IMG/VR virus record: IMGVR_UViG_3300026549_000038
Span: 96,193 to 160,192 of that record
Source: a virus
Lineage: Duplodnaviria; Caudoviricetes
Length of the DNA: 64,000 nt
Direction: 5' to 3' (one strand)
Part shown: piece after piece, positions 1-64,000 of the stretch
Layout of the letters: every line of letters begins with the position of its first letter
Position numbering within the stretch: the stretch's first letter is position 1
Translations under genes and position numbers: made by a program
Notes under the pieces: generated by a model
The model's input: the letters and a program-made list of their open reading frames with translations, nothing else
The model's database searches: none
Told to the model about the DNA's origin: nothing

Positions 1-129
1 TAGGTTAGAGTGCGATTATGCTTGTAACCTATCATATATTACCAATAGACGATATTCTTACTGAGCGAGATAAGTGTACACGGAAGGAAGTAGAGAAAGA
101 AATAATAGAAAAATTGAAAAAGAAATAAT

Positions 130-306
130 ATGACAGTAGGTGAATTAATACGAGAATTGCAGAAGTATGATGAAAAATTGCCCGTTGCTATAGATGGAGA
201 TATTTATTTTCCACCACAAACGCAAATAACAGTAAGCGTTAAAACTTGGGAGGATAGTAATTACCCATATGATTTACCGGATTTTGATTATCTAAATTTA
301 GAGTAA
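130..306 (+). CDS. small hypothetical phage protein (58 aa, MTVGELIRELQKYDEKLPV...)
   Basis: Hand-translated ATG130..TAA306; tightly packed with neighbours; MTVxELIxxL start typical of small phage genes. Confidence 0.7.
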   Translation: MTVGELIRELQKYDEKLPVAIDGDIYFPPQTQITVSVKTWEDSNYPYDLPDFDYLNLE

Positions 307-307
307 T

Positions 308-571
308 ATGACAAGAGAAGAAGCAAAACTGACATTACAGGAGAACTTTGGGTATCTAACAAATGAGCACCCAAGAATTACTGAAGCACTTAGAGTTGCT
401 TTGGAAGTACTTAATGAAGACATTCTTCCCTCCAATTTTGATGAAGCAGTGGCTAAGTACTTAGAATCTCAAACTCCTGCTGACCAAGGGGAAGAAATGA
501 CTATCTACAATGCTTTCAAATCAGGTGCAGAGTGGGTAATAAAACAATTAAAGGGGAATAAAATAAAATAA
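308..571 (+). CDS. hypothetical phage protein
   Basis: 87-aa ORF in run of small co-oriented genes; AFKSGAEW motif typical of Bacteroidota phage small proteins. Confidence 0.75.
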   Translation: MTREEAKLTLQENFGYLTNEHPRITEALRVALEVLNEDILPSNFDEAVAKYLESQTPADQGEEMTIYNAFKSGAEWVIKQLKGNKIK

Positions 572-590
572 AAAACAGTAAAAAATAATA

Positions 591-965
591 ATGGAACTTA
601 AAAGAAGAATAAAACTCAATCCCGTTGTTGCGTTTCGTAGGTCGGAGCAGAATCCGTATATGTACGGATTGCAGATGAAGCGTAAATTGACTGTTCGTGA
701 GGCTTGTCACATTTATCGCAACATATTGCTGTTCAACATTGACCTTGCGATAGACGATATAAAATGTGACAGTTTTGTGAAAGAAGAACTTCGTAGATTT
801 TACAACGACATTACTGAAGCGATGAATAATTTCATCAAGGGTGACATTGGTTGGAGTGGGTTGTGTGATGCGACTTATTGCTATGATACGGATGAGGACG
901 ATGGACTTTCCGTGGCTGCTGCATTGAAACTAACTGAGTATCTACAACAGAAAGGAATTGTATAA
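591..965 (+). CDS. hypothetical protein
   Basis: 124-aa ORF with A-rich upstream region. Confidence 0.75.
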   Translation: MELKRRIKLNPVVAFRRSEQNPYMYGLQMKRKLTVREACHIYRNILLFNIDLAIDDIKCDSFVKEELRRFYNDITEAMNNFIKGDIGWSGLCDATYCYDTDEDDGLSVAAALKLTEYLQQKGIV

Positions 966-968
966 GAT

Positions 969-1088
969 ATGAGTGTAAAAGACTATGATTTTGTAGGAGA
1001 GTCTACCATAGAGAAAAATGGAGACGATAACCCAATAGTGAGTTATTGGGTTATATATTCAAATATAAAAAAAGGAGATAACAAATGA
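969..1088 (+). CDS. small hypothetical protein (39 aa)
   Basis: Hand-translated MSVKDYDF...GDNK*; stop overlaps next start (ATGA). Confidence 0.45.
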   Translation: MSVKDYDFVGESTIEKNGDDNPIVSYWVIYSNIKKGDNK

Positions 1089-1495
1089 CAAGAGAAGAAA
1101 AACAGTTATTGCTCAAAGACCTCAGTGCAAGATTACCTTATGGTGTAATCTGCGACATGTGGTTTGAATATAACGAGGCCGACAAGATAACTGAAGTATT
1201 AAAATGCGGTGGATTGATGAGACTCATGAATAGTGAGTTTAATTTCATAGTTAAACCATATCTCCGCCCAATGTCAAGCATGACTGAAGAGGAAAAGGAT
1301 GAATTAAGACAAATAAGCGAGGTATATCTTGATGATTGGTTAACTGCAGGCAGTAATTTACTTAAATGGAAAATAGACGCTAAATTATTAAGCATGAGAA
1401 CTACCTTTTATAATTCTCATCATTTTGATTGGAATGACTTGATTCCCATGGGTCTTGCATTGGAAGCACCAGAAGGAATGTATAAAGAAATTTAA
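1085..1495 (+). CDS. conserved hypothetical phage protein
   Basis: KDLSARLPYGV...KPYLRPMSSMTEEE...HHFDWNDLIPMGLALEAPEGMY pattern recalled from Bacteroides/Prevotella phage proteins. Confidence 0.8.
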   Translation: MTREEKQLLLKDLSARLPYGVICDMWFEYNEADKITEVLKCGGLMRLMNSEFNFIVKPYLRPMSSMTEEEKDELRQISEVYLDDWLTAGSNLLKWKIDAKLLSMRTTFYNSHHFDWNDLIPMGLALEAPEGMYKEI

Positions 1496-1504
1496 TATGT
1501 CAAT

Positions 1505-1672
1505 ATGTCAAAATCTGAATTTAGACAACAGGTAGCTTTACAGGCTGTTCAGGGAGTTATAGAAGCCAAAGGAGGCATTATTGGTGAGCTGGACCCATGT
1601 CTTTTAGCTAAAGAGGTGATTAGAATAGCAGAATGTGTTACAGATAGGTATTTTGAAAAGTATCCAGAATAA
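1505..1672 (+). CDS. small hypothetical protein (55 aa)
   Basis: Hand-translated MSKSEFRQQVALQAVQG...YPE*; fills the gap between called ORFs. Confidence 0.65.
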   Translation: MSKSEFRQQVALQAVQGVIEAKGGIIGELDPCLLAKEVIRIAECVTDRYFEKYPE

Positions 1673-1708
1673 CGTTTTATTATAAAATAAATAAATATAT
1701 AAGCAGCT

Positions 1709-2518
1709 ATGAAAACAGTTACAACCCTGGTTGCAGTATTTTTGTTAACTGCTTGTACTGCAATGTACTTTCCAACAAACTCCGGTTATACAAAGAATAG
1801 TATCTATTACACATCTGTCGATGAAATAGAAAAGCCGGTTTCTGATACAGTGTCCATTGAGACTGAAAACTATACAGAAAAACTTCGTAAGTTTGATTCT
1901 CCAACCTACGCTGTTGAATTAAATCTGACCCCATGGTACCCTTCCTACTATTGGAGATTTTCAGGATGGGCTTTATCTCCGTATGTATATTCTGAGATAT
2001 ACTGGAACTGGAGATGGGGTACCCGTTACGGATACTGGGGATACTACAATCCTTACAGATATTACAATCCTTACAGACACTATTGGGACTGGAACAGACC
2101 ATATTATACCCACAGACCATATCGTCCAAATCATAAGCCGAGTAGAGAAGTAAGGTATACGAGAAGAGGAGGAATGGTGGGACCTACACCATCTTATAGG
2201 TCTAAAAGTGTAACCCGTTCAAATAGAACCACTTACAAGCAATCTACCAACAGGTCTAGTTCTTCTACAAGAACAGCCACTCAGAGAAGAAGCACTTCAA
2301 CCAGATACAGCTCTGGAAATCAAACACAAAGAACAGGTTACAGTAGATCCCAGAATACAGGCAGAGACTATTATCGCAGTTCTTCTTCCACTCCAAGAAA
2401 CTATCAACCATCTGTAAGATATAACGAAAGGAGTACAAAGAGTACAAGCAGCTATCAGGGAAGCCCGAAGAGTAATTCTGGCAATGGATCTGGCGGATCA
2501 TCGACGAGAAGGAGATAA
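1709..2518 (+). CDS. putative lipoprotein with aromatic-rich middle and Arg/Ser-rich disordered tail
   Basis: MK + hydrophobic stretch + LTAC lipobox (Cys16); Y/W/G-rich then R/S/T-rich regions. Confidence 0.7.
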   Translation: MKTVTTLVAVFLLTACTAMYFPTNSGYTKNSIYYTSVDEIEKPVSDTVSIETENYTEKLRKFDSPTYAVELNLTPWYPSYYWRFSGWALSPYVYSEIYWNWRWGTRYGYWGYYNPYRYYNPYRHYWDWNRPYYTHRPYRPNHKPSREVRYTRRGGMVGPTPSYRSKSVTRSNRTTYKQSTNRSSSSTRTATQRRSTSTRYSSGNQTQRTGYSRSQNTGRDYYRSSSSTPRNYQPSVRYNERSTKSTSSYQGSPKSNSGNGSGGSSTRRR

Positions 2519-2586
2519 TATAAAATCACTTTAAATATTTTGATGTTTATTTATATTTTTAATAAACATTTTAATAGATTTGTATT

Positions 2587-3102
2587 ATGGGATGGGGAAC
2601 TTATTTTACGATGACTCACTATTTCAACCGTGAGACCTATACTTGTTTGAGCCAGGTTGAGGATGCGATTAGCGAAACCAAAAGAAATATTCAGAGTATC
2701 GAATCAGAAATCAATGCTCTCGCTCTGATGACAGAACCTAAAAAATTTATCTCTGAAGAATCGGATCCTTTGTATACCATACAACACCGAGTCAAAGAGC
2801 TCATGGAGGAATATGGTCGACTTTCTATAGACATATATATGCTCTCGGATCTGAAAGAAAACTGGGACGAATGTCATAAGACTATCAACGGCGAGGTATA
2901 CGGTATAGAACCAGACCCTAAAGAAGGCAGGAACAGCTGGGAGGGGCCTAGGTACTATTGTTCAGGAGACTTTATCAAGTCCGTTTACCCTGACGGAACC
3001 ATAACGGAAGGCACCAAAAGCCTCGAAGAGGAACAGCGAGCTTGGAAGGAAACAATAGATGAGATGCGAGGTCCCGCACCTTCAGGATCACAAGGTAATT
3101 AA
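2587..3102 (+). CDS. hypothetical protein (coiled-coil)
   Basis: 171-aa ORF, converges on baseplate operon with a shared TTAA. Confidence 0.75.
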   Translation: MGWGTYFTMTHYFNRETYTCLSQVEDAISETKRNIQSIESEINALALMTEPKKFISEESDPLYTIQHRVKELMEEYGRLSIDIYMLSDLKENWDECHKTINGEVYGIEPDPKEGRNSWEGPRYYCSGDFIKSVYPDGTITEGTKSLEEEQRAWKETIDEMRGPAPSGSQGN

Positions 3103-6100
3103 GACTTCAGAAGTTTAAACGCACTGTTTCTTCGTAGTTCTCGCGGTGTAGGATCAGACTTGAGCCGGTATCTAAAAATTATATCATAGAAACCTGGTTC
3201 AAGTTTTTCTTTTGCTGCCACAAACGGAGATTGGGTACTTATATTATTTCCATTCAATGATCTTACGAAATATGATTTGTTCTTAGAAACGTTCTTAAAC
3301 TCCCATTCGACAGCCGCTATCTCATGGCTGTACTTTATATCCGGAACCACACAGAGGGTCTCGTTTGGTGCTATAAGACAGTCCTCAAAATTTGTATTTT
3401 CCATTTCTTTCGTGGAGTGTTTCCAGTTTATAAAACCATAATCATTTCTATATATATTATCTTTATAAGTACACATTACGTTTTGGGGGTTGTTGAGAAG
3501 GCTTGTAGGATCGAAATTAAATTCTTTTGAAACACCTACTACGTATTGTACAGTACTGCTCGGAACCCAATCGTTTCCCTCAAGTATTAGCTTGTACTTT
3601 TTAAATACTTCATAGTATGGAGACATAGAATTAACCAAACTATTAACTTGGTCTTGTGAAGTGATACGATATATTAATATATTACTCATTCTTATACTAG
3701 AAGATTCTTCGCTGCTGTGTGGAATGAATATGTTGTATCTATAATTTTTTGTCCATTCTGTCCAAGATTCTTCATCTTTTGAGCCCCAAGACAAGTCGGT
3801 CTGAAGCTCATCGAATGGCTGCAGTCTCATCATGTAATCTGAAACTGGCAGTTTAATGCCATGTTCTTCTTGACTAAAACTCTCGACAGTGCGTGATTCA
3901 TCTGCGTATACTTTCATGATTTTTATAGTAGCGTTTGATATATCTACTGTGTTGATAATCAATGTTTTAACGATGTTTTCACCAGATGTCAATCTAAACT
4001 CAAATCTCAATTGCCACTTCGCATCTCTAGTAAAGAGGAGTTGAAACGAAATAGGTAATTTATATTTGTTTGTATCAGGATCTATTTCAGTTTCAGATGG
4101 GATTGAAATATGACTTTCTCTATAAACTTCTGTCAGTGGCTGGTTGTTTTTATCGAGTTCGATCACATACAGCTTTTCTTCAAACACCGAATCCACCTCA
4201 GGTAGCCACAAAGTCATGTTAAAAGGAACTATTACACCTACTCCGGCAAAGCGCTGTACCCAATAATTTCTTTGGTAGTTATCATATTGACTATTATATA
4301 TATTATTGCCTGATGGACTTGCAGGCATAAGGTCCTGAGGACTATAGAAATTACTCTGCACTCCGACCACCACAGCTGTATTATAATCTCGGCTTTGTTT
4401 TTGAATTTCATACCCCTCCAATACTTCAGCCGAGTACTGGTCTGTACCATTTAATCCCCATGTTTCGTCATAGGTCTTATCATCGCTATATTCTCGCGGA
4501 TAGTCCCAAGCAAAAAGAGTATTCCACGCTGTATATGTTTGGCAGTTATGAAGCGGGAAAGTATCGTCATCTTTTATGTTACATTCAATCTCTCGAGTTT
4601 GATAGGAATAATCTATTCTTTGACAAGTTCCTGAAAAAATAGATCTGAATGAATCTGTATATACAATATCTTCAATTGTACAGTGAAGCAGTTCGAGATG
4701 GATAGGCATGAAGAATGTTTCATAAAATGCTCCCAGCATCGCCAACTTTAAACTCAGGTCTTCTTTTGACCATAAAGTGACAACCGGTTCAAGTTCTGGT
4801 ACTAATTGATCTGGGTCATAAACTACATCACCATTTGATAGCTTGGCTTTTTGCAGCGCAGCGTATATCGATAGGTATGTTGTCTTTCTGAATACTGATA
4901 AAGATTCTTTGTAATTGTTGGTGAGCAAACTAGATAGTTCTTCGTCTGTAAAATATTTGTTATTCATGACACCATCCCTTGCCCAAATCTCACGCAGTCT
5001 TATTATATCTCCCCATTCAAACCAGTTCAAGCTGTTTATCAAACTCTTATATGACCCTCTGCCAGCGAGAACATCCCAATACTGACTAATCAGTTCTTTT
5101 AATTTTCTGTTAATCAATATGTTATCTTTCTTTTCTTCCTGTATGTTGCTCGTATACAGAGCTTTCTGAATACTGTCAGGAAGTTCTACACCCATGTTGG
5201 CCAGATTTATATATAGGTTTTCGTTTTCAGCATAAACATCGCAACCTACAAAAAATTCTTCATCTCCTACAGAAAATGGATGAACATACTGGCCTGGTTC
5301 AGAAGCCATGGAGTATATATAAATAGGATATATATAACTATCATTTAGATATTGACCTGTGATTTCTAGAGTATCCACAAACATATCTGATATGCTAGAA
5401 TACGAACTATAATCCGCCAATTTTTCATTATCAATCAACTTAAAGACGCTGTTTGGATTCATGCTGACAGTTATTGTTTCTGATGTGCCCGCTGCCCATA
5501 TGGTTTGAGAGTAGTTCATGGCTGTGCTTTGTCCCTGACCAGGCATCCAAAATATGTAAGGTTTGTTTCCGTCAAATAACACTCCAGATTCTGAGTCAAC
5601 GAACCCACGTAGTTTCTGACGACCTCGGAGTACAACAACTATGTACTCTGGTCCTTTATATGCTTCATGTGTCTCGGCCGGATCTTCATAAATCATTTCT
5701 ATTTTGAACACAATTTCAGTGTCTCCTATCAGATTTGAATTTCCAGGAAACTCCAAACCAACTATAGCCGAATTATTACGACTCGAAGCTTTAACTAAAA
5801 ACCCAGTTCCTTTGATATCTGTTTGAACTATGTCTTGTAACACAGTCCAATCTTCTCCTCCGTTAAGACTATATGATACAACTCTGGATTCTCCTTCAGT
5901 GAACGGACCGCCAAAAGGACTGCCATTCGCCCGTCCTGCCGTCACAAAGAGCGAAGTGGAACCGTTAACTACAAAATCATAATCAATAATAGTTTTCCAA
6001 GTAAATACAGTTGTTCCATCTACCTGATGCTCATCTATTTTTGAAGTCCCAGGAAAATTTAAATTGTTTTGATTATTAATTCTAACACCAATTCTATTTG

Positions 6101-6125
6101 AATTATTGTGTAAAGTATCTATCAT
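3099..6125 (-). CDS. putative baseplate wedge/structural protein
   Basis: 1008 aa, directly downstream of gp6-like gene; RGSYKSLINSL segment resembles the gp7/gpI-type wedge motif. Confidence 0.5.
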   Translation of the reverse strand: MIDTLHNNSNRIGVRINNQNNLNFPGTSKIDEHQVDGTTVFTWKTIIDYDFVVNGSTSLFVTAGRANGSPFGGPFTEGESRVVSYSLNGGEDWTVLQDIVQTDIKGTGFLVKASSRNNSAIVGLEFPGNSNLIGDTEIVFKIEMIYEDPAETHEAYKGPEYIVVVLRGRQKLRGFVDSESGVLFDGNKPYIFWMPGQGQSTAMNYSQTIWAAGTSETITVSMNPNSVFKLIDNEKLADYSSYSSISDMFVDTLEITGQYLNDSYIYPIYIYSMASEPGQYVHPFSVGDEEFFVGCDVYAENENLYINLANMGVELPDSIQKALYTSNIQEEKKDNILINRKLKELISQYWDVLAGRGSYKSLINSLNWFEWGDIIRLREIWARDGVMNNKYFTDEELSSLLTNNYKESLSVFRKTTYLSIYAALQKAKLSNGDVVYDPDQLVPELEPVVTLWSKEDLSLKLAMLGAFYETFFMPIHLELLHCTIEDIVYTDSFRSIFSGTCQRIDYSYQTREIECNIKDDDTFPLHNCQTYTAWNTLFAWDYPREYSDDKTYDETWGLNGTDQYSAEVLEGYEIQKQSRDYNTAVVVGVQSNFYSPQDLMPASPSGNNIYNSQYDNYQRNYWVQRFAGVGVIVPFNMTLWLPEVDSVFEEKLYVIELDKNNQPLTEVYRESHISIPSETEIDPDTNKYKLPISFQLLFTRDAKWQLRFEFRLTSGENIVKTLIINTVDISNATIKIMKVYADESRTVESFSQEEHGIKLPVSDYMMRLQPFDELQTDLSWGSKDEESWTEWTKNYRYNIFIPHSSEESSSIRMSNILIYRITSQDQVNSLVNSMSPYYEVFKKYKLILEGNDWVPSSTVQYVVGVSKEFNFDPTSLLNNPQNVMCTYKDNIYRNDYGFINWKHSTKEMENTNFEDCLIAPNETLCVVPDIKYSHEIAAVEWEFKNVSKNKSYFVRSLNGNNISTQSPFVAAKEKLEPGFYDIIFRYRLKSDPTPRELRRNSAFKLLKS

Positions 6126-6141
6126 ATAATCTATTTAATAT

Positions 6142-7821
6142 TTATTCAAATGTTATTACAAGCGGATCAATAACATCAACCAATTGTTCAGAAGCATTTT
6201 TAAATTTCCAACCACCGATCAAAGCAGGATATTGTTCGTCGTTCAAAAGAAGGATGTTCCCATGACTATCAAGTCCTAGATTTGGATTTTGCCCTTCGTA
6301 AATCTTTACTGTTTCTACTTTTTTGTTATATATGCCTCTACTTGGGTCATAAGTATATTGTACATCTTCGTATTGGCCTTCTATAATAGCTGTCTCATTC
6401 TTTTCAGACAAGAAATAAAGATTGATTCCGTCAATACCAGATACTCTGTCCATAATATATTTTATAATTTCGGCTTTGGAAATATATGTATCTGATTGAA
6501 TATCTGAGAAATATTCACCCATTAATGTTCTTATTCTAGTTTCGATATATGTCCTATCTTGTGCATTCTTTTTAAGTTTGATATACATATAGAGTGCATA
6601 TCCGCAGATTTCTGGGTCGAATATGTTATATGAAGCACCAGCAAGTTGACTACCACTCTTATCTATACAGTTTTTAATAGATTGCTTTTGAAGCTCTGTG
6701 AGAACGAAATCGGATTTAGTAAGATTGAAATAATCCAAACTATTTTCCAGATTCTGCGCGTAGTTTCTCATCACCAAAGAGTTTACGACAAGACTTCCTT
6801 TTTCGCTCCAGGTTCTATTATATCCAACAAAAGAAAATTTATTTAAGAAATTTTTATAGTTCTCCGGACTTGCCAGCACAAGACTTCTGGAGTTAAGACC
6901 AATCATCTGGCGGACTTGCTCGACCTGTTCAGAGTTTGTCCCGGAAGCCACAGAATCCGGAGAAGCAAAAGTAACATTGAACATTGCGTTACCGTCAACA
7001 GTTCCTCCAGCTATATTGTTAAGAGGATCGTCAAATGTAAACCAAGTTTCTTTGTTGGTATTTAAATTACCAGCTTCTCCATCATGAAGAAGATAGGTAA
7101 TTTGTATAACATCTCCGTCTTTCAGAGCTGCCCCGTGTCTATCATTTCCGAAAATAAGATCGATTCCGCTTATATAGTTAACTTTTATTGTATATTGTTC
7201 TCCGGCTGGATCCATGTCATAAAAAGAATCCATCCGCTGCCACATTTTGTCATTTACCTTTACTTCTATGTAGTCTGCATCCAGGTTGCCGTTGAACTTA
7301 AAGTTCTGAGTATAATACATTCCTCCTCCACGACAAATGAAACTCTGACTTTCAAAACGTCCTTGCACAGCATAGAAATAACGAGTAGAACTATCTTTTC
7401 CTAGATTGATAACGACAGCTTCCTGAGGAAGTATCATCACATATCCTAGACCATTTTGAGTACAAGTCAATCTCTCGTGATTATTTATAAGTATATTCAA
7501 AGAGCTTTCATTCGTTGGCGTGTAGGTAAGAGACAACTGGACACCCGCAGCCTTACCGTAAGATGGATTATACCCGCTTAACTCCGCAAGACCATATATA
7601 CTCTTTTTTCTCTGAGCTGTGTATTTGTTTTGTTCTACTAAAGAGTCTTCTATATACAGCATCATATTTTGAATTACAGCACCAAGAGTATTAATGATTT
7701 GTCCGAAAACCGTGGAGTTACCATACCTAGCCGCGTTAGTAGAAAGCATCTTAGATATAGATGACTGCACAGCAGACATGAATTCATTATACCGAGTTTG
7801 AAGTAAATTAAAAAGTCTCAT
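6142..7821 (-). CDS. gp6: baseplate wedge subunit (T4 gp6-like)
   Basis: TAQRKKSIYGLAELSGYNP, LIFGNDRHG, YLLHDGEAGN, SGTNSEQVEQVR, LASPENY: gp6/gpJ hallmarks; follows a gp25-like gene. Confidence 0.85.
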   Translation of the reverse strand: MRLFNLLQTRYNEFMSAVQSSISKMLSTNAARYGNSTVFGQIINTLGAVIQNMMLYIEDSLVEQNKYTAQRKKSIYGLAELSGYNPSYGKAAGVQLSLTYTPTNESSLNILINNHERLTCTQNGLGYVMILPQEAVVINLGKDSSTRYFYAVQGRFESQSFICRGGGMYYTQNFKFNGNLDADYIEVKVNDKMWQRMDSFYDMDPAGEQYTIKVNYISGIDLIFGNDRHGAALKDGDVIQITYLLHDGEAGNLNTNKETWFTFDDPLNNIAGGTVDGNAMFNVTFASPDSVASGTNSEQVEQVRQMIGLNSRSLVLASPENYKNFLNKFSFVGYNRTWSEKGSLVVNSLVMRNYAQNLENSLDYFNLTKSDFVLTELQKQSIKNCIDKSGSQLAGASYNIFDPEICGYALYMYIKLKKNAQDRTYIETRIRTLMGEYFSDIQSDTYISKAEIIKYIMDRVSGIDGINLYFLSEKNETAIIEGQYEDVQYTYDPSRGIYNKKVETVKIYEGQNPNLGLDSHGNILLLNDEQYPALIGGWKFKNASEQLVDVIDPLVITFE

Positions 7822-7833
7822 ATTATATTGTTT

Positions 7834-8175
7834 TTATTCAATCACCTTATAAGTTTTTTCAAAAGAATAATCACCACGACTCATATGAATATCTAACAAA
7901 AGTATGTCGTTTTGCGTTCCGTGTAACAAATATACATTCACCGTTGGTTTATAACCAAAAAGCTGCAATTCATTAATATCATCAGTAACCTTTTGCCTTA
8001 TGGCATCATTAGATATAGTCAAATCATACAAAAACTTATCATATCTTGTTCCATACTCGCTCTGACCAAGAACATCTCCAGGCTTCGTATCAAACAAAAT
8101 ATCTAGCTGTTGCGTGATGAGTTCCTCGTCTGTTGATATAACAACAGAGTCTGTATTTAAGTTAAAATCTATCAT
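7834..8175 (-). CDS. gp25: baseplate protein gp25-like
   Basis: LFDTKPGDVLGQSEYGTRYDKFLYD matches the gp25/GPW TxxGE...YG pattern; 113 aa, upstream of gp6-like. Confidence 0.8.
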   Translation of the reverse strand: MIDFNLNTDSVVISTDEELITQQLDILFDTKPGDVLGQSEYGTRYDKFLYDLTISNDAIRQKVTDDINELQLFGYKPTVNVYLLHGTQNDILLLDIHMSRGDYSFEKTYKVIE

Positions 8176-9695
8176 TACATATCATATGTGTATTTTCCTG
8201 TGGTCACCATTGTACCAGTTTGATCCAAAATATAGTAGTTTCCATCCATCTGTTCTTTTGGAAGTCTGTTGCCTTGTATTTTAAAAATAACTCCGGAACT
8301 CAAACGTCCAATCTCCGGAAACAAAACTCCTTCCAGTTGTAATTGAAACGCTTCGACTTTCGACTTATATATGTCTAGGTTCAGACTTATGTTCTCGGTT
8401 ACTGCTGGGTGAACAACAATAGACTCAAGATCAAAAGTTTTGAAGAAGACCGGTTGGATGATATTCGATTTAGAATCGGAAATATTATCATAGGAAATAA
8501 CAGTCTTGTTAGTAATGTTAGGAATAGTTATATTATATGTATCCATATCAAGTTGTGATAGATCGTATTTTTTGTGGTTATTGTTATTTGTTGTTAAAAA
8601 CCTAAACTCTTTTTGGGTGATAGGCAGCGGATTTGATTTTATGCTAAACAATTCATCCATGTCATCGACACTAGTTCCTTCATCGTAAAAACTCAAATCA
8701 TATATGTTTATAGTTCCGTAGATGATCATGCCCGGGACGTATTCAGTCCAGTCGTTAAACATAAATGCGTTTATACTATAATGGTTTTCTGTGGTCAACG
8801 GGCTTTGCTTTTGGAGGATATCCAGGTGGTAATTTGTTGCAGCAACAGCTAAAAGCCTGTCTTTAGATACTATCAATTCATATCTTACAGCAGGATTTAT
8901 CAATCCATATGTTTCTTTAAGATATAATACAAGATCATTATCATAGATTGGATTGAAGTTTGCTGTACAAACGATCATTGGTGTTCCAGAATAAGAATCA
9001 CTATTGATGTCGAATTGTAAGTTCAGTGATAAGTTGTTATCTGGTCCTGATACGTTTATTGAATTTTGAGAACCCACATAGCCCACTCTCATTATCCACT
9101 CGTCACGAGAATCGGTTGACTGTTCTACTGGGATAAGAGAAAATCCTATTTGAGAACCTTCGCTGTTGGAATCTTGAGGTTCTCCGCAGACATTTTTACG
9201 AAAACTATCCCACCCATCATCATATATTATAGAACTAGGGTCGATTATATCAAAATCTGTATACTCTACATATTCGTTGTTACCAAATCTTTGAACACCA
9301 TTCGGGCAAGCCAGCGCGTCTTCGATTCTTGAGACTATTCTGCTTGCAAGGACAATCTCGACTCCGGATATGTGAATAGATGCTGTAAACACATATTTAG
9401 TACGATCGTATACATCCACGCTGTCCGTAGGCCAATATATCCGCAAAGTGGACTTTTTATAATTTGTCAAAGACAATGTAATCGGATCCGACCATGTGGT
9501 TTTTATAAAATTGTTGACATTTCTGTTTATATTATTTATAGACCCGGGACAGAAAACAGCAATCTTTTCAGAGTCGATTTTAAAATAACTCAAGCTCTCT
9601 CCAGAGACCATCGGCGTAGCAGATTCGTCTAGAGATACAACATAGGGATACAAGTACCCGTTGTTATTTGAGATATTTACATTTGCATATTTCAT
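8175..9695 (-). CDS. putative virion structural protein
   Basis: First gene of baseplate operon, coupled to gp25-like (TAATG), preceded by ATTATTATT. Confidence 0.6.
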   Translation of the reverse strand: MKYANVNISNNNGYLYPYVVSLDESATPMVSGESLSYFKIDSEKIAVFCPGSINNINRNVNNFIKTTWSDPITLSLTNYKKSTLRIYWPTDSVDVYDRTKYVFTASIHISGVEIVLASRIVSRIEDALACPNGVQRFGNNEYVEYTDFDIIDPSSIIYDDGWDSFRKNVCGEPQDSNSEGSQIGFSLIPVEQSTDSRDEWIMRVGYVGSQNSINVSGPDNNLSLNLQFDINSDSYSGTPMIVCTANFNPIYDNDLVLYLKETYGLINPAVRYELIVSKDRLLAVAATNYHLDILQKQSPLTTENHYSINAFMFNDWTEYVPGMIIYGTINIYDLSFYDEGTSVDDMDELFSIKSNPLPITQKEFRFLTTNNNNHKKYDLSQLDMDTYNITIPNITNKTVISYDNISDSKSNIIQPVFFKTFDLESIVVHPAVTENISLNLDIYKSKVEAFQLQLEGVLFPEIGRLSSGVIFKIQGNRLPKEQMDGNYYILDQTGTMVTTGKYTYDM

Positions 9696-9753
9696 GATTT
9701 AATAATAATGTAGGATTAAATATATTTTTATGTAACATTAATATTAGATCTAA

Positions 9754-12573
9754 ATGATACTTGATTACAGTTATTCTAAAAATAAAAGAATATTTTCTAT
9801 TTCTTATATTAAAGAAAACGGTGCAAAAGACATAGTTCGATTCAATATAGACAAGTTTATATCTTTTTATAAAACCGCGGATGGGAAGTATAAGAACTGG
9901 GACGGTGCTCCATGCGACATCAAATATTCGCGAGACCCTGATTGGGCAGCAGAGAAGTATTTCATAAGAGAACTTCAAAATGGAAATCGGTTAACACCAG
10001 AAGTTAAAAAATATATATTCGAAGGCAAGACAATTCCAAAACTATATACTTTCGATATAGAAACATATATTCCTGACGATAATGAGTTCCCTGAGCCATG
10101 CGAAGCAAAGTTTCCAATCACAACCATATCCATAGCAAGCCCAGAGTGTAATGTGATTGTGTTGGGAACTCGGGATATAGAATCTGATGAACTTCTTCAG
10201 AAACGATTCGATGATTATGTAAATAACACGAAGTTTTTTTCCACGTTAGGACTTAAAAAACCATACATTAAATATATCAAGTTCGATTCGGAAAGAGACA
10301 TGCTTGAATATTTCTTGAAGAATATCGTAGCAAAAGTACCTGTGCTGGCAGGATGGAACTCACTGTTATTTGACTGGCAGTATATTCAAAACAGAATCAA
10401 AGGATATTATAAAGATATATTTTTTAACTATTGTAGTCCTATATTGACTACACACAACCGCAAATACACGGACAGGAGAAACAACGATGTGTATTTGAGT
10501 TTACCGGATCACACTGTGATTCTAGATATGATGGATGTGGTAGGTACATTTGACCTCGCAGTTATGCCTATAAAAGAAAGTCTCTCGTTGGATTATATAG
10601 CACATGAGAGCATAGGTGTAAATAAAATCGAGTATGACGGAACTCTAGGAGATTTATATAAAACAGATTACGATAAATATGTGTTTTATAATGCTATCGA
10701 TAGTTTCTTGGTTCAGTTGATAGATAAGAGATTTAAGACCATGGATACTATCTATATGCAGGCTCTTTATTGTAAAGATAAGGTTAATAATTGTTTTAGT
10801 AAAATAGCTATTTCTGAAGCTTTGACATTTAACTATTTTTACGAAAGAGGAATCAAAGTGGTCACAGACGGATGGGAAAGACCAGAGAGAGGTGAGTTGG
10901 TTGGAGCATATGTTAAAAACCCAATGCCTGGTAAACATAAATTCGTAGTATGTAATGACTTTGCAAGTCTGTATCCATCTACTATTATTACTTGTAACTT
11001 GTCATTTGAAAATTTCTTAGGAGGTGTAGGAGATGGAACTTTTAAAGAAAATGATTTGTTACAATACAAAGACGACCCGAACTATTTCGTGAGCGTAAAT
11101 GGAAATGTATACAAGAACGATAAAGATTATGCATTCCGAACAATCCAGGCAAAACTCAAAAGCGATCGAGGTAAAAGTAAGTATTTGGCTAAAGACTTGG
11201 ATGCAACCGTAATGCTTGATATAGAGCATGCGTTGAAACACAAGCATAAAAAATTCCATGAATATGACGAAAGAATTCAAGGAGCGCTAAAAGAAATAGG
11301 TTATGAAGTGAAAAGTGGTAATGACTTCAGTGGGTGGGATGATAATCAGCTGCAAGAATTTAAACGCAAACTTAAAGATGAAATTACATATCACACTTGT
11401 AACGAACAGGCAATGAAGCTGTTAGGAAATAGTATGTATGGAGGATCGAGTCATGTCATGTTCTTTTGGTTTAATCTTTGGCTTGCAAATGATATTACCG
11501 GAGAGGCGAGAAATATCATCCATAAGATGGAACACCACGCACCGGAGTTCTTCCTTGGTTGGCCGCAATGGAAAGATGTTCATAAGAGTCTGGGTATTGA
11601 ATTGATTGACAACCCAGAAGAACTTTTAAAGGACGTAAAGATTCAAGAGGATGATCCGGATGCATCTAAGGTAAAGTCTTATGTATCAAGTGTTTACGGA
11701 GATACAGATAGTATATACTCTTCATTTTCAACACTTTTGAAGACTATCAAAGGCATCGATAAGATGTCTCTGGAAGACAAAGCAAGAATCATCGTAGACC
11801 TTAATCTTAACGTTGTGGACAAGCATAACGAGGAGTTTATATCTGAATATTATAAATCGAGACATGCCAAGAGCGTTCATAAGTTTGAGATGGAAACACT
11901 TAGCCAGGCAGGTTGTTGGTTGGATGTAAAAAAGAGATATGCACAGATACTTCTCTGGAAAGATGGTAAGTACTATGATACAGATGACCTTCCCCTGAAA
12001 GTCAAAGGACTTGAGATGGTGAAAGCAAGTATTCCAAAAGCAGCCAGAGAAAGCCTGAAGAGATTGGTTAGATACTTGCTTGAAGATGAAGATGATAGTT
12101 ATTTGATTCAAAGACTTAACATAAAGATGCAAGAAGAGAAACAAAAGTTCTACAATGCATCTATAGAGGATATGAGCGCAAATATTAAAGTCAATAATTA
12201 TACGAAATATATTATTGATGACAGTGGAAATGAACCACTTAAGTTTGCTCTAGGTACTCCATTCAATTGTAAGGCAGTAGGAAACTATAACTGGATAAGA
12301 AATCACTATAAACTCCCTGGAGAACCAATCTACGGAGGTAAGTTAAAAGTATATCAGTATTATCCGAACAATAACGTTAAAAATCCAGAGTATTTCGCTT
12401 TTACGAGTATGGACTATCCGAAGTGGGCTCCGAAGTATGCACCAGTGGCAAAGAACCTAATGTTCCAACAATACATTATAGACCCATTTAATAGAATACT
12501 TAACGCCATAGGACTTAAGCAGCTCAACGCCGATGGTAGTATTCAGATGGATTTATTCGATGAATTGTTTTAG
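9754..12573 (+). CDS. polB: family B DNA polymerase (T4 gp43-like)
   Basis: ExoI FDIET, ExoII GWNSLLFD, ExoIII YNAIDS, motif A DFASLYPS, motif B KLLGNSMYG, motif C YGDTDS. Confidence 0.97.
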   Translation: MILDYSYSKNKRIFSISYIKENGAKDIVRFNIDKFISFYKTADGKYKNWDGAPCDIKYSRDPDWAAEKYFIRELQNGNRLTPEVKKYIFEGKTIPKLYTFDIETYIPDDNEFPEPCEAKFPITTISIASPECNVIVLGTRDIESDELLQKRFDDYVNNTKFFSTLGLKKPYIKYIKFDSERDMLEYFLKNIVAKVPVLAGWNSLLFDWQYIQNRIKGYYKDIFFNYCSPILTTHNRKYTDRRNNDVYLSLPDHTVILDMMDVVGTFDLAVMPIKESLSLDYIAHESIGVNKIEYDGTLGDLYKTDYDKYVFYNAIDSFLVQLIDKRFKTMDTIYMQALYCKDKVNNCFSKIAISEALTFNYFYERGIKVVTDGWERPERGELVGAYVKNPMPGKHKFVVCNDFASLYPSTIITCNLSFENFLGGVGDGTFKENDLLQYKDDPNYFVSVNGNVYKNDKDYAFRTIQAKLKSDRGKSKYLAKDLDATVMLDIEHALKHKHKKFHEYDERIQGALKEIGYEVKSGNDFSGWDDNQLQEFKRKLKDEITYHTCNEQAMKLLGNSMYGGSSHVMFFWFNLWLANDITGEARNIIHKMEHHAPEFFLGWPQWKDVHKSLGIELIDNPEELLKDVKIQEDDPDASKVKSYVSSVYGDTDSIYSSFSTLLKTIKGIDKMSLEDKARIIVDLNLNVVDKHNEEFISEYYKSRHAKSVHKFEMETLSQAGCWLDVKKRYAQILLWKDGKYYDTDDLPLKVKGLEMVKASIPKAARESLKRLVRYLLEDEDDSYLIQRLNIKMQEEKQKFYNASIEDMSANIKVNNYTKYIIDDSGNEPLKFALGTPFNCKAVGNYNWIRNHYKLPGEPIYGGKLKVYQYYPNNNVKNPEYFAFTSMDYPKWAPKYAPVAKNLMFQQYIIDPFNRILNAIGLKQLNADGSIQMDLFDELF

Positions 12574-12623
12574 TAAAGTAAACATGCGAATTTAATATTT
12601 TAAATTAATTAAATGATATAAAT

Positions 12624-12944
12624 ATGATTAGTGTAAACGATAACAATTTTGATGAAATGGTGTTCAACAACATCAAGCCAACTATAGTTGAATTTTGGGC
12701 ACCGTGGTGTGGACCTTGTAAGATGTATGGACCGATTGTTGAAGAGGTTGTTGGAAAGTTTTCAAATGACTTGATTGGATTCCAATGTAATGCCGAAGAC
12801 GCTCCAGATACTATAGAAAGATTTGGTATAAGAAATATCCCAACCATACTTTTCTTCCGTGGGGATGATCTCGTAGACAAGCTCGTTGGAGCCAACATGA
12901 AGGATACTTTAATAGAAAAGGTACGAGGGTTTATAGGAGAATAA
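12624..12944 (+). CDS. trxA: thioredoxin
   Basis: FWAPWCGPCK active site, IRNIPT cis-Pro loop, 106 aa. Confidence 0.97.
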   Translation: MISVNDNNFDEMVFNNIKPTIVEFWAPWCGPCKMYGPIVEEVVGKFSNDLIGFQCNAEDAPDTIERFGIRNIPTILFFRGDDLVDKLVGANMKDTLIEKVRGFIGE

Positions 12945-12970
12945 AAAAGGAAGACATTGTCTTCCTTTTT
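12943..12970. terminator. bidirectional intrinsic terminator
   Basis: AAAAAAGGAAGAC-ATT-GTCTTCCTTTTT between convergent genes. Confidence 0.85.
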
Positions 12971-13730
12971 AATTTCTAAAGTTCTTCATAATATAATCCC
13001 ATTCATCACCAGTAAGGGTTGTTTGCTTGTATGTATAATTCGTAATTTTTGCGTCTAGTAAATCATATATTTTCGAACCGCAACCTGCATCTTTACAAAC
13101 GTCGGAAAGAAACTTTCCGTTTTCAGCCCAAAAAAATTTTTTTATAATTTTTTTTGGAAGATTAGTTATTTCAAATTTATTACTCTTAATAAGTTTTGGG
13201 CATTTATCAATCGTCAGAGTATTTATCGTTTTTGGAAGATAATTAATATCTATTAAGTTTGGACAGTTTGTAAAATGATATCCGACGTATTTGGAGTCTG
13301 TGAATTTTAGATTTTCCAGACCAGACAAAGAAACCAATTCTGAATCTTGTATCTCAATTGTTACTGGCCAAGTGCGAGCGTTCTTTGTATTCATGGTGCA
13401 TCCCAGTGTAAACAACCCTTCGAGATTTTTTATTTTACAATTCCTTAAGTATATGTTTGTTGGGTTAACAATACGAGAAATGCTAAAATTAGGAGTATTA
13501 TCGAGTCCGTCAATATATAGTATGCTACCAATTGGTGCATCTATTTCAATCTTTCCGTTTTTGCAGGTTATGTTTCCCTTTTCCCATATCGAATACTCTT
13601 TGAGAAAGTCGTCTGGATGATATGTATATTTCTTGAACTCTGTCATTACTATATCATTATCAATCTTTTCGAAGTTCGGGTCCTCCGCACCGAACAGAGT
13701 CTCATTCAAATATATTGGTAACTGCTTCAT
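12969..13730 (-). CDS. LRR-like protein with capsid-targeting-like leader
   Basis: MKQLPIYLNE leader; IKNLEGL, LVSLSGL, NCPNL, KCPKL repeats; paralog of 13746..14540. Confidence 0.75.
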   Translation of the reverse strand: MKQLPIYLNETLFGAEDPNFEKIDNDIVMTEFKKYTYHPDDFLKEYSIWEKGNITCKNGKIEIDAPIGSILYIDGLDNTPNFSISRIVNPTNIYLRNCKIKNLEGLFTLGCTMNTKNARTWPVTIEIQDSELVSLSGLENLKFTDSKYVGYHFTNCPNLIDINYLPKTINTLTIDKCPKLIKSNKFEITNLPKKIIKKFFWAENGKFLSDVCKDAGCGSKIYDLLDAKITNYTYKQTTLTGDEWDYIMKNFRN

Positions 13731-13745
13731 AATTAATTCTTTCTT

Positions 13746-14540
13746 TTATTTTTTAAAGTTCTTTATGAGTTGTCTCCACTCATGAGAATATAACTGGAAC
13801 TCACTATTTGCATTTATTTCATATGGGCTACGGGAGTGGCGTTGTTGTAGATCTTCCAAATATATAACGGTTTTCGGACCACAGTCCATCTTCTTACAAA
13901 AATCTATAAAAGATATGCCGTTGTCCTTCCAATAAAACCCTTGGAATCCCGACAATGTCTTCGGAAACTGTGATATATTAAAATTGTTTTTGCCGATGCT
14001 CGGACATTTCACAATAGATAGATGATTCATTACACTAGGTAACTGCCCTAGTTCAGACAATTTATTACAATCGTTTATGAAATACATTGTGTTTTCCGGA
14101 TTCTTGTATTTTAGGTTTTCTAGCCCTTTAATAGAAGTTAGATTGTTACATCTATTTATAAGTATCTCGATTTGATCTCCGGGGCCTGTGTTTTGTATAA
14201 TACAATTTGGGGCAAATATACCTTTGAGATCCTTTATTTTGCTATCTGATATTTGTATAGCGGAACATTGTTCGATACTGGATATATTAAAATCTGGCGT
14301 ATGATCTAGATCGTGTATACGAATTGAACGAGTTAGTGAGGGGTGTGCCGGATGATAAAGCCCAATGATTTTGATTTCGCCGTCTTTGCAAGACACCTGA
14401 ACCGGTGCCCATTTTTGACCACAGTCTACATATTTTTGAAATTCTTCCAATCTCAATTGATCATTAGCAGAATTTACGAAAACGTCCTCGCCGCCACCAC
14501 TAAATAAAGATTCATTCAAATATCTTTGCAGGTTGTTCAT
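13746..14540 (-). CDS. LRR-like protein with capsid-targeting-like leader
   Basis: MNNLQRYLNESLFS leader; IKDLKGI, CNNLTSIKGL, CNKLSELGQLP repeats. Confidence 0.75.
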   Translation of the reverse strand: MNNLQRYLNESLFSGGGEDVFVNSANDQLRLEEFQKYVDCGQKWAPVQVSCKDGEIKIIGLYHPAHPSLTRSIRIHDLDHTPDFNISSIEQCSAIQISDSKIKDLKGIFAPNCIIQNTGPGDQIEILINRCNNLTSIKGLENLKYKNPENTMYFINDCNKLSELGQLPSVMNHLSIVKCPSIGKNNFNISQFPKTLSGFQGFYWKDNGISFIDFCKKMDCGPKTVIYLEDLQQRHSRSPYEINANSEFQLYSHEWRQLIKNFKK

Positions 14541-14591
14541 AAATATAATATGGGTGTTTGATATTTTATACTATATAATAAAACAACTTAT

Positions 14592-15128
14592 ATGCAATTA
14601 ACAGGAAAACAAATAATAGAAAGAGGAATTGTCACTGGGGTAGAAGCCCCGGAGCAGGTACAACAGCAAGGAATCGACGTGAGAGTGTTCTCTATATACA
14701 GTGTCGGTGGGAGGTATGGGTTCATTCCTAAGTCTGGGAAGACTATAACACCAAAACGAGAAGTGATACCGACTTCTTTTTCTGATGGAAGTGCAGTATG
14801 TTCAATCCCAGCAGGAGTAAAATATTGGTATTTAGAACCAGGTTATTACGAACTTGAACTTATGGAAGGATGTTCTATTCCAGATAATGCAACTTTGCAT
14901 TTTAAATCCAGAAGCAGTTTGGTTAGATGTGGATGTCAAGTATTTAGTGGTCAGTTTGACGCAGGATTCAAAACAGACTTTATGGGCTGTTATCTGCTCG
15001 TAACTCTTCCTGTGTACATAGAACGCGGAGCAAGAGTAGCACAGGCGATAGTCTTTGAAAGCGATCCGGTATCAAAAGATAATTTATATAACGGTCAGTG
15101 GCAAGGAGATAAACAAAGAAACTCGTAA
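14592..15128 (+). CDS. dcd: dCTP deaminase / trimeric dUTPase family protein
   Basis: QQQGIDVR, SRSSLVRCG, FDAGFK, GARVAQ, YNGQWQG motifs; exact substrate uncertain. Confidence 0.8.
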   Translation: MQLTGKQIIERGIVTGVEAPEQVQQQGIDVRVFSIYSVGGRYGFIPKSGKTITPKREVIPTSFSDGSAVCSIPAGVKYWYLEPGYYELELMEGCSIPDNATLHFKSRSSLVRCGCQVFSGQFDAGFKTDFMGCYLLVTLPVYIERGARVAQAIVFESDPVSKDNLYNGQWQGDKQRNS

Positions 15129-15132
15129 GGAT

Positions 15133-15402
15133 ATGTCAATTTTTGCAGAAAATTCAGAAGAAACTATAAATAAAACATTTCGCGAATTTGATGAAAAGGC
15201 GCTAGAGGATCATATTGTGGAAAAATATATAAAACCACTAATTGAGGCAACCCGCAATGATATAAAACATATTAAAATTGACTTACAAGAATTGCGGGCC
15301 AAAGTAGATAGATGCGAACTGCAGTTAAAGAATAACACCCTGTGGCGTCTTGAAAGTGTAGAAAATGAAATATATAACATCAAGTCAACGTTAAATCTTT
15401 AG
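15133..15402 (+). CDS. hypothetical coiled-coil protein
   Basis: More plausible start ATG15133 (MSIFAENSEE) just after dcd stop; track start at 15055 overlaps dcd. Confidence 0.65.
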   Translation: MSIFAENSEETINKTFREFDEKALEDHIVEKYIKPLIEATRNDIKHIKIDLQELRAKVDRCELQLKNNTLWRLESVENEIYNIKSTLNL

Positions 15403-15411
15403 TAGAAGACT

Positions 15412-15621
15412 TTACTGATTGACTACTGCCACGTTTAACTTGGGGTGGTTTTCTGATATGTCTATAAATTTATTTTCAACCGCAACTTTGAATATAATCT
15501 CATTGTTTTCTATAACATAGGACATTATGGTTCCAACGGTATCGATTGGAAAGAGACAGTCACATTTAAAATGTAGTTTCTTTCCAATCATTTGTTTTGC
15601 TATAAACTCTTTAAATTGCAT
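15412..15621 (-). CDS. small hypothetical protein
   Basis: 69 aa, coupled to upstream gene (TGATG overlap). Confidence 0.7.
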   Translation of the reverse strand: MQFKEFIAKQMIGKKLHFKCDCLFPIDTVGTIMSYVIENNEIIFKVAVENKFIDISENHPKLNVAVVNQ

Positions 15622-16325
15622 CAGTTATACTCTTGTTGTTTGATTTTTTTGTGTTTTTTGGAAAGCTTTTCTTTCTTTGGGCTAGGCATTCTTTGAAACG
15701 AATCTCCGCTGCCCAGCTCACCGTTTTCTCCTGGAAGTGCTGGGTCGCCGGCGCCCATGGTATTCCCGGGAGTAGCTCCACCAGCATCTCCACATTCTTT
15801 CACAATATCAAGTGAGGACAGTTCTTTATAAAATACATTTATCAATTCTGGTGATATTTCATATACTGTTTCTTTTGTCATTCCAAATTCCTTCATAGAA
15901 GTCAGTTCTTCTTTCGGGTCGCACTTGTTAACAATTCTTTTTGTGTAATTGTCTATTTCAGAACTACCATCTATCGACGCCCAGTCTCCGCCAATCACTA
16001 TAGTTTTATCAACATTAGCCATATAGATATGTATAGCCCAATGCGGAGCAGTCACTTCGCCGGTTTGAACATTGTCTATGAAAGCAATGTAATTCTTGTC
16101 GTTGTCGATATTATCATAGTCATCTGGTTTTATTATTCCCAGCTCAGAATTGTCTTGTTTACCTGGTTGCTGTTCTGCAACAAAATTTTTGAGTTCTTCA
16201 AACCCATCAGAGAATGTAGACTTACTTTTAAATTTTTTAAAAATATCTGTGAGGTCTATACTTTTAATCATCTCTATAGGATCTTTAAAAATACTTTCTT
16301 TAATATAATTTACCAGCGATTTCAT
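15621..16325 (-). CDS. putative head-internal protein with C-terminal copy of capsid N-terminal motif
   Basis: MKSLVNYIKE leader; C-terminal ATPGNTMGAGDP...GSGD matches MCP ATPLNTMGMGNP...GSGD. Confidence 0.7.
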   Translation of the reverse strand: MKSLVNYIKESIFKDPIEMIKSIDLTDIFKKFKSKSTFSDGFEELKNFVAEQQPGKQDNSELGIIKPDDYDNIDNDKNYIAFIDNVQTGEVTAPHWAIHIYMANVDKTIVIGGDWASIDGSSEIDNYTKRIVNKCDPKEELTSMKEFGMTKETVYEISPELINVFYKELSSLDIVKECGDAGGATPGNTMGAGDPALPGENGELGSGDSFQRMPSPKKEKLSKKHKKIKQQEYN

Positions 16326-16394
16326 ATCTATTTGTTGAATTTTCGTTATAAAATAATAATCATAATTTTAATATATTAATTCAACGGAATAAAA

Positions 16395-19300
16395 GTGGAA
16401 AAATTGGAGTCTAAAAAAATAACACTTGAAAAATCGCTGCAGAAGTATAGAGTAATGAATACTCCAACAGAGTATTCATGGAAGCAGCATTTTGTGAAAG
16501 AAAAATTCTCGAAGGATAACGCTCTCGAGCTTAACGAGGAAGATTTTGAGCAGTTTTCAAAAAGACTTGAAGAATGCCAAATAACACTAGGTACTGGTTA
16601 TACAATGCCGGTTGGTTCTCCTTGTAAGATCGGAACTCTAAAGGACTTGGTGAATATAGTCAGAGACCCAAAGAATGAAAAAGTTACAAAGGAACGAAGA
16701 ACAATAGTTTTCAGCAATTCAGCCGGGACGAGACTATCTGGAAAAGACGCATATGCTCAGTGGAATGGATTTCAGACTATAGACTTGGATATCAAAGATA
16801 GTGTCCAGGCAGGCAGGTTAAAAAATCACATATTTCAAAAACTCCACAAATGTAATTGGTTTTTAGGTGTTGGATTTTCTTCTAGCGGGAAAGGCTTACA
16901 CGTGTGGACAAAAATAAGCGTTCCGGAGACAGATGATTATTCAAAAAGAAAACTGTTGTATTTAGTCAATTTCCGCCATAAATATAGTTATGTATATCTT
17001 GCACTTTTAAGTGCAGCAGAATTGTATCTTTTTACAAAAGATGATATTCTGAATTGGATGGACTTAGCTATGGCGCGCCCACAACAGGGAAGTTTGTTGG
17101 GATATGACCCAGCAGTTCTTATCAATTCAAGCTTCTTTGAAGACTTTATATATGTTAACTTTGATAATGTTGACGATATAGGTCATCCTGATGTAGACTG
17201 GGTTACGTACCCAGACCTCAAAGAAATTTTTAAGAGGTGGGAATGGTTCGAAGATGGAGATGGGGATCAAGACAACATCAGTACAAATGTTGTTAGCAAA
17301 GAAGGACCGGACGATCCAAGCAATGTATTAAAGGTCCACTATAAACACTTTGAACGATGGAGACTTGCGAATACACTTGTTGGGTTATTTGGAAAAGATC
17401 AGGGAAAGGCTTACATGAGAATGATATGTTCGAATACTATCCGAGATCAGGAGCTGATCGCAGACTGTGAAACAGCAGCCAGGCACAAAAAACCTATCGA
17501 TCCCTGGGCAGTGCAGAGACTGAATACACAGCATGGGTTTAAAATAAAGCTCAATATTACCAAAGAGCTTAATGAAGACGAGGTATATATAGCGATGGAA
17601 GATGCCGGAAACCCTACTATAATTAAAGAGTCTCCGAACCTGATAAACTTTCATCTTAACAAAAACCAATATCTTGGTGATATCCGAAATGATATACTTC
17701 AAAAAGTCTCAGAGTCTTGTGTTAACATAACTCTTCTAGAAGCCGGTCCGGGGTTGGGAAAAACAGAAATGGTTAAACAGCTGGTTCGAGATGGAAAAAA
17801 GATTATGATGGTTATGCCATTTACGAGTACCATCAAATCCAAAGTAGAGAATGATGACAAATGGTATTATAGTTATGGGAACAGGCAACCGAAACTTAAT
17901 GAGTGTCCTGGGCTGGCTTTGACAATCGATAAATTTTCGTATCTTAACATGATGGATGTCAAAACATCTGGATATGATTATATATTTATAGACGAGAGTC
18001 ACCTCCTGTTCTTGAGTGAGTATAGGCCGGTTATGTCTAAAGTAGTAGACCTGATAAAGAGCTCTGAGGTACCTATTGTGATGATGAGCGGAACTCCTTG
18101 CGGAGAACTGGTTTTCTTCCCAGACGCCACGCACATACATGTAATTAAAGACGATGATAGAATCAAGGAGTTTACTGTTCATATGGTAGATTCCCCGTCG
18201 GATCTTATTTTTCATATGTGCAGAAAGATGGCAGAAGACATCTCGCAAGGAAGAAGGATTCTTTTTCCGACCAACTCGGGAACTCTGTATAGTAAACAGA
18301 TAGAAGCCGCGGTGAACTATTTTCTTAAGAACGACTATCAAATGTTCGAGCCGGTGAACCTCAAATATTATAAAAAGTCTAATATCGGAGAAAAGTTTAT
18401 GGATGATGTTAACTTTGAAAAGACCGTAAAAGATGTGCAAGTTCTTCTATGTTCTAATTATTTGAGTGTTGGTGTAGATGTGATGGATAGGCTCAAGTTT
18501 AGTATATATTTCGCAGACCTGATACTTCCTCATGAGATAGATCAGTTCTGTAATAGATTGAGAAAGAATGACTTATATGCAAATCTTTATATATCAAAAA
18601 ATGATGCAGATGGTAACACTAGAAATCTAAATCATTTTAAACCGTTGAATTTCAAATTAAACGACGAAGAAATAAAGAACATTCATGCAATCTTAAGATT
18701 GTGTAACAATACCATAGAACGCAATCCGATAGAATATAAGTATAACAGTTTGATATCAAGTATCATCTATGATAACAAATTTATAGAATATAACGATGTC
18801 GAAAATAAATATTTCCTTAACGAAACTTCGTATAAGATTCTTCAGTTTGAAAGGAAGTACAGAGATTATGCTCAACAGCTGCCAGTTGTCATGGCTGGTA
18901 TGAAAGCGTATGGATATCGAGTGAAGTCTGAGAACATGAAAAGTTGTACGGAAGAAGGCGATGGACTTTTGTTTACTAACTTAAAGGACATGGTTAAACT
19001 GGCATACGATGAAGGTCTTGAGATGAACTCAGAACATATTAGTGAGTTAATACAAATCATCAATGAAAATGATTTGCAGAATTACAAAGACATATTGGCT
19101 GGCAAATACGATGTCAAGAAAGGAGATAAGTGGGCTATAGATATAAGTAATAAGAAGGTTACGGTTAGAAACATGGAAATATTTGAAAAAGTGGTGCCTA
19201 TATTCATATCTCTTTCAAAACTGTTTAGGTTTTCAGATATACCAAAAATTTTCGAGTTCTGTAGAACCAAGGGAGGAACCTATAATTTTGCTGCCATAAG

Positions 19301-19727
19301 TCGTATTAGGATGCTTGCTAACATAAAGTATAATAATAAGATCAATAGACTTGACCTTCCTATTCAAGAATTTATGAATGAGGCATACAAATTCTCAGAA
19401 AGAAAGGTTGCTTCAAAATCAGATATAGGGGCTTTTCTGAGAGGGTTTGCAAACAGATATGCGGGCCAAGCCTCAACAGATTCGGTCAAAGTCGAGCTGG
19501 CAAATATGACGATGGACAACGTGATAAAAAATCTCGAAAAAATATTCAAATGTCTTATAAAAACATCGAGACCTAAGAAAAACGGAAATATAGAAATGAC
19601 TAAAATGGAATTGATATGGAAAGAAAAAACACATACAGACTCCTCAGGAAATAATGTTCCGTCTTTTATACTCAATGATTTTTTGAATATAGTGAAGGAG
19701 CCAGATGAACAACAGCCTAAAGAATAA
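16395..19727 (+). CDS. primase-helicase fusion (AEP/PrimPol-like N-terminus + SF2 helicase)
   Basis: IDLD and SSSGKGLHVW (AEP motifs); Walker A AGPGLGKT, DESH, MSGT, SVGVD, QFCNRLR (SF2 motifs). Confidence 0.85.
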   Translation: MEKLESKKITLEKSLQKYRVMNTPTEYSWKQHFVKEKFSKDNALELNEEDFEQFSKRLEECQITLGTGYTMPVGSPCKIGTLKDLVNIVRDPKNEKVTKERRTIVFSNSAGTRLSGKDAYAQWNGFQTIDLDIKDSVQAGRLKNHIFQKLHKCNWFLGVGFSSSGKGLHVWTKISVPETDDYSKRKLLYLVNFRHKYSYVYLALLSAAELYLFTKDDILNWMDLAMARPQQGSLLGYDPAVLINSSFFEDFIYVNFDNVDDIGHPDVDWVTYPDLKEIFKRWEWFEDGDGDQDNISTNVVSKEGPDDPSNVLKVHYKHFERWRLANTLVGLFGKDQGKAYMRMICSNTIRDQELIADCETAARHKKPIDPWAVQRLNTQHGFKIKLNITKELNEDEVYIAMEDAGNPTIIKESPNLINFHLNKNQYLGDIRNDILQKVSESCVNITLLEAGPGLGKTEMVKQLVRDGKKIMMVMPFTSTIKSKVENDDKWYYSYGNRQPKLNECPGLALTIDKFSYLNMMDVKTSGYDYIFIDESHLLFLSEYRPVMSKVVDLIKSSEVPIVMMSGTPCGELVFFPDATHIHVIKDDDRIKEFTVHMVDSPSDLIFHMCRKMAEDISQGRRILFPTNSGTLYSKQIEAAVNYFLKNDYQMFEPVNLKYYKKSNIGEKFMDDVNFEKTVKDVQVLLCSNYLSVGVDVMDRLKFSIYFADLILPHEIDQFCNRLRKNDLYANLYISKNDADGNTRNLNHFKPLNFKLNDEEIKNIHAILRLCNNTIERNPIEYKYNSLISSIIYDNKFIEYNDVENKYFLNETSYKILQFERKYRDYAQQLPVVMAGMKAYGYRVKSENMKSCTEEGDGLLFTNLKDMVKLAYDEGLEMNSEHISELIQIINENDLQNYKDILAGKYDVKKGDKWAIDISNKKVTVRNMEIFEKVVPIFISLSKLFRFSDIPKIFEFCRTKGGTYNFAAISRIRMLANIKYNNKINRLDLPIQEFMNEAYKFSERKVASKSDIGAFLRGFANRYAGQASTDSVKVELANMTMDNVIKNLEKIFKCLIKTSRPKKNGNIEMTKMELIWKEKTHTDSSGNNVPSFILNDFLNIVKEPDEQQPKE

Positions 19728-19767
19728 CGCATTGTGAAATATTTTATATAAATACAATTATTTTAAC

Positions 19768-20967
19768 ATGAATATACAGGATAAAATTCAACAATATATA
19801 GACCACAATTCACAACTTGTAGAACAGTATGATTCTAATCACGACAATATCCCTTTGGAGTTAAGTGCAGATGATATAGAAGAATCATATATTAGATACC
19901 GGAAATCGGGTGGCCAATTAAATTTACTATCGACATTGGCTTATGCAGTGCAGTATTCTATAGATTATGGCGTGAATATAGTAGACGCATATGACAATCT
20001 GATAGCTAAGGGTTCTGTAGATCGTTCAAATTCGGAAAATGTTATTCAATCATACTTTAAAGAAGTGAATGACATATATAATAAGAATGATAATAATTAT
20101 GACATTGAATATTGCCCAGAAAACCGAGACAAGCTTATTGAGATGAACCTCAAGACCGTAATCAGTATAGCTAAGAAATACCAGGGTCTGGGATTAGATT
20201 TAGCTGATTTGATCAGTGCCGGCAATGTCGGGTTGGTCACGGCTTGGGAGAAATATGACCCATCCAGGATGAAGATTAAAGATCAGATTATCAAAGAGTT
20301 AGAAGATCTTCCGAATAAAATTTCTTCAGTAGATTTCAAGAACATAATCAGTAAATATATGGAATACGGAGACGCCACATTAAAACTCTACGAATCAGAA
20401 ATTTTCAATAAGCAAAAGATAACCAAAGAGGAAGCATTGAAATTTGTAGAAGACAACATCAAAAATGCAAAGTTCAATAGTATTGCAGTAATGTGGATTA
20501 GGGCATATATTCTTATAGAAATAGATAAGTACAGCAGGGTTGTAAAAAAGCCTAAATCCGAAATCATAGCAGACAAAGAACTTCACGGTGCTTATAGGCG
20601 GGAATCTTTAATCAATATAGATGAACCGATAGGCGACGATGACGGTATGACAATAGGGGATAAAATTTTAGGTACAGATGACGATCCCAGTAGTATTGAT
20701 ATCGGAGAGGCTTACGACACATTTAAATCCGGTCTCAAGAAACTTTTAGACGGGGTGAAAACTAGAGACCGAGCAATATTCTTAAAGAAGTTCGGAATCG
20801 GCATTCCAAGACCGATGACTCCTAAAGAAATAGCTGAACAGGAAGAACTTTCAATAGCACGCGTAAGTCAGATACTTCAAAATGTATTGGAAACCATTAG
20901 GAAAAATCAGGTCAAGTATAATATCGATCCTGAGATGATGTATGACGCACTTGAAAAATTCCAATAA
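19768..20967 (+). CDS. sigma70-family RNA polymerase sigma factor
   Basis: Region 2 NLKTVISIAKKYQGLGLDLADLISAGNVGL...EKYDP, AVMWIR; region 4 HTH MTPKEIAEQEELSIARVSQI. Confidence 0.92.
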   Translation: MNIQDKIQQYIDHNSQLVEQYDSNHDNIPLELSADDIEESYIRYRKSGGQLNLLSTLAYAVQYSIDYGVNIVDAYDNLIAKGSVDRSNSENVIQSYFKEVNDIYNKNDNNYDIEYCPENRDKLIEMNLKTVISIAKKYQGLGLDLADLISAGNVGLVTAWEKYDPSRMKIKDQIIKELEDLPNKISSVDFKNIISKYMEYGDATLKLYESEIFNKQKITKEEALKFVEDNIKNAKFNSIAVMWIRAYILIEIDKYSRVVKKPKSEIIADKELHGAYRRESLINIDEPIGDDDGMTIGDKILGTDDDPSSIDIGEAYDTFKSGLKKLLDGVKTRDRAIFLKKFGIGIPRPMTPKEIAEQEELSIARVSQILQNVLETIRKNQVKYNIDPEMMYDALEKFQ

Positions 20968-21047
20968 ATCAAACAAAACCTACGAAAATTTAAGAGATCT
21001 ATACAGAGATATATTATTTTATATATAAACAAAAATAACTAAAAATA

Positions 21048-21836
21048 ATGAGTTTAATTGGAATTAGAGGACATAGAGGTAGCGGCAAAAAAACTGTTGC
21101 ATATCTCCTTGGACAGACGATAGAGTATCTGGCAGAGCGTTCAAATCAAACAATAGACATCGAAGAGTTCCGAGAGTATTTTAAACTCTGGTGCAAGGAT
21201 ATTTGTGAGAATGAAGACATTATATATAATATAGATCTGAAACGGGTGTACTTTGACTCATTTGGAGATGCTCCTAGGATTCATGTAAAGATGTTGCTGG
21301 GATGTAACACTGATTGGTTGTATAGTGACTATATGAAAGATCATGTGGTGGTTTGTTTGAATGACTTTACATGCAAAGAGTACGATGAGGTTCCGAGTTC
21401 AGTCAAGACCGCAGCCGAAGTGAACAAACTTATGATTGAAAAGTCTAAGAACGGACCTGCAGATCTCAGCAAAGAAGAACCCATATTTATGACTCTGCGA
21501 GAATTTATACTTTATTTTGGAATCTTTGTTATGCAGATGGGATTTGGGAAAAATGTCTGGGTAAAGTCATACAAAGCCAATTCAAATATGTTTATAAACA
21601 TCTTTAACGAAGAGTATAAATATAGAATATATATGGATATTAAGTCTATCTCCGAGTTAATGTTTGTTAAGGATAGCGGAGGGGTAATAATTAACGTAGA
21701 AAGACCAGGTCATAAAAAGAAAGATACAGAGTTATCATTCAATAACTTTCAAGACGACGATTATAAAATAAAAATCGGGCCTAAACTAGAAGAATTAGCA
21801 GACCCGATTCTAAAAATTGCTCGAGATATTATTTAA
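21048..21836 (+). CDS. deoxynucleoside monophosphate kinase (T4 gp1-like), divergent
   Basis: N-terminal P-loop GHRGSGKKT, SFGD, TLREFILYFG...GKNVWV, GGVIINVERP. Confidence 0.75.
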   Translation: MSLIGIRGHRGSGKKTVAYLLGQTIEYLAERSNQTIDIEEFREYFKLWCKDICENEDIIYNIDLKRVYFDSFGDAPRIHVKMLLGCNTDWLYSDYMKDHVVVCLNDFTCKEYDEVPSSVKTAAEVNKLMIEKSKNGPADLSKEEPIFMTLREFILYFGIFVMQMGFGKNVWVKSYKANSNMFINIFNEEYKYRIYMDIKSISELMFVKDSGGVIINVERPGHKKKDTELSFNNFQDDDYKIKIGPKLEELADPILKIARDII

Positions 21837-22561
21837 GATCTCAGCCAATCCCGCTTGATTTTAGAGTATGTGTCTGCATATGGAGATGTTCGAATAGAGT
21901 TTTCTAAAACACGACTCCAGCGATGCATATCTGCGCGTGCCTTTCTCGAGATTTCTACATCCTCGTTATTTTTAACATCAATATAATATTTTAAATATTC
22001 AACATCTTCGATAAAACTGCAGCGCCTTACAGATAGTATTGTATCTATGCATTTACGGTTAATCTGACTGAGTTTGCCATATAAAATTGAACATATAATA
22101 TCCACCCTTTTGGATGCAATTTCTTTGGGGTAAGCTATAATCATCTTTTTAAGATCTTGTTCGTCATGATTGAGGTTCGGTTTTCCATCCTTCACAACCA
22201 GATCATCAAACTCAAATGAATAACGCCTATCTCCTGGAACTGCATTCGGGAGAGAACGTGCAATATCTTTCATGTTCGAATCTACCTGCTTCAACTTCGA
22301 TGTATTTAAACTAAAATTTGGCAAGTTATTTAAATACAGCTCAACCAAATACTGCGCCAAATCTTTCCCATCTTTGTAGTTATCCTCAAAAAGCGTCAAC
22401 ATATTAAAAGTATCAAGCCAAGCAGCCAAATAATTCATGTATTCAAATTTGGTTTTTGGCAGTTCAGATAGGACTAAAGAATTATTTATGTTTTTAACAG
22501 TACGATTTATGTCACCGTCTGCAAAGAGACTTTCGCTTATATGAGATTGTAATGTTTTCAT
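21833..22561 (-). CDS. hypothetical protein with capsid-targeting-like leader
   Basis: Likely start ATG22561 (MKTLQSHISESLF); the longer track start runs through a terminator. Confidence 0.7.
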   Translation of the reverse strand: MKTLQSHISESLFADGDINRTVKNINNSLVLSELPKTKFEYMNYLAAWLDTFNMLTLFEDNYKDGKDLAQYLVELYLNNLPNFSLNTSKLKQVDSNMKDIARSLPNAVPGDRRYSFEFDDLVVKDGKPNLNHDEQDLKKMIIAYPKEIASKRVDIICSILYGKLSQINRKCIDTILSVRRCSFIEDVEYLKYYIDVKNNEDVEISRKARADMHRWSRVLENSIRTSPYADTYSKIKRDWLRS

Positions 22562-22583
22562 GTATATATAATAAAAAAAGAAT

Positions 22584-22612
22584 AAAAAAAGGAACCCGTA
22601 TGGGCTCCTTTT
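22584..22612. terminator. intrinsic terminator
   Basis: AAAAAAAGGAACCC-GTAT-GGGCTCCTTTT hairpin downstream of 22632..23942. Confidence 0.75.
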
Positions 22613-22631
22613 AGTTAAGAAAGATGAAATG

Positions 22632-23942
22632 TTATTCATTTTCGGTCAGTTCTTGAGCTAGTTTACTTAGGACTGCTAATTTTACAGGGTCATTCTTGAA
22701 CTTCTCTGTCAAGTCCGCAATTCTTGTACGAATATCATCTTTCTTTTTTGTCTCCAGTTCTTCTTCGACTTTCTTGCGGTCTTCTTCATCTGCTTTGGCC
22801 ATGTAACTTTCTACAAGTTCCTTATACTTGTCTCCAAGATTAACATTGGTTTTGCTTTGGATGAAACTGATGGCCTTAACCACATCCTCGTTAATTGACC
22901 AACCAGCTGGCTGATGTTTTGAACTTAGTGACATGGCATAGATGTTGGTGTCTCCGCTTTCAATAACCATGAATGTATCACGAGCAGTTTCGTAAATACC
23001 TACGTTATCCAAAGTAGCCACGCTGTCATAGTTCTCGGCCAAGAGCGCAACAGCCTCGAGCTGTCCTGCAATCTGATACTTGAATCTAGGATTGGTTGTA
23101 GCAACGATCATGTTGTTATCTTCACGAAGTTGTTCACAAGTGACTTCTTTTGCATTGCAAGCCTTTAGAACCTCAGGGTCTTTGCAGTTGCAACCGCGAA
23201 GTCTTTCAAGAGCCTTTTTCTGACATTTGATGCAGCTGCCATCCTCACTGATGATATAAGCGTTGTTTCCAACGGTTACATAGATGTTATTATCATCAAT
23301 CTCAGCAAGATTGCTTTCGAGCAGGTTGCTAATAGTCTTAAATGTATTGGATACTTCGTTCCAAGATGCCTCTACTACGTTTTTGTCTTCTCCGATTTTG
23401 AAAAGTCGCCCGAGAACTTCAAAACAATATCCATCACCAGTATTTTCTATGAGTGAAACTGGATGTTTGCAAGTATATTCAGCTGTAGCCTCTACAACAG
23501 GAGAAGAAGCATAAACCTGTTTTGCTATATTACGGAATGCTTCGCAGTACATGACGTTTTTTAGAGCCCCGGCTTTGATATACTTCACAACGTTTTCCTC
23601 ATCCATCTCAAGAAGTTTTTCTACCTGAGAAGCGGCGTTGCGGTTAAGATAGTTATAATGAGAAGTGTTTTCGTTGATTTTCTCTACTGCGCTTGCGAGT
23701 GCCCAGGAGGTCTTGTTAGAGTTTACATAATCAAGTACACTTTCAAGCGCCTCGTTTACACCATTATCATAGCGGCACTGTGATGCTTCTTTGATAAAAC
23801 TGTTTACAAGGGAACAAGTAGACTCATTAGCCATGAGCCATTTTTTGTAATTAGTTAAAAGTGTAGAACCTGTAGTTGTTTGAGCTGATGACTCACCGAT
23901 GATCTTGTCAAACTCAAGATCTGCTAAAATCTTTTTGTTCAT
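22632..23942 (-). CDS. hypothetical protein, probably virion/prohead associated
   Basis: 436 aa; preceded by TTATTATT and followed by own terminator; several I/L-x-E sites. Confidence 0.6.
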   Translation of the reverse strand: MNKKILADLEFDKIIGESSAQTTTGSTLLTNYKKWLMANESTCSLVNSFIKEASQCRYDNGVNEALESVLDYVNSNKTSWALASAVEKINENTSHYNYLNRNAASQVEKLLEMDEENVVKYIKAGALKNVMYCEAFRNIAKQVYASSPVVEATAEYTCKHPVSLIENTGDGYCFEVLGRLFKIGEDKNVVEASWNEVSNTFKTISNLLESNLAEIDDNNIYVTVGNNAYIISEDGSCIKCQKKALERLRGCNCKDPEVLKACNAKEVTCEQLREDNNMIVATTNPRFKYQIAGQLEAVALLAENYDSVATLDNVGIYETARDTFMVIESGDTNIYAMSLSSKHQPAGWSINEDVVKAISFIQSKTNVNLGDKYKELVESYMAKADEEDRKKVEEELETKKKDDIRTRIADLTEKFKNDPVKLAVLSKLAQELTENE

Positions 23943-24025
23943 ATCAATTATTTGGTATATTTAATCTAATAATAAAATATGAAGTGATGAAAAGAAAAAT
24001 GACTATTTTTGTACATTGATATTAA

Positions 24026-24280
24026 TTACCAAATTCTACAATATATAGCACCAGAAACGTGGAAGAGAGATTCACCCACTTTGAGCTTCTCTAGTTTTTT
24101 AGCCCAGTCCTCGTCCTCTCCAAAGTCATTAACTAAATCTTTATAACTATTCATACCATAAACCCCGACGAGACCAGAGTTATCATCATAATACATGTAT
24201 CCATATTTTCCGTTTTCATCGACTTCGATCATTTCCTGATTAGAGTATCCTTCTTTAATGTAACTTTGAATATTTTTCAT
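24026..24280 (-). CDS. small protein with capsid-targeting-like leader
   Basis: MKNIQSYIKE leader; C-terminus similar to 29965..30336. Confidence 0.7.
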   Translation of the reverse strand: MKNIQSYIKEGYSNQEMIEVDENGKYGYMYYDDNSGLVGVYGMNSYKDLVNDFGEDEDWAKKLEKLKVGESLFHVSGAIYCRIW

Positions 24281-24301
24281 TTTTTATTAATTTAATTTAA
24301 T

Positions 24302-24904
24302 TTAATATTCTATATTTATAATAACACTTTTCGATTTAAGATATTTCTGCACATTTTCTATTGTCGGCTCCATGTCTTTTTTTGGTTTTTCTTTTGAGTG
24401 TCTTCCGTTGTAAGCCCAGTAGAAAAATTTACATTCTCTCGGTGCTCCTTCAATTGAATTTAAAAGTCTGTTATGTTGACATTCAAAAACGCGGACTTTC
24501 TTTGGGCACCCTTCAAGACTAGTAAGACAATCACAACAATTTATTGAGAGCCTACTATCAAACTCACAATCAGGTGTGAACACTGTTGTAAGATCAACAC
24601 ATCCCGACGATCTTAAATCTAAACATCTTGCCTTATCGCCAACGAATTGGGAGATTTTATATTTAAGTCCTTTTTCCGGAAACTTAAATATTGACACTCC
24701 ACTCACATTCGAGGGGCAAGTAATCACATATCCTTTCGAATCCAAATCCAATCGGACACCAAGACGCTTCAGTTCACGATATTGATATATGTATTTAGCC
24801 AGTTCATCTATAGCCTCTTGCTTCAACACATTTTCTGTATTTTTGACTATATCGACATTTCCGCTAAAGATACTTTCGTCTATATACTCTTTAATATCCT
24901 TCAT
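24302..24904 (-). CDS. LRR-like protein with capsid-targeting-like leader
   Basis: MKDIKEYIDESIFS; LTSLEGCP, LNSIEGAP repeats. Confidence 0.75.
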   Translation of the reverse strand: MKDIKEYIDESIFSGNVDIVKNTENVLKQEAIDELAKYIYQYRELKRLGVRLDLDSKGYVITCPSNVSGVSIFKFPEKGLKYKISQFVGDKARCLDLRSSGCVDLTTVFTPDCEFDSRLSINCCDCLTSLEGCPKKVRVFECQHNRLLNSIEGAPRECKFFYWAYNGRHSKEKPKKDMEPTIENVQKYLKSKSVIINIEY

Positions 24905-24940
24905 GATTTGGATCTTATTTTTTATATAATAAACGCCATA

Positions 24941-25852
24941 TTATTTTACATAAATATAAAGATATTCGTCGTGTTTATGTGGGGTTTTGTTGTTGATGTG
25001 TACGGAGCGGTTTTTTGAGAGTTTGAAAGAATATTGCGGAGTTGGTTGTGATTTCATCAGGTCTTCTCTCATGACCAAAGCATAGACCATACAAGAATCT
25101 TTCGCTAAAAATTTATTATACAAGCACGTTAAAAATTCATCAAACTCATCTGTACACGTGAATCTCCCACACTCATATATTTCGAGATTATAATATGGTG
25201 GACAGGTGAACATAACGTTAAAATCTTCTTGTGGAGTATATGATCTCGCATCTTCATTGTGGAGCTCAGCATTCCAAAAATCAAAATAAGACTTTATGCT
25301 ATCTACCTTATCATATGTGTGATACGAGAGATCGTTGTATATGTACTTTTTGATTTCTGTCGAGCCAATCATCCTATGCCCCCAACCCCCGCACGGATCA
25401 AACACAATCATCTGTTTCATGTTGATCCCCACATTATCTTGAATCCATTGATAGACCCACTTGCAGAGTTGTGGATTAAATCCTCCATAACCGTAGTAAA
25501 TCGCGCTTTTTTTGAATCCAGAGAGTATATCATAAGTATTAAGTTGATCCGGGGTTTTATTCAGGTAATACATGCGATTTTCGAGGATTTTCTTACGGAT
25601 GTCCAAATCATACCACATTGTCTTTTCAACACAGAAATAATTATCTTGTTGAAAAGCCTTCACTATCTTATTTCTGTTACAGTTCAGCGTGAGTTGTCCC
25701 CGAGGGTGATCGAGATACCAAAAGAATTCCTGGTGTAGTTCTTCGCTAGTAGGACTCCACCAGAGTTCTGGGTCGATATTCGGAAACATTTTTTCAAAGT
25801 TCGTAGTTACGTCTTCGTCTGTCAAAAAATGTTTTATATTACTATTGTTCAT
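24941..25852 (-). CDS. DNA amino-methyltransferase (m6A/m4C type)
   Basis: SAM-binding FDPCGGWG, catalytic FTCPPY; start overlaps upstream nuclease stop by 11 bp. Confidence 0.85.
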   Translation of the reverse strand: MNNSNIKHFLTDEDVTTNFEKMFPNIDPELWWSPTSEELHQEFFWYLDHPRGQLTLNCNRNKIVKAFQQDNYFCVEKTMWYDLDIRKKILENRMYYLNKTPDQLNTYDILSGFKKSAIYYGYGGFNPQLCKWVYQWIQDNVGINMKQMIVFDPCGGWGHRMIGSTEIKKYIYNDLSYHTYDKVDSIKSYFDFWNAELHNEDARSYTPQEDFNVMFTCPPYYNLEIYECGRFTCTDEFDEFLTCLYNKFLAKDSCMVYALVMREDLMKSQPTPQYSFKLSKNRSVHINNKTPHKHDEYLYIYVK

Positions 25853-27140
25853 ATAAAAATATATTTAAAACTTCTTTAAGATTTGTGGAGAATACCTCTT
25901 TCCAGTTCAATTTATGTTCTTTAACCCAGAGCCGTTTCTTAGGATCTCGGATCGTCCAAGTCTCTATGGCATTATCATAGAAGTCGCTGTGTTTGTCTTT
26001 CCAGCTTTGAAGGGTCTTCTGGTCTTGAGCCGATTCCGGATCGAACGGGTGATGACCATGAACCCAACTGCCTTGTATCTCAAGATAAAGGTTCTTATCC
26101 GGAAAATAAAAGTCACAGTTAAAAGGATACTCTTCGCTTCTGTATTGATACTTATAGTTTATATTATTCGAATCAAGCCAGTCTTTAAATTCCTTCTCGA
26201 TCTTAGACGAGTTGAATGTCCCGTTGAGTTTTTTTGTCTCATAGGATTTCTTTTGAATTTCTGATTGAATGTGTTTTATATGTTCTTTATAATTATCTGT
26301 TTGAGAATATGATTCGGCGCCGTATCGTTCGAGATTGGTCTGTCTGATTTTAGATTTGATCTCTGAAGAAGCAAATGGGTTCTCAGCACCGTATCGTTCG
26401 AGATTGGTCTTCTTTGCCTTGGACTGCACAGTCTCGTTCTGCATAGGATTCTCTGTTCCGTATCGTTCGAGATTGGTCTGTCTGATTTTAGATTTGATCT
26501 CTGAAGAAGCAAATGGGTGAGAGACCCCGTAGTGTTCAATGCTTGTGGAGCGGATCTTTTCTTTAAAAGATTTTGTTTTGCTGTAGTGATCTACGCCGTA
26601 TGTGTCCAACAGGGATTCTTTAAAGTTTTGTCGCACAGTCTCGTTCTGCATAGGATTCTCTGTTCCGTATCGTTCGAGATTGGTCTTCTTTGTCTTAGAT
26701 CGCACAGTCTCGTTCTGCATAGGATTCTCTGTTCCGTATCGTTCGAGATTGGTCTTCTTTGTCTTAGATCGTATGGTGTAGTATTTTTCTTTAAAAATAT
26801 TATTGAACTCTTTGGTTTTAGAAAAGTTATCTACACCGTATCGTTCGAGACAGGACGTGCGCGACAGGTCTTTTTTGTTTGGGTCGTTGTTGGAACATCG
26901 TCTGCAGCAGTATTTGCGGTAGCCAACCGTACGATTTTCGAAAACAACCCTGCTACTGCAGACTCTACAGACCGGTCGGACATCTAAATTATTCTGAAAA
27001 CGATAGAGCCTCTCAGAGAACGAATCGCTGTCAGTATAATGAGTCATTAGGTATGAATAGAGTTCTGGATAGTTCCTTTGGAAGTATCTTGAGTCGATCG
27101 ATGGAAATTTTTTGTGTTTGAATTGTTCCAAATCCTGCAT
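25842..27140 (-). CDS. homing-type endonuclease: Zn module + TNLERYG repeats + Vsr/DUF559-like PD-(D/E)XK domain
   Basis: CRVC...YCCRRC; 23-aa repeats; CDFYFPDKNLYLEIQGSWVHG; likely start ATG27140 (MQDLEQF). Confidence 0.8.
   Translation of the reverse strand: MQDLEQFKHKKFPSIDSRYFQRNYPELYSYLMTHYTDSDSFSERLYRFQNNLDVRPVCRVCSSRVVFENRTVGYRKYCCRRCSNNDPNKKDLSRTSCLERYGVDNFSKTKEFNNIFKEKYYTIRSKTKKTNLERYGTENPMQNETVRSKTKKTNLERYGTENPMQNETVRQNFKESLLDTYGVDHYSKTKSFKEKIRSTSIEHYGVSHPFASSEIKSKIRQTNLERYGTENPMQNETVQSKAKKTNLERYGAENPFASSEIKSKIRQTNLERYGAESYSQTDNYKEHIKHIQSEIQKKSYETKKLNGTFNSSKIEKEFKDWLDSNNINYKYQYRSEEYPFNCDFYFPDKNLYLEIQGSWVHGHHPFDPESAQDQKTLQSWKDKHSDFYDNAIETWTIRDPKKRLWVKEHKLNWKEVFSTNLKEVLNIFLYEQ
26632..26771. 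repeat. perfect 69-bp tandem duplication (RSKTKKTNLERYGTENPMQNETV x2)
   Basis: CGCACAGTCTCG... starts at 26632 and again at 26701. Confidence 0.9.
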
Positions 27141-27184
27141 TATATTAATATAATGAAAGTCCAACATGTATTTATTAAATATAC

Positions 27185-27211
27185 AAAAAAAGACCTCAGA
27201 GAGGTCTTTTT
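27185..27211. terminator. intrinsic terminator after tail tube gene
   Basis: AAAAAAAGACCTC-AGA-GAGGTCTTTTT. Confidence 0.85.
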
Positions 27212-27238
27212 AAAAATCGGTAAGTATAAGTTGGGCGA

Positions 27239-27811
27239 TTATGCGTTGGTTTCGCTCCACCAGTCGCTTACGAAGCTTACGCTGACGTTGAAAGTTTCGC
27301 GAGACTCGTAATCGAAGCTTGATGTGACATCCTCAGGACCTTTAGACATCATAACGTCCTTCAACACGATATCTTGGTAAATATCTCCAACTCTGTTGGC
27401 AACTACAACCCTCATCCAATCAGCACAGTAATCTTTCTTCAGAACTTTCTCACCAGTACTGATATCATATCCGAGTTTTCCCCAAGCCTTCAAAAGCTTA
27501 TAAATGTAGTTGTCGATTCCGTTACGGAGGTTAAGAGAAAACTCTACAGTAATCTCTACTCGAGTCTGGTCAAGACCACTCTGAATGTAAGAACGGTCGG
27601 TTCCCATAAACCTCTGCTGGCTAACAGCAGGAACTTTATTTAAATTATTCAGACCATCAATCTTCAGAACATGCTCTGTAAGAATTGCTTCATCTTGAGC
27701 AAACTGACTACGAAGTGCCTCTGGGAGAGTAAAATACACTTCGAAGAGGTTTCGGTGTATAGGATCCCATTTGTTCACTCCTGCTTTACTATTTGTAATG
27801 TGTGGTAACAT
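27239..27811 (-). CDS. gp19: tail tube protein (T4 gp19-like)
   Basis: 190 aa; RNLFEVYF, FDYESRETFNVSVSFVSDWW C-terminus typical of tube proteins; own terminator. Confidence 0.75.
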   Translation of the reverse strand: MLPHITNSKAGVNKWDPIHRNLFEVYFTLPEALRSQFAQDEAILTEHVLKIDGLNNLNKVPAVSQQRFMGTDRSYIQSGLDQTRVEITVEFSLNLRNGIDNYIYKLLKAWGKLGYDISTGEKVLKKDYCADWMRVVVANRVGDIYQDIVLKDVMMSKGPEDVTSSFDYESRETFNVSVSFVSDWWSETNA

Positions 27812-27935
27812 AATTTTATCTCGTTTATTTAATTAAATAAATAATAAATGTATAGATCAAAAAGTTGTAAACAGTTTTAATTAAAAACTTGTAACTTATT
27901 TATTATATTTATATGAAATATAATTTATATTTAAT

Positions 27936-29918
27936 ATGAAAATCCCAAAAATAGAAGAACTAGATTCCCCAAAGAAAATGGGAAGCCTATATTTGAAGAA
28001 ACACTACCCGGAATTTTACCAATACCTTTGTAACAAATATAAAGGTTATCCTATAAAAAAGACCACCGAACTTGTATACCTTTATTACAATGAATTGTCT
28101 GAACCACACAGGTGCCCGGTCTGTGACAAATACACCACATTTCTCGACTACAAAAGAGGATATCAAAAGTACTGTGGGCTCAAATGTTCTAATTCTGACC
28201 CGGAAGTCAAAGCCAAAAAAGACGCAACATCAATAAAGAAATTCGGAGTTGCTCACGCGGCTCAAAATGCGTCCATAAAAGAAAAACTCATCAAGACTTA
28301 CACTGAGAGACATGGTGGCATGGGCAACGCTAGTTCGGCCGTGCAGAAGAAACAGCAGGCCACTATGGAAGAAACTTATGGTCATAAACACGCCATGCAG
28401 AACCCAGAGATACTTAAGAAATCTCAAGACACTCTCGAGAGCCATTACGGAGTCAGAAACACTTTCAAATCGGATCAAATTAGAGAAAAAATTAAGCAGA
28501 CTAATTTAGAAAGATATGGAGTAGAATATGGTCTTATGGCAGAAGAAATTAGAGAAAAAATTAAGCAGACTAATTTAGAAAGATATGGGGCAGAATGTAA
28601 CTTGTGTTTGCCAGCAATGCGCGAGAAAATCCGAAGGACTAATATAGAAAAATACGGCTCGTCAGAACCGTTTAAAGCCAAAGACATTAAAGAAAAAATC
28701 AAACAAACCAATCTCGAAAGATACGGAGACGTTATTCCGATGAGAACCGATAACATAAAGAAAAAAGTCCAACAAACCAATCTCGAAAGATATGGAGTAG
28801 ACAACCCTTCTAAATCACAGGATGTTGTAAACAAAATAATTGAAATCAAACGAGCAGCTGCAATTGATAAAATAGAAGATTTGTTGGGATATACAGAAGA
28901 AGGGGATTGGATTCGTAAGTGTCCGCACCAGGGATGTAATAAGTGTAATGAAAAAACTTATATAATATCTCCCGAACATTATCGCACACGTAAAGCATCC
29001 AACACAGAGCCATGCACAAATATTCTTCCCGTTCAACAAGGAAGATTATCTGGTACGTCTATAGAATTGTTTGTAAGAGATGTGCTTGATAAAAACCATA
29101 TTGAATATATTACTAATGATCGTACAGTTCTAGAAGGTAAAGAACTTGATATATATATTCCAAAATATCGTCTTGCAATAGAATGTAATGGTATTTACTG
29201 GCATTCATCAGCATGGAAAGATGTTAAATATCACTTTGATAAATACATCAAGTGCGCCCAGGCTGGAATTCAACTGCTTACTATCTGGGAAGATCAAATA
29301 GTTAACAAACCAGAAATAGTAGAATCCATCATCTGTTCTAAATTGGGAATATATGATATTCATGTTGGTGCTCGATTATGTAGCGCACGTGAAATTCCAC
29401 AGAGCACAGCCAAACAATTCCTGAACAAATATCATCTTCAAGGTTCTGTAGTGTCTAAATATAATATAGGTTTATTTTACAAAGATGAACTGGTGTCTGT
29501 TATGACGTTCGGGAGAAAACGCAGGGCTCTTGGAAACAAATCTGCAAGACCTACAGAGTTTGAATTATATCGTTATTGCACAAAATCTGGTGTTCAAATT
29601 ATTGGCGGTGCCTCAAAATTATTGAAATATTTTATAGATCACTACAACCCGACTATCATCGAATCATTTTCCTCTAATGATATTTCAAACGGCTCTCTTT
29701 ATGGATCTCTTGGTTTTTCCAGGGTCAGCGAAACATATGGTTCTTATTGGTACATAGATGAAAACCTAAGAAGATATCATAGGTTTAACTTTACCAAAGG
29801 AAAACTAGTGAAAGAAGGAGCAGACCCAAACTTATCAGAATCTGAAATCATGATGAACTTAGGATATACGAGGATTTATGATAGTGGTCAGACTAAATGG
29901 ATTTTAAAATTACATTAA
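27936..29918 (+). CDS. Hef-like homing endonuclease: Zn module + repeats + PD-(D/E)XK domain + C-terminal GNAT-like domain
   Basis: ELDIYIPKYRLAIECNGIYWHS; HLQG, ELYRYC, GGASKLLKYF, LYGSLGF, IYDSG. Confidence 0.8.
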   Translation: MKIPKIEELDSPKKMGSLYLKKHYPEFYQYLCNKYKGYPIKKTTELVYLYYNELSEPHRCPVCDKYTTFLDYKRGYQKYCGLKCSNSDPEVKAKKDATSIKKFGVAHAAQNASIKEKLIKTYTERHGGMGNASSAVQKKQQATMEETYGHKHAMQNPEILKKSQDTLESHYGVRNTFKSDQIREKIKQTNLERYGVEYGLMAEEIREKIKQTNLERYGAECNLCLPAMREKIRRTNIEKYGSSEPFKAKDIKEKIKQTNLERYGDVIPMRTDNIKKKVQQTNLERYGVDNPSKSQDVVNKIIEIKRAAAIDKIEDLLGYTEEGDWIRKCPHQGCNKCNEKTYIISPEHYRTRKASNTEPCTNILPVQQGRLSGTSIELFVRDVLDKNHIEYITNDRTVLEGKELDIYIPKYRLAIECNGIYWHSSAWKDVKYHFDKYIKCAQAGIQLLTIWEDQIVNKPEIVESIICSKLGIYDIHVGARLCSAREIPQSTAKQFLNKYHLQGSVVSKYNIGLFYKDELVSVMTFGRKRRALGNKSARPTEFELYRYCTKSGVQIIGGASKLLKYFIDHYNPTIIESFSSNDISNGSLYGSLGFSRVSETYGSYWYIDENLRRYHRFNFTKGKLVKEGADPNLSESEIMMNLGYTRIYDSGQTKWILKLH

Positions 29919-29945
29919 AAAAGAGCCCTTGTGAGCTCTTTTTTT
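29917..29945. terminator. bidirectional intrinsic terminator
   Basis: AAAAAAGAGC...GCTCTTTTTTT between convergent genes. Confidence 0.8.
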
Positions 29946-29964
29946 GATCATTTAAAGAATATAC

Positions 29965-30336
29965 TTATCTCTGCAGACAAACCCACACATATCCATAAGG
30001 ATCTGTATAACTCTCGCCTGGTTCTAGGCTATCTATTTCTTCTCCTTCAGTCCACCAATCGTTTATGCCAATAGCAGAACACATATTGTCAAAGCTTCCG
30101 TCGTCTTCACCATTTCTGACATCGCTCATATCAAATTGTCCCATATCAATAGTTATAAAACTGATTGCTTCTTGTCCTGGGTGTTTTCCTGTATCAATTT
30201 TTAGATACTGGCTTCCATTTGTACGAGTGCCAATAGGCAGTCTCTTGAGAACTGATCTCTTTGTATATCCCTTTCCTTCTTCAATAGCAGCTTCATTGAC
30301 AGCCGATTTATTCAAGTAATCTTTAATATTTTCCAT
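29965..30336 (-). CDS. small protein with capsid-targeting-like leader
   Basis: Likely start ATG30336 (MENIKDYLNKSAVNE); ATTATTATT upstream. Confidence 0.7.
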   Translation of the reverse strand: MENIKDYLNKSAVNEAAIEEGKGYTKRSVLKRLPIGTRTNGSQYLKIDTGKHPGQEAISFITIDMGQFDMSDVRNGEDDGSFDNMCSAIGINDWWTEGEEIDSLEPGESYTDPYGYVWVCLQR

Positions 30337-30378
30337 AAATAAAATGATTAATTTATTAAAAAATAATAATATCAATAT

Positions 30379-30438
30379 TCAATTTTTAATCCATTCCCAG
30401 CGTATATGCCCACTGTCATATACTTTTAGGTATGGAAT
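30379..30438 (-). pseudogene. orphan 3' end of a Hef-like endonuclease gene
   Basis: Reads IPYLKVYDSGHIRWEWIKN*; compare LPYWKIYDSGHIKWYKKLL* at end of 47573..49288. Confidence 0.85.
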
Positions 30439-30439
30439 C

Positions 30440-30487
30440 CGAATTTATGATAGCGGACAAACTAAATGGCCCTTAAAGATAAGTTAA
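30440..30487 (+). pseudogene. orphan 3' end of a Hef-like endonuclease gene
   Basis: Reads RIYDSGQTKWPLKIS*; compare RIYDSGQTKWILKLH* at end of 27936..29918. Confidence 0.85.
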
Positions 30488-30498
30488 CATTTATTTCA

Positions 30499-30528
30499 CG
30501 GACTAAATGGGTATCGAAGGTTATTTAA
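30499..30528 (+). pseudogene. possible third orphan endonuclease tail
   Basis: Reads RTKWVSKVI*; GACTAAATGG identical to the 27936-gene tail, with similar stop spacing. Confidence 0.45.
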
Positions 30529-31747
30529 TAAACATATAAAGATACTCTCCATTCTTCGCAGTCGCCCCATTCGTAAGATGAATTGCGCGATTTTTCGAAA
30601 GTAAAAACTTCTGATCTGGCTTATGAATATTTTCATCTATAAGATTTTCTTGAATCACTAAAGCAAAAACTTTTGCAGGACCTGTCCAAAATACTTCAAA
30701 TAACCTATTCATAAACAGATCGAAATCTGTTCTTGATGAGAAATCTCCACAAGGATAAGATTCAAGATTAAAATAAGGAGGACACGTAAACATAACATCA
30801 TAATCTTCTTCTGGTATCCACCGAAGACAATCTTCGTTGTGAAGCTCCACATTAAAAAACTCAAAGTAATCCTTTATAGATTGCACCCCATTATATGTTG
30901 GGCGAGATAAATCATTATAAATGTATTTTTTAATCTCTGTTGATCCAATCATTCGGTGACCCCAACCACCACAAGGGTCGTACACCACCATATCATCCAT
31001 CTTGATACCTACGTTTTCTTCTATCCAAGCATACACCCATTTACAAAGCTGGGGGTTAAAACCACTATAACCATAATGTATTGCGGATTTTTTGAATCCA
31101 CTCAATATGTCATATGTATTGAGTGTTTCAGGCGTTTTGTCTAGGTATTTGAGCCTGTTGAGAAGAATCTTTTGTTTAATTTCCGGCTCTTGCCAAAGCT
31201 CTTTTTCTCTCTTATAGAAAGTATCCTGCTGGAAGAACTTGACAATTTTATTCTTATTACAGCGGAGGGTAAGTTCCCCAACTGGATGATCCAGATACCA
31301 AAAAAATTCATCATAGAGTTCTTCTCGTGTGAGATTCCAATGAAGATCCGGATCAACGTTTGGAAATGAGAGTGTTAGTGATGTTGACGTATTATTCGCC
31401 TGTCTCCACTTTTGTACAACCTTGCTGAATTGCATGGGGTGTTCGGTTCCATAATGAGATAAGGATGTTTGTTTCTTCAGAAGTTGAACTTGAGAAGATC
31501 GTTGTGCACAGGATTTAGAACAATACATATGGTAACCCTTTTTAGAATTTATAAATTTAACAGGATTACCACAGATGCAACAGGTTGGTGTTGTTGTTAT
31601 ATTGTTGTAATACCAATACAGTCTTTCTTGAAATTTCAAGTTCGGATATACGTTCAAAAGATGTTGATAGAAGTCGGGATATTTTTGTTTTACCTGATCT
31701 TCGCGGCAACTATATTTATTTAATTTATTATAATCAGGAACATCCAT
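30521..31747 (-). CDS. DNA amino-methyltransferase fused to homing-nuclease-type N-terminal Zn module
   Basis: YDPCGGWG, FTCPPY; N-terminal YPDFY...ERLYWY...CCIC...YCSKSC; paralog of 24941..25852. Confidence 0.85.
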   Translation of the reverse strand: MDVPDYNKLNKYSCREDQVKQKYPDFYQHLLNVYPNLKFQERLYWYYNNITTTPTCCICGNPVKFINSKKGYHMYCSKSCAQRSSQVQLLKKQTSLSHYGTEHPMQFSKVVQKWRQANNTSTSLTLSFPNVDPDLHWNLTREELYDEFFWYLDHPVGELTLRCNKNKIVKFFQQDTFYKREKELWQEPEIKQKILLNRLKYLDKTPETLNTYDILSGFKKSAIHYGYSGFNPQLCKWVYAWIEENVGIKMDDMVVYDPCGGWGHRMIGSTEIKKYIYNDLSRPTYNGVQSIKDYFEFFNVELHNEDCLRWIPEEDYDVMFTCPPYFNLESYPCGDFSSRTDFDLFMNRLFEVFWTGPAKVFALVIQENLIDENIHKPDQKFLLSKNRAIHLTNGATAKNGEYLYMFIK

Positions 31748-32792
31748 ATATGATTTCTTTATATTTTTGAATAACTACATCCAAGTCCGTTGAAAAAACT
31801 TCAACCCAGTTGAGCTCGTGTTCTTTAGCCCATTGTCGTTTTGTGGGGTCACGAACAGTCCAGGTCTCTATGGCGTTGTTGTAAAATTTTGTTTTCTTTT
31901 TAACCCATTCATTTAATATGATTTGATCTTGGGGTGAATCTGAATTATATGGGTGATCATTATGAACCCAGCTACCTTGTATCTCAAAATAGAGATCTTT
32001 ATCAGGAAAGTAAAAGTCACAGTTAAACGGATAAGAATCAGAACGATATTGATACTTATAATTTATATGATTATCATCTAACCATTTTTTAAACTCCTGT
32101 TCAATTTTGGATGTGTTAAATGTTCCGTTTTTCTTTTTAGTTTCATATATTTTTTTCTTATATTCGTCTGTCTGTGAATAGCTATCTACTCCATAACGTT
32201 CCCTTACAGTGTTCCGGAGTTTTTCTTTAACCCCCTTTTGAATGGATCGGACATACTCCAGACATTCTGGATTTTTCATAGGATTAGAAACACCATATTT
32301 TTTCTTACATGTTTCTTCGTATTTCTTTTTATTTACATCTGAAGCATTACCACAACCTCCATACAGTTCGATGTTTCTTAAGTTCGACTTTCTTTTAACT
32401 GATTCGTTTTGCATGGCATTGGGTACTCCGTATTTCTCTACGCAAGATTGTTGCATTCGATCCCTGACTGTTTTCGAAGCAGCTGGTGATGAACCTCCAT
32501 ATTTTTTCTTACATGTTTCTTTTGTCTTGATTTTTTTATCAGTATCAGAATTAGAACACTTTATACTACAATACGCCGTGTATCCGTATTTGGGATTGAT
32601 GTAGTTAGTAGGCTTACCACATATCTTGCATGTTGGATGTACAATTATATTGTGCAGATACCAATAAACTCTTTCTTTCCAAGGAAGCTCGTCTGGATAT
32701 TTATCCATTATAAACCTATAAAATTCAGGAAAATGTTTTTTAACACAAATCTCTCGGTTATATTTTTGCAAAGTTAGATCAGGAATTATCAT
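31734..32792 (-). CDS. homing-type endonuclease: Zn module + repeats + Vsr/DUF559-like domain
   Basis: CKIC...YCSIKC; TCKKKYG repeats; CDFYFPDKDLYFEIQGSWVH; paralog of 25842..27140. Confidence 0.8.
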   Translation of the reverse strand: MIIPDLTLQKYNREICVKKHFPEFYRFIMDKYPDELPWKERVYWYLHNIIVHPTCKICGKPTNYINPKYGYTAYCSIKCSNSDTDKKIKTKETCKKKYGGSSPAASKTVRDRMQQSCVEKYGVPNAMQNESVKRKSNLRNIELYGGCGNASDVNKKKYEETCKKKYGVSNPMKNPECLEYVRSIQKGVKEKLRNTVRERYGVDSYSQTDEYKKKIYETKKKNGTFNTSKIEQEFKKWLDDNHINYKYQYRSDSYPFNCDFYFPDKDLYFEIQGSWVHNDHPYNSDSPQDQIILNEWVKKKTKFYNNAIETWTVRDPTKRQWAKEHELNWVEVFSTDLDVVIQKYKEIIYGCS

Positions 32793-32862
32793 ATCTAATT
32801 ATATAATAAATAAAAATAATGAAAAATTTAATTCATTATTAAAATTTTCATATAAATTGAGT

Positions 32863-32897
32863 AAAAAAAGAGCCTGCACTTTTGTGCAAGCCCTTTT
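32863..32897 (-). terminator. intrinsic terminator after major capsid gene
   Basis: Minus-strand hairpin GGGCTTGCAC-AAAA-GTGCAGGCTC followed by T7. Confidence 0.8.
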
Positions 32898-32918
32898 CTT
32901 TCAATCCTTTTGGTTTGA

Positions 32919-34640
32919 TTAGATAACATCAACTCCGTCGCTGTCAACCATGAAGGTGAAGTATGACTGCTCTGGCCAGAAACCAGCGTCAACGATAGCA
33001 AATCTTGAGTTAACAAGAAGCTTCGGAGCCATAGTGCCTTCAGCGGTAATCTGAACGGTGTCAGCTAAGATATATGGCATGAAGATTACGCCCGGGTCGT
33101 TGCCCGTAGATTTTCTTCCGACACATATACGGCAGTCGTCCCAAGTCATGTAAGGGTCAACATAGAGGTTCAGACCTGCTACGGAACCAGCGAAATACAG
33201 ACTCTTGCTACCATCCTGTACAAGGGTGTTAGTCATAGGAGCGATTACAAATCCAGCTGCATCCTGAAGAGCAGACAGAATCTGAGTGTTAGTTACAACC
33301 CACTGACCTCTTCCCCAACGGCTTACGTTAGCGATAAGGTTAGCTGCTGCAAGAATACGGCTCATAACCCTTCTCTGAAGAGTGTGAGTGTTCTCAGCTG
33401 CGGTGTTCTGAGTAGCGTTCTTAACTGCGCCCCAGTTGGTAGCTGCATTAGTTCCATCGATGCCGATGAACTTCTTAGCTGCAGAGAAAGCAGACAGATT
33501 CTTGGTAGCTGCGGCACCAGCATTAGAGAAGTACAGGTTAAGGTCAACACCCTGATACTCTTTCTGGTTCTTAGCGTTGGTTACACCAAGACGGAATACT
33601 CTGTCGAGGATTCTGTTGTTGATTTCCTGAGAAATCTCGTTCTGCATAGCCTCGAGAACCTTTCCTACTACGTCAACTCCGTAAAGCGGCATATCCTGAA
33701 GCTGCTGACGAGTAACAGTACCAGTTACTTCATAAGCACCCATCTGAACGAGCTTAGTGAACATGCGTGCACCGATAGTGTTACCAACACCAGTCTCGTT
33801 CTGAGCCCTTGTCATAGGGTCATCACTTCCATTGAAGAAGTTACCGAATCCCTGAACGTGATCAGCGTTTCCTGATACGAGCTGAGGATCGCAAGCCTGA
33901 GCTGTCTGAGTACCGAGAACTGCAGATGCAGCGGTAGAAGACAAAGTTACGTTAGCGCTAAATACGTCAGCGATAGATACATCAGCGTTATCAGCAGCGT
34001 TACGAACTTTTACAACCTTAACGATCATACCGTTGTCGATACGGCTGAAACCAATGAAACTACCAGTGAATACACCAGCTGTACTAGTGAACACGATATC
34101 GTTACCTACAACGAAATCTGCTTTAGTCTTACCAGTAGCATATACAACATTGTACTTAACCTTAATATAAATAGGTTTGTTCTCTGCATCTGGACCAATA
34201 CCATCAACACCAAGAACTTCGTTTGCACGACCGGTCTTACCACCAGCATAAGGGGTATCCATGTAAGAAAGCATAGCCCAAGGGCCCTTTGAAGGGATAA
34301 CTGGAACGAGCTCAAGACCGATAGTCATAGCTGCGATTGTAAGAGCCATTGTCAGGGTTGACATTGGAATGTCACCTGAACCAACCTTATTTGTATAGAA
34401 ATCAGCTGCACCTGGGCCAGAAACCTCAGGATTCATAGGATTTCCCATACCCATAGTATTCAGAGGAGTAGCATAAATGTTCTGACTCACGTTGTTAGTA
34501 TTAGGCTGAAGGCCTTCATATACCTCGTGGTTCTTTGCATACTCACTCATCCAAGCAAGCTTACTAGCGTTCTCAACGCCGAGCTCTTCTTTGATAATCT
34601 GTGACCACTTCTGATCACCGTTTTCTGTAATGAACTTCAT
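32919..34640 (-). CDS. gp23: major capsid protein (T4 gp23-like)
   Basis: IGLELVPVIP, TRQQLQD, EISQEINNRIL, RWGRGQWVV, LYVDP, GVIFMPY, EGTMAPKLLVNSRFA; high-expression codon bias. Confidence 0.95.
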   Translation of the reverse strand: MKFITENGDQKWSQIIKEELGVENASKLAWMSEYAKNHEVYEGLQPNTNNVSQNIYATPLNTMGMGNPMNPEVSGPGAADFYTNKVGSGDIPMSTLTMALTIAAMTIGLELVPVIPSKGPWAMLSYMDTPYAGGKTGRANEVLGVDGIGPDAENKPIYIKVKYNVVYATGKTKADFVVGNDIVFTSTAGVFTGSFIGFSRIDNGMIVKVVKVRNAADNADVSIADVFSANVTLSSTAASAVLGTQTAQACDPQLVSGNADHVQGFGNFFNGSDDPMTRAQNETGVGNTIGARMFTKLVQMGAYEVTGTVTRQQLQDMPLYGVDVVGKVLEAMQNEISQEINNRILDRVFRLGVTNAKNQKEYQGVDLNLYFSNAGAAATKNLSAFSAAKKFIGIDGTNAATNWGAVKNATQNTAAENTHTLQRRVMSRILAAANLIANVSRWGRGQWVVTNTQILSALQDAAGFVIAPMTNTLVQDGSKSLYFAGSVAGLNLYVDPYMTWDDCRICVGRKSTGNDPGVIFMPYILADTVQITAEGTMAPKLLVNSRFAIVDAGFWPEQSYFTFMVDSDGVDVI

Positions 34641-34665
34641 AATTTGTAAAGTATTATTTTCGAGT

Positions 34666-34684
34666 TATTTATAAAAATAATAAT
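34666..34684 (-). promoter_or_regulatory. candidate late promoter of capsid gene
   Basis: Minus strand ATTATTATTTTTATAAATA, containing both ATTATTATT and the T4-like TATAAATA. Confidence 0.55.
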
Positions 34685-34718
34685 CAACCAGTTAGCCTAT
34701 TTGGAACTGGTTGATTAT
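34680..34718 (-). terminator. terminator of upstream structural operon, abutting the capsid promoter
   Basis: 14-bp perfect stem ATAATCAACCAGTT/AACTGGTTGATTAT, 11-nt loop, followed by TATTTTT on minus strand. Confidence 0.7.
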
Positions 34719-34762
34719 GAATAAGTTAGGACGATGTTTTTAAATGTTCCTTATTAGACACA

Positions 34763-36475
34763 TTAAATATATGTTATATTTGCATGTGACCCATCCGCTA
34801 CGAAATTACTATCATCACTAATTTCTCTCCATATCAGCCCGGCTTCTAACGTATCGCCACTGGTAGATAGTCCACGAGATCTGAAAGTTATTGTATTATT
34901 TTCCATATCGTAAGAACCAGCAGTGTCGTTTTGATCACCTATATAAACAGCAACATCTCCTGCTTGTATTCCTGTTAGGCTTATTCCAAGAGCTCCTCTT
35001 GTTACCGCATCAGATACCGCCCTGCTAATGGTGTTGTTCCAATCAGTACTACAGTTTAAAACTATATTGAACAGCATTCTCGTATCTTCCACGTCGGAAT
35101 CTGTACTATATGTCCCGCTTGATATTGATACCGCTGGTTTTTCTGTAATAGATATTTGTAAACTACCGGTTACATCTATTTCGTTTCCAAGCGTTGGTGC
35201 GGAACCGGAAACACCAGTAACAAATTTTGGTTTCATGGTAAGTGTTACGGTACCGGAGGCACTGTCAGAAAATCTTATAGTTATTTTACCGCTGGCGTTG
35301 TTTATAGTGATATTGTCTATTCCTCTTGGGGTGATTGAAGGAACGGGCACATACATTTTTATACCTTCGGAATCGTTTGGAATGTATGCCCTGGCATTAA
35401 AGTTTACTTCTTTGGTTCCTCCAGCTGGAGCCTGAAGAGGATTGCCAGAGTTTACAACAAAACTATAGTTATTTACAGTAGCACCAGCTTGCGATACACT
35501 ACAAGTTTTGTTAGTTTCTTCGGAAGCAGACATGATAAGGGTATTACCTGTTACTGGAGATGATGTTAAAGATTTTAAATATTTAACGTTTTGATATGTA
35601 GTTGCTGAATAATTTTTTGATGTTGGACTAAGGGTTATAATACCGTTGGTTGTTCCAGGTAGTATATTGGAAATTGGCAGTGCCGGGTCGGTGTCATATA
35701 GTCCACTAGTATTGTCTGTTCCTTTCGTAATTGTAGCAGTATTATCAGGGAGAGTGTTTGAATATCCAACCTGAACCGATCCACCAGCTGCAGGAAGAAC
35801 TACAGAAGTTGTTATGGATATAGCTCCAGATGCTGTTGTGGTTATTACATAACCGTGATCACTTGAAGGATCGGATATCATTAGATTTAAGGTAGTGGCG
35901 CTTTGTCCAGCATTGACCTGGAAGTAAAAATAATACACATCGTTGTCTCCCCAAGTAGAGTCAGATGGACAAATGTAAGCTGATGATCCGTCTGAGGATT
36001 CAGTACCATTTACAAATTGACTCATGTTTGTTGGCTTCTCATTACAAAATTTGCTAGATTCAGAAACAAGTGTACATGTAGTCATAGCATATCTTATTTT
36101 AGATAAATTTGATAAGCCATATACATAATACTTTCCGTTAGAAACTGTAGCTGAACTGGATATTTGATTCCTGGTTGTCGGCACAATTTTGGCAAGTCCA
36201 TTGAAATCTGCTATTGTCGGTTCACTTGATTTAACACCAACTGTTAACATTCGAAGTGAAGCTGGAGACTGATATACTGTAAATGTTTTTACCGGCGGGT
36301 GGTTCAAATCGCCGAGCTCGGTTGTTCTAGTCGAATCTGTGTATGTGGTTAATTTAAAATTTTGAGTTTTTGTAAGTCTACCAAAATTTTGACTATCAGA
36401 AACGAACTGTACTTGTGTCTCGCTCCATTCGTTTGTTCCACCAATTTCTTGTCCTGTTTTTATATTTATAGCCAT
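34763..36475 (-). CDS. Ig/BACON-like beta-rich virion protein (fibre or decoration)
   Basis: S/T/G-rich; LPAAGGSVQV, CSVSQAGA, FTVYQSPA segments typical of BACON/Ig repeats. Confidence 0.55.
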   Translation of the reverse strand: MAINIKTGQEIGGTNEWSETQVQFVSDSQNFGRLTKTQNFKLTTYTDSTRTTELGDLNHPPVKTFTVYQSPASLRMLTVGVKSSEPTIADFNGLAKIVPTTRNQISSSATVSNGKYYVYGLSNLSKIRYAMTTCTLVSESSKFCNEKPTNMSQFVNGTESSDGSSAYICPSDSTWGDNDVYYFYFQVNAGQSATTLNLMISDPSSDHGYVITTTASGAISITTSVVLPAAGGSVQVGYSNTLPDNTATITKGTDNTSGLYDTDPALPISNILPGTTNGIITLSPTSKNYSATTYQNVKYLKSLTSSPVTGNTLIMSASEETNKTCSVSQAGATVNNYSFVVNSGNPLQAPAGGTKEVNFNARAYIPNDSEGIKMYVPVPSITPRGIDNITINNASGKITIRFSDSASGTVTLTMKPKFVTGVSGSAPTLGNEIDVTGSLQISITEKPAVSISSGTYSTDSDVEDTRMLFNIVLNCSTDWNNTISRAVSDAVTRGALGISLTGIQAGDVAVYIGDQNDTAGSYDMENNTITFRSRGLSTSGDTLEAGLIWREISDDSNFVADGSHANITYI

Positions 36476-36491
36476 ATATTATATCCTTTAT

Positions 36492-38063
36492 TTATACTGT
36501 TTCTATTTTCCAATACGAGTCTGCGCCAATTATAACATTAACCGATGTCTGATTTGCGGACATTGTCGGGTTTTCAGGAGTTACTGATTTCGCACCAACA
36601 GAGACCTCCCCATTGTTTGGCCCAACAATCATCACCTTGCCTTTTCTTAACTCTATTCTAAGATATGTATAAGGATCTCTATACCAAAGAAAACCATCAG
36701 GGCACATAAATGACTCGAATTTGTTATTGCTATATTCAGAAAAGTCCGGCCTTAAATCTGAATTACCAATCTCTGGGTAACTAGAACTGCTATCTTTATT
36801 TCCTGATTTCCAAATATATGTGAATCTTTTTTCTCCGCCTACCACGCCGTCCCTGTTGACATATAAATTGTTAAATATTGTGTTTACGCTTGCACTGGAT
36901 GATTTCATTGTGACATCGGGGTACTGAAGCTCTAGTTCTGCTTCTGAGTCTGGTATGCTTATATTATCTATGTCAGTTGTTGGGGTTATTGTTAACTTTT
37001 TATTGACTGGTGAACTGGCGGTTGGTTCAGCATATATCATGTGAACTCCTTGATTGTTATTCCCATTCATTCCAGGAACATATGGAACAAAAATTCCGCG
37101 ATTATAAGAGACATCGCTATCATACTTTAAATTTTGAAACCATGTGGCATCAACCGCAAAATCAAATGGAAATATTGTTTTTACGAACCCTGTATATATA
37201 GTAGTATGATTTGATGTTGTATCTCGTACTATGACATTGGACAAATATATTGGTCCAGTTACTTGTAAATTAGAATAATTAACTGCATATGCCATTGTAG
37301 TCAAATCATTGGAGTTCTTGTGTATCTCTTTTAAAATCTCCTGAGCTGCGGCGGCAGTGCTCTCCACCCACTCACCACCAATCATTATATTAGTTATAGG
37401 AACATCTTCGCTTGATGTCCCCGTCGGTTGATATGTGACCAAAAGAATATATCCGTTACTTCCTTGTGGTCCTTGTGGACCACAAGCAGGCAGTCCTGTT
37501 TTTTGTTCACCAATCATCCAACAAAAATCTTCAACTGACTGGTCATAATAAATAGTAGGAAACCCTGCGAATATTTTGAATACAACTTCATCGTTTTCGA
37601 AATCTGTGCATACTATACCGGAGCAATCAGTAAAAGATTCATTTTCTTCAAGAGACTGAAGTTTAAGTAAGCGTCCATCATAAAATGGAAATGGTTGAAT
37701 ACCAACATATTGAGGAGTTTCATTGCTTAAATAATACACCATTACTTGCTGTCCCTCCAAAGTACTCAAACACTTAAGTTTTTCTTCGTCTGATTCATTG
37801 TTGATTTTGGTAAGAATGGCGGTTTTTATTTTATAGTTTACCCAACTATCACTCCACTCTATATTTGGTTCTTCTCTTGGCAAGTCACTAGTCAGCGTTA
37901 CGAGATCGAAATTGTATCCAGCACCGTTCTCTCCTTTGACAAAATCATAATTTCCAAGTATTTTGAAATTTTTATCTATGTTTGAGAACTGCTCCTGGAC
38001 GCCTCGACCATAATTACCACTACTAAGGGTAGGTGCAGATATATTCTTTAATTTAGTATCCAT
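36492..38063 (-). CDS. putative tail fibre/structural protein
   Basis: Short collagen-like GPQGPQGSNG and KGENGAG; in late operon. Confidence 0.55.
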   Translation of the reverse strand: MDTKLKNISAPTLSSGNYGRGVQEQFSNIDKNFKILGNYDFVKGENGAGYNFDLVTLTSDLPREEPNIEWSDSWVNYKIKTAILTKINNESDEEKLKCLSTLEGQQVMVYYLSNETPQYVGIQPFPFYDGRLLKLQSLEENESFTDCSGIVCTDFENDEVVFKIFAGFPTIYYDQSVEDFCWMIGEQKTGLPACGPQGPQGSNGYILLVTYQPTGTSSEDVPITNIMIGGEWVESTAAAAQEILKEIHKNSNDLTTMAYAVNYSNLQVTGPIYLSNVIVRDTTSNHTTIYTGFVKTIFPFDFAVDATWFQNLKYDSDVSYNRGIFVPYVPGMNGNNNQGVHMIYAEPTASSPVNKKLTITPTTDIDNISIPDSEAELELQYPDVTMKSSSASVNTIFNNLYVNRDGVVGGEKRFTYIWKSGNKDSSSSYPEIGNSDLRPDFSEYSNNKFESFMCPDGFLWYRDPYTYLRIELRKGKVMIVGPNNGEVSVGAKSVTPENPTMSANQTSVNVIIGADSYWKIETV

Positions 38064-38074
38064 ATTTTTATTTA

Positions 38075-40489
38075 TTATTTCAAGTTCAGTGTTATATAAT
38101 AATTATAAGTATAAATGTCAGTATTTGATGCATATTCCCAATTCATTGATATAGAATACAAGTTATAAATCGAAGTAGCTTGAGTTTCCGTAACCTTATA
38201 CAATTCTCTAATTTTTGCGAGCACTGCTTCTTTGATCAATGAATCTACATCATTTGATTCTTTGATATTGACTGTTACAAGAACCTCTAAATTATTTTTC
38301 ACATAAAACACTTGACTGTTATCAAACCAAGGGCGTTCTGTAGATATATACAGCTTCTCGTCTTCTTCATAATCTAGATCTTCGTAGTGGTTCTTATCCA
38401 ACGATCTGTTTTCTATAGCAAAATAATTAATAGAAGGATAAAGTGGTTCATATTTAGTTCCTCCATAAGTCTTAAATTCACTATTAGCAAATTCGTCCGA
38501 AGTCAGTTTTGTTTTATAGTATATTTTATTATTCCACGCCAAATCTTTACCTATAAATGTCGGAGCAATTGGGCCATCATACCTTATTACATGGTTATTA
38601 ATATTGTAGTCTTTTTTAACATAATTGAACTCCGTTGTTGATTTTACTGGACCATCTGCTCTGTTGTATGTGAGACCTCTATTAAATTTCACGGTTTTTG
38701 GTCTTTCTACAGACAAAAGAACGTTTCTCCATTGTTTAAGCACAGGATCTTGAGAATTTCGAAGTTTTTCACAAATACCAGATACAGTTAAGTTTTTTAT
38801 ATTATTATTCCATTCTTCAGAAGAAACAAATAATAAATATAGTATAGAATCGCTTAATGAACTTGGAATTGTGGTTGCACCAGACATCACATCCCAAACC
38901 TCAATGCCACCATCTATAACTTCTATCTTGTCTCCGAGGGTCCACTCAACTCCGAATCGCTTCACGTTTGGACTAGCTACTAAAGCCACATAAAATTTAT
39001 TTATAACTCTCAGGTCATCACCAGAACCTATAGTCACAGGACTCCATGAACTTGTATATTTCAATCCGTGTGTTATGTTGGAATCTATCGAATATACATC
39101 CATGATCGATGCAAGATTTTGAAAACCTTTAACATGTAATGGGTCAGTATCTATGATTGTGTCATCGTCGTCAACTTTAATCAATCCAAGTTTAGATGAT
39201 ACTTCTTTTGGGGAGATATAAGATATCCAATTGAGTGATGTATAATTATAACTAGGAACTTCTCCCCAATTCGTGGTGGATGGATATGTATTATAATTAT
39301 GAGGCATATCGTTTTCATTTATGCTTCCACCAAATCCACCATATACATTAAATATATAATCGTTTTGACCTGAAATAGACCAGTGAACTATGTTTTGAGA
39401 TAATTTGTTTTTGTTAACCAAATCTATACATTGGTTGTCTCTCAAATATTCCACTGCGTTTTTTTGAGACGTTGTTATATCAATCATAGGGATTTCGCCC
39501 GGTTCTGCATCTGAGTCGGAATAGCTTGAAACCGATAAATTTTCCATCAAAATTTCTTCGTAGTTGTTAAAGAAATCTTTTTTCTCGAGCAACTGCCCGT
39601 CAACGTAAACATCTACGCTTACACGAAAAGGCTGACCTAACAGATCTGCTGTAAGCATGGGTGAAACAAAATCCTGCATAGAAAAACATATAGAGAAGTT
39701 CATCAACTGTTTACAAATCATCTGATTGTTTTTGAAACTTTCAATGATCATATTATCGACTTCCATCAGTGGTCTTTCTCTATAAAGAATATTACTTGTA
39801 AGCGAAGGTAGTTCTTTCGTAGTCAAGTTTCCGCTGCTGACTTCTAATCCGTGCACACTGCTCAGTCCATCGAAATTGATATTTATGACCTGATTTCCGC
39901 TACCGGAGTTATCATTGCATATCCTTATATACTTAAAGTAATCAAAAAGATATTTAGAAAGTTTTGAGTTAAAACTTGTTCCTGTGTCATTAATTTTAAA
40001 CGATAATGATTTATGAAACAAAGGAGCAGTATTGTTAGAAGAAACAGGATAAAGATTAATCTCAAATCTTAAACTCTCTTGTACACTTTCCAACCAAACC
40101 GGAACGAGAATTTGAAACTGTTCACCGTATCTATTATAATTCATTCTCCGGCAACCATAAATATATGTATCGTTATAACGTTTCGGTTCTGGTTCTTCGC
40201 TGCTAGAGACCGGATAGATGATAGGCCAGTCATGTGAAAGTTCTGGGTTTACAAACGGCTGGTAAAAAGAACCCTCTGTCTTTTTATAAAACTCTCTGAT
40301 GTTATCTTGATGTTTATATAAAACAATATTCTCTTGTGGTGAATATGTGAATGGAACCATTGGGGATATTGGAGACAGATGTGCATTATCTACTTGAATT
40401 TCTGCACCGTTTTTTGAAGAAGTCACCAAATCTAATTGAAGCTGTCCACCTAGCAATACGTTTGTTCTATATAATTGATAGTTTTTCAT
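38075..40489 (-). CDS. putative virion structural protein
   Basis: 804 aa, first gene of operon preceded by ATTATTATT. Confidence 0.55.
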   Translation of the reverse strand: MKNYQLYRTNVLLGGQLQLDLVTSSKNGAEIQVDNAHLSPISPMVPFTYSPQENIVLYKHQDNIREFYKKTEGSFYQPFVNPELSHDWPIIYPVSSSEEPEPKRYNDTYIYGCRRMNYNRYGEQFQILVPVWLESVQESLRFEINLYPVSSNNTAPLFHKSLSFKINDTGTSFNSKLSKYLFDYFKYIRICNDNSGSGNQVININFDGLSSVHGLEVSSGNLTTKELPSLTSNILYRERPLMEVDNMIIESFKNNQMICKQLMNFSICFSMQDFVSPMLTADLLGQPFRVSVDVYVDGQLLEKKDFFNNYEEILMENLSVSSYSDSDAEPGEIPMIDITTSQKNAVEYLRDNQCIDLVNKNKLSQNIVHWSISGQNDYIFNVYGGFGGSINENDMPHNYNTYPSTTNWGEVPSYNYTSLNWISYISPKEVSSKLGLIKVDDDDTIIDTDPLHVKGFQNLASIMDVYSIDSNITHGLKYTSSWSPVTIGSGDDLRVINKFYVALVASPNVKRFGVEWTLGDKIEVIDGGIEVWDVMSGATTIPSSLSDSILYLLFVSSEEWNNNIKNLTVSGICEKLRNSQDPVLKQWRNVLLSVERPKTVKFNRGLTYNRADGPVKSTTEFNYVKKDYNINNHVIRYDGPIAPTFIGKDLAWNNKIYYKTKLTSDEFANSEFKTYGGTKYEPLYPSINYFAIENRSLDKNHYEDLDYEEDEKLYISTERPWFDNSQVFYVKNNLEVLVTVNIKESNDVDSLIKEAVLAKIRELYKVTETQATSIYNLYSISMNWEYASNTDIYTYNYYITLNLK

Positions 40490-40572
40490 GATTTAATAAT
40501 AATCAATCAAGACACGGATCTAAATAAAGCGGCTTATAATAATTATTATTTTTATAAGTAAATTTATAAATC

Positions 40573-41130
40573 GTGAAAAAAGTAAATATACTAATAGGAA
40601 GATTTCAACCATTTACCTACGGACATCTTAAATGCGTAGAAGAAGCTTGGAAGAAATTGGGCGTTCAATCTGTAATAGTTATTATAGACACGCCAGAAAA
40701 TAAAGTAGATTCTAAACATCCGTTCCCAACATCGATGCTTCTGCCAGTATATAAGGAAGTTTTTAAAAGAAATGGAAAGGTTGCAGATATAGTTACATGT
40801 AATAATGCTAATATTGTTACAATCGGTGAGACTCTTCATAATATGGGTTATGAAATAGTTAGCTGGACTTGCGGAACCGATCGTATAGATTCTTATAAAA
40901 GAATGTCTGATAAATATCACAAAGATGCGTTTTTAGCTGATGATTTTCAAATGATTGAAATCAAGAGAACTGCAGAGGACATTTCTGCTACTAAGGCTCG
41001 TAAAGCTCTTGTTGAAAACGACCTCGACACCTGGAAAAAGATCACTCCGTTGTATAACCTTCGCGAAAAAATGGAAGGTAACAAAATTTTCAACGAGTTT
41101 AGAAATCAAATATTAAAAGTAGTTAAATGA
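40573..41130 (+). CDS. cytidylyltransferase-like (HIGH/TxGH) nucleotidyltransferase
   Basis: IGRFQPFTYGH, CGTDR, ISATKARK. Confidence 0.85.
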   Translation: MKKVNILIGRFQPFTYGHLKCVEEAWKKLGVQSVIVIIDTPENKVDSKHPFPTSMLLPVYKEVFKRNGKVADIVTCNNANIVTIGETLHNMGYEIVSWTCGTDRIDSYKRMSDKYHKDAFLADDFQMIEIKRTAEDISATKARKALVENDLDTWKKITPLYNLREKMEGNKIFNEFRNQILKVVK

Positions 41131-42335
41131 AAACTTTAAGTCAGTATATTATTGAAGGTGGTGCGAGCGGGCATATGATGCACCCAACAGACTATATAGA
41201 CTTCACTGGGGAAGATCTGATTGAATTAGTACAGTCATTGTTTAGCGGAGAAATAGAAGATGTTACTGAAAAGATTGACGGGACTAATATCCAGGCGACT
41301 ATGAACCCAAGTGGAGAAGTCGTTTTTATAAGAAACAAGTCCGATCTCAACAGTGCTCGCGGCGGAATGACTATTGACGATATGATACTGAAGTGGAAGG
41401 ATAAACCAGGTATTGCAAAAACCTTTGTAGATGCCGGAAGAATAATCACTAAAGTATTCCAAAAAGTAGGTAAGTCTTTTTTCAACCCCAACCCATCAAC
41501 GAAATTAGTTTTAAATTGCGAATGTGTGACTGAAGGCATTACAAATGTCATTCCTTATGGGTCAGCGCAGGTAGATTTCCATGATATATGGGTGTACAAA
41601 AAAGATGGAGACGTGTGGGTGAAAGATACAGTTACTAAAACTGGATTAAACGTTATAGAAAAAGCTTGCGAAGGGGTTGACAATGCACAACTAACACCGA
41701 AACTCATATTTCAGTTAACGAAGGATTCAGATAAATACCTGGAAAAGTATAAAGAAGATATAAAGAAATTGTTTAATCCTATAACTCAAACCATTGATGA
41801 GTGGAGAAAAAAGAAATTTATCGAATACATATATGAATCCGATTATCGTTGGATTATGGATTCTAAAGAGGGGTTAGAAGCTCTATATGAGAGATGGTTC
41901 AACGGAGTTAAGGCAGTGAATATGAGGCAATTATGCCAATGGTACTCAAAAAATGCCGATGAACTTAAAGAAATAGATAAGAAAAAATATAAGGATATTG
42001 TTTCAGAAATAATGGCTCCGCTAGATACTTTATTCCTTAAAATCGGAAACAGTGCTATAAAAATGTTCGGTGGGATGCTTAACAGTGGATCAACAACAGC
42101 ATCGAGGATTCTTATTAATAATCTTAATTCAACAATCAAAGAATTGTCTAAAGATCCGGACCAAGAAACTCAATCCAAACTCATCAATCAGCTTAATAGA
42201 CTTAATAGGATTGGTGGAGAAGAATCAATCAACGCCTCAGAAGGAATAGTCTTTAGATATAAAGGAAGGCTCATGAAGCTCACAGGTTCATTCGCTCCTT
42301 TAAATCAAATACTTGGACTTAAAAAATTTGATTAA
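41127..42335 (+). CDS. ligase-like nucleotidyltransferase-fold protein with capsid-targeting-like leader
   Basis: MKTLSQYIIE leader; GHMMHP, TEKIDGTN (KxDG), EGIVF, KLTGSF; coupled to upstream gene (ATGA). Confidence 0.65.
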   Translation: MKTLSQYIIEGGASGHMMHPTDYIDFTGEDLIELVQSLFSGEIEDVTEKIDGTNIQATMNPSGEVVFIRNKSDLNSARGGMTIDDMILKWKDKPGIAKTFVDAGRIITKVFQKVGKSFFNPNPSTKLVLNCECVTEGITNVIPYGSAQVDFHDIWVYKKDGDVWVKDTVTKTGLNVIEKACEGVDNAQLTPKLIFQLTKDSDKYLEKYKEDIKKLFNPITQTIDEWRKKKFIEYIYESDYRWIMDSKEGLEALYERWFNGVKAVNMRQLCQWYSKNADELKEIDKKKYKDIVSEIMAPLDTLFLKIGNSAIKMFGGMLNSGSTTASRILINNLNSTIKELSKDPDQETQSKLINQLNRLNRIGGEESINASEGIVFRYKGRLMKLTGSFAPLNQILGLKKFD

Positions 42336-42342
42336 TACATAT

Positions 42343-43713
42343 ATGAAATCACTATTTGATTATTTAAATAATATTCTGTTACTTGAATCTGCAACGAAAT
42401 ATGACCAGGTAACAGATTCTTATGAAGAATTATTAGAAAAATGCCCCGGCCTTGCAAAGAAGGTTGACGAAACAGGAAATAAGAAACTGCTCGGCAGTTA
42501 TCTCAAACAAGTTGTGTCTCAAACAGATTATAGTGGTGATAAAATATTTATTTATTCTGCAGATGGGGACCGATTTAAGATTCCATATGCTTTTCAACCA
42601 GCTCTGTTATCAGTAGCCTCCGATCCAAAATACGCCGATGTTATTTCTGCAGAAATTAAATCAGACGGAAAAGTACATATAGCTGTTTCCAACGGCAGAA
42701 AAATGATAGGCGTTGGACAAACCGGTTCTGGGTCAGTCGGCAGGGTCTCTACAACTAATCAGGAAAAGGCCACGTGCGTTGTATGGAACGCTTATGTGAA
42801 GAATCTTCGTGAAAATGACAATTTTGATGTTAATAATCCAATTATGATAAAGGGACTTGTTGGGGATATCTCTGCAGATTTTGATAAAAAATGGATAGAA
42901 TCATTCCAAAAACAAATATTTTCTATAACTCGTTATATGGAATCTGTCAATATGGATCCAAAGAATTACAACATGACAAGATACGATGACGGCCCTGTTG
43001 GAAAAGCATATGCTAAGTTTATTCAAAATTATACGAAAACCATTGGCGGTCAAAAAGATAATTTTGATCCAGCTGATGTAATCATTTACGATGTAAACGA
43101 TGAAAACTCTATCATCAGTTCATTGAACTCTTTCGCTGCTAGTGTAAAGGAGAATCCTGAAGGTACAAAAACAGAGTTTACAAAAATATTATTCAATACT
43201 CAGTTGCTCCAGGGAATTAGCCTTAAAAAGATTGAAAAAGGTACAGGAACATATGATAAGTTCAACATTGATGGTGCTGGAAATCGAGTAGAAAAAATCA
43301 CCAATTTTACTGAAATTACTTCTAGGAATGACGAAGTGAACAGTGGACAAGTAAAGGTTCTATGTTCCGGTTCTTTTAATCTCGATAATTTAACTGATGG
43401 TGAAGGAGAAGAACTCGGCCCTGAAAAGCAAGTAGTTATATGTATGAGGAGTTTTGGTGCACAGCATGGTATTGACGTACAGCTGAAGAGCATCAAATCT
43501 GGAACTAGTCCAAGTCTTGGTAAGTGTCCTGTTAGGGTATGGAAAGAAATCATTGGCAGCAATGAAAGCAATGATTTAAAAGCAGACGTTAAACTTTTTA
43601 GAAAAATGATTTCAGGAAAACAGCGCGCGTCTATTATCAGAAACTTAGAGGACATTGTTAAAGCTGCAGTTAAAGAGGGTCCAGCATGCTTTCCATTTAT
43701 ATTAATACATTAA
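42343..43713 (+). CDS. putative PD-(D/E)XK-like nuclease-fold protein with capsid-targeting-like leader
   Basis: Likely start ATG42343 (MKSLFDYLNNILLLE); QEKAT...DPADVII...GISLKK pattern. Confidence 0.5.
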   Translation: MKSLFDYLNNILLLESATKYDQVTDSYEELLEKCPGLAKKVDETGNKKLLGSYLKQVVSQTDYSGDKIFIYSADGDRFKIPYAFQPALLSVASDPKYADVISAEIKSDGKVHIAVSNGRKMIGVGQTGSGSVGRVSTTNQEKATCVVWNAYVKNLRENDNFDVNNPIMIKGLVGDISADFDKKWIESFQKQIFSITRYMESVNMDPKNYNMTRYDDGPVGKAYAKFIQNYTKTIGGQKDNFDPADVIIYDVNDENSIISSLNSFAASVKENPEGTKTEFTKILFNTQLLQGISLKKIEKGTGTYDKFNIDGAGNRVEKITNFTEITSRNDEVNSGQVKVLCSGSFNLDNLTDGEGEELGPEKQVVICMRSFGAQHGIDVQLKSIKSGTSPSLGKCPVRVWKEIIGSNESNDLKADVKLFRKMISGKQRASIIRNLEDIVKAAVKEGPACFPFILIH

Positions 43714-43737
43714 AAAAACAGAAAAAACAAGTTCGAT

Positions 43738-44994
43738 ATGAAAAATTTAAACGAACATATTATACAACAGAAGAACGAAGTAGCAGACACTAACGAAGTA
43801 GTTGGCCTGCTGCTCGGTCTTTCATGCCTTGCTTTTGCATCCAAAGGCAGCCAAGCTATGACAAACCTCACTGCCCCATTCGCTAATTTGTTTGGTGGGT
43901 TGTTCGGAAGGTTTAAGAAAGAAACTCCAGAAGAGGAGAAGAAAAGACTTGAAGCTGAGATTAAAAAAGAGAAAGATAAACTTGAGGTTGAAAAACTCCG
44001 CAAAGAACTCGAAAAACTCCGCAACGGAGAAGATGTCGATGATGACGATGATAAGAAGAAAGATAAGAAACTCAGTGAAGAGGAAATGTTTGATTCTAAA
44101 TTGATTGCCCTCAAGATAGCAAAAGATGCAAATGAGGATGAGCAAGATCCTGAAAAGAAAAAGAGGATCGACGACATGATCAAAATGCAAGAGAATGCTA
44201 TGTTTGATGATAACGGCAATCCGAGGAAGTGTGCTGACATCGAAAAGGAGATGCGCAAGATGCTTCCGAAAGATGCAGACCTTGGTGAGTTCGAAAAGAA
44301 ACAAAACGAGCTTCTTAAGAAACTCGAAGAACCGGAATTGCAGTCACAACTCAAAAAACAAATCAAAAATATATCTAACGACGATCTTCGTGAGATTAAG
44401 AGTAATGCTAGAATCGGTGCTGCAGAAACCAAAAAGGAAATCGCTGAAGCCTCAAAGAAAGGTGAGATTCCTGATTTTATGAAAGGTGCATGTGCGGAGA
44501 TGGGTCTTCCGGAGCCAACGCAAGAAAATGTACCTATGTTGAATCCTCCAAAGGAAGAACCAGAAAAGAAGGAAGAACCAGAAAAGAAGGAAGAACCAGA
44601 AAAGAAGGAAGAACCAGAAAAGAAGGAAGAACCAGAAAAGAAGGAAGAACCAGAAAAGAAGGAAGAACCGACAGCAGATGAAATCGAACAGATGCAGAAA
44701 GATTACGCTGATGCTGAACCTGGATCTGATAAAGCAAAAGAACTAGAAGGAAAATTGAAAGCCGCAAATGCCGATGTACCTAAGACAGAAACTGATAAAG
44801 AGGGGAGACCTAAACAAAAACGTACAGGCCCACGCGGAGGAAAATATTTTAGAACAAAAGTTGACGGAAAATGGGGAGAATGGCAATCAGATACAAATGA
44901 AAATCTAAAATGGTATTTGGCTGATAAGCTGAGTCAGACAGCAGAATCAAAAACATCAAAGCTAACAGAATACATCAACAAAGTACTCGGTTAA
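43738..44994 (+). CDS. highly charged putative head-internal protein with KEEPEK repeats
   Basis: MKNLNEHI leader, hydrophobic segment, K/E/D-rich body, TGPRGGKYF motif; upstream of protease. Confidence 0.65.
   Translation: MKNLNEHIIQQKNEVADTNEVVGLLLGLSCLAFASKGSQAMTNLTAPFANLFGGLFGRFKKETPEEEKKRLEAEIKKEKDKLEVEKLRKELEKLRNGEDVDDDDDKKKDKKLSEEEMFDSKLIALKIAKDANEDEQDPEKKKRIDDMIKMQENAMFDDNGNPRKCADIEKEMRKMLPKDADLGEFEKKQNELLKKLEEPELQSQLKKQIKNISNDDLREIKSNARIGAAETKKEIAEASKKGEIPDFMKGACAEMGLPEPTQENVPMLNPPKEEPEKKEEPEKKEEPEKKEEPEKKEEPEKKEEPEKKEEPTADEIEQMQKDYADAEPGSDKAKELEGKLKAANADVPKTETDKEGRPKQKRTGPRGGKYFRTKVDGKWGEWQSDTNENLKWYLADKLSQTAESKTSKLTEYINKVLG
44551..44669. repeat. perfect 18-bp tandem repeat x6.6 (KEEPEK)
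   Basis: AAGGAAGAACCAGAAAAG repeated from 44551. Confidence 0.95.
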
Positions 44995-45009
44995 ACCTTT
45001 GAATTTTTA

Positions 45010-45021
45010 ATTATTATTATT
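45010..45021 (+). promoter_or_regulatory. candidate late promoter of protease gene
   Basis: ATTATTATTATT 25 nt upstream of ATG45047. Confidence 0.5.
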
Positions 45022-45046
45022 AAAAATAAATATAGATATTGAAATT

Positions 45047-46489
45047 ATGTCAAATAAAACATTTATATTTGAAACACTGAATGATGTTAAAGGAATGTCT
45101 GCAAAGAAAGACGGTGAGTTTATGACTCTTAGTGGTGTCTTTGGAGTTTGCGGAGTTCGAAACAATAACAATCGTGTTTATGAAACATCTAACTATTCAA
45201 AGATGGTTTCAGAAATGAAAAAACGAATCAAAGAAGAAGGTGGTATCCCTGGAGAACTTGAACATCCTCAGATGATGAACATTACTCTCGAAAATATCAG
45301 CCATAAAATTACTGATATCAACATAGACGAGAACGGCGTGGTTAGTGGTAGCATTACTTTGCTGAATACTCCAAAAGGAAAGATAGCTCAAGCTATTGTC
45401 GAAGGCGGACTTCCTCTTTATATTAGTTCTAGGGCAACTGGATGTGTCGATCAGAAGACTGGTGCCGTTACACTTGAGAGGCTTGCTACTTATGACCTCG
45501 TAGGATCTCCGGGATTCTCTCAGGCAAAGCTTCATCTAAACGAAAATCAGATAGCTGAATCAATCAATGAAAATATTTATTATATCACCGAAAAAGAAAC
45601 AAAAGAAAATAATACAGAACAAGATATGGATACAAAAGAAATTCTCGAAAGGCTCGAATCTCTTGAGAATACAGTTAAAGACCTGCAGCAGGAGAACGAA
45701 AAACTTAGAGAGAGCGCGAAAGATAACATTCAAACAATCGCAGAAGGAGTTCAAAGCTGGATCGTTGAAGAGTACAGCCCAATGATTCAAAAGTGGATCG
45801 TTGAAGAATACGAACCAGAGGCAAAGAGCAAAATCCTCGAAAGTGTTGATACTGAATCTATTATGAACAACGTTAAGACTATGATCTCTGAAAAGGTTGC
45901 TCCTGCAATCCAGGATTGGATCGTTGAAGAGTATAGCCCAATGATTCAGGGTTATTTAACTGAAGAATATAGTCCTGTTGTAGAAAAGTGGATCGTTGAA
46001 GAAATTGCTCCTGGTATTCAAAATTGGATTACTGAAGAGTTCAGTCCGGTTCTCGATGAGTATATGACAGAAAACATCAAAACTCAGGCTGCAAGTATTG
46101 TAACCGAAGCTATTAACGAAAGCAAGAAAAATAGTTTAAGTTCAATAGAAGATACATTGAAGCTTCTTGAGGGCATGGAAGTCACAAAACCCACATATCA
46201 ATCTAAGACCATTGTTACTGAATCAGCTAATGAGCCTATGTTCATTGCACAGATGCCTGCTGAACTCAGACCAAAGTGGGATATGGCTTCAAAAGATGTT
46301 AAAGAAAGCATCACTCGCAGAGCAAAACTTTACAATTTCAATAACGAAGGAGCAACTCAAAGATTCTGGGAAAGTATTAACTTTGATGAAATTAAACCAA
46401 CGAGTGCCGTTTATGAGGGGCTAGATCAGATCGAAGATCAAAGAGAGAGAATGATCCGTGAAAGTCTCCGTAAGTGGATGAAGAAGTAA
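45047..46489 (+). CDS. gp21: prohead protease (T4 gp21-like) fused to scaffold-like region
   Basis: RNNNNRVY, GELEHP, ISHKI, TPKGKI, ISSRATG, YDLVGSPG; C-terminal WIVEEYSP repeats. Confidence 0.92.
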   Translation: MSNKTFIFETLNDVKGMSAKKDGEFMTLSGVFGVCGVRNNNNRVYETSNYSKMVSEMKKRIKEEGGIPGELEHPQMMNITLENISHKITDINIDENGVVSGSITLLNTPKGKIAQAIVEGGLPLYISSRATGCVDQKTGAVTLERLATYDLVGSPGFSQAKLHLNENQIAESINENIYYITEKETKENNTEQDMDTKEILERLESLENTVKDLQQENEKLRESAKDNIQTIAEGVQSWIVEEYSPMIQKWIVEEYEPEAKSKILESVDTESIMNNVKTMISEKVAPAIQDWIVEEYSPMIQGYLTEEYSPVVEKWIVEEIAPGIQNWITEEFSPVLDEYMTENIKTQAASIVTEAINESKKNSLSSIEDTLKLLEGMEVTKPTYQSKTIVTESANEPMFIAQMPAELRPKWDMASKDVKESITRRAKLYNFNNEGATQRFWESINFDEIKPTSAVYEGLDQIEDQRERMIRESLRKWMKK

Positions 46490-46519
46490 AGAAATAAAAA
46501 AGTATTTAACGGATATAAT

Positions 46520-46548
46520 AAAAAAGGACCCACATGGGTCCTTTTTTT
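46520..46548. terminator. bidirectional intrinsic terminator
   Basis: AAAAAAGGACCC-ACAT-GGGTCCTTTTTTT. Confidence 0.85.
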
Positions 46549-47185
46549 AATCATCATCATAAATATCAAAATCTTCTACTTTGATATTGTGTGATTTTAT
46601 ATATTTATAAAAATATTCTTCTGTGATCTTTGTCGAAGCAAGATTTATATAATCATATTCAGAATTTTTTTCTAATCCTTCTAAATTATAAATTGGACAG
46701 TCAAATACGTAAAGCTTTCCAGGAGTTTTAAATTTCGGAAGTCCTTTTAAAGATTGTAAATTTTTACAATCATTTATATTAAGCTCTGCGTATATTTCCG
46801 CAGCTGGGTCGAAAATATCTTCCAGAGTAGTCAATCCAGGACTTCTTATTATATAAACGTCTGATGCGTGAGAAGAACCAGGATATTCAATATCAATTAT
46901 ATTTAGCGGGTTGTTAAGTCTACTTTTTATGTTTTCTATAGATAAAAGATAATATTTGTTATCTAATATTATTTTTATTTTACCTTCTGGAGTTACTTCA
47001 ACTTGCTTCGATATTGTTTTGGGGTTTAACGGAGAGTGACTTTTTCGGAAGGAATAGGGTATAAGATCATATCCATATTTTTTTAATTCTTCTAGGGCGA
47101 TTTCCCGTTTAGCTGTAGATATCATATCTTCTTCAGATTTTCCAGAGAAGAGACTTTCCGTTATATATTGATTTATATTTATCAT
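46547..47185 (-). CDS. LRR-like protein with capsid-targeting-like leader
   Basis: MININQYITESLFS; LTTLEDIF, CKNLQSLKGLP, IYNLEGL. Confidence 0.75.
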   Translation of the reverse strand: MININQYITESLFSGKSEEDMISTAKREIALEELKKYGYDLIPYSFRKSHSPLNPKTISKQVEVTPEGKIKIILDNKYYLLSIENIKSRLNNPLNIIDIEYPGSSHASDVYIIRSPGLTTLEDIFDPAAEIYAELNINDCKNLQSLKGLPKFKTPGKLYVFDCPIYNLEGLEKNSEYDYINLASTKITEEYFYKYIKSHNIKVEDFDIYDDD

Positions 47186-47199
47186 AACAATCTTGTCAA

Positions 47200-47550
47200 T
47201 TACAGTTCTTTTAATACATCGTCTATCTTCACGTTAGAATTAAACTCGAAGTCTGTTTCTTTTAACCACTTTTCGAAATGTTGTCCGATATTATAAACAA
47301 TTTTCGAAGGTATATTATTTTTCTTATATAATTCCAATAGGTAAAATACTATCATTTCCGCGTGGCAGCTGACTCCGGCTGCAATTGTGTATAAGTATAT
47401 TATATCAAAAAAGTCTTTGAAATCTGAATTTTCCTTATTCCACTTTCTGGTTATGAATTGTTTTAGTTTCGGAGTACATATGCTATTCCAAACCCTATCC
47501 ACGTCTTTTTGTGATATGCTTTCGTTTATATAATCAATCAGATGTCTCAT
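47200..47550 (-). CDS. small protein with capsid-targeting-like leader
   Basis: MRHLIDYINES leader. Confidence 0.7.
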   Translation of the reverse strand: MRHLIDYINESISQKDVDRVWNSICTPKLKQFITRKWNKENSDFKDFFDIIYLYTIAAGVSCHAEMIVFYLLELYKKNNIPSKIVYNIGQHFEKWLKETDFEFNSNVKIDDVLKEL

Positions 47551-47572
47551 ACAAATATATATTGTTTTGATA

Positions 47573-49288
47573 TTATAATAATTTTTTATACCACTTAATG
47601 TGACCGCTATCGTATATTTTCCAGTAAGGTAAAGAAGCCATAATCTGGGATTCCGTATTGTGTTCTATATCATACCCCATTTGTTCAAGCTTTCTTTTGG
47701 TGAATGATGTTCTATGATATCTGTGCAAGTCGTTTTTATTTATATACCAATATGCTCCTGTTATTTTTCCATCGCTCGAGAATCCCAAACTTTTATAAAG
47801 TCCACCATTGCTAATATCATTAGATGAAAACGATGTGATAGATTTTGGGTTATATACATTAATAAAATAACTCATAAGTTTCCCAGCTGCTCCTACCACT
47901 TGAGTATTCAATTTTGTACAAAATCTGGTCAATTCCCAATCAGTCTTGCTGTTTCCGGTATTTCCGGAAAGTTGTGATCGTTTATTAAAAGTCATAATAC
48001 CCACACATTCTTTATCCTTAAATATACCTAAACTAACCTTAGCTGGACATGTTCCTTGTATGTGGTTGCTGTTTAAAAATTCCGTTTTTGTTTTTGAATC
48101 CACTTCGAGAATCTCACAATTCCTGGCGTATATTCTATTTTTATATATTCCTAATTTAGAAAGTAATATTGACTTAATAATCTCAGAGTGTATCTTCACC
48201 TGATCTTCCCAGATAGTTAACAATTGAATATTTTTATCTCGGCATTGTTTAAATTTGTTAATATGATAACTACTGTTTTTTAACTCAGTGGAATGCCAAT
48301 AACACCCATTACATTCTATCGCAAGTTTGTGACTTGGTATGTATATGTCAATTTCTCCTGCGATGATGTCTCTTACATTACAGCGATAATTTATATCATA
48401 TTCATCTAATATATCTCTTATAAAAATTTCTATACTTGATATGTTTGGAGAAACTGGAAGTAATTTTGTACAAGTTTCAATACCGTTATAAATCCTGTGG
48501 AAATATACTTCAGAATTAATATTATATTGTTTGTTGGTGCATTTATCACAGCTTGGATTTGAACATTTTATGGTATATATTGTATTTCCATCAAGCATTT
48601 GAATATCAATGACATTTGGATATTTGTTGGTAATTTTATTTTTTATAGAATTTATATAATTATCAAATATTTTAGGATTAGGATGCGCACTCCCATATCT
48701 TTCGAGATTTGTCCGTTGAATTTTTTGTTGTATCTGCTCCGAGGCACCGGCCCAGTTAACTCCATATCTTTCGAGATTTGTCTGTTGAACCTTTTTCTTT
48801 ATGTTGTCAGTCCTCATTGGAATAATGTCTCCATATCTTTCAAGATTGGTTTGCGCTGTTTTTTCCGCTAACTCTTTTGATGCAAACCCTATACCCCCGT
48901 ATTTTTTTAAATGAGTATCTTTAACTTTTTTATTAACCCCCGGGATCTGAGATATATTAGAAACTTCATATTTTGTTTTAACTGTGGATAATGTTCTTTT
49001 TATTCTCTCAGGTGAAGACTCAGAGCATTCCCGACTGCAAAATTTTTTATAACCCTTATTAAAATTTACATATTTGGTTGGTTTACCACACATCTCACAA
49101 ACCGGTGCATGATTTATTTGATTAAAATACCAGTATAATTTTTCAGAAATAGTTGTTAAAAAATTATATTTATTGTTTATAAATTCATAAAAGTCTGGGT
49201 AATTTAATCTAATAAATTTATCTTGACATGCGTGCTTTGAATTTTCGGATATAAATGCTTTTGTTGGTTGGCTTATTTTGTGAGTCAT
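47573..49288 (-). CDS. Hef-like homing endonuclease with C-terminal GNAT-like domain
   Basis: CEMC...FCSREC; TNLERYG repeats; EIDIYIPSHKLAIECNGCYWHS; HIQG, ELTRFC, GAAGKL, LYKSLGF, IYDSG. Confidence 0.8.
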   Translation of the reverse strand: MTHKISQPTKAFISENSKHACQDKFIRLNYPDFYEFINNKYNFLTTISEKLYWYFNQINHAPVCEMCGKPTKYVNFNKGYKKFCSRECSESSPERIKRTLSTVKTKYEVSNISQIPGVNKKVKDTHLKKYGGIGFASKELAEKTAQTNLERYGDIIPMRTDNIKKKVQQTNLERYGVNWAGASEQIQQKIQRTNLERYGSAHPNPKIFDNYINSIKNKITNKYPNVIDIQMLDGNTIYTIKCSNPSCDKCTNKQYNINSEVYFHRIYNGIETCTKLLPVSPNISSIEIFIRDILDEYDINYRCNVRDIIAGEIDIYIPSHKLAIECNGCYWHSTELKNSSYHINKFKQCRDKNIQLLTIWEDQVKIHSEIIKSILLSKLGIYKNRIYARNCEILEVDSKTKTEFLNSNHIQGTCPAKVSLGIFKDKECVGIMTFNKRSQLSGNTGNSKTDWELTRFCTKLNTQVVGAAGKLMSYFINVYNPKSITSFSSNDISNGGLYKSLGFSSDGKITGAYWYINKNDLHRYHRTSFTKRKLEQMGYDIEHNTESQIMASLPYWKIYDSGHIKWYKKLL

Positions 49289-49334
49289 AATTGGTTCAGT
49301 ATAATTTTCAAACTGTATAAATAATAATAAAAAA

Positions 49335-49363
49335 ATAAAGCGGGATATTTAGTCCCGCCTTAT
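49335..49363 (-). terminator. probable terminator after tail sheath gene
   Basis: Stem GCGGGA/TCCCGC with T-rich tail on the minus strand. Confidence 0.65.
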
Positions 49364-49386
49364 CTTATTGATTTTCAACGTTTTAG

Positions 49387-51705
49387 TTATCTAATTGTTG
49401 AACTAATCTCGCCTGTTCTGTGAATAGTCAACTGATGAACCATCTTACCAGCACCCCGGGCAGGCTCGATGTGTGTATCTAGTACCAGCATCTCGTTGTC
49501 TATGATCTCAGGGGTATTGTTTGTGCTGTCACAGATATTCAAGAAGTCGTATACACCACCATTGTTCTGAACAGTCTCAAGAATACTATCTGCCTTTGCT
49601 TTGATAGTATCACGAAGCTCTTGAGTATTTAACTCCCACTGATAGTTCTGAAGCAAGTTAGCAACTTCATCTGTGAGATAGATAACCAGTTCACGAACAT
49701 GGATTTTACTCAATGCACTTACAGGAGCTTGTTTTGCAGTCTGATTACTATTGATGTAAGTACCAAGTCTCGGTGTGTAAACAATGGCGTTAATTCCTGC
49801 AGGCTCGAGGATATCAAGCTCGCTACGGGCAAATCCATATTCTGGACCAACCATTCCTGTAGCGCTTAGTCTTCCGTAAGTAGGACCAGCAACTATGTAA
49901 TAAGGTTGTCTTGCTCCGTATTTGTTCATGAAGTTATTAGATACCAATCCAACACTTGGAACAATGTTTCTAACTGTGCCATCGCTGAACAATAGTGGAG
50001 TAAAGTATGCACAGTAACTTGCACCGTCACTCTCGCCGGCGATCGGATACTTCTGTACAACAGCGTTCATGTCTACTGTGTGTGCTGTAGTGTCTATAAC
50101 GCTTGAACCGAAGTCCTTAATAGCAGGGAAGTTAATCAATGCAAGTGCATTTTCTTTTGCCTGGGCAAGTGCAGCGAACTTAGCATGTAACGTTGCTGTC
50201 TCAGGGGTAGCCTTAAATGAATCAAGAATATAGTGATATTCAACATCAACCCTGTTAGTCAAAGCCTCATGGATTCCTTTATAATCAAGAACATCCATGC
50301 AAGATCTCATAATCTGAGTTCCTGGAGTACTCTGCGAAATTGTTGTGTAGTTATAACCTTCTACATATCTTTCTTGAATACCCTGATTGTAAATTGGACT
50401 GTTTACATCATTTACAGTTGTCCAGCCATTGTATGGAAGTGTCTTGTATTCAGTCAGAGGGGTCAATGCAGTGTCAAGTCTCAACTCGTTAAGTTTCATC
50501 ATAAGTTTGTGGCTATCGTAATCAGCATTTAGAGCAACATCTATAGAAATATAATTTCCGTTAGCGTCCTTGAAGTAAGGGAATATGATACCTCTATATG
50601 ATCCAATGAATCTGCTATTTGGATCGCGTGCAAGAGCAAGAAGTACGTCAGCATCCTGTCCAAAAGCATCCTTATAGTCTTCGCGAATCTTTGAATAATT
50701 TGCTGCAGGCACTGGTGTTTCGTCGTCATAATCAACAGCAGAAGCAATAGTTGAATCGATTTCGTCAGCCAGTGCTTTAGCAGCAGCACGAACGCTAGCT
50801 TGTTTTTCGGCATCGCTATCAGTATAGTTTTTAGCCATGGTATTCAAAGTAGTTACGTCTTCGAGAGCAGTCTGGATAGTTGCAACTGTAGCTGTAGGGA
50901 CACCTTCAATACCGTGAAGTGGCTTGCCGGTAGCAGTAGCTGCTGTAATTTCAGCATTTACATCAGCAACCATTTTTGCTATATCTGCCGCAGATGGGTA
51001 GAAATACTTACTCAGTGCGCCTGACTTAACCGCGGGTGTAAACTGGCCTTGGAATACAAATATATCTTCGAAATATTCATCGAGATATGTATCTAAGATG
51101 CTTGCGTCTTCCAAATAAGACGGGATTTCATCCACGCTTTCATTGTTGAACCAACTGCGTACTGTTAAGTGATAATTGGTTGTATATGTCTTAGGAGTCT
51201 TACGAATGAATACAGTGGTGCTGTTTTCTTTTGAATCAGTTGCAGTCAAAATACTGTATACATTGTTAAAAGAACTTGCCATTTCTGGAAGATGATCCGG
51301 ATCTAGAGTCCAGAACTTAGTAGTATCATAAAGATCTGTTACATTTACACTGGTTCCTTCTGCCGGCATTGCGGATACAAAATTGTCGGACCCATATGCT
51401 TTAACAGTTTCAGTTGTGAACGGTTTAAGATTCAGTGCAAGAATCGACCCATTGCCTAATGCCTGATCTGAAATCCTATGAAAATACACACCTTTGCGTT
51501 CAAGCCTCTTGCTTGCTTTTCCAAATGTATTAATAAAATCAGTTTTGCTATTTACATATACTGGTGTATTGAACGGTCCCCTTTCGCTGTAACCAATCAC
51601 CAACCTCAATGTCTCTGCTACTTGAGTAGGGACAGTACTTTTATCCCATATAAATCTGTAAATACCACTAGATTTTATACTTTGAAGATGTAATGGAATA
51701 CTCAT
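49387..51705 (-). CDS. gp18: contractile tail sheath protein (T4 gp18-like)
   Basis: SSGIY...GYSERGPFNTPVYV...FG; C-terminal AGPTYG, GINAI, SALSKIHVREL, CDSTNNTPEIID. Confidence 0.93.
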   Translation of the reverse strand: MSIPLHLQSIKSSGIYRFIWDKSTVPTQVAETLRLVIGYSERGPFNTPVYVNSKTDFINTFGKASKRLERKGVYFHRISDQALGNGSILALNLKPFTTETVKAYGSDNFVSAMPAEGTSVNVTDLYDTTKFWTLDPDHLPEMASSFNNVYSILTATDSKENSTTVFIRKTPKTYTTNYHLTVRSWFNNESVDEIPSYLEDASILDTYLDEYFEDIFVFQGQFTPAVKSGALSKYFYPSAADIAKMVADVNAEITAATATGKPLHGIEGVPTATVATIQTALEDVTTLNTMAKNYTDSDAEKQASVRAAAKALADEIDSTIASAVDYDDETPVPAANYSKIREDYKDAFGQDADVLLALARDPNSRFIGSYRGIIFPYFKDANGNYISIDVALNADYDSHKLMMKLNELRLDTALTPLTEYKTLPYNGWTTVNDVNSPIYNQGIQERYVEGYNYTTISQSTPGTQIMRSCMDVLDYKGIHEALTNRVDVEYHYILDSFKATPETATLHAKFAALAQAKENALALINFPAIKDFGSSVIDTTAHTVDMNAVVQKYPIAGESDGASYCAYFTPLLFSDGTVRNIVPSVGLVSNNFMNKYGARQPYYIVAGPTYGRLSATGMVGPEYGFARSELDILEPAGINAIVYTPRLGTYINSNQTAKQAPVSALSKIHVRELVIYLTDEVANLLQNYQWELNTQELRDTIKAKADSILETVQNNGGVYDFLNICDSTNNTPEIIDNEMLVLDTHIEPARGAGKMVHQLTIHRTGEISSTIR

Positions 51706-51799
51706 ATTATTTATATTAAATTTATTTCTATTTAATTTATTCCTATTTAATTTTAATAATAATTAAATTCACTCGTCGAATCAAATGATATATTATTTA

Positions 51800-53446
51800 T
51801 TAATATCCGTGTGTTTTCAACGCCACGTCTGCTTTTTGAATGGTCTGTCTGAGTTCAGCGAGGGTATTTGTAAATTTTTCTTTTAAATCCTGGGCTGAAT
51901 TATAGTGTAAACTGCCCACATTTTGTGTTGTAGGGTCAGTTACTTTTAAATCAGAAGCTATGGTCGCACATTTTGACAGAAGCTCAATCACTCCATCCCT
52001 TTCAAGTACAGTTGTACTGAAGTTACGTTTATTCCATTCACTCCTGTATCTGCCAGTTAAAAGTTTTTGGATGGAATCTAAATCATACTTACTCATGTTT
52101 GTCTTTCCGGTAGCGACATCCATAGTCAGTTTAAGATATCTGTTTAAAAGTTTCTGTACCTGATCACTTTCAGCGGATATATCTGAAATTTTCGTAAATT
52201 TTTGTTTTGCGAGGATATCCTTGTATCTCTTTATATTTTCCTGGGCTATTTTTTTATATTGTTCTGCGTCGCCCGGGTTAATCATTCCTGCTCGACTATC
52301 TGCTCTGTTTTTTCTTTTTTTGCGCACATTGTCCGTGTCATAATCGTTCAAATTTATCGGCCAAACCCACAGCAAATCACAATCTGACAAATATTCTTTT
52401 CTCACATCTGAAAATTTGGTCAAGTCTACTCCATATTTCCAAGCTGAGTAATTTATTTTTCCTTGAATATTTATATAAGGGAATCCATCAGTCCTCCCTG
52501 CTCTTCTACCACCTACGGAACCCTTGTGTGGTGTCCCTATTATTATCATTATTTTATTGCCCTTTAATCCGACTATCAGCCCGTTGCTTGTATCTGCACG
52601 GGTTGAAAACATGGAGTTTAACAATTTTTCTTGATCTTTCGAGAGAGAATTGAGACGCATTTCTATAATTTCTGATGATACATTATCCCATTCTATATAA
52701 CTATAAGAATATAAGTTAGTAAATCTATATATAAAATCAGAAAATTTGTTATATACATCCGTTTTGCTTTTTACGAAGTTCCAAATCATTGAAAGTCTAC
52801 CATCTGCAAACGCTTCATTAATTTCATTTTCGTCTTTTTCAACAACATCTTCTTCGGATTCTGCCAAGATGTTCATCGGAGTATTTGTAATATAACTTTT
52901 AATCACTGATTTTTTTATTCGTGTGCCAAGTTTTCTCATAGATATGGTTCCTTCTATTTTCGACGGCATACCTTTAATATCTTTAAGAGATGGGAGGTTT
53001 ATACATACAAAACTACCGTCTATGCTCGCAGGTGCACCAGCCAACGAATTCAACTTTGGGCAGTTGATTATTTCAAGTGAAGCATTGACAAAATCAACAC
53101 CTGTAAATAAATTCCCAAGGTCTTTTATGTTTGGACAATCTTTTATGCAAACTGTTATGTCTTTAACCTTTGAAAATCTGAGACCGGTTGGCCACTCAGA
53201 TTCCTCGAATTTGCTGATAGTGACTTTTGGACCTACACTACCAATAAGGCTACCATCAAGTACCAGGTTTATTGTTGGTGTCTTGGCCAATTTCTTGATA
53301 CGAATAACACGCGTATTAGCTTTTGACTCAGGTATGTTCATATATTTTTTTAAGAACTGTAGAATTACTTCTGTTTCTATTTGTGCAACAGCTGCGTTGT
53401 CATCCGTGGCAAACAAACTCTCTAAAATCTTAGAAAATTTTTCCAT
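51800..53446 (-). CDS. two-domain protein: leader + LRR-like domain + unknown C-terminal domain
   Basis: MEKFSKILESLF; CPNIKDL, CPKLNSLAGAP, LKDIKGMP; acidic linker with LAE/INE. Confidence 0.7.
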   Translation of the reverse strand: MEKFSKILESLFATDDNAAVAQIETEVILQFLKKYMNIPESKANTRVIRIKKLAKTPTINLVLDGSLIGSVGPKVTISKFEESEWPTGLRFSKVKDITVCIKDCPNIKDLGNLFTGVDFVNASLEIINCPKLNSLAGAPASIDGSFVCINLPSLKDIKGMPSKIEGTISMRKLGTRIKKSVIKSYITNTPMNILAESEEDVVEKDENEINEAFADGRLSMIWNFVKSKTDVYNKFSDFIYRFTNLYSYSYIEWDNVSSEIIEMRLNSLSKDQEKLLNSMFSTRADTSNGLIVGLKGNKIMIIIGTPHKGSVGGRRAGRTDGFPYINIQGKINYSAWKYGVDLTKFSDVRKEYLSDCDLLWVWPINLNDYDTDNVRKKRKNRADSRAGMINPGDAEQYKKIAQENIKRYKDILAKQKFTKISDISAESDQVQKLLNRYLKLTMDVATGKTNMSKYDLDSIQKLLTGRYRSEWNKRNFSTTVLERDGVIELLSKCATIASDLKVTDPTTQNVGSLHYNSAQDLKEKFTNTLAELRQTIQKADVALKTHGY

Positions 53447-53503
53447 ATCACTAAATCTTCTTTAATATTTGTTATTTATATATAAATCAATAATAAAAAA
53501 ATC

Positions 53504-53929
53504 ATGAGGATAAATGTAGGAATTGCACCGTCTGCGTTGACCGACGAACATCTTTTAGCTGAGGAAAGAGAACTTGCTATGATCCCAGGAACATTTAAAA
53601 GAATCGGATGCAATAACATACCAGAAATCATGAATCTGGGAAATGGATATATCAAATTCTTCATGGATAAAAGCGAGTATACATTAGATAGATATCTTGA
53701 TGTTCATAACGAGTGTTTGAAACGAGGGTTCATTCCAAAAGACAAAAGTGAACTTTGGTTTCAATCAAACATGAAGTCTAATGTTTTCTCATGGGGTTCT
53801 CGAGAAAAAACAATCATCAAAAACCGCATCGTCGAAAGAATCAACAATTCTCCAAAATTGTATTTTCACTACAATCACAAACGAATATCTAAAGAGGAAG
53901 CCATTAAACTATTAGACACGGAAGGCTAA
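53504..53929 (+). CDS. denV: pyrimidine dimer DNA glycosylase (endonuclease V)
   Basis: RIN...LTDEHLLAEERE, LGNGYIKFFMDK, ECLKRGF match T4 EndoV motifs. Confidence 0.88.
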   Translation: MRINVGIAPSALTDEHLLAEERELAMIPGTFKRIGCNNIPEIMNLGNGYIKFFMDKSEYTLDRYLDVHNECLKRGFIPKDKSELWFQSNMKSNVFSWGSREKTIIKNRIVERINNSPKLYFHYNHKRISKEEAIKLLDTEG

Positions 53930-53966
53930 GCAATAAATATTCATAGTTTGACATTATTATTATATT

Positions 53967-54416
53967 ATGTTGAACTATGTTACACTTTCAAATAAAAGTA
54001 CTTTATTAAGCGAATATCTTGGGGAGGAAGTTTACAATCTTCTTGACAGAACATTTGAATATCCTCAGGATTTTTCGTTTAATATTTTTAGTGTTACCAA
54101 AGACTATATAGCAAGACCAGATCTTATTTCTAAAGATGCTTATGGTGACCCCATGTATGCCGATGTCATATGTAAATTAAACGGTGTTTCAAATCCATTT
54201 GAATTGAACATGGGTATGATACTTATCTTGCCGGCACCTGAAAATATTACAAGTTTTCATGTAAAGCCTAGTCGCGAAGAGGTTGCTATAGAAACTAAGA
54301 CTGAAGATATTATTCCTCAAGCTAAATCGAAAACACAAAAACGCAAACCTAATGAAGCCATCATAGGAAGTTCAAGATTTAAAATAGATCAGAGTACTGG
54401 TGTTGTAATATATTGA
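53967..54416 (+). CDS. baseplate wedge protein gp53-like (LysM-like)
   Basis: RPDLISKDAYGD...ICKLNGVSNPF...GMILILP. Confidence 0.75.
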   Translation: MLNYVTLSNKSTLLSEYLGEEVYNLLDRTFEYPQDFSFNIFSVTKDYIARPDLISKDAYGDPMYADVICKLNGVSNPFELNMGMILILPAPENITSFHVKPSREEVAIETKTEDIIPQAKSKTQKRKPNEAIIGSSRFKIDQSTGVVIY

Positions 54417-54429
54417 TAATAAATAAGTT

Positions 54430-55908
54430 ATGGCACAGATAGAAGTAGAAATAGACCCAGTTCTTAAGAAAAAGAGCATAGAGATGCAGTTGGTAGCTTC
54501 TTCAAAGGAAGAGGCTGGGGGTTCTTATATCAAAAATCAAAACGACGTTCAACAAACAAGCATATTCGGTGTGTTGGTGCCATTGATTAAGATAAACAAT
54601 ACAGTGATCGACTTTATGGAGATTGAAGAGTTCACGCTTAGATCTCGTGGACCGCTTCCTGAATTGTCTTTGTCTTTCTACGATCATTTTAACTTGATAG
54701 AAAATTTTTCTACTCCAGGAAATGACAATTACGTGCTTGTTCAGATTATTCCTCCGTTTGATAATGCATATAAAAAAATCAATTTGGAATTTTATATTTC
54801 AGACATAAGCATCACTAATAAGTTTGTATCTATTGTGGGTATATATAAAGTACCGGAGTTTTTATCTTCGCGATTTAAATCTTTGGGATATATGGATACC
54901 CACGAACTATGCAGAGAGATTTCTACAGAAACTGGTCTTGGGTTTGCTTCTAATGTTAAAGAATGTTCAGACGCTAGATGGGTTTATTGTGACCATATAT
55001 CATACAACGATCTTTTAAGAAGAGAGATAAGATTTAGCGGTGGCAAAACCACAGAGATTTTTGATTGGTGGGTAGACTTCTGGGATTATATCAATCTCGT
55101 TAATATATATGAAAGATATAATAGTATAGACAGACCTGAGGATATGAAAATCTGGGTGGGAAATACAATAATGAAAGATGTTACAGAAGGAAACAAAATC
55201 ACCCCTTTTTTGACTCATTGTATTCTTACAAACTCAAAAGCATTTTCCTCAGAAGACCTTACAATAGTTAACTATAGTATTGTTAACCCATCGGGGTCAC
55301 AAGTGGGGCAAGGAACAGATAAAGTATACTCTATATATGATAAAGAATTGGGTGAATATAAAGATGTATTGATTCAAGATGGAGACGTTCAGCAAGACAT
55401 ATTTCGTAAGTATGAATATGTTGGAGAGACATATGGAGAGTATAATTATTTGTTGTCTGAAAAACTTAGGAATGCATACCTTCAAAAAATAAATACAGAA
55501 ACGCTTGAAGTGACTCTTGCTAACCCGCTGCTGGGAATCACTCGAGGTAGTAAAGTTGATGTGGTTATATATGATGATGATACGAACTTCAATATAGCCC
55601 AAAGCCTTGCGGATGAAATAGGTGTTGCAAACCCGACCAATTCTAATATTTCTCTTAATGAAGAAGCCGATGGTGAACCTCCATTTGATGATGGATATGG
55701 CGGATTCCATATTAAGAAACAACTTTCTGGTCAGTATTATGTACTTGGAGTAGAGATAAATTATAGTGATGGTAACTGGGAAAATGTGTTAACTTTAGCT
55801 AGGCCTGCATCATCTAAATATAACCCACTGCTGTCGTTAGAGGATAATACAAACCAACCTAGACAAGCTACACAAGGCTCAACTGAACAAACTACTGTTG
55901 GTTTATAA
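54430..55908 (+). CDS. putative baseplate hub protein (gp27-like)
   Basis: Follows gp53-like; C-terminal ITRGSKV...LSGQYYV...LTLAR pattern of hub proteins. Confidence 0.55.
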   Translation: MAQIEVEIDPVLKKKSIEMQLVASSKEEAGGSYIKNQNDVQQTSIFGVLVPLIKINNTVIDFMEIEEFTLRSRGPLPELSLSFYDHFNLIENFSTPGNDNYVLVQIIPPFDNAYKKINLEFYISDISITNKFVSIVGIYKVPEFLSSRFKSLGYMDTHELCREISTETGLGFASNVKECSDARWVYCDHISYNDLLRREIRFSGGKTTEIFDWWVDFWDYINLVNIYERYNSIDRPEDMKIWVGNTIMKDVTEGNKITPFLTHCILTNSKAFSSEDLTIVNYSIVNPSGSQVGQGTDKVYSIYDKELGEYKDVLIQDGDVQQDIFRKYEYVGETYGEYNYLLSEKLRNAYLQKINTETLEVTLANPLLGITRGSKVDVVIYDDDTNFNIAQSLADEIGVANPTNSNISLNEEADGEPPFDDGYGGFHIKKQLSGQYYVLGVEINYSDGNWENVLTLARPASSKYNPLLSLEDNTNQPRQATQGSTEQTTVGL

Positions 55909-55928
55909 AAAATATTATTATTAAACAA

Positions 55929-57470
55929 ATGGCATCTTCTTTAAATAATATATTAAAAACTGTAGACAACATTTCAAGTCTAGATAGGTGGACTCAAAAT
56001 AGAGAGTTGACTCATAACCCTCTATCATATTATACTCTTATACAAGACCGACTTAATTTCATCAGGTCTGGGACAAGAAAGGGAAGCGAGTTTAACTATT
56101 ATGATAATCCATCAAAACTGTACTTCAAAATCATGTTTTATTTTTGGAACAGTGATTCTGAATTGGGATCTTCTTATACTGGGTTGTTGGCTCCATCTTG
56201 GTTAAAAAGAACTGATGCAAACTACGAAGCTTCTGATAAAGAATGGGAAAAACAGTCTCAACCAAACTCTATAGAAAATCAAATAACTCAATACTGGAGG
56301 TATAATTCCGCTTGGGGTTATCTGATGAACAATAATGAATTAGAAAGAGCTGAACTATTAAAACAATTTATAAGTTTACTTTCTAATATCTCTAGCGAAT
56401 CCCCGTGGTATTTTCAAGAGGTGTCTGGCCTTGCAGATGCTCTCAAGAGAGATATGCCAGTATCATTCAAAGACGAGCGTAAAAAGATAACTATTAAGTG
56501 TTTACCTGATGCTGTAGATAATCGTATAGCTACATTAATGGATTTATACAGAGCTATAGTGTGGAGCTGGCAGAACAAATGCGAAGTATTGCCTGCTAAC
56601 CTCCGAAAATTTGATATGGGTATATTTATATATAGTACTCCTATCAAGCCAATGCATCATATGTTGCCTAAAGATCCGAACAGCAAAGAACGTTTTGCCC
56701 ACATATCTTCTAGCTCAGAAGGATATCAAACCAGTTATAAGTATATTGAATTTCACAACTGTGAATTTGTATACAACAGTCCTGGACTAGATACTTTAAA
56801 AAATGATAACGGGTTCTCTCCAGAATATTCCATTTCTATAGAGTTCGATGATTGTTACGAACAGAGGTATAATGAATTTATGTTTCGTTATATAGGGGAT
56901 ATGATTGAATGGGATGCTTTACAATCTACTGCTGACATGACATCTTTTAGAAAAAACACATACTCAACAGGAGAGATAAAAGATATTGAAAATCAGTTAG
57001 AAGAATCAAAAAAGATGCTCGAAACTGATGTTAACGAACTTATATTGGCTACGGTGAACAACGAAGATGACAAAGAAAGTCGAGAAAAATATGAAAAGAT
57101 GCATAAAGACAATGATGCAAGGACGAAGAAATCAAAAATCGGTGATGTTGAACGCTGGATAGACAACGCTGAAGAAGAAATAGAAGGAGCAGCAAAGCGG
57201 TGGGTAAACACAAAGATAGCTAGTATAGTTCTTGGAAATACCAATACATATTCTATTCCTCGAATAGCTGAGCAACTGACCGGCCTGCAAACAGGTCGTA
57301 TTCTCGAAACTGCAGATGCTGTAAAAAGCTACACGGAAAAAAACTCAAGAAAAACACTTAGTTTTGAAGGAGTTGGCAACGGGAAGAAGGTTAGAAAAAA
57401 GTTCGATGACTATACAGGTCAGGTTTTAGGTAATATATACAGAGCAAATACAATAGCAAATAATTTATAA
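55929..57470 (+). CDS. putative baseplate/tail-tube initiator protein
   Basis: PWYFQEVSGL, ITIKCL, LPANLRKFDM, IEFHNCEF resemble tube-like domains; late motif upstream. Confidence 0.5.
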   Translation: MASSLNNILKTVDNISSLDRWTQNRELTHNPLSYYTLIQDRLNFIRSGTRKGSEFNYYDNPSKLYFKIMFYFWNSDSELGSSYTGLLAPSWLKRTDANYEASDKEWEKQSQPNSIENQITQYWRYNSAWGYLMNNNELERAELLKQFISLLSNISSESPWYFQEVSGLADALKRDMPVSFKDERKKITIKCLPDAVDNRIATLMDLYRAIVWSWQNKCEVLPANLRKFDMGIFIYSTPIKPMHHMLPKDPNSKERFAHISSSSEGYQTSYKYIEFHNCEFVYNSPGLDTLKNDNGFSPEYSISIEFDDCYEQRYNEFMFRYIGDMIEWDALQSTADMTSFRKNTYSTGEIKDIENQLEESKKMLETDVNELILATVNNEDDKESREKYEKMHKDNDARTKKSKIGDVERWIDNAEEEIEGAAKRWVNTKIASIVLGNTNTYSIPRIAEQLTGLQTGRILETADAVKSYTEKNSRKTLSFEGVGNGKKVRKKFDDYTGQVLGNIYRANTIANNL

Positions 57471-57507
57471 CCGATTTATTATTATAATTAAAAAAAATTA
57501 TCTATCA

Positions 57508-58152
57508 ATGAAACATTTACACGAATTTATAGTAGAAAGTGCTACCAATTTAAAGGTAAATTCGAAGGCTGCCGCAAAGAGCAGGGCGCTTACCGAGCTG
57601 AAAAAATATTCCTATGACAACTTGGATACGAGAGGCCGTAAAACTAGTGTTTGGGAACTTGGATTCTTATCCGAAACAGCTAACGGAATCGTTGTTGAAT
57701 TTCCAAAGACTAAGTCCGACTGCAAGTTGTATATCTGTGATGTAAAGAAGCTGAATGTTCCATTTAATATTTGTAAGCTTTCTGGGAACGGTGTGGTAGA
57801 CATTATTGAAACTGGTCTTACTTCACTCGAAGAAGTTTTCACCGCAGACTGCAAGGGAGCAAAGAAAGTAGATTTGTATCTTTGGGGCAATAAGGATTTA
57901 GTATCACTGAAGAACTGTCCAGATTTAGTTAATCATTTTACCAGCGAGTATAATGAGAAGCTGGACGACTGGGAAGGCGCGCCTAAGAATTGTCACGAAT
58001 TTGAATACTACGATTCCTATAAGGGGATTTCTTATAGCAACCCTTCAATTGGTTGGGGAGGAGATAGTTATAATGATAAGATGGCCCGCAGACGTCAGCG
58101 AATGCAAGCATTCGATGAATGGAAAGAACACATTGATAAGTGGACTATTTAA
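57508..58152 (+). CDS. LRR-like protein with capsid-targeting-like leader
   Basis: MKHLHEFIVES; LTSLEEVF, LVSLKNCP, WEGAP. Confidence 0.75.
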   Translation: MKHLHEFIVESATNLKVNSKAAAKSRALTELKKYSYDNLDTRGRKTSVWELGFLSETANGIVVEFPKTKSDCKLYICDVKKLNVPFNICKLSGNGVVDIIETGLTSLEEVFTADCKGAKKVDLYLWGNKDLVSLKNCPDLVNHFTSEYNEKLDDWEGAPKNCHEFEYYDSYKGISYSNPSIGWGGDSYNDKMARRRQRMQAFDEWKEHIDKWTI

Positions 58153-58173
58153 TCAGGTTCGTGCACAATTTCA

Positions 58174-58203
58174 AAAAGACATCTTCATAGAGATGTCTTT
58201 TTT
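58174..58203. terminator. intrinsic terminator
   Basis: AAAAGACATCT...AGATGTCTTTTT. Confidence 0.8.
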
Positions 58204-58220
58204 GTTATTATATATATGTT

Positions 58221-58658
58221 ATGAAATCATTAGCAGAATACGTAGTTAAAAATTTCGGGATATATGATCCGGCCATCAGTCATGGGTTTATATTAATTAA
58301 ACCTGGAGAAGACTCTCACACTCAGGAAATTATAGAGATGTTTGAAAATGAGGGTTGGACTGTTTGTAAAATGAGAACAAAGGTCCTGCTCAGAAGCGAG
58401 GCACAGAAACTCTATGAACCGCATAAGAAAGAAGAATGGTTTAAACCGCTGGTCGAATACATGACCAGTGGTCCTTGTACTGGTATCATTATCAGTCATA
58501 ATGGGTGGGCAACGGATAAAAAAGACTTTAAAGAAATTGCAAAAATCAAAGATGTGGTTCGTGAAAAATGGGGTGAAAGCGAAATGAGAAATGTTTTACA
58601 CAGTTCTGATAGCGAAGAAAGATTTAAAATAGAAGCTGGTATATTTTTCTGGCTGTAA
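58221..58658 (+). CDS. ndk: nucleoside diphosphate kinase
   Basis: LIKP, LYEPHKKEEWFKPLVEYMTSGP, RNVLHSSDS (catalytic His). Confidence 0.9.
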   Translation: MKSLAEYVVKNFGIYDPAISHGFILIKPGEDSHTQEIIEMFENEGWTVCKMRTKVLLRSEAQKLYEPHKKEEWFKPLVEYMTSGPCTGIIISHNGWATDKKDFKEIAKIKDVVREKWGESEMRNVLHSSDSEERFKIEAGIFFWL

Positions 58659-58680
58659 TCATTAAAAAAGAATCAAAACA

Positions 58681-59430
58681 ATGGAAGATCTTAAATTATA
58701 TGTTAACGAATCATTGTTTTCTGATAATGATGAGAATGCTGTTATCCAATCCGCTGAGGAACAAATAGATAAAGAAAAAACCGAAAAATTGTTGAATTGG
58801 CCTGGTGTCAACTTCCGTGAATTGCATCGTCGTGGTTCGATAATAAAATATGAGAACGGGGGACTATCAATGTTCATCAACGAACCGGACTTATTGATTG
58901 TTTTCTCAGATATTCCAAGTTCTTTATTGCCATTGAACATTGAGCGTATAGTATTATCACCAAAAGTAAGACGATCTGCAAGAGTAATAATATTGTTCCG
59001 CGATTTTAAAATTAAAGATTGTACGGAGTTGTTCACCCCGAACTTTGATGATAATATGAGTGCTAATCCTAACTGTGAGTTGGATATATCTTTCAGTGGA
59101 GTTTCTTTAAATAATTATAAGGGTCTTCCTCAGAAAGTGGCGAAATTTGCAGAGAATGTGGAGGGTTATATGCCATACAATGTAAATTACTTTAAACAAC
59201 ATTATAAAGGAATCCCTCAAAACATATCACGTCAATTGGTGTTGGCGGATAAGTCTGCTCCCAGACGCAGATATGATACTACCATACTTAACTCCGGTGA
59301 TCCGCTTGTCTATAGTGGTGTGAATATTGAGAATCTGGAAAAGATTAAAGTAGTATATGACTATTTAGATCCAAATTGTGAAATAGCTAAATATATGTTA
59401 AAACAAATTAAACGAGCAGAGCAAAAATAA
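58681..59430 (+). CDS. divergent LRR-like protein with capsid-targeting-like leader
   Basis: MEDLKLYVNESLFS; IKDCTELFTPN, LNNYKGLP, YKGIP. Confidence 0.7.
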   Translation: MEDLKLYVNESLFSDNDENAVIQSAEEQIDKEKTEKLLNWPGVNFRELHRRGSIIKYENGGLSMFINEPDLLIVFSDIPSSLLPLNIERIVLSPKVRRSARVIILFRDFKIKDCTELFTPNFDDNMSANPNCELDISFSGVSLNNYKGLPQKVAKFAENVEGYMPYNVNYFKQHYKGIPQNISRQLVLADKSAPRRRYDTTILNSGDPLVYSGVNIENLEKIKVVYDYLDPNCEIAKYMLKQIKRAEQK

Positions 59431-59490
59431 AATAAGGAGTAATTTATAGTTTGATCTGATTTTCAAACATCATGTGTTTATTATTTATAC

Positions 59491-60345
59491 ATGGATAGAT
59501 CTATCAACATAACAAATACCTGTGGGAAAGCCGGTGTATCTTGGACCGCATCAGTAGAAGATAATGTGGACTTGGAGTTTATTCAAAGGGTTCAAGCCGA
59601 AGTGACACAGTCATGTGCCCTCCCATTCGCCGTCCCGGCTGAGCGAATCCCTGAATATATTATCCAAGCTGCACAATACTTTTGGGAGACTTGTGACTTT
59701 GCAGTAGAGGAGAGATATTATATTGTAAAAAATAGTGATATTTGCAAAGGCAATAAACTTAATAAAATAGTTCAACTCCCAAAACAAGTTATGGGTGTAC
59801 ACGGAGCATATAAGACTCGGTCCGCTATGAGATATGGTACTATGGGAGACTTTAGTCTTGAGAGGATGATGATGAGCAGCTACAGCATGTTTGGTGGAGT
59901 CGGCGCTATAGGTGGAGGACTCAGTGCAGCAGGAAATGGTCCTGGGGCAGCAGGTTACTCTCTTGCAGATGTGGTGACTGCTATGTATGAAGTTGACACA
60001 TTTAACCAAACCCTTAATGCTCCACTCACATATAATTATAATTATTTGAGCAATAAACTAGTTTTATTAGGAGATCTCGGCTATCAGGATATATTAGTAT
60101 GCTGTAATGTAAGATGTCGAATACAAGACCTTTATAATAGTTATTACTTCTTCAGATATGTTGTAGCTTTAGTCAAGAAGGCGCTCGGGTTTATATATGG
60201 TATGTATGAATTTAAACTACCTGGAGGAGTGACTATCAATTATTCTAAACTTGACGAACAAGCGAATGATGAAATGGAAATGGTTAAGGAGTGGATAGAG
60301 AATAACAAAGCAGTAGACTACTTCTTTATGCCTAATACACTTTAA
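59491..60345 (+). CDS. gp13: neck protein (T4 gp13-like)
   Basis: LPKQVMGV, YNYN...KLVLLG, RYVVALVK, LPGGVTINY. Confidence 0.8.
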   Translation: MDRSINITNTCGKAGVSWTASVEDNVDLEFIQRVQAEVTQSCALPFAVPAERIPEYIIQAAQYFWETCDFAVEERYYIVKNSDICKGNKLNKIVQLPKQVMGVHGAYKTRSAMRYGTMGDFSLERMMMSSYSMFGGVGAIGGGLSAAGNGPGAAGYSLADVVTAMYEVDTFNQTLNAPLTYNYNYLSNKLVLLGDLGYQDILVCCNVRCRIQDLYNSYYFFRYVVALVKKALGFIYGMYEFKLPGGVTINYSKLDEQANDEMEMVKEWIENNKAVDYFFMPNTL

Positions 60346-60380
60346 GTTATTAAGAACAAATAAAAATAAATTAATAAATT

Positions 60381-61103
60381 ATGAAACCTTTAAATTTATA
60401 TTTGAACGAAGGTATAAACGAGAATTTTATTCGAAGTACATTCGATCGCATAAAAACTAATAAAATGTATAAAAAAACACACGCCGATAGATTTGAGAAA
60501 ATACAAGCACCAAAATATATCGTGCAGGGATTTAATAAAATGATTAAGTCGGATTCGTTTAACCTTCAAGAGTTTAAAGAATATCTGGTTTTCGTTAATA
60601 ATTGGCGAATGGAAGAGGTGCTTAAAAAGCATCCAAAATATCGCGACGATAAAAATTTTCAAAAAGAATTTATGTTCAATTCGGACTTTGACGAAGATCA
60701 AACTGTCCAGTTTTTAGTAGGAAACTATTGTATAACCATTGCCGTGGGACGGGAGACTCAATATTCTGCATATGTTGAAATAGATAATTATAAAAACAAT
60801 GGAGGTGGAGGTATGCAATGGTGGCTTGGGACATGGCCAGTTTATAAGCAGGTTCCAGACCATGTACTCGAATACCCGATTTCATTTTCTGGTGCATTTG
60901 ATGCGGATGATTATAAATTAGGTCCAGATGAAGATGGAGAAGAAGATACTGATGTTTGGAAACTGGATTGGGTTAAAAAAATAGTTGCAGCTTATAAACC
61001 ATTTGGAGATCTTGCATTTGGACATCTTTTCGCAAAAAGCGAAAAAAAAGCAATAAAAAGATTGAAAGATGCATTCACAATACTTGAATCTATAGCTAGA
61101 TAA
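60381..61103 (+). CDS. hypothetical protein with capsid-targeting-like leader
   Basis: MKPLNLYLNEGINE. Confidence 0.7.
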   Translation: MKPLNLYLNEGINENFIRSTFDRIKTNKMYKKTHADRFEKIQAPKYIVQGFNKMIKSDSFNLQEFKEYLVFVNNWRMEEVLKKHPKYRDDKNFQKEFMFNSDFDEDQTVQFLVGNYCITIAVGRETQYSAYVEIDNYKNNGGGGMQWWLGTWPVYKQVPDHVLEYPISFSGAFDADDYKLGPDEDGEEDTDVWKLDWVKKIVAAYKPFGDLAFGHLFAKSEKKAIKRLKDAFTILESIAR

Positions 61104-61122
61104 AAACAAAATGATTTTAAAT

Positions 61123-61155
61123 AAGAAAGGAACTCAATGAGCTCCTTTCTTTTTT
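61123..61155. terminator. bidirectional intrinsic terminator
   Basis: AGAAAGGAACTC-AAT-GAGCTCCTTTCT between convergent genes. Confidence 0.7.
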
Positions 61156-62995
61156 ATTCCTCTTCGGCTTCTTTTTTCTTTTTAGTTGTCTTCTTTTTAG
61201 TTGTCTTCTTTTTTTGAACACTATCGTCAATTGAATCTTTTTCAGTGTTATCTGGTTCATTTTCAACGACGTTGGCTGGCTCAGACTCTAACCCTTCCAT
61301 GCCTTCTCCTTCCTCAGCCGTAAACTTCTTAAATTCTTCCATATCTTCTTTCTTCAGTTTCGCGTTGAGTTCAAGATCTGCATCAGACAGTTTCAAATAT
61401 TTCTTAACTAGGAACTGACTAGAGAAGAATTTAATCTCAGATCCATCAGGGCTCATATCTACCAGTCCGTCCTTCATCTCCTGGATGCTCTGGATACGCT
61501 TGCTCATCAGATCAAGCTCCATCAATTCTTCGAATAAGTTATAAGACTTATACTGTAATGTAATAGTATCCAAGAATGCTCGATTTTCCTGTAATTCCGG
61601 AAAGTCCAGTGCGAGCTGTAACTGCAGTGGTTTGATCATTATCTGAGCAAACTGATTACGCAACCTGGTTACATACCTACCGAAGTTAATTTCTGTTCTA
61701 GCAACGCTTGTTGCATCAGCACCGAACCACGTCTCTCCACTCTCCTGATCGAATCTCGTAATAGGAATCTTTGAGATTTTATATAGACAATTCTTAAAAT
61801 ATTTCAAAAAATCCGGGTCATTAATTTCCGGTCCGTCTCCGCCAAGCGTTTCGATATTCGGAGTACCACTATCGCTTTCTGGAAACCAATACTCTTTATT
61901 AAAAGGCATGTTTACCTGTCCGTTAATAGTCAACTCACCAGTATCTGCAATGAACTTAATATCTTCTTTATATCTATTCATAGCGCTAGATACTGTTTGC
62001 ATACCCATAGTACGGTTCATACCTTTGATAGGGATGGTAAACTTCATCTTATATGATGCGTTTGTCACATACCAGATCAACTGCGCCTGTTCAATAATTC
62101 TATATATATTAAAAGGTCTAATCAGCCTTTCAAGATACGACAATCTTGCTATGCACTCAGTTTCTTGGTATGAAACATATATGACTTGACTATCTAGGAG
62201 TTTACGCTCTTTTCCTTGAATACCTTTATACTGCAACCAATACCATTTATTGTTCTCGAATTTCTTAGTCAGTGTTGCAGGATCGAGTGGTACAATTCCT
62301 ATAATTCTCGTTGGTTTATCAAGAGAATCATACACAATCTCCCAAGCAAGTATTCCTTCCACCAGCCAGCGCTTGAAATCGTCCCAGGCCTTATATTTCC
62401 AATTCAACATCTTATAGAACCTTCTGAAGTTTCTCGAGTTACTCTCAGTAATACTTTGTCGCATTTCCGGTTTCAAGTCCTGAAGCTCTTGTGGGTCTAT
62501 GAATGGTTCTGCAAAGTATGTTTGATTGGTATCATATACTATTGCCTCGTTAGACATAGTGTCAAGTATATCTTCAAGTTCTGGTTGAAGTGCTAGTTTC
62601 CTCAACGCATCTCGTTTTTGGGGAAAATCCTTCTCAAAGAAATTCTTGTCTTGATTTTGTTTGACTTTCCAAGCGGTGCTTAACTGAGTAAACAAGTCCT
62701 GATTGGTTAACTGATAATCTTTCGGAAGGAGATTTTTATCAGCAGGTATAGCTCTCATGTTGTCTATGACTTGTTCATCATAGTTCATGCCAAGCCTAGA
62801 CATATTAGAAAAGAACCTGCCGATTAATGACTTTTTCTTTTTCTTGTCTATTTTTTCTGAAGCATAATTCGGGCGGAAGTTCGTTGTTTGTTTAAAACCA
62901 GGAATGTTTGTCGGATCATTCAGCGGTCCCTCATTTATCAACACAGAACTTCCTTCACTAATATTTTTTCCTTCTATTTGAGTATGCTCAGCCAT
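61154..62995 (-). CDS. gp20: portal protein (T4 gp20-like)
   Basis: FKRWLVEG, LSYLERLIRPFN, EYWFP, IETLGG, YFKNCLYKISKIP, RTEINFGRYVTRLR. Confidence 0.93.
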   Translation of the reverse strand: MAEHTQIEGKNISEGSSVLINEGPLNDPTNIPGFKQTTNFRPNYASEKIDKKKKKSLIGRFFSNMSRLGMNYDEQVIDNMRAIPADKNLLPKDYQLTNQDLFTQLSTAWKVKQNQDKNFFEKDFPQKRDALRKLALQPELEDILDTMSNEAIVYDTNQTYFAEPFIDPQELQDLKPEMRQSITESNSRNFRRFYKMLNWKYKAWDDFKRWLVEGILAWEIVYDSLDKPTRIIGIVPLDPATLTKKFENNKWYWLQYKGIQGKERKLLDSQVIYVSYQETECIARLSYLERLIRPFNIYRIIEQAQLIWYVTNASYKMKFTIPIKGMNRTMGMQTVSSAMNRYKEDIKFIADTGELTINGQVNMPFNKEYWFPESDSGTPNIETLGGDGPEINDPDFLKYFKNCLYKISKIPITRFDQESGETWFGADATSVARTEINFGRYVTRLRNQFAQIMIKPLQLQLALDFPELQENRAFLDTITLQYKSYNLFEELMELDLMSKRIQSIQEMKDGLVDMSPDGSEIKFFSSQFLVKKYLKLSDADLELNAKLKKEDMEEFKKFTAEEGEGMEGLESEPANVVENEPDNTEKDSIDDSVQKKKTTKKKTTKKKKEAEEE

Positions 62996-63010
62996 TCTTG
63001 TTTATAAATA

Positions 63011-64000
63011 TTATTTTTTATCGTTTTTAATGTAGATGACTTTTGTGTTTGAATCTTTCTTAGTTGCTGGTAAGTTAAATCCAACATTATCTATAATACA
63101 CCAAACGAGATTCTTCATAGTTTTTGGATCGCGTTTCGGTATGTCTAGATATCCATCTGTAAATATAATCACACAATCTGCACGTTTTGAACGGAATTTG
63201 GGATCTTTTTTAATATACTCGAAGCAAGGTTTAACATCTGTTCCGCCACCACCTTTAATTTTGATTTTACTCAATTTCAAATCCTTTTCGAACGTTTTCA
63301 AATTATTATATATCTGTATATCTGTTACCTTTGTATCAAACTGTAAGATCAATATCCTGCATGGCTTTTTGGCTAACGCCATTGTATATACTTCTCTCAG
63401 ACAAAGCTTGAGCTCTTCGTCTCCCATACTTCCAGATGTATCTATAAATGCAGCTATATAATCTACCGCCGTATAAGAATCTTTATCGGTCTTATGTATT
63501 TCTCCGAATGCAGCAAGTTTGTTTCTATGAGTGTATGCCTGGTATTTATCCATTGGACTTATGCTGCGTCCAACTATTTTTTTAAGGATAGATTTCCAGT
63601 CGGTTGCTGTCTTATATATACCATTTATTTTATTTCTCAATGCTCCGAGAGCACCGTCTCCTTTCATTTTTGCTGCAGCACTCAAAGCAACGTCTTTCCA
63701 TTTACTCTCGTCCATTCCTCCCTGTCCTGGTTGATATCCTTCGGCTTTTGCGATCTGGTCTCCTGTTGGCTTATCCAGTACTCCTCCGGCACGGCCAGGA
63801 ACTTCTTTTAATGCAGATGGACCTTGACAATCACCGGGAGTTACAGATCTACCCCGACCACCGGCTTGGGTTGTGTACTCACCCCCCTGTCCTGATTGTC
63901 CGCTCTGTCCTGATTGTCCGCTCTGTCCTGATTGTCCGCTCTGTCCTGATTGTCCGCTCTGTCCTGATTGTCCGCTCTGTCCTGATTGTCCGCTCTGTCC
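63011..64000 (-). CDS. vWA-domain protein (probably DUF2201 metallopeptidase-vWA type), 5' partial
   Basis: MIDAS DTSGSM, GGGGTD, FTDG; the frame stays open from 63715 to the window end through a GQS linker. Confidence 0.8.
   Translation of the reverse strand, partial: GQSGQSGQSGQSGQSGQSGQSGQSGQSGQSGQSGQSGQGGEYTTQAGGRGRSVTPGDCQGPSALKEVPGRAGGVLDKPTGDQIAKAEGYQPGQGGMDESKWKDVALSAAAKMKGDGALGALRNKINGIYKTATDWKSILKKIVGRSISPMDKYQAYTHRNKLAAFGEIHKTDKDSYTAVDYIAAFIDTSGSMGDEELKLCLREVYTMALAKKPCRILILQFDTKVTDIQIYNNLKTFEKDLKLSKIKIKGGGGTDVKPCFEYIKKDPKFRSKRADCVIIFTDGYLDIPKRDPKTMKNLVWCIIDNVGFNLPATKKDSNTKVIYIKNDKK
63887..64000. repeat. perfect 18-bp tandem repeat x6+ (GQSGQS linker)
   Basis: CTGTCCTGATTGTCCGCT repeated to window end. 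Confidence 0.95.

Follow-up and report, generated by a model that had tools for sequence, protein, structure and literature searches.

A T4-like N-terminal leader on seventeen genes of an uncultured cattle-gut phage

Leader genes of the structural arms

The window considered here is a 64-kb stretch of the 160,192-bp genome of an uncultured cattle-gut phage, whose host is probably a Bacteroidota rumen bacterium. Plain coordinates refer to this window, whereas positions marked "genome" refer to the 160,192-bp phage record. Many of the encoded proteins begin with the same short leader, which in its strict form reads M-x-x-[LI]-x-x-[YF]-[ILV]-x-E. It occupies the extreme N terminus from Met1, is of a length within the 10-19 residues set for a T4-type tag, and has Glu at position 10 in all 17 of the genes in the genome that carry it. 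Five of these lie in tandem at genome 690-3989, outside the window, and 12 lie within it:

12969-13730, minus strand: leader gene, 253 aa; Glu10 then T-L-F; LRR-like superfamily body
13746-14540, minus strand: leader gene, 264 aa; Glu10 then S-L-F; LRR-like superfamily, paralog of 12969-13730
15621-16325, minus strand: leader gene, 234 aa; Glu10 then S-I-F; singleton body, no family
21833-22561, minus strand: leader gene, 242 aa from the ATG at 22561; family A
24026-24280, minus strand: leader gene, 84 aa; Glu10 then Gly; singleton
24302-24904, minus strand: leader gene, 200 aa; LRR-like family B, reference member
41127-42335, plus strand: leader gene, 402 aa; RNA-ligase-like/DUF6267-like body, with G-G-A-S-G-H directly after Glu10
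46547-47185, minus strand: leader gene, 212 aa; LRR-like family B; adjoins the protease gene
47200-47550, minus strand: leader gene, 116 aa; singleton
57508-58152, plus strand: leader gene, 214 aa; LRR-like family B
58681-59430, plus strand: leader gene, 249 aa; LRR-like superfamily
60381-61103, plus strand: leader gene, 240 aa; singleton

These twelve starts, from 13730 to 60381, had been named in the original prediction, and 12 of 12 have the motif with Glu10. Five looser leaders had also been proposed, and all of them exist:

29965-30336, minus strand: degenerate leader, Lys10; 123 aa
42343-43713, plus strand: degenerate leader, Asn10, with L-L-E at 14-16 then Ser; 456 aa; phrog_1462; candidate prohead core or cargo protein
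43738-44994, plus strand: degenerate leader, Gln10; 418 aa, Glu/Lys-rich with one hydrophobic segment; just upstream of the protease; candidate prohead core protein
51800-53446, minus strand: variant leader, one residue shorter, with I-L-E at 7-9 (Glu9) then S-L-F; 548 aa, LRR-like part
58221-58658, plus strand: nucleoside diphosphate kinase (NDK) with a 20-residue leader-like extension, Lys10

The strict pattern, found at 17 N termini, occurs at 1 of 860 internal Met positions, which served as the control, and without its Met the motif has a background rate in the genome of 6e-4 per residue. Unbiased clustering of all N-terminal 14-mers yielded an 18-member component, with 87 pairs at or above threshold compared with 3 in the control. 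In consensus, the leader reads M-K-x-[LI]-x-x-Y-[ILV]-x-E, with Ser or Gly next; when all N termini were clustered, the most informative positions after Met1 were 7, 10, 4, and 8 (3.79 bits at position 7 and 2.51 bits at position 4). The 16 strict leaders that were tabulated have Ile, Leu, or Val at position 8, Glu at 10, and Ser, Gly, or Thr at 11. Conservation extends to residues 11-15, which read S-[IL]-F-x-G here and K-L-H-L-N-K in some relatives. The observation that core replication genes and shell and tail genes lack the motif was borne out, as it is absent from the polB, sigma, capsid, portal, sheath, and baseplate genes of the phage genome. Because the codons for Ser11 vary among the leader genes (AGT, AGC, TCT, and TCA), five different codons are in use at position 4, and comparison of the DNA upstream of the leader genes revealed no conservation, selection acts on the leader peptide and not on the DNA.

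Leader genes are confined to the structural arms of the genome, where they account for 17 of 63 genes, compared with 0 of 88 elsewhere. A promoter-like heptamer, T-T-A-T-T-A-T, is concentrated in the same arms (24/49 genes versus 3/59) and stands 13 nt upstream of 21833-22561. It is not significantly commoner upstream of leader genes (7/17) than of other genes (31/134; p = 0.14), so that this is a regional co-location only. Contigs from RNA libraries cover leader and head genes alike, although such contigs prove neither transcription nor expression rank.

The original prediction spoke of many unrelated proteins behind the leader. This is too strong, although about seven distinct body types do occur. 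Of the 18 bodies (the 17 strict cases plus 51800-53446), 10 fall into a single LRR-like superfamily, 3 make up a second family, and the remaining 5 are singletons. Family A comprises 21833-22561 and the genes at genome 690-1358 and 1993-2757. It shares an identical 15-residue start with family B, yet the bodies of the two are unrelated (hhalign probability ≤1%); 12969-13730, in comparison, matches the leader-stripped family B profile with an hhalign probability of 86%. The tag is thus modular, as is also apparent from the NDK, in which the tag-like extension precedes a complete Pfam domain (PF00334 at 7.5e-22, starting at residue 22) and whose orthologs in relatives have the full leader with Glu10.

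For most cargo bodies, no family was found in Pfam or PHROGs. An AF2 model of the family B reference, 24302-24904, has a mean pLDDT of 90.4, falling to 53-60 over residues 1-20, where the leader is predicted to form a short, low-confidence helix (residues 4-12) detached from and ahead of a β-solenoid. A Foldseek search of family B against the PDB returned nothing at E 0.001 or better, and VIA-align matched it to many LRR chains with Z scores of 6-7.2, too low to set a true LRR relationship apart from an arrangement that is simply common. For family A (21833-22561), an Atlas search gave no usable match and the stored model is poor. Neither tblastn of the 24302 cargo nor megablast of 45047-49288 gave matches in the phage collection.

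Protease, capsid, and the joint after Glu10

Three further genes bear on how the leader might be processed:

22632-23942, minus strand: protein of no known family, 436 aa; second-highest [ILV]-x-E excess
32919-34640, minus strand: major capsid protein; candidate cleavage sites I-x-E at residue 18 and [VIM]-x-E at 42
45047-46489, plus strand: prohead protease (S77/S80), fused to a scaffold-like C-terminal part

The gp21-like protease predicted at 45047 is indeed there: its product scores above the cut-offs for PF03420 (36.9 bits; cut-off 27) and PF20034 (35.4 bits; cut-off 23.4) and matches phrog_207 at 1.5e-40. In the protease alignment (A3), His73 and Ser127/Ser128 are invariant and are candidates for the catalytic His and Ser. 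Its C-terminal part contains six W-I-x-E-E-[YF]-[SA]-P repeats, which are visible at the protein level only, as no tandem DNA repeat was found in the gene. The N terminus of the protease is itself leader-like, with I-F-E at 7-9 followed by T-L, and T4 gp21 similarly has L-I-E at 7-9. This protease-scaffold protein also has the highest excess of [ILV]-x-E in the genome, with 34 sites observed and 13 expected (z 6.8). Next comes 22632-23942, a candidate core or scaffold protein, with 21 sites observed and 9.6 expected (z 4.3). Both candidate cleavage sites in the first 42 residues of the capsid protein are conserved across 14 relatives. A complex prediction for the protease-scaffold protein (A3) with residues 1-45 of a family B leader protein scored 0.00, a value that weighs neither way on binding.

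The ligase-like family, to which the body of 41127-42335 is related, was sampled as the best 150 listed representatives of 50%-identity clusters, and here the joint after Glu10 is itself conserved. Fifteen of these 150 are leaderless: they open with M-G-G, an in-frame stop lies 5-11 codons upstream, and their starts coincide exactly with the residue that follows Glu10 in the tagged form; they sit on contigs of 2.7-4.2 kb. Among the same 150, [ILVM]-x-E directly precedes G-G in 39 of 42 members with short extensions of varied length and in 71 of 83 fused forms. This pattern supports a processing joint right after Glu10 in the ligase-like family, although [ILV]-x-E ahead of the body could instead reflect a linker habit and not a cut site.

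Relatives and characterized phages

Genomes of related rumen phages contain 15-39 matches to the leader pattern, compared with 0-7 in a reversed control, and across this clade the tagged bodies include LRR/DUF285, NDK, P-loop kinase, HAD, and ligase-like proteins, with DUF285 matched by six tagged proteins in relatives. The tag persists in relatives with proteases of only 32-64% identity. No cultured relative was found, the closest match to the capsid protein in the phage collection having 38% identity. The exact pattern was not found in Tenacibaculum phage PTm1 (0 matches), is not enriched in Lak-A1 (10 versus 6 in the control) or in a 217-kb relative with a capsid protein 36% identical (5 versus 4), and is not clearly enriched in LR756500 (18 versus 7). 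In its exact form, the tag is therefore clade-specific.

The closest parallel is with phage T4, in which a ten-residue capsid-targeting sequence (CTS) is present on IPI, IPII, IPIII, and Alt (Mullaney and Black 1996, via PMC9026906, PMC3012670). Residues 4 and 7 of the CTS serve in targeting and residues 8 and 10 in processing, the T4 protease gp21 cutting after L/I-x-E (PMC9026906). In the T4 record, the leader of IPII and IPIII is M-K-T-Y-Q-E-F-I-A-E followed by Ala. An Asp at position 10 abolishes processing in T4 but leaves targeting intact. The likeness proposed in the original prediction is real and closer than was stated: length and register are the same, both leaders start M-K, positions 4 and 7 are hydrophobic or aromatic, position 8 is hydrophobic ([ILV] here and Ile in T4), and Glu10 is followed by a small residue, such that the conserved positions 4, 7, 8, and 10 are those mapped as functional in T4. 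As in T4, the genome also codes for a gp21-family protease, and the tag is found on otherwise dissimilar proteins. Differences lie in number, T4 having a handful of tagged genes, the present phage 17, and its relatives up to about 39; in cargo, which is LRR-like and enzymatic here (median pI 6.7), whereas that of T4 consists of small basic proteins; and in residues 11-15, which form a conserved extension in the present phage. The comparison with just three internal proteins of T4 was overstated, as the tagged proteins that T4 takes into its head number more than three and include Alt, gp67, and gp68.

At the polymorphic internal-protein loci of the T-even phages, different bodies are found behind a conserved CTS, according to work cited in PMC3012670. 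The present genome resembles them in that unrelated bodies stand behind a near-identical leader in tandem genes and in that a cargo gene of one strain, 57508-58152, is missing in another, a DNA contig of run X4 from a related strain joining 57470 to 58220. It differs in that the leader genes are dispersed through the structural arms, whereas the T-even phages have one or two hyperplastic sites. Repoila et al. 1994 is reportedly the source on these polymorphic loci. In the giant phages phiKZ, 201phi2-1, and SPN3US, the propeptides of ejection or inner-body proteins are cut after Glu by a gp21-related protease (PMC5694885). Those phages likewise have paralogous families of head cargo with conserved N termini, but their propeptides are mostly 80-130 residues long and end in S/A-x-E, in contrast to the short, T4-type L/I/V-x-E leader described here.

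Possible function of the leader

Because the leader so closely copies the T4 signal, the tagged proteins probably enter the capsid and are delivered together with the DNA, and the reading we consider probable is that the leader is a T4-type capsid-targeting propeptide, cut off in the head, with the cargo leaving alongside the DNA. We infer docking, cleavage, packaging, and injection from sequence. In such a scheme, an amphipathic N-terminal helix, with its hydrophobic residue at 4 and aromatic residue at 7, would dock the new protein on the scaffold core during prohead assembly; the gp21-family protease would cut after [ILV]8-x-Glu10; and the mature protein, with Ser or Gly at its N terminus, would be set free inside the head, to exit with the DNA at infection. 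The tag is portable: besides several orphan bodies, it heads an expanded LRR-like family, a second family, and a ligase-like enzyme in this phage, and in its sister phages NDK, P-loop kinase, and HAD bodies as well. Some of this cargo fits less easily, as NDK, the kinases, and the ligase-like enzyme are cytoplasmic enzymes, and packaging of such enzymes is not known from T4. Nor does simple removal of a ten-residue tag account for the conservation of residues 11-15.

This last feature would fit a leader that is a docking helix, never removed, which gathers the tagged proteins on one shared partner distinct from the prohead, for instance a factory for replication or transcription or a target in the host. 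The detached helix in the AF2 model and the presence of nucleotide or RNA enzymes among the cargoes point the same way. We nevertheless think this unlikely, as it leaves unaccounted for the invariant Glu10 with [ILV]8, the leaderless ligase-like starts exactly after Glu10, the recurrence of the same motif at the internal joints of fused ligase-like forms, and the match to the mapped T4 positions. A propeptide cleaved for timed activation or turnover in the cytoplasm, and not for capsid loading, would obey the same cut-site logic as the capsid-targeting propeptide; it is improbable in light of the fusion of the protease to a scaffold, which ties it to the head, the position of leader genes among structural genes, and the fact that gp21-family proteases of characterized phages work inside the prohead (PMC5694885, PMC9026906).

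Inheritance within multigene families together with local gene conversion could produce a shared start of no common function, and it would suit both the grouping of ten bodies in one superfamily and three in another and the near-identity of leader DNA among the tandem genes at genome 690-3989. It has little to recommend it when set against about seven unrelated body types that include canonical enzyme domains, dispersed leader copies that differ in codons, and the persistence of the tag in relatives with such divergent proteases. That a modifying enzyme, such as a radical-SAM protein, recognizes the tag is scarcely credible, given that the sole PF04055 match in the genome is a gene read as QueE-like from its N-terminal sequence, beside a QueD-like gene, and that no SPASM-type maturase was seen in the phage genome.

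Returning to the capsid-targeting propeptide, a broader proposition can be put forward tentatively for a clade of 130-240 kb rumen phages. One module, [aromatic]-[ILV]-x-E then S/G-[IL]-[LF], may act as a general address-and-release label by which each genome fills the head with dozens of interchangeable proteins, an arsenal made in advance and accompanying the DNA, with a cargo of LRR-type binders and nucleotide or RNA enzymes (NDK, P-loop kinase, HAD phosphatase, and ligase-like). In other lineages, the module may join domains into polyproteins cut by the head protease, and the tag may imitate the scaffold's W-I-x-E-E-F repeat. For cargo released by the protease, a direct comparison is offered by the ligase-like family with its leaderless, tagged, and fused forms.

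If the leader works as in T4, these phages would inject a large, fast-evolving set of proteins before any gene expression. This would constitute an unexplored layer of conflict between rumen phages and their hosts, in which the LRR-type binders and RNA-repair-like enzymes would be candidate counter-defense cargo. It would also make the T4 targeting code at positions 4, 7, 8, and 10 ancient and common to very distant T4-type phages, and it would provide a short, predictable tag with which head cargo could be spotted in metagenomes and capsids could be loaded with foreign proteins.

A T4-type phage of the bovine gut

The window covers positions 96,193-160,192 of one virus record of 160,192 bp. 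The structural set it encodes is that of a T4-type phage, and a baseplate wedge protein, a family B DNA polymerase and a sigma factor are present besides the following genes (window coordinates unless marked genome).

32919-34640: major capsid protein (phrog_28442 and phrog_138)
61154-62995: portal protein
49387-51705: tail sheath
45047-46489: prohead protease (PF03420 Peptidase_S77 and PF20034 Peptidase_S80, both above cut-off; phrog_207 at 1.5e-40)

The last of these bears out the gp21-like protease originally proposed at 45047. Several studies have produced bovine gut metagenomes with near-identical DNA. The closest phage-collection records are distant, with capsid proteins 32-38% identical; they are an uncultured 462-kb phage, Tenacibaculum phages PTm1 and pT24, Sphingomonas phage PAU and the Prevotella Lak phages. 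The regions 24941-32792 and 47573-49288 contain several large homing-endonuclease-like genes (phrog_3339, phrog_559), along with a duplicated nuclease and methyltransferase pair.

A leader peptide on genes of the structural arms

In a simple gene call of the whole genome, 17 products start with M-x-x-[LIVM]-x-x-[YFH]-[ILV]-x-E, a ten-residue leader ending in Glu10; 12 of the genes are in the window, and a tandem array at genome 690-3989 supplies the other five. The pattern fits just one of 860 internal Met positions, and the motif without its Met has a frequency of 6e-4 per residue. The shared N-terminal leader of the original prediction is therefore real, and the five looser copies named with it are present, albeit as degenerate or shifted versions. 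Clustering of all N-terminal 14-mers, blind to the motif, grouped 18 members into one component; 87 pairs exceeded the threshold, versus 3 for internal 14-mers. Leaving Met1 aside, position 7 is the most informative (3.79 bits), followed by positions 10 (3.05), 4 (2.51) and 8 (2.41) and then by 2, 13 and 11. The leader is conserved as a peptide and not as DNA; Ser11 is encoded by AGT, AGC, TCT and TCA, five codons are used at position 4, and the 40 bases preceding the start vary from gene to gene.

All 17 leader genes are located in the structural arms (genome 0-22 kb and 98.8-160 kb), where they account for 17 of 63 genes versus 0 of 88 elsewhere (hypergeometric ~1e-7, the tandem copies not being independent). 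The heptamer T-T-A-T-T-A-T is enriched ~11-fold upstream of genes, mainly structural ones, and stands before the capsid, protease, sheath and baseplate genes and seven leader genes. It precedes 24 of 49 genes in genome 98.8-160 kb versus 3 of 59 in 54.9-98.8 kb. Its preferred distances from start codons are 13 nt and 27-45 nt, and it may be the late promoter for the phage sigma factor (19768-20967).

Two further groups of genes share their starts (genome 62611-64764, 84951-85355 and 88193-88552; window 308-571 and 1085-1495). Five tandem genes at genome 62611-64764, four of which open with M-C-L-Y/T while the fifth has its shared start at an internal Met, look like whole-length paralogs with no portable tag; most of the five genes in the second group begin M-T-Q/R-E-E-K-x-L-L-L-K-D-L.

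The predicted cut after [ILV]-x-E

The first ten residues of T4 IPIII are enough for incorporation into the head; within this capsid-targeting sequence (CTS), residues 4 and 7 serve mainly targeting and residues 8 and 10 processing by gp21, which cleaves after L/I-x-E (PMC9026906). These are the four most conserved leader positions here, and the register is unchanged. T4 IPII and IPIII are recorded as beginning M-K-T-Y-Q-E-F-I-A-E, then Ala, and the 19-residue version of IPI ends I-T-E. A CTS-like start, M-K-T-F-K-E-F-I-K-E, is also found outside the known internal-protein genes, on the 54-residue hypothetical gp61.1 (NC_000866, 18966-19130). The CTS concept and its use on varied T-even cargo are already published (PMC3012670, PMC9026906), and our literature search found no paper describing a CTS-type tag for this clade. 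Like T4 gp21, which has L-I-E at residues 7-9 (PMC9026906), the protease here has I-F-E at 7-9, then T-L; in the proteases of the relatives, L-V-Y-E occupies residues 7-10 and is again followed by T-L.

[ILV]-x-E is the predicted working cut rule of this phage. Its highest excess in the genome is in the protease-scaffold protein, a fusion of the protease to a scaffold-like C-terminal part (34 sites versus 13 expected from shuffles, z 6.8), and the second highest is in the product of 22632-23942 (21 versus 9.6, z 4.3), a 436-residue candidate core or scaffold protein of the prohead, outside any known family. W-I-x-E-E-[YF]-[SA]-P is present six times in the scaffold part and 6-10 times in 13 of 13 related proteases. 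Among orthologs, the repeat is a tandem 12-residue unit, Q-N-W-V-x-E-E-F-A-P-E-V, encoded in one relative as a 36-base tandem repeat of 7.9 copies. Because this unit resembles the leader core (aromatic-[ILV]-x-E), the leader may be a mimic of the scaffold repeat. The core occurs 107 times in the proteome, 16 times at leader position 7 and eight times in the protease-scaffold protein. In the capsid protein, two sites ahead of the conserved shell domain, I-x-E (residue 18) and [VIM]-x-E (residue 42), are kept in 14 of 14 relatives.

The leader protein encoded at 41127-42335 belongs to a large family (689 word-indexed matches, many with PF09414 RNA_ligase; Atlas neighbours in DUF6267 clusters), whose conserved body starts G-G-x-x-G-H. 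In close homologs, all 62 distinct N-terminal extensions (5 to 27 residues) have [ILV]-x-E directly before the body. Among the best 150 representatives of 50%-identity clusters, 15 are leaderless and start M-G-G (in the two genes checked, an in-frame stop precedes the start by 5 and 11 codons), so the body does not need leader residues; [ILVM]-x-E lies at the joint in 39 of 42 with short extensions and in 71 of 83 in which the domain is part of a longer protein. The motif thus tracks the boundary irrespective of the preceding sequence, and the leaderless, short and fused forms place that boundary exactly at the predicted cut. At many internal joints the sequence is [ILV]-x-E-[SG]-[IL]-L-x-E, echoing the E-S-[IL]-[LF] found from Glu10 onwards in the leaders here, and several long forms start with the same kind of leader. 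The domain is often C-terminal in proteins of 500-1750 residues, immediately preceded by [ILV]-x-E; many of them have, at their N-terminus, a cytidylyltransferase-like domain with homology to the product of 40573-41130, which lies immediately upstream of 41127. At nine joints, Cys replaces Glu (L-L/T-C before G-G). An uncleaved docking helix and processing in the cytoplasm each explain less of the evidence than docking and cleavage in the prohead.

Tagged candidate cargo here and in relatives

Bodies were compared by BLASTP and profile comparison after the first 16 residues had been stripped.

Leader genes grouped by body
Superfamily of ten (LRR-like, including family B): genome 1367, 2771, 3402; window 24302, 57508, 46547, 12969, 13746, 58681, 51800
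Second family (A), three proteins: genome 690, genome 1993, window 21833
Singletons (probability <=1% against the family B profile): window 15621, 24026, 41127, 47200, 60381

The AlphaFold model of 24302 is a beta-solenoid (mean pLDDT 90.4), and its top structural neighbours are all leucine-rich-repeat domains, albeit at Z of only 6-7. The leader genes had been described as encoding unrelated proteins; this holds between the families and for the five singletons, but not within the groups of ten and three, and paralog expansion inflates the gene count. The family A gene at genome 1993 and the family B gene at genome 2771 encode the same first 15 residues, with 3 of 45 bases different, and their bodies are unrelated. 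With bodies in several families and this identical start, the tag is modular, and plain paralogy explains less.

In relatives from the rumen phage clade (IMG/VR contigs of 130-240 kb, protease 32-64% identical), up to eight tagged genes lie within 10 kb of the protease, and whole records hold 15-39 pattern matches versus 0-7 in the reversed control. No enrichment was seen in PTm1, Lak-A1 and one more distant relative. Pfam matches among the relatives' tagged proteins are DUF285 (6), NDK (3), AAA_33/Zeta-type kinase (2), HAD (1) and RNA_ligase (1). Some relatives have K-L-H-L-N-K after Glu10, and every protease ortholog has a similar K-L-x-L-N/K stretch after the protease domain. In another sample, a DNA contig connects 57470 and 58220 through 9 letters of other sequence, so exactly the leader gene 57508-58152 is missing there; this candidate cargo gene is present or absent at strain level.

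A tag for a modifying enzyme also explains less, the sole radical-SAM match in the genome lying in a gene read as QueE-like. That gene adjoins a QueD-like gene (genome ~69543-70914, before the window), a pair that suggests a 7-deazaguanine DNA modification pathway. The best account is that the tag most likely docks, the protease cuts and the mature protein is delivered with the DNA. The sequence logic itself is observed; for the physical steps, we infer that the tag would dock its protein onto the scaffold core during prohead assembly and that the protease would cut after Glu10; the mature protein would then remain in the head and exit together with the DNA.

Follow-up and report, generated by a model that had tools for sequence, protein, structure and literature searches.

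Diverged phage paralogs with a shared leader and a predicted leucine-rich-repeat solenoid are candidate internal cargo of a T4-type head

We analyzed a 64,000-nucleotide stretch (hereafter the window) of a 160-kb contig from an uncultured gut phage, IMGVR_UViG_3300026549_000038, and found that ten ORFs of this contig are old, diverged paralogs of one small protein (Table 1). Structure prediction on two members, together with profile searches, supports a leucine-rich-repeat (LRR)-type solenoid for the seven divergent members located in the window, and the family opens with a short leader resembling the capsid targeting sequence (CTS) of phage T4. We propose, with a probability of roughly 0.55, that these paralogs are LRR cargo that would be loaded into the prohead, clipped by the prohead protease, and expelled into the host to bind a host protein.

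The seven coordinates given by a first-pass annotation of this DNA, whose start positions serve here as gene names, proved to be exact and to delimit intact ORFs. That annotation had described a family of seven; all seven are indeed homologous, but the count is ten, a further three copies lying where the contig begins. Homology was assessed using an HMM seeded on three members from which residues 1-14 had been removed. In the first round, this leaderless profile retrieved 13746 (E 1e-5) and 12969 (E 7e-5), followed at about 1.5e-3 by 51800 and 58681; noise began at 0.09. A further round took the latter two to 3e-9 and 1e-4, respectively, and the set closed at ten, the weakest member being separated from noise in the 160-kb contig by a gap of ~1000-fold. 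Given that the family closes without the leader, homology is not owed to this segment, and a leader-driven grouping was ruled out. BLAST also links 12969 to 13746 (30% identity, E 4e-28) and 57508 to 24302 (E 5e-10). The common layout reported for the seven is visible in their alignment, as is the absence of E(L/F)xKY from 58681. It comprises the leader, an acidic spacer, a long helix ending in E(L/F)xKY, a variable beta region, the segments “KISKF” and “DLxxxFTPDC”, rungs of the form LxIxxCxxLTSLxGxP and then xFxCxxNxxLxSIEGAP, and a C-terminal helix. The mature proteins would have a pI near neutral (5.0-9.1). Neither Pfam (no family at E up to 1) nor PHROG yielded a useful match for the seven, and the additional ~350-residue C-terminal part that 51800 carries beyond its LRR portion yielded no lead from Pfam, PHROG, or the protein atlas.

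Table 1. Features discussed in the text. Coordinates refer to the window except where the contig is indicated; arrows mark the putative cut.
Feature	Coordinates	Strand	Leader	Remarks
LRR paralog	12969-13730	-	MKQLPIYLNE↓T	253 aa; tandem partner of 13746
LRR paralog	13746-14540	-	MNNLQRYLNE↓S	264 aa; one additional rung
LRR paralog	24302-24904	-	MKDIKEYIDE↓S	200 aa; modelled reference member
LRR paralog	46547-47185	-	MININQYITE↓S	212 aa; follows protease gene
LRR paralog	51800-53446	-	MEKFSKILE↓S	548 aa; 9-residue leader; LRR part about 1-200
LRR paralog	57508-58152	+	MKHLHEFIVE↓S	214 aa
LRR paralog	58681-59430	+	MEDLKLYVNE↓S	249 aa; most divergent member
Further LRR paralog	contig 1367-1978			start of contig
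Further LRR paralog	contig 2771-3382			start of contig
Further LRR paralog	contig 3402-3989			start of contig
Leader on non-LRR body	15621-16325	-	MKSLVNYIKE↓S	234 aa; outside LRR family by profile
Leader on non-LRR body	24026-24280	-	MKNIQSYIKE↓G	84 aa
Leader gene	41127-42335	+	MKTLSQYIIE↓G	402-aa body, weak RNA-ligase-like match
Leader on non-LRR body	47200-47550	-	MRHLIDYINE↓S	116 aa
Leader on non-LRR body	60381-61103	+	MKPLNLYLNE↓G	240 aa; adjoins portal gene
Gp23-type major capsid protein	32919-34640	-		T4-type head context
Prohead protease	45047-46489	+		S77/S80 domain about 1-210; C-terminal extension rich in hydrophobic-x-E↓S/G sites
Gp20-type portal protein	61154-62995	-		T4-type head context

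LRR repeats had been ascribed to all seven paralogs. An LRR-type solenoid is supported by prediction, but by sequence no more than one or two repeats can be recognized in each protein, as a unit HMM built from outside relatives detects one to two units in 8 of the 10 paralogs; the predicted models show about four to five rungs. The AF2 models of the canonical member, 24302 (pLDDT 90.9, pTM 0.84), and of the most doubtful one, 58681 (pLDDT 81.6), display an identical order of helices and strands; unrelated predicted folds, the outcome that the first-pass annotation had named as refuting its idea, were not observed for these two. Most of the 50 VIA-align matches listed for each model are LRR or L-domain solenoids, with best Z scores of 7.8 (24302) and 6.7 (58681), a range that the tool rates as common. 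LANP appears in both lists, at ranks 4 and 1, and the short capped LRRs of ANP32/LANP and U2A' rank among the best structure matches to either model (2jqd, Z 7.3 and 6.7; 1a9n, Z 6.7 and 5.4). These proteins share with the models four to five rungs capped at both the N and the C terminus, but they are eukaryotic nuclear proteins at 9-15% identity and with Z in the common range, and the resemblance is architectural only. Foldseek returned nothing from the PDB at E ≤ 0.001, and from BFVD one phage protein, A0A8D4GLZ7 (E 4e-4), plus weak giant-virus LRR/FNIP matches.

At the sequence level, the LxxLxLxx(N/C)xL skeleton that marks the 20-30-residue tandem units of the LRR superfamily is present in the paralogs, but the seven do not match the curated Pfam LRR profiles, and variation across paralogs sits mainly outside the hydrophobic skeleton. 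Searching with the family profile identified 6813 relatives, mostly multi-repeat proteins that match profile positions 124-165 up to 19 times and whose repeat is a 21-22-residue LTSLEGAP unit. One such relative, P0025, passes Pfam LRR_4 (39.8 bits, cutoff 27), and a Vibrio phage protein contains the 21-residue NNLTSLEGAP unit in eight perfect copies. The leader is absent from many distant relatives of the repeat, indicating that LRR function is independent of this segment.

The leader itself, with the consensus M-K-x-I/L-x-x-Y-I/L-x-E↓S/G, was found on 17 genes. The first-pass annotation noted it on the LRR paralogs; it is present on them and resembles the T4 CTS, but it is also carried by at least seven non-LRR genes (7 of the 17 have unrelated bodies). 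It is the most conserved segment of the protein, with an entropy of 0.27 bits compared with 0.93-1.28 elsewhere, and its DNA pattern has 11 matches in the genome versus 0 for the control. Codon choice in the leader varies from copy to copy, suggesting that selection acts on the peptide, and a DNA or RNA element was rejected for this reason. The pLDDT of the leader is low in both models, which places it outside the predicted fold. In the T4 CTS, positions 4 and 7 determine targeting and positions 8 and 10 processing (PMC9026906), and these four functional positions are the conserved positions of the leader in this phage. A promoter motif, TTATTAT(A/T), is located upstream of 7 of the 17 leader genes but also of many genes of all classes in this AT-rich genome, and gives no early or late call.

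Pfam matches support the presence of T4-type head machinery by which such a leader would be read, namely a gp21-type (S77) protease together with Gp23 capsid and Gp20 portal proteins (PF03420, 36.9 bits with a cutoff of 27; PF20034, 35.4; PF07068, 88.7; PF07230, 243). The protease holds 13 hydrophobic-x-E-S/A/G sites, or 2.71 per 100 aa compared with a genome mean of 0.45, a six-fold enrichment, and the end of the leader is this same motif. Moreover, the N terminus of the protease has FIFE-9, and that of T4 gp21 has LIE-9 (PMC9026906). WIVEEYSP repeats occur in the C-terminal part of the protease. Clipping of the leader would be expected of this S77/S80 protease. In MA9V-2, a cultured relative, MKxFxxF(I/V)NE opens four genes, two of them in the head module and one directly before the protease, and the protease-scaffold fusion of that phage contains about 19 x-I/V/A-N-E↓S/A/G sites.

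In the model that we propose, each protein would open with a flexible 10-residue leader and an acidic spacer; a helical cap and a variable beta region would lead into the short LRR solenoid, which ends in a C-terminal cap helix. Functionally, the leader would resemble the T4 CTS, with an amphipathic helix that docks the new protein onto the prohead scaffolding core, after which the S77/S80 prohead protease would cut behind Glu10 (Y-I/L-x-E↓S/G). The mature LRR protein would remain beside the DNA inside the head until infection, when it would be expelled into the Bacteroidales host; there its variable LRR and beta surface may bind a host protein. Docking, cutting, retention, and ejection are steps that we infer, as is any host target, defence proteins being one possibility; an anti-defence role is suggested solely by analogy with T4 IPI.

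The position of the copies beside core genes, already noted in the first-pass annotation, is borne out by comparison with the relative G001, which shows that the paralogs of the present phage occupy variable slots flanked by core genes. In G001, the slot of 57508 is empty and that of 58681 is likewise empty or replaced, and the G001 orthologue of 51800 is, at 24% identity, the least conserved of the shared genes (28-62% for the others). An orthologue of 12969 in another sample is 96% identical, and a search of IMG/VR for relatives of 24302 found none. The family profile had no match in PTm1, PAU, MA9V-2, LR756500, RaK2, GAP32, or T4. Given the lack of a match in RaK2, GAP32, T4, PTm1, PAU, and MA9V-2, neither a member nor a close relative could be linked through these phages to a published virion proteome; the MA9V-2 paper contains no proteomics.

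The same features can be read without packaging, if the paralogs are cytoplasmic host-takeover proteins, made after infection and never packaged, with an N terminus that forms a helix for docking, stability, or translation start. LRR domains are general protein binders, the genes are scattered over both strands and not confined to the head module, and the conserved residues continue past the putative cut (E-S-I/L-F, then an acidic run), which is not required of a simple clip-off tag. We nevertheless consider this reading unlikely, since the leader equals the T4 CTS in length and in its four functional positions and ends in the protease-enriched motif, since in MA9V-2 head-module genes carry the equivalent leader, whose end recurs at the scaffold sites, and since the differing codons speak against an mRNA-level role.

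Two further alternatives accept a place in the virion. Packaged proteins might have a role in the head only, assisting assembly, DNA packing, or pressure control and having no host target; the leader and protease evidence is the same for this possibility as for injected cargo, and a partly structural and DNA-associated nature is also described for the internal proteins of T4 (PMC3012670). However, the paralogs are not notably basic, they form ten diverged copies, gene content differs from one relative to another, and among the shared genes divergence is fastest here, with variation mostly off the hydrophobic skeleton. Such copy number, variable content, and divergence are more in keeping with a repertoire of binders shaped by external pressure than with a structural component that does housekeeping, making a head-only role less probable still. 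Display of the LRR on the virion surface or tail, as an adhesin binding host or mucus, appears improbable: other jumbo phages do have LRR domains in proteins predicted to recognize the host (Goslar preprint), and some copies adjoin sheath and baseplate-region genes, but at about 200 aa the proteins are small, they have no recognizable anchoring domain, tail-fibre and decoration families of Pfam and PHROG were unmatched, and a clip-off leader of the internal-protein type suits interior loading.

Beyond LRR cargo expelled from the head of this phage, we tentatively suggest that T4-type phages of Bacteroidota, from 200-kb genomes to Lak, may carry diversifying, capsid-addressed LRR binders that are injected before gene expression and each tuned to a different host protein, such as a defence sensor or nuclease. 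If true, this repertoire would be a pre-loaded phage counterpart of the arsenals of LRR effectors that bacterial pathogens inject. Should the tag load proteins, the payload (about 17 tagged genes, including ten LRR binders) would be far larger and more varied than in the T4 paradigm, and LRR solenoids would constitute a new class of virion-delivered phage effectors. Leader and cut motif together would then provide a sequence rule by which injected proteins could be predicted for uncultured gut phages, Lak megaphages among them, and the natural binders thus identified could, through their host targets, reveal defence systems of Prevotella/Bacteroidales. The tag might also be a packaging handle for engineering such phages, and a tag with another role would still be informative because it is widespread.

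The internal-protein kind known from T4 offers the closest comparison. The 10-residue leaders of IPI, IPII, IPIII, and Alt, which are CTS-bearing and gp21-processed, likewise have a hydrophobic residue at position 4, an aromatic at 7, Ile/Leu at 8, and Glu at 10, followed by a small residue; IPIII starts with MKTYQEFIAE↓A (T4 record), as compared with the reference member of the present family (Table 1). As in T-even phages, one leader stands on unrelated bodies, which are diverse and differ between related phages, and capsid protein, portal, and protease are all T4-type. In contrast to T4, the bodies show no sequence or fold relation to IPI-III (no PHROG or Pfam match, and an empty profile search of the T4 genome), small basic proteins give way to a ten-member LRR family as the candidate cargo, conservation runs beyond the cut site, and the tagged genes, in an 81%-complete genome and known here from sequence alone, are several times the T4 number.

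The LRRs of the YopM/IpaH/SspH type III effectors (20-22-residue “LTSLP” repeats) share with the family a short repeat (21-22 residues) and an x-N/C-x-L-T-S-L core, and they are its best PDB sequence matches by profile (9 of 14 matches), although these are weak (E 0.012-0.05 over about 40 residues) and non-significant alone. By analogy, both would be LRR binders delivered to a target cell, the phage route being the head. The two differ in the second half-unit, EGAPxxVxGxF in the family versus PxLPxxL, and the family is without the NEL ligase domain and the type III signal.

We found no published description of CTS-tagged LRR families or of Lak leader-plus-LRR genes. The Lak megaphages and other huge Bacteroidota phages, whose major capsid protein is 32-33% identical, likewise have leader-plus-LRR genes, but there these are unannotated, with TAG read as Gln and with more repeats. 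In Lak-B5, ORFs L012:1108-2172 and L013:1009-1926 begin with MNKLIKKLMEGLFDD and MNKNIRRLIESLFDD, respectively, and contain the same repeat as the family.

Each of the seven coordinates named in the first-pass annotation (12969, 13746, 24302, 46547, 51800, 57508 and 58681) is an exact ORF, and the shared layout it described is visible in our protein alignment of the family. From the N terminus, the proteins carry a leader (M-K-x-I/L-x-x-Y-I/L-x-E), then S-I/L-F with a stretch of acidic residues, a long helix with E-L/F-x-K-Y at its end (lacking in 58681), a weakly conserved beta region, K-I-S-K-F, D-L-x-x-x-F-T-P-D-C, two clear repeat units (LxIxxCxxLTSLxGxP..V and xFxCxxNxxLxSIEGAP), and F-x-W-x-x-N-G before a C-terminal helix. 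As a control for the leader, we removed residues 1-14 from every protein of the genome and seeded an HMM on 24302, 46547 and 57508. The first round returned three additional, strongly scoring members close to the start of the contig, together with 13746 (E 1e-5), 12969 (7e-5), and 51800 and 58681 (~1.5e-3), with noise from 0.09; in the next round 51800 and 58681 rose to 3e-9 and 1e-4 and the set closed at ten paralogs, all ten bearing the leader. For each of the seven, other samples contain an intact, full-length orthologue (70-96% identity), indicating that these are maintained genes. At the contig start (contig 1-6000), five tandem genes, all on the minus strand, have near-identical leaders (690-1358, 1367-1978, 1993-2757, 2771-3382 and 3402-3989, contig numbering); those at 1367, 2771 and 3402 belong to the family and those at 690 and 1993 have a different body, the two cargo types alternating.

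By its sequence pattern, the family belongs to the leucine-rich repeat (LRR) proteins. The link at the sequence level is strong. In a profile search made from the alignment, 6813 of 1.84 billion representatives matched at E <= 1e-3, the majority being multi-repeat proteins in which profile positions ~124-165 are matched many times (up to 19). Their unit of 21-22 residues reads C-x-x-C-x-x-L-x-S-L-E-G-A-P-x-x-V-x-G-x-F; a Vibrio phage protein consists in part of eight perfect NNLTSLEGAPQSVQGNF units, and one relative passes Pfam LRR_4. The best, though weak, matches among PDB sequences were YopM, SspH1/2 and IpaH7.8, which represent the bacterial short-repeat LRR class. AlphaFold2 modeled 24302 (20-row alignment) with pLDDT 90.9 and pTM 0.84, residues 1-20 being of low confidence, and 58681, the most doubtful member, with pLDDT 81.6 and pTM 0.79; both show the same order of elements, namely leader helix, long helix, short helix and strands spaced ~21 residues apart. 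Foldseek against the PDB gave no match at E <= 0.001, the weaker rows being full of LRR proteins, while VIA-align (48,161 chains) placed LRR or L-domain solenoids in most rows for both models (among them LANP/ANP32, U2A', SDS22, Roco, internalins, SspH1, IpaH, YopM, XopL, FBXL and TLRs); the best Z scores, 7.8 and 6.7, are not decisive by themselves. Only one or two units are recognizable by sequence in the window paralogs, which are predicted to be short, capped LRR domains of ~four to five rungs.

The leader also occurs on seven genes outside the family (window 15621, 24026, 41127, 47200 and 60381; contig 690 and 1993). A back-translated leader pattern matched the starts of 11 genes of this genome and had no match in the reversed control, and a looser protein pattern found 17 genes. 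Codon choice differs between copies (Ser as AGT, TCT, TCA or AGC; Leu as CTG, TTA, CTC or TTG), which argues that the leader is conserved as a peptide and not as DNA. Across the 13 sequences of the 24302 subfamily (42-79% identity), mean column entropy is 0.27 bits in the leader and 0.93-1.28 in every other segment. According to a review, in the T4 capsid targeting sequence (CTS) positions 4 and 7 serve targeting, positions 8 and 10 processing, and 10 residues are enough (PMC9026906); in the leaders of this phage, positions 1, 2, 4, 7, 8 and 10, plus 11-13, are conserved. T4 IPIII starts MKTYQEFIAE↓A (T4 record), compared with MKDIKEYIDE↓S in 24302.

The window is the final 64 kb of one 160,192-bp IMG/VR virus contig, estimated as 81% complete by CheckV. 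The phage is a large myovirus whose head module is of T4 type, and its genes include those for a baseplate wedge, a DNA polymerase and a sigma factor. Its nearest named relatives by capsid protein (31-38% identity) are huge or jumbo phages of Bacteroidota and others, namely Lak megaphages, Tenacibaculum PTm1/pT24, Chryseobacterium MA9V-2 and Sphingomonas PAU. In the major capsid protein, residues 40-43 read V-Y-E↓G, which may mark a site of propeptide cleavage at residue 42, ahead of the Gp23 domain match that begins at residue 99. The window contains four homing or HNH endonuclease-like genes, two of them paired with methyltransferase-like genes and interrupting the structural region.

Structural, processing and endonuclease-like genes of the phage (window coordinates)
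Feature	Position	Strand
Gp23-type major capsid protein	32919-34640	-
Gp20-type portal	61154-62995	
S77/S80 prohead protease	45047-46489	+
Tail sheath	49387-51705	
Function unassigned, 436 aa	22632-23942	-
Highly charged protein, 418 aa	43738-44994	+
Endonuclease-like (phrog_3339/559)	25842-27167	
Endonuclease-like (phrog_3339/559)	27936-29918	
Endonuclease-like (phrog_3339/559)	31734-32792	
Endonuclease-like (phrog_3339/559)	47573-49288	

The phage protease contains 13 hydrophobic-x-E-(S/A/G) sites, the majority in its C-terminal extension, which amounts to 2.71 per 100 residues, compared with 0.45 for the genome on average (calculated Poisson p ~5e-7). Its N terminus, FIFE-9↓T, parallels LIE-9 of T4 gp21. 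Glu is followed by S, G, A or T in the protease sites and by S, G or T in the leaders. Four annotated genes of the cultured relative MA9V-2 start MKxFxxF(I/V)NE, two of the four lying in the head module, one directly upstream of the protease, and the "prohead core protein serine protease" (166979-170602 of the record) is a 1207-residue protease-scaffold fusion with ~19 x-(I/V/A)-N-E↓(S/A/G) sites. In this clade, the leader thus ends in the motif that recurs in the protease and scaffold proteins, as expected of a prohead-protease cut site, so that cleavage is predicted on indirect grounds. Being cultured, MA9V-2 could serve for testing the tag.

The strict leader is present on 33 of the best 147 representative matches, and many more have a shorter variant, MKSLxESLLDD. 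Lak-B5, in which TAG is read as Gln, has two leader-plus-LRR genes, a 201-kb contig holds one LRR family member, and a 209-kb contig encodes a leader with a 12-repeat protein beside a T4 gp13 homologue. Proteins shared with the partial relative G001 (IMG/VR UViG 3300028048_000138, 68.7 kb) have 28-62% identity, and among ~30 shared genes the 51800 orthologue scores lowest (24%); G001 has nothing in the 57508 slot and an unrelated ORF in that of 58681. These identities and slot contents indicate that the tagged genes behave as accessory genes that evolve fast and occupy variable slots among the core genes, like T-even internal protein genes. At G001 2162-3193 (minus strand), a 343-aa protein begins with MKHLSQYIIEGLFD, which nearly equals the leader of window 41127 (MKTLSQYIIEGG), and BLAST found no similarity between the two bodies, which looks like the same tag with swapped cargo.

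We consider it most likely that the leader would load the LRR protein into the prohead, that it would be clipped after Glu10, and that the LRR protein would then be carried in the head; we give the whole chain up to delivery somewhat better than even odds (roughly 55%). Conservation runs past the putative cut site, which counts against the clip-off reading. The competing explanations are that the proteins act as cytoplasmic effectors, the N-terminal helix having a role other than packaging, that they are purely internal structural proteins, or that they are surface adhesins. If the proteins are indeed packaged and ejected, their LRR architecture and evolutionary behavior make host binding after ejection plausible; an anti-defense role would be only an analogy with T4 IPI (PMC3012670). 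Our literature search found no paper on CTS-tagged LRR families, and the system is best classed as a known kind, the T4-type tagged internal proteins, with the LRR cargo, large repertoire and extended tag being new here.

Residues ~235-345 of the protease, in its C-terminal extension, hold six or seven tandem 12-residue repeats (W-I-V-E-E-Y-S-P-x-I-Q-x), whose core, aromatic-I-x-E-E/S-aromatic, resembles the Y-I-x-E-S-I-F of the leader; the repeats could provide a docking site for the tag or compete with it. The 22632-23942 product, which adjoins two tagged genes and is 57% conserved in G001, contains 9 hydrophobic-x-E-(S/A/G) sites, a density (2.06 per 100 aa) that ranks with the genome's highest, and is a candidate prohead core or internal protein. 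The 43738-44994 product, encoded immediately ahead of the protease, starts MKNLNEHIIQ, leader-like with Gln replacing Glu at position 10. It contains a single hydrophobic segment as well as EEPEKK repeated seven times in tandem, and could be a scaffold or core protein.

Follow-up and report, generated by a model that had tools for sequence, protein, structure and literature searches.

A module mirroring the N-terminal segment of the major capsid protein in giant phages is probably an undescribed head-assembly signal

The small protein and the head genes of a rumen giant phage

The DNA analyzed here, called the window, is a stretch of 64,000 nucleotides (positions 96,193 to 160,192) of IMG/VR record IMGVR_UViG_3300026549_000038. 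It belongs to a rumen giant phage that is present in bovine and sheep gut metagenomes. A small ORF on its minus strand holds the sequence ATPGNTMGAGDPALP...GSGD followed by a Lys-rich tail. The gene and the parts of its product are the following (arrows mark protease-type sites):

15621..16325, minus strand: small ORF P0001, 234 residues, consisting of a leader, an alpha/beta domain of about 165 residues, a protease-type site, a mimic of the N-terminus of the major capsid protein (MCP), and a basic tail
16296..16325, minus strand: leader MKSLVNYIKE (residues 1-10) of the T4 capsid-targeting-sequence (CTS) type, with a putative cut after E10
15792..15806, minus strand: internal protease-type site I-V-K-E177↓C178, in the context ..DIVKE↓CGDAGG, putatively cleaved
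15702..15776, minus strand: motif ATPGNTMGAGDPALPGENGELGSGD (residues 184-208), mimic of the N-fist segment of the MCP, found by alignments and profile comparison
15624..15689, minus strand: Lys-rich tail SPKKEKLSKKHKKIKQQEYN (residues 213-234), pI 10.1

The leader conforms to the T4-type CTS pattern, i.e. about ten residues, an L/I-x-E end and a small residue next (MKSLVNYIKE↓S). The leader pattern M-K-x-L/I-x-x-Y-I-x-E is found in 16 ORFs on the contig, the small ORF among them. At the internal site, E177 and C178 are invariant across the homologs of the small protein, and the site aligns with the leader/cleavage site MKSLxxYIKE↓C of the stand-alone members of the family described below. Cuts after E10 and E177 would give a predicted C-terminal product of 57 residues, with a mass of 5.9 kDa and a pI of 8.9. 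In the AF2 model of the small protein, residues 20-175 have pLDDT values of 70-85, a moderate confidence, and residues 178-234 values below 50; the module is predicted to be intrinsically disordered. No PDB match to the modeled N-terminal domain was found with Foldseek at E <= 0.001. Neither a Pfam nor a PHROG family was found for the small protein, and so no homology to IPI, IPII, IPIII, Alt, gp67 or gp68. The protein lacks the HK97-fold Gp23 body, its likeness to the MCP being confined to residues 184-208, which correspond to a region N-terminal to the Pfam domain of the MCP.

A HMMER scan of 1.8 billion representatives returned three full-length homologs (P0002-P0004, 44-47% identity). In these homologs, at 40-49% identity, the invariant part consists of the KE↓C site, the motif and a KKEK tail. 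Many proteins of 57-78 residues that match residues 175-230 only were found in the same scan. A word-based homolog search with the whole small protein returned only the protein itself, and tblastn of a phage collection with the whole small protein and with family member P0079 gave no matches. Another candidate, the 638-residue P0005 with seven matched stretches, was rejected as a repeated KatG-like artefact. Purifying selection acts on the small gene, as judged from a natural strain variant with 23 synonymous versus 11 nonsynonymous changes, one of which, D194N, shifts the motif towards the family consensus. Contigs from RNA libraries cover parts of the gene at 100% identity, for which DNA carry-over is a possible source. 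The gene adjoins an ORF of 1110 residues; the MCP gene is 18 kb away and the protease gene 29 kb. Relatives of the window phage likewise have the module gene near a homolog of the 1110-residue ORF; an IMG/VR search with the 1110-residue protein itself gave no match. A 69-residue ORF (15412..15621, minus strand) begins at the stop codon of the small gene through an overlapping TAATG-type junction, and its start, MQFKEFIAKQ, resembles a degenerate leader.

The head genes and the promoter-like elements of the window are the following:

32919..34640, minus strand: MCP of the T4 gp23 type, 573 residues (Pfam PF07068, Gp23, E 6.9e-25; phrog_28442, E 2.5e-112)
34515..34640, minus strand: MCP propeptide (residues 1-42) ending in V-Y-E42↓G43, a putative maturation site by analogy with T4 gp23
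34371..34472, minus strand: MCP residues 57-90, ATPLNTMGMGNPMNP...GSGD, the N-fist-equivalent segment just past the likely maturation site
45047..46489, plus strand: T4-type prohead protease, 480 residues, with a C-terminal extension (PF03420, E 3.4e-9; phrog_207, E 1.5e-40)
16346..16359, minus strand: promoter-like element TTATTATTTTATAA, ending 20 nt before the ATG of the small gene
34669..34683, minus strand: promoter-like element TTATTATTTTTATAA, containing TATAAATA, 28 nt before the ATG of the MCP gene
40543-40557, plus strand: promoter-like element before the gene at 40573
45011-45025, plus strand: variant of the promoter-like element before the protease gene

Relatives of the MCP are found in Tenacibaculum phage PTm1, Sphingomonas phage PAU, Lak megaphages and LR7565xx huge phages, and 562 contigs of IMG/VR have an MCP of this type. 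The analogy for cleavage of its propeptide is the maturation of T4 gp23 (PMC9546572). In the closest MCPs the residues E42-G43-L44-Q45-P46-N47 are invariant, and N..GMG...P...GSGD is kept in all 12 MCPs aligned. Position 1 of the Pfam Gp23 profile corresponds to residue 88 of T4 gp23, and position 10 to residue 99 of the window MCP. From these coordinates, the stretch copied in the small protein (window MCP residues 57-90) is roughly equivalent to residues 66-88 of T4 gp23*, which form the 25-residue N-fist. Homing endonuclease genes flank the MCP gene, and no gp24-like paralog was found on the contig. A 249-residue ORF of Chryseobacterium phage MA9V-2 (175809-176555, plus strand), situated 3 kb downstream of the gene for the MCP, aligns with the MCP profile over the C-terminal half of that profile only (E 1.1e-22). 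From its sequence it could be a truncated paralog, possibly a vertex-related protein or a remnant beside an endonuclease gene.

The element TTATTATT(T)TTTATAA is present 20-30 nt before four start codons, as a variant at the protease gene, and nowhere else in the 64-kb window. At the MCP gene it includes the T4 late-promoter core TATAAATA, and we consider the element as a candidate late promoter.

A portable module that co-evolves with the capsid protein

When all six frames of the 160-kb contig are considered, the two-part motif is found only in the small ORF and the MCP ORF. The sequence-only reading had paired these two proteins, each with the motif after a likely protease site, and both the coordinates and the sequences agree with it. 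In both proteins the mirrored stretch begins a few residues past an xxE↓ site, so that cleavage would yield similar new N-termini. As a single pair, the likeness of the small protein and the MCP is borderline (BLASTP E 0.002 for one comparison, E 0.2 against all contig ORFs). Profiles give a clear signal: hhalign of the module profile with the profile of MCP N-termini yields a probability of 96% and an E-value of 1.6e-9, the module profile matches MCPs of other phages (E 1.7e-7 and 9.6e-5), and the MCP-family HMM matches ORF-299 of phage PTm1 (E 4.1e-6).

A family profile was built from the module alignment and used with a cut-off of E <= 1e-3. This search gave at least 365 protein clusters, of which 288 are small and 77 are longer proteins, carried by contigs of up to 410 kb, i.e. 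by huge phages. No names or Pfam matches were found among these 365 profile-found proteins. Compared with the family profile, the window protein reaches 87 bits (E 2.9e-19); it has the core motif, P-x-N-T-x-G-x-G-(N/D)-P ... G-S-G-D or G-S-E-P, and a K/R-rich tract after it. Architectures were counted for the 203 members that were retrieved: 114 are stand-alone modules, 74 have the module at the N-terminus, 7 at the C-terminus as in the window protein and 1 in mid-chain, and 7 are devoid of the strict core pattern. Stand-alone members consist of leader, E↓C, motif and basic tract, with no cargo besides the basic tail. Of the 196 members with the core motif, 191 have a basic tract (6 or more K/R in 12). 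In N-terminal fusions, an xxE site lies upstream of the module in 70 of 74 cases and downstream in 69 of 74, giving the layout upstream xxE, module, xxE↓S-(I/L)-(L/F), and then a domain of about 200 residues. Clustering of the 82 fused proteins by partner domain gave 18 groups, including nucleoside diphosphate kinase (NDK, E 4.6e-21), DUF6884 and DUF3008. As it is fused to about 18 unrelated partners and at either terminus, the module is portable.

Several variants of the architecture were observed. A DUF3008 domain (E 1.6e-11 to 5.9e-9) precedes the module in L172, L174 and L179 (IMG/VR records G025, G012 and G035, of LR756500-like lineages). This association suggests that DUF3008, for which we know of no function, is a domain of phage head proteins. 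In the largest group of N-terminal fusions (P0143, P0146, P0157 and relatives), C-x3-C (ECGEGC) and C-x2-C (CGKC) bracket the motif. With about 30 residues between them, these four cysteines could bind zinc and thereby loop the motif; Cys178 is the only one in the window protein. The permuted stand-alone members P0008, P0010, P0011, P0048, P0057 and P0067 start at the post-cleavage position (MCDF.. or METP..) and have a leader-like segment, MKSLKDYLKK, behind the basic tract at their C-terminus. The product of L014 9995-10666, from a relative of the window phage, combines a leader, the module and the basic tract with another, internal leader (MKDLKDFLKE↓S), which is followed by cargo. No module was found in the whole genomes of PAU, MA9V-2 and MaF61 with their own MCP N-termini and the family HMM, and pT24 has only a weak candidate, a 60-residue ORF at 71195-71389 (E 0.022 versus the MCP HMM). 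The literature on the motif, on DUF3008, on the CTS of jumbo phages and on the proteomics of Lak phages, as far as it was searched, and the family libraries gave no description of the module. The family is best classed as an undescribed variant among the head-targeting and core-protein signals.

At the protein level, the module co-evolves with the N-terminal MCP segment encoded by its own genome. When 16 genome pairs were compared, a module's own MCP came first of 16 in 9 cases and among the top 4 in every case. None of 200,000 permutations reached the observed diagonal sum, which lies about 7.6 standard deviations above the mean, related genomes among the 16 not being independent samples. Module-module and MCP-MCP similarities are correlated (r = 0.74). 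For the window module, its own MCP ranks only fourth of 16 because the MCPs of the window phage, G001, G039 and the Lak phages share one variant of the motif. Several modules resemble their own MCP more than they resemble any other module, and within the PTm1 genome ORF-299 matches the PTm1 MCP with an E-value of 1.3e-9. Lak phages have GDPVP(A/F)G in module and MCP alike, and lineage-specific residues and spacing are mirrored in both proteins of LR756500, LR756502, LR745206, PTm1 and nine IMG/VR records. Shared descent cannot produce such a lineage-by-lineage likeness between two different gene families. The likeness of the peptide to the start of the mature MCP, which had been pointed out from this single phage, is thus conserved and follows the MCP of each genome.

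A likeness without function, due to chance, to low complexity or to a patch recombined from the MCP gene, could be put forward from the weakness of the single pair and from the homing endonuclease genes beside the MCP gene. We give it hardly any weight. It is refuted by the profile-profile match, the invariance of the motif in homologs, the size of the family, the lineage-specific tracking in the 16 genomes and the purifying selection, and by the codons used in the two genes. The same codon is used at identical residues in 57 cases versus 68 +/- 5 expected, and in 84 versus 99 +/- 6 expected; in PTm1, serine and arginine are even encoded by different codon families in the module gene and the MCP gene. 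As codon identity is not in excess, neither gene conversion nor duplication is likely to have occurred recently, and the likeness is maintained in the protein sequences. Gene conversion via the homing endonucleases was rejected on the same test.

Possible partners of the module during head assembly

The module is probably an undescribed head-assembly signal. For its mode of action, our leading but still tentative proposal, to which we give slightly less than an even chance, is that this portable unit, which lies between protease sites, uses whatever the MCP N-terminus binds, most probably the prohead core, and that a basic peptide remains. The small protein would enter the prohead, as its T4-like leader, the T4-type protease and the promoter-like element that its gene has in common with the MCP and protease genes suggest. 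The mimic would then take the site that the MCP N-terminal segment uses while this segment is still inside the prohead, most likely on the scaffolding/protease core, and the module would be a second code, for head targeting or anchoring. Cuts by the prohead protease after E10 and E177 would free the 5.9 kDa peptide with its MCP-like N-terminus, and the basic tail of the freed peptide could remain with the DNA.

The prohead core is favored as partner because only in the prohead is the copied segment internal, because the module resembles a removable tag placed between protease sites on diverse cargo, and because the PTm1 gene lies among core genes. In T4, residues 66-105 of gp23* are disordered, flexible and internal in the unexpanded head, where they probably touch the scaffolding core, and this region holds the head-length mutations A66D, A94V and G97S (PMC9546572). 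A66D falls within the copied stretch (about T4 66-88), and A94V and G97S just past it. On expansion of the T4 head, the N-fist goes to the outer surface, contacts four subunits and helps bind Soc (PMC9546572, PMC9958956). ORF-299 of PTm1 (AP019524.1, 216794-217627) has the portal gene on one side and the protease/scaffold and MCP genes on the other, the slot held in T4 by core genes 67 and 68. No Pfam family was found in ORF-299, for which a cut is predicted at LLE↓SYG. Its N-terminal ..IIDGHHKH.. stretch presumably recalls ParB/Srx-like nuclease folds.

These data bear on the sequence-only reading, which had proposed that the peptide docks in a groove inside the shell and acts as a second targeting or tethering code. 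Loss of the motif in homologs had been named beforehand as the result that would speak against it; the motif is invariant in the three full-length homologs, and the idea of a second code fits the portability of the module, its roughly 18 partners at either terminus and the N-terminal fusions lying between two xxE↓ sites. The groove inside the shell is not supported by the T4 alignment, which puts the segment at the N-fist, internal only in the unexpanded head and on the outer surface of the mature one. A partner on the inside is therefore more likely to be the scaffolding core than a shell groove. Placement of the peptide at the portal or at vertices, as had also been suggested, is pure speculation.

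Several points count against docking on the core. The only scaffold candidate identified in the window phage is the C-terminal extension of the protease. The LR756500-like module proteins have DUF3008 first and no MKxLxxYIxE leader. In T4 the 10-residue leader alone suffices for targeting, so that a second code is not obviously needed. Stand-alone members have nothing but their basic tail as cargo, no gp23 mimic was seen in T4 gp67 and gp68, and the scans of PAU, MA9V-2 and MaF61 gave no module. A complex prediction with MCP residues 91-573 and the module gave an ipSAE of 0.00, which bears neither way on binding.

The peptide could instead act in the mature shell. After cleavage it would fold as an N-fist and fill sites free of an MCP arm (e.g. 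beside pentons or portal), or fill sites from inside, its tail holding the DNA. The mirrored segment is indeed equivalent to the N-fist and the new N-terminus would be similar in both proteins; the contacts of the T4 N-fist with four subunits (PMC9958956) could explain both the conservation of the motif and a co-evolution with the MCP body, and the contig was found to have no gp24-like paralog. We nevertheless regard docking in the mature shell as unlikely, given that the N-fist sites of T4 are on the outer surface whereas leader-bearing proteins are internal, that few sites would be vacant if the pentons are built of the same MCP, and that the module is often N-terminal on cargo between two cleavage sites, like a removable propeptide. 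Conceivable, though not likely either, is that the module is a structural mimic of the N-fist which competes with it or replaces it in the lattice, i.e. a capsid-assembly factor that evolves by copying its client. Such a mimic might complete N-fist sites at symmetry-mismatched positions (pentons, portal), or titrate the scaffold-MCP contacts that set capsomer angles and so help to set the very large head size.

Two further explanations concern the protease and the capsid protein segments themselves. The motif could be a docking element on the P' side of the cut, an exosite or timer, decoy peptides competing for or pacing the maturation cleavage of the MCP. A T4-type protease is present, and the motif always lies 5-20 residues past an xxE↓ site, in MCPs and modules alike. 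This explanation appears improbable, as fifteen other leader-bearing ORFs of the contig have the site and no motif, T4 gp21 is known to require no more than a short site, and the motif, which the MCP keeps on maturation, shows conservation far past the site. Alternatively, modules could pair with MCP N-terminal segments in an in-register bundle or annulus under the capsomers, in which identity and not complementarity would be selected. It would account for sequences that mirror rather than complement each other, down to lineage-specific residues, in a segment that is G-, N- and P-rich and predicted to be disordered, and the amyloid-motif pairs of fungal and bacterial NLR/effector genes offer a parallel. 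We see little chance for such a co-assembly: prolines disfavor beta stacking, no structure or prediction supports it, and T4 is devoid of such a bundle.

Comparison with known systems and significance

How the heads of giant phages are loaded with proteins and how their size is set are poorly understood, and to our knowledge the only well-studied head-targeting code is the 10-residue leader of T4. The module is a second short element that can be recognized from sequence alone. Among huge phages of the Lak, PTm1 and LR7565xx types, it flags hundreds of proteins that lack annotation, including enzymes such as NDK, as probable head components, and its co-evolution with the MCP is indicative of a specific contact. 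It is carried by one cultured phage, Tenacibaculum phage PTm1 (ORF-299). If the module is a targeting tag, it could serve to load proteins into large capsids.

The closest parallel is the CTS of the T4 proteins IPI-III and Alt. Common traits are the 10-residue leader with its L/I-x-E end, a gp21-type protease in the genome, small basic products, and a tag shared by many unrelated cargo proteins. What differs is the second, longer element, a copy of the MCP N-terminus with a basic tract, which is stand-alone or at either end and co-evolves with the MCP; the small protein itself has no sequence relation to the T4 IP proteins. The copied segment corresponds to the N-arm/N-fist of T4 gp23* (66 to about 105), past the maturation site and before position 1 of the Gp23 profile, on a protein that lacks the HK97-fold body of gp23*. 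We know of no other T4 protein that carries a copy of the N-fist, and no copy of gp23 residues 55-115 was found in gp67, gp68, gp21, gp22 and gp24. The T4 proteins gp67 and gp68 are small prohead core proteins cut by the protease. A basic C-terminal tail is found in gp68 as in the small protein, and PTm1 ORF-299 occupies the gp67/gp68 slot; the window gene lies outside this portal-protease slot, and there is no sequence similarity. As gp67 and gp68 have no gp23 mimic, the analogy with the T4 core proteins is only positional.

We know of no report that the head propeptides of phages phiKZ and SPN3US copy or track the MCP N-terminus. They are similar to the module in being N-terminal stretches present on many head proteins and removed by the prohead protease, as far as they are described in PMC5694885 and PMC7411985. 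According to work cited in PMC9546572, the scaffolding protein of P22-type phages binds the N-arm of the coat protein, and the MCP's N-terminal region is the scaffold contact in the procapsid. According to our proposal, the mimic would share this contact; the P22 scaffold is, however, the partner of the N-arm and not a copy of it.

A last observation concerns the relative of the window phage in which the module is followed by a second leader. Immediately upstream, L014 9369-9995 (plus strand) encodes a very acidic protein of 208 residues with Ser/Asp repeats, and this gene ends exactly at the start of the module gene. Its product may be a scaffold-like protein or a core partner.

Follow-up and report, generated by a model that had tools for sequence, protein, structure and literature searches.

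We found that a T4-like phage carries two diverged pairs of genes, both on the minus strand, in each of which a nuclease of the homing kind appears to be functionally coupled to a methyltransferase (MTase). In our judgement the chances are about even that each pair is a free-standing homing element encoding a two-subunit enzyme, whose MTase protects its carrier at the same site that the nuclease reads. No published description was found of a homing nuclease that brings along a modification enzyme: the literature search returned no paper on fusion or coupling of a homing endonuclease and an MTase, and nothing on DUF7487, the repeat family of these nucleases. The whole stretch of DNA analyzed, hereafter the window, comprised 64,000 nt (positions 96,193 to 160,192 of IMG/VR record IMGVR_UViG_3300026549_000038), and its features are listed in Table 1. 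The sequence-only reading had described the nuclease-MTase unit as occurring twice on the minus strand; all four ORFs and both overlaps were present, and the motifs that it quoted were found in the window proteins. Its nuclease 1 also exists as an ORF, although the start lies at 27167, the 27140 given earlier being the second in-frame ATG.

Table 1. Features of the two nuclease-MTase pairs and their surroundings (window coordinates).
Feature	Position	Strand	Residues	Remarks
Nuclease 1	25842..27167	-	441 aa	ORF
Nuclease 1, zinc-ribbon head			about aa 1-115	
Nuclease 1, DUF7487 repeats			about aa 116-302	23-aa repeats
Nuclease 1, Vsr-like/EDxHD catalytic domain	25842..26261		aa 303-441	
MTase 1	24941..25852	-	303 aa	11-bp overlap with nuclease 1, +1 frame
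MTase 1, helical N-domain			about aa 1-125	Rossmann domain besides
MTase 1, motif I DPCGGWG	25379..25399		aa 152-158	
MTase 1, motif IV TCPPY	25193..25207		aa 216-220	
Probable tail tube gene	27239..27811	-	190 aa	PHROG 32623
Terminator-like hairpin	27187..27211	-		Between tube stop and nuclease 1 start
Inserted block	27850..32890	none		About 5.04 kb, from capsid terminator to tube promoter
hef3	27936..29918	+	660 aa	Hef-type nuclease between both pairs
Nuclease 2	31734..32792	-	352 aa	ORF
Nuclease 2, Vsr-like/EDxHD domain	31734..32162			
MTase 2	30521..31747	-	408 aa	14-bp overlap with nuclease 2, +1 frame
MTase 2, own zinc-ribbon/DUF7487 head	31394..31747		aa 1-118	CPPY MTase body behind
Major capsid gene (Gp23 family)	32919..34640	-		PF07068

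The two MTases were 59% identical over 291 aa (E 7e-130), and the two nucleases 40% identical overall (E 2e-93), with 66% identity between their C-terminal catalytic domains. At the DNA level, the pair of nuclease 1 and MTase 1 (cassette 1) and that of nuclease 2 and MTase 2 (cassette 2) were only 71-78% alike, and this in patches, so a recent tandem duplication was rejected and the cassettes are regarded as old paralogues; among the sampled loci they were sisters in both the nuclease tree and the MTase tree. A programmed frameshift joining nuclease and MTase was also rejected, as no slippery run was found at the overlaps. The overlaps in the window and in two relatives (L005 and L007) were all in the +1 frame and lacked such a run. 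They are probably ordinary overlapping genes, and the overlap itself suggests translational coupling.

Both window nucleases belong to DUF7487 and have a catalytic domain of the Vsr-like/EDxHD type. With a gathering cutoff of 27 bits, PF24308 (DUF7487) scored 153 bits in nuclease 1, 64.2 in nuclease 2 and 155.8 in hef3, and nuclease 1 also matched PHROG 3339/12131, "homing endonuclease." Nuclease 2 has the same kind of architecture, in which the head is followed by fewer DUF7487 repeats and then by the catalytic domain. Five residues of this domain were conserved (E22, D50, H68, D106, and K109 in domain numbering); in an alignment of 25 sequences, E22 was kept in at least 90%, while D50, H68, and D106 were invariant. 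E, D, H, and D define the EDxHD composite motif (PMC3239194), and these catalytic residues are intact in both nucleases. The AF2 model of the domain (pLDDT 93) was aligned by VIA-align with Vsr (1cw0; Z 8.7, rmsd 4.0, 113 residues aligned), with 3hrl (Z 8.1) and with the homing endonuclease I-Bth0305I (3r3p; Z 8.1, rmsd 2.5, 89 of 97 residues aligned). Foldseek by itself gave only E 0.02, so the fold call rests on VIA-align, and a search of PDB sequences with the nuclease profile gave no significant match. The earlier assignment of these proteins to the homing endonucleases is thus borne out by the DUF7487 repeats, the fold, the catalytic residues and the insertion polymorphism described below.

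Their partners are credible Rossmann-fold nucleic-acid amino-MTases, as judged from motifs and models. The AF2 model of the MTase showed a confident Rossmann fold (pLDDT 90.5), whose best matches were METTL5, RsmD, Trm11, METTL16, and a type I M subunit; the nearest fold neighbours were amino-MTases with a [DN]PP[FY] motif. The Pfam scan of MTase 1 and MTase 2 gave no match at the gathering score, and only distant relatives reached PF01555 (N6_N4_Mtase); motif I stands before motif IV, which is the permuted order. The MTase profile found only weak matches among PDB sequences (2zie, E 0.007; Trm11, E 0.67). DPCGGWG and FTCPPY showed no or almost no variation across more than 115 of the 120 homologues. 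At the position of FTCPPY, more distant relatives have FTSPPY or SPPF, and FTCPPY therefore appears to be a Ser-to-Cys variant of the SPPY motif, presumably a conservative change. MTase 2 consists of a body like that of MTase 1 and an additional N-terminal head of 118 aa, of which aa 18-118 matched PHROG 3339 (4.9e-9), the sole match for that head. The heads of MTase 2 and nuclease 2 shared 39% identity, and that of MTase 2 was no nearer to the nuclease 2 head than to other heads in the genome, so a common DNA specificity of the two proteins is unproven.

In the window the two proteins are encoded by separate genes. The CPPY MTase family contained 242 clusters (50% identity, E 1e-30 or better) and is phage-borne and virtually absent from cellular genomes: a search of 185,579 species genomes gave no more than 16 weak loci, every one of them on a MAG contig. 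No close DNA relatives of the window were found in the phage collection by megablast. Of the 150 representatives of the family that matched best, 69 had nuclease and MTase in a single chain and 28 were MTases alone; single-chain ORFs were found at 15 or more IMG/VR loci and in 107 "longer" clusters, and the MTase was fused to homing-type nucleases in hundreds of other phages. Nearly every member of the family was fused to, or lay beside, a homing-type nuclease, as was the case for all four stand-alone or short homologues that were looked up (P0044, P0050, P0027, and P0106). Other members fuse the MTase to EndoVII-like, LAGLIDADG, or HNH nucleases, and an EndoVII-like nuclease partnered the CPPY MTase directly after gp23 at 24 IMG/VR loci. 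From these sequences, the MTase appears to have been attached independently to LAGLIDADG, HNH, and EndoVII-like nucleases. In the fused relatives the DNA reader is N-terminal and no domain follows the MTase. The window pairs are a split version of this common single-chain protein, with the fission point exactly at the domain border, and the split is common to a small clade (the window, L005, and L007).

The linkage across phages that the sequence-only reading proposed to check was confirmed from the MTase side and failed from the nuclease side. Only 6 of 79 related nucleases had the MTase at a distance of up to 4 kb, and 73 of 76 nucleases of the DUF7487/Vsr-like type stopped at the nuclease domain. 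The nuclease family therefore has no general need for the MTase, and self-protection by methylation is not a general requirement of it. The trees of nucleases and MTases co-varied (Mantel r 0.54, 0 of 2000 permutations). A model of the complex of MTase 1 with the nuclease 1 domain scored 0.80, against 0.00 for the best of three controls; the score mark was attained by 58 of 80 complexes of solved structure and by 2 of 110 mismatched pairs, counts that apply here only roughly because alignments made for this analysis were used. The runs agreed in at least 51% of contacts, with partner pLDDT of at least 82. On the nuclease side, the interface predicted by the model (residues 15-22, 64-67, and 90-101) abuts the catalytic E22 and H68. 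No related solved complex was found in the PDB sequence searches with either profile. The model supports binding of the nuclease 1 domain and MTase 1 to each other, and together with the single polypeptide of the relatives and the co-divergence it suggests that the two are functionally coupled.

The surroundings of the pairs point to mobility. The block between 27850 and 32890 contains nuclease 2, MTase 2, orf136, a Hef fossil, and hef3, and it stands in place of about 255 bp found in relatives with an empty site. Two of these (L166 and L167) aligned with the window up to 32891 and then again from 27849, with the tube gene directly after gp23, the gap empty and the boundaries clean. Because this gap is empty in relatives, the block is an insertion beside the conserved late genes for capsid and tube. 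The same gp23-tube site holds alternative occupants in other relatives. The empty site, the clean boundaries and the alternative occupants support the mobility of the elements, and several such elements occur together in one genome. Nuclease-MTase genes lay directly downstream of gp23 in L002, L005, L007, L013, L015, L016, and L017, and gp23 is the conserved neighbour of cassette 2 and probably the region that it targets. Cassette 1 has the tube gene as its conserved neighbour: the order tube, nuclease, nuclease, MTase was likewise found in L142, and the tube homologue comes after the sheath gene in L005. The late-promoter motif TATAAATA was not found directly before nuclease 1 or nuclease 2, and cassette 1 would be reachable by read-through only, since a terminator-like hairpin precedes nuclease 1.

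We propose that the first subunit would be the EDxHD (Vsr-like) nuclease, with its N-terminal zinc-ribbon/DUF7487 module reading DNA, and the second the CPPY amino-MTase. The nuclease would cut element-free phages at a long site within the adjacent conserved gene or next to it, and recombinational repair of the cut would then copy the element in. MTase 1, without a DNA-reading module of its own, would dock on the nuclease domain and, on this proposal, would therefore methylate an exocyclic amino group at the nuclease's site in the carrier genome. The methylated base may be N4 of cytosine, judging from the SPPY-type relatives, or otherwise N6 of adenine. Methylation would prevent self-cleavage by the partner nuclease, so that an invariant site in an essential gene could be targeted without a protective mutation. 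The gene order speaks against the proposal, as the nuclease is encoded ahead of the MTase, which is risky where restriction-modification logic applies. We infer that the MTase would in this way protect the carrier genome and that the element would act on host or rival DNA.

Four other explanations were weighed. The first of them, which we regard as unlikely, is that the MTase serves the nuclease as a subunit without a protective role, a base-flipping recognition module or a regulatory (inhibitory) one, with methyl transfer incidental. An interface next to E22 and H68 is what would be expected of a partner that controls access to the active site or shapes it, and most nucleases of this type operate without an MTase. 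However, the SAM-binding and catalytic motifs are invariant in diverged MTases, which argues that catalysis has been retained, and a module joined to four unrelated nuclease folds is a poor fit for a fold-specific regulator. A little less probable still is a phage restriction-modification weapon, whose nuclease would cut the DNA of the host or of rivals at many sites while its MTase guarded the whole phage genome. Nuclease and MTase in a single chain recall the Type IIG/IIC enzymes, and in some relatives (L002-L004 and L014) the MTase gene comes first, as in restriction-modification operons. However, the nuclease is a member of a homing family whose repeats read long DNA sites, the elements occupy the same conserved-gene flanks in diverged phages, empty sites exist, and a single genome holds several of the elements.

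Orphan MTases are common in phages, and the MTase could be cargo, that is, an anti-restriction methylase directed against host enzymes that travels as a hitch-hiker with mobile nuclease genes. Homing genes co-convert the DNA on either side of them, and the MTases standing alone among the best representatives would suit this explanation, to which we give slightly less credence than to the weapon. Hitch-hiking, however, requires neither fusion into one polypeptide nor the predicted direct interface, a tether to a long-site binder would undo genome-wide protection, and the stand-alone MTases P0044, P0050, and P0027 all had a nuclease next door (three of three). Finally, a repair pair in which the nuclease nicks mismatches arising by deamination of the base that its partner methylates is very improbable, even though the nearest fold is Vsr and vsr overlaps dcm in E. 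coli, because the MTase resembles amino-MTases and not C5-cytosine MTases, is equally joined to LAGLIDADG, HNH, and EndoVII nucleases, and is partnered here by a nuclease with homing-type DNA-reading modules and an insertion polymorphism.

Returning to the self-protecting homing element, we hold it possible, at somewhat less than even chances, that the CPPY MTases represent a widespread class of phage homing elements spanning at least four nuclease folds and carrying their own epigenetic immunity. In these elements methylation of the target would replace the protective mutation, and genes consisting of a head plus an MTase but no nuclease, such as MTase 2, would be immunity-only alleles directed at rival elements. 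If carrier methylation does replace target-site mutation, then invariant sites in essential genes such as that of the capsid become attackable, which would explain how the elements can lie next to the most conserved genes of phages, their presumed targets. Restriction enzymes and homing endonucleases have common folds and behave selfishly, and in evolution the elements would connect homing endonucleases directly with restriction-modification systems. Protection of the carrier would also make long-site nuclease/methylase pairs of matched specificity usable as tools, and the simple two-protein form present in the window can readily be cloned and tested.

One comparison lies within the window itself. 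hef3 consists of a head, DUF7487 repeats, a Vsr-like nuclease, and a Mom-like C-terminal domain; its Vsr and Mom matches were under the Pfam cutoffs, its PHROG matches were PHROG 3339 (2e-140) and PHROG 1384 (2e-9), and its relatives occur in 436 phage records, many annotated as Hef-like homing endonuclease. The Mom-like assignment is a weak one made from profile matches only, and this domain had no match among PDB sequences. Like the pairs, Hef-type nucleases of this kind (PHROG 3339) have the same head, repeats, and a related nuclease, are inserted after gp23 in relatives, and end in a domain that would be related to a DNA base-amino modifier; they differ in that a Mom-like partner domain takes the place of the SAM MTase and is always in one chain.

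MmeI and Eco57I are single-chain Type IIG/IIC restriction-modification enzymes. In this group (e.g., BpuSI, PDB 3s1s), as in the fused relatives, a nuclease of the PD-(D/E)XK superfamily and an amino-MTase are joined in one protein, with one shared DNA-recognition module and motif I before motif IV; BpuSI was only a weak fold match (Z 3.3). Unlike these enzymes, the window pairs comprise two genes and a homing (Vsr-like) nuclease, and their DNA reader is N-terminal, without a C-terminal target-recognition domain. The family is phage-borne and mobile beside structural genes, with almost no members in cellular genomes, and residence there as a defence, typical of Type II restriction-modification, was not found. 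In E. coli, vsr overlaps dcm, which comes first and encodes a C5-cytosine MTase, and Vsr repairs T:G mismatches. The window pairs likewise have a Vsr-fold nuclease gene overlapping an MTase gene, but their MTase is an amino-MTase by folds and motifs, and their nuclease has homing-type modules. F-CphI of cyanophage S-PM2 is, according to its abstract (PMC6083498), which makes no mention of an MTase, a homing endonuclease with an Endo VII motif; its fold differs from that of the window nucleases, and EndoVII-like nucleases partner the same CPPY MTase. There is also kinship with the EDxHD/Vsr-like homing endonucleases (I-Bth0305I, 3r3p; phage U5 Hef; PMC3239194, PMC2988022). The EDxHD paper (PMC3239194) nowhere mentions an MTase partner. 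Both groups share the Vsr-like fold, the E/D/H/D residues, and a DNA-binding region at the N-terminus, and in both the gene stands free next to a conserved phage gene, whereas the reader of the window nucleases is a zinc ribbon with DUF7487 repeats instead of NUMOD/HTH.

The source contig, 160 kb with 37% G+C, belongs to a T4-like phage, and the window contains a Gp23-family capsid gene (gp23). The T4 late-promoter word TATAAATA was observed at 26 sites in the whole window versus 8.8 expected; it precedes gp23 and the probable tail tube gene, and is absent directly before nuclease 1 and nuclease 2. The sequence-only reading had claimed four minus-strand ORFs forming a nuclease-methyltransferase (MTase) unit twice, and we recovered all four, with nuclease/MTase overlaps of 11 and 14 bp. 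The two MTases share 59% identity (E 7e-130) and the two nucleases 40% overall (E 2e-93), rising to 66% in the catalytic domain. Because DNA identity survives only as patches of 71-78%, the cassettes were considered old paralogues. MTase 2 corresponds to MTase 1 plus an additional 118-aa head (N-terminal zinc-ribbon/DUF7487 region), collinear with the N-terminus of nuclease 2 (39% identity).

Both nucleases scored far over the Pfam cutoff for DUF7487 (PF24308) and matched PHROGs labelled 'homing endonuclease'. In an alignment of 25 C-terminal domains, D50, Y52, H68, D106, and K109 (domain numbering) were invariant, and E22 and E61 nearly so. These residues include the defining E, D, H, D signature of EDxHD enzymes, a group of Vsr-like homing endonucleases in which phage Hef enzymes have been placed (PMC3239194). 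The AlphaFold model of the domain (pLDDT 93) best matched Vsr (Z 8.7, rmsd 4.0, 113 residues), the DUF559-like protein 3hrl (Z 8.1), and the I-Bth0305I catalytic domain (Z 8.1, rmsd 2.5, 89 residues), none of which was recovered by sequence-only PDB searches with the nuclease. The 23-aa DUF7487 repeats double as 69-bp DNA repeats, some units being 88-96% identical within one gene (nuclease 1 and hef3, a third, Hef-type nuclease gene), which suggests recent expansion or homogenisation inside these genes.

Neither MTase matched any Pfam family. More than 220 metagenomic proteins of comparable length are nevertheless homologous to the MTase, and in them DPCGGWG (motif I) and FTCPPY (motif IV) are invariant. 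The MTase 1 model (pLDDT 90.5) comprises a helical N-domain and a class I Rossmann fold, and the closest solved folds were METTL5, RsmD, Trm11, METTL16, and a type I M subunit, all nucleic-acid amino-MTases with [DN]PP[FY] motifs. Remoter relatives found by the same-pattern search, some of them ParB-MTase fusions, carry FTSPPY and reach PF01555 (N6_N4 DNA methylase), so CPPY is most plausibly SPPY with Cys in place of Ser. Since SPPY is typical of N4-cytosine MTases, m4C is the likeliest predicted product, with m6A as the alternative.

Considering the best 150 representatives of the MTase family at 50% identity, we found a single chain joining EDxHD nuclease and MTase in 69, a head and MTase without nuclease (MTase 2-like) in 16, an EndoVII-like domain in 13, other long N-terminal parts, LAGLIDADG and HNH among them, in 13, a short N-terminal extension in 11, and the MTase alone in 28. 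LAGLIDADG-MTase and HNH-MTase fusions were directly visible in the loci. Many relatives among the IMG/VR loci recovered with the MTase are single ORFs of 560-750 aa (head, DUF7487, nuclease, and MTase), and the protein collection contains 107 long-form clusters, the majority with PF24308. When contigs of four homologues were inspected, a DUF7487 nuclease gene adjoined all three stand-alone MTases (P0044, P0050, P0027), and the fourth (P0106) was itself a nuclease-domain-MTase fusion. In 24 IMG/VR loci, an EndoVII-like ORF (~260 aa, PHROG 1035, F-CphI-type; compare F-CphI, PMC6083498) is followed by an overlapping or fused CPPY MTase. The linkage of both families in other genomes, on which the sequence-only reading depended, was borne out from the MTase side but was weak from the nuclease side. 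The MTase was fused in only 3 and adjacent in 3 of the 79 IMG/VR loci that carry this type of nuclease; the nuclease domain ended the ORF in 73 of 76 nuclease ORFs; and the Prevotella Lak megaphages, the named phages with the best full-length matches to nuclease 1, were absent from the MTase search results. These distributions therefore indicate that the MTase depends on homing nucleases, while the nuclease is independent of the MTase.

The window pairs are split versions of the single-chain protein, divided at the domain border. Where relatives are fused, the MTase profile begins 1-2 residues past the end of the nuclease profile (e.g., locus L013). Both window cassettes group with the other split forms, L005 and L007, as a single clade in the nuclease and MTase trees alike. 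Nuclease and MTase tree distances are correlated (Mantel r 0.54, 0 of 2000 permutations), in part through shared phage ancestry. When the nuclease 1 domain and MTase 1 were modelled as a complex, the score was 0.80, against 0.00 for the best of 3 controls, which supports binding as a prediction. Of the solved complexes, 58 of 80 attained the mark for this score, as did 2 of 110 mismatched pairs; these counts are rough since own alignments were used. Contact agreement across runs was at least 51% and partner pLDDT at least 82. The score is unlikely to reproduce a known structure, because PDB profile searches found no close solved relative of either part. The predicted interface joins the helical domain and one Rossmann-domain face of the MTase to nuclease residues 15-22, 64-67, and 90-101, directly beside catalytic E22 and H68.

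Loci L166 and L167 (gp23 72% identical) have the tube gene directly after the capsid gene. They align to the window until 28 bp beyond the gp23 stop and resume 38 bp upstream of the tube start codon; therefore, the block holding cassette 2 stands in place of a ~255 bp spacer. Other loci carry different occupants at this site (table). Cassette 1 follows the tube gene, an arrangement also seen in L142, and has a terminator-like hairpin upstream. Besides both cassettes, the genome has three Hef/Mom-type genes, whose Mom link is a sub-threshold Pfam match (22.5 bits vs cutoff 27.1) and PHROG 1384 (2e-9); the Mom-like domain had no PDB sequence match. Between orf136, an inserted ORF without Pfam or PHROG match, and MTase 2 lie 32 codons, closed by a stop, that match the last residues of hef3 at 53% identity (E 4e-5); they are the fossilised 3' terminus of a further Hef-type gene and a trace of past element turnover at this hotspot. 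In L007, L166, L167, and L179, the gene after tube is up to 89% identical to one ~89 kb away in the window's phage genome, which adjoins a further Hef gene. Synteny is broken at cassette 1, and DUF7487 nuclease genes thus occur at both breakpoints.

Features of the cassettes, their surroundings, and related loci (window positions unless marked)
Feature	Position	Strand	Remark
Nuclease 1	25842..27167	-	cassette 1
MTase 1	24941..25852	-	cassette 1
Nuclease 2	31734..32792	-	cassette 2
MTase 2	30521..31747	-	cassette 2
gp23	32919..34640	-	major capsid gene
Tube	27239..27811	-	probable tail tube gene
Late-promoter word	34666-34673		precedes gp23
Late-promoter word	27906-27913		precedes tube
69-bp repeats	26299-26850 and 28477-28803		
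Inserted block	27850..32890		nuclease 2, MTase 2, orf136, hef3
hef3	27936-29918	+	head, DUF7487, Vsr-like nuclease, Mom-like C-terminal domain
Hef-type gene	47576-49348	-	same architecture
Hef-type gene	genome 32053-33900		same architecture; outside window
orf136	29965-30375	-	
Terminator-like hairpin	29917-29944		bidirectional; end of orf136, common to convergent hef3
Hef-type remnant	30386..30481	+	
Synteny break	24941-27239		
Homologue of the relatives' post-tube gene	genome ~34,007-34,972		
gp23-tube site	L007		nuclease, MTase, reversed Hef
gp23-tube site	L168, L169, L172, L176		Hef/Mom gene
gp23-tube site	L013, L015, L016, L017		fused nuclease-MTase genes, either orientation
EndoVII-like and CPPY MTase cassette	L019-L054, e.g. 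L025:5034-6741		directly after gp23

Taken together, the data show a nuclease of the homing type and an amino-MTase, apparently active, that are inherited together, often as one protein, and predicted to bind each other when split; they sit on a mobile insertion next to conserved late genes. The MTase would borrow the DNA-reading module of the nuclease to methylate, within the carrier genome, the site that the nuclease targets, which would prevent self-cleavage. That so few related nucleases have the MTase (6 of 79 loci) argues against the MTase being a general requirement of the nuclease family. Alternatively, the MTase may be a regulatory or recognition subunit, or the pair a restriction-type weapon; the MTase may also be anti-restriction cargo, or the two a dcm-vsr-like repair pair. 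Protection of the carrier's own target would also be matched by the Mom-like domain on Hef nucleases as a parallel attachment, because this domain, although weakly assigned, shows a weak relationship to a different enzyme that modifies adenine N6.

Our literature search found no paper mentioning DUF7487 and none describing a homing endonuclease with a cognate MTase; the EDxHD paper contains neither 'methyltransferase' nor 'methylase' (PMC3239194). The cassettes fall within the known frame of homing endonuclease elements and restriction-modification logic. Within this frame they are distinguished by a two-subunit split form present twice, at two conserved-gene flanks, by the head-bearing MTase 2, by the predicted heterocomplex, and by clean empty-site boundaries.
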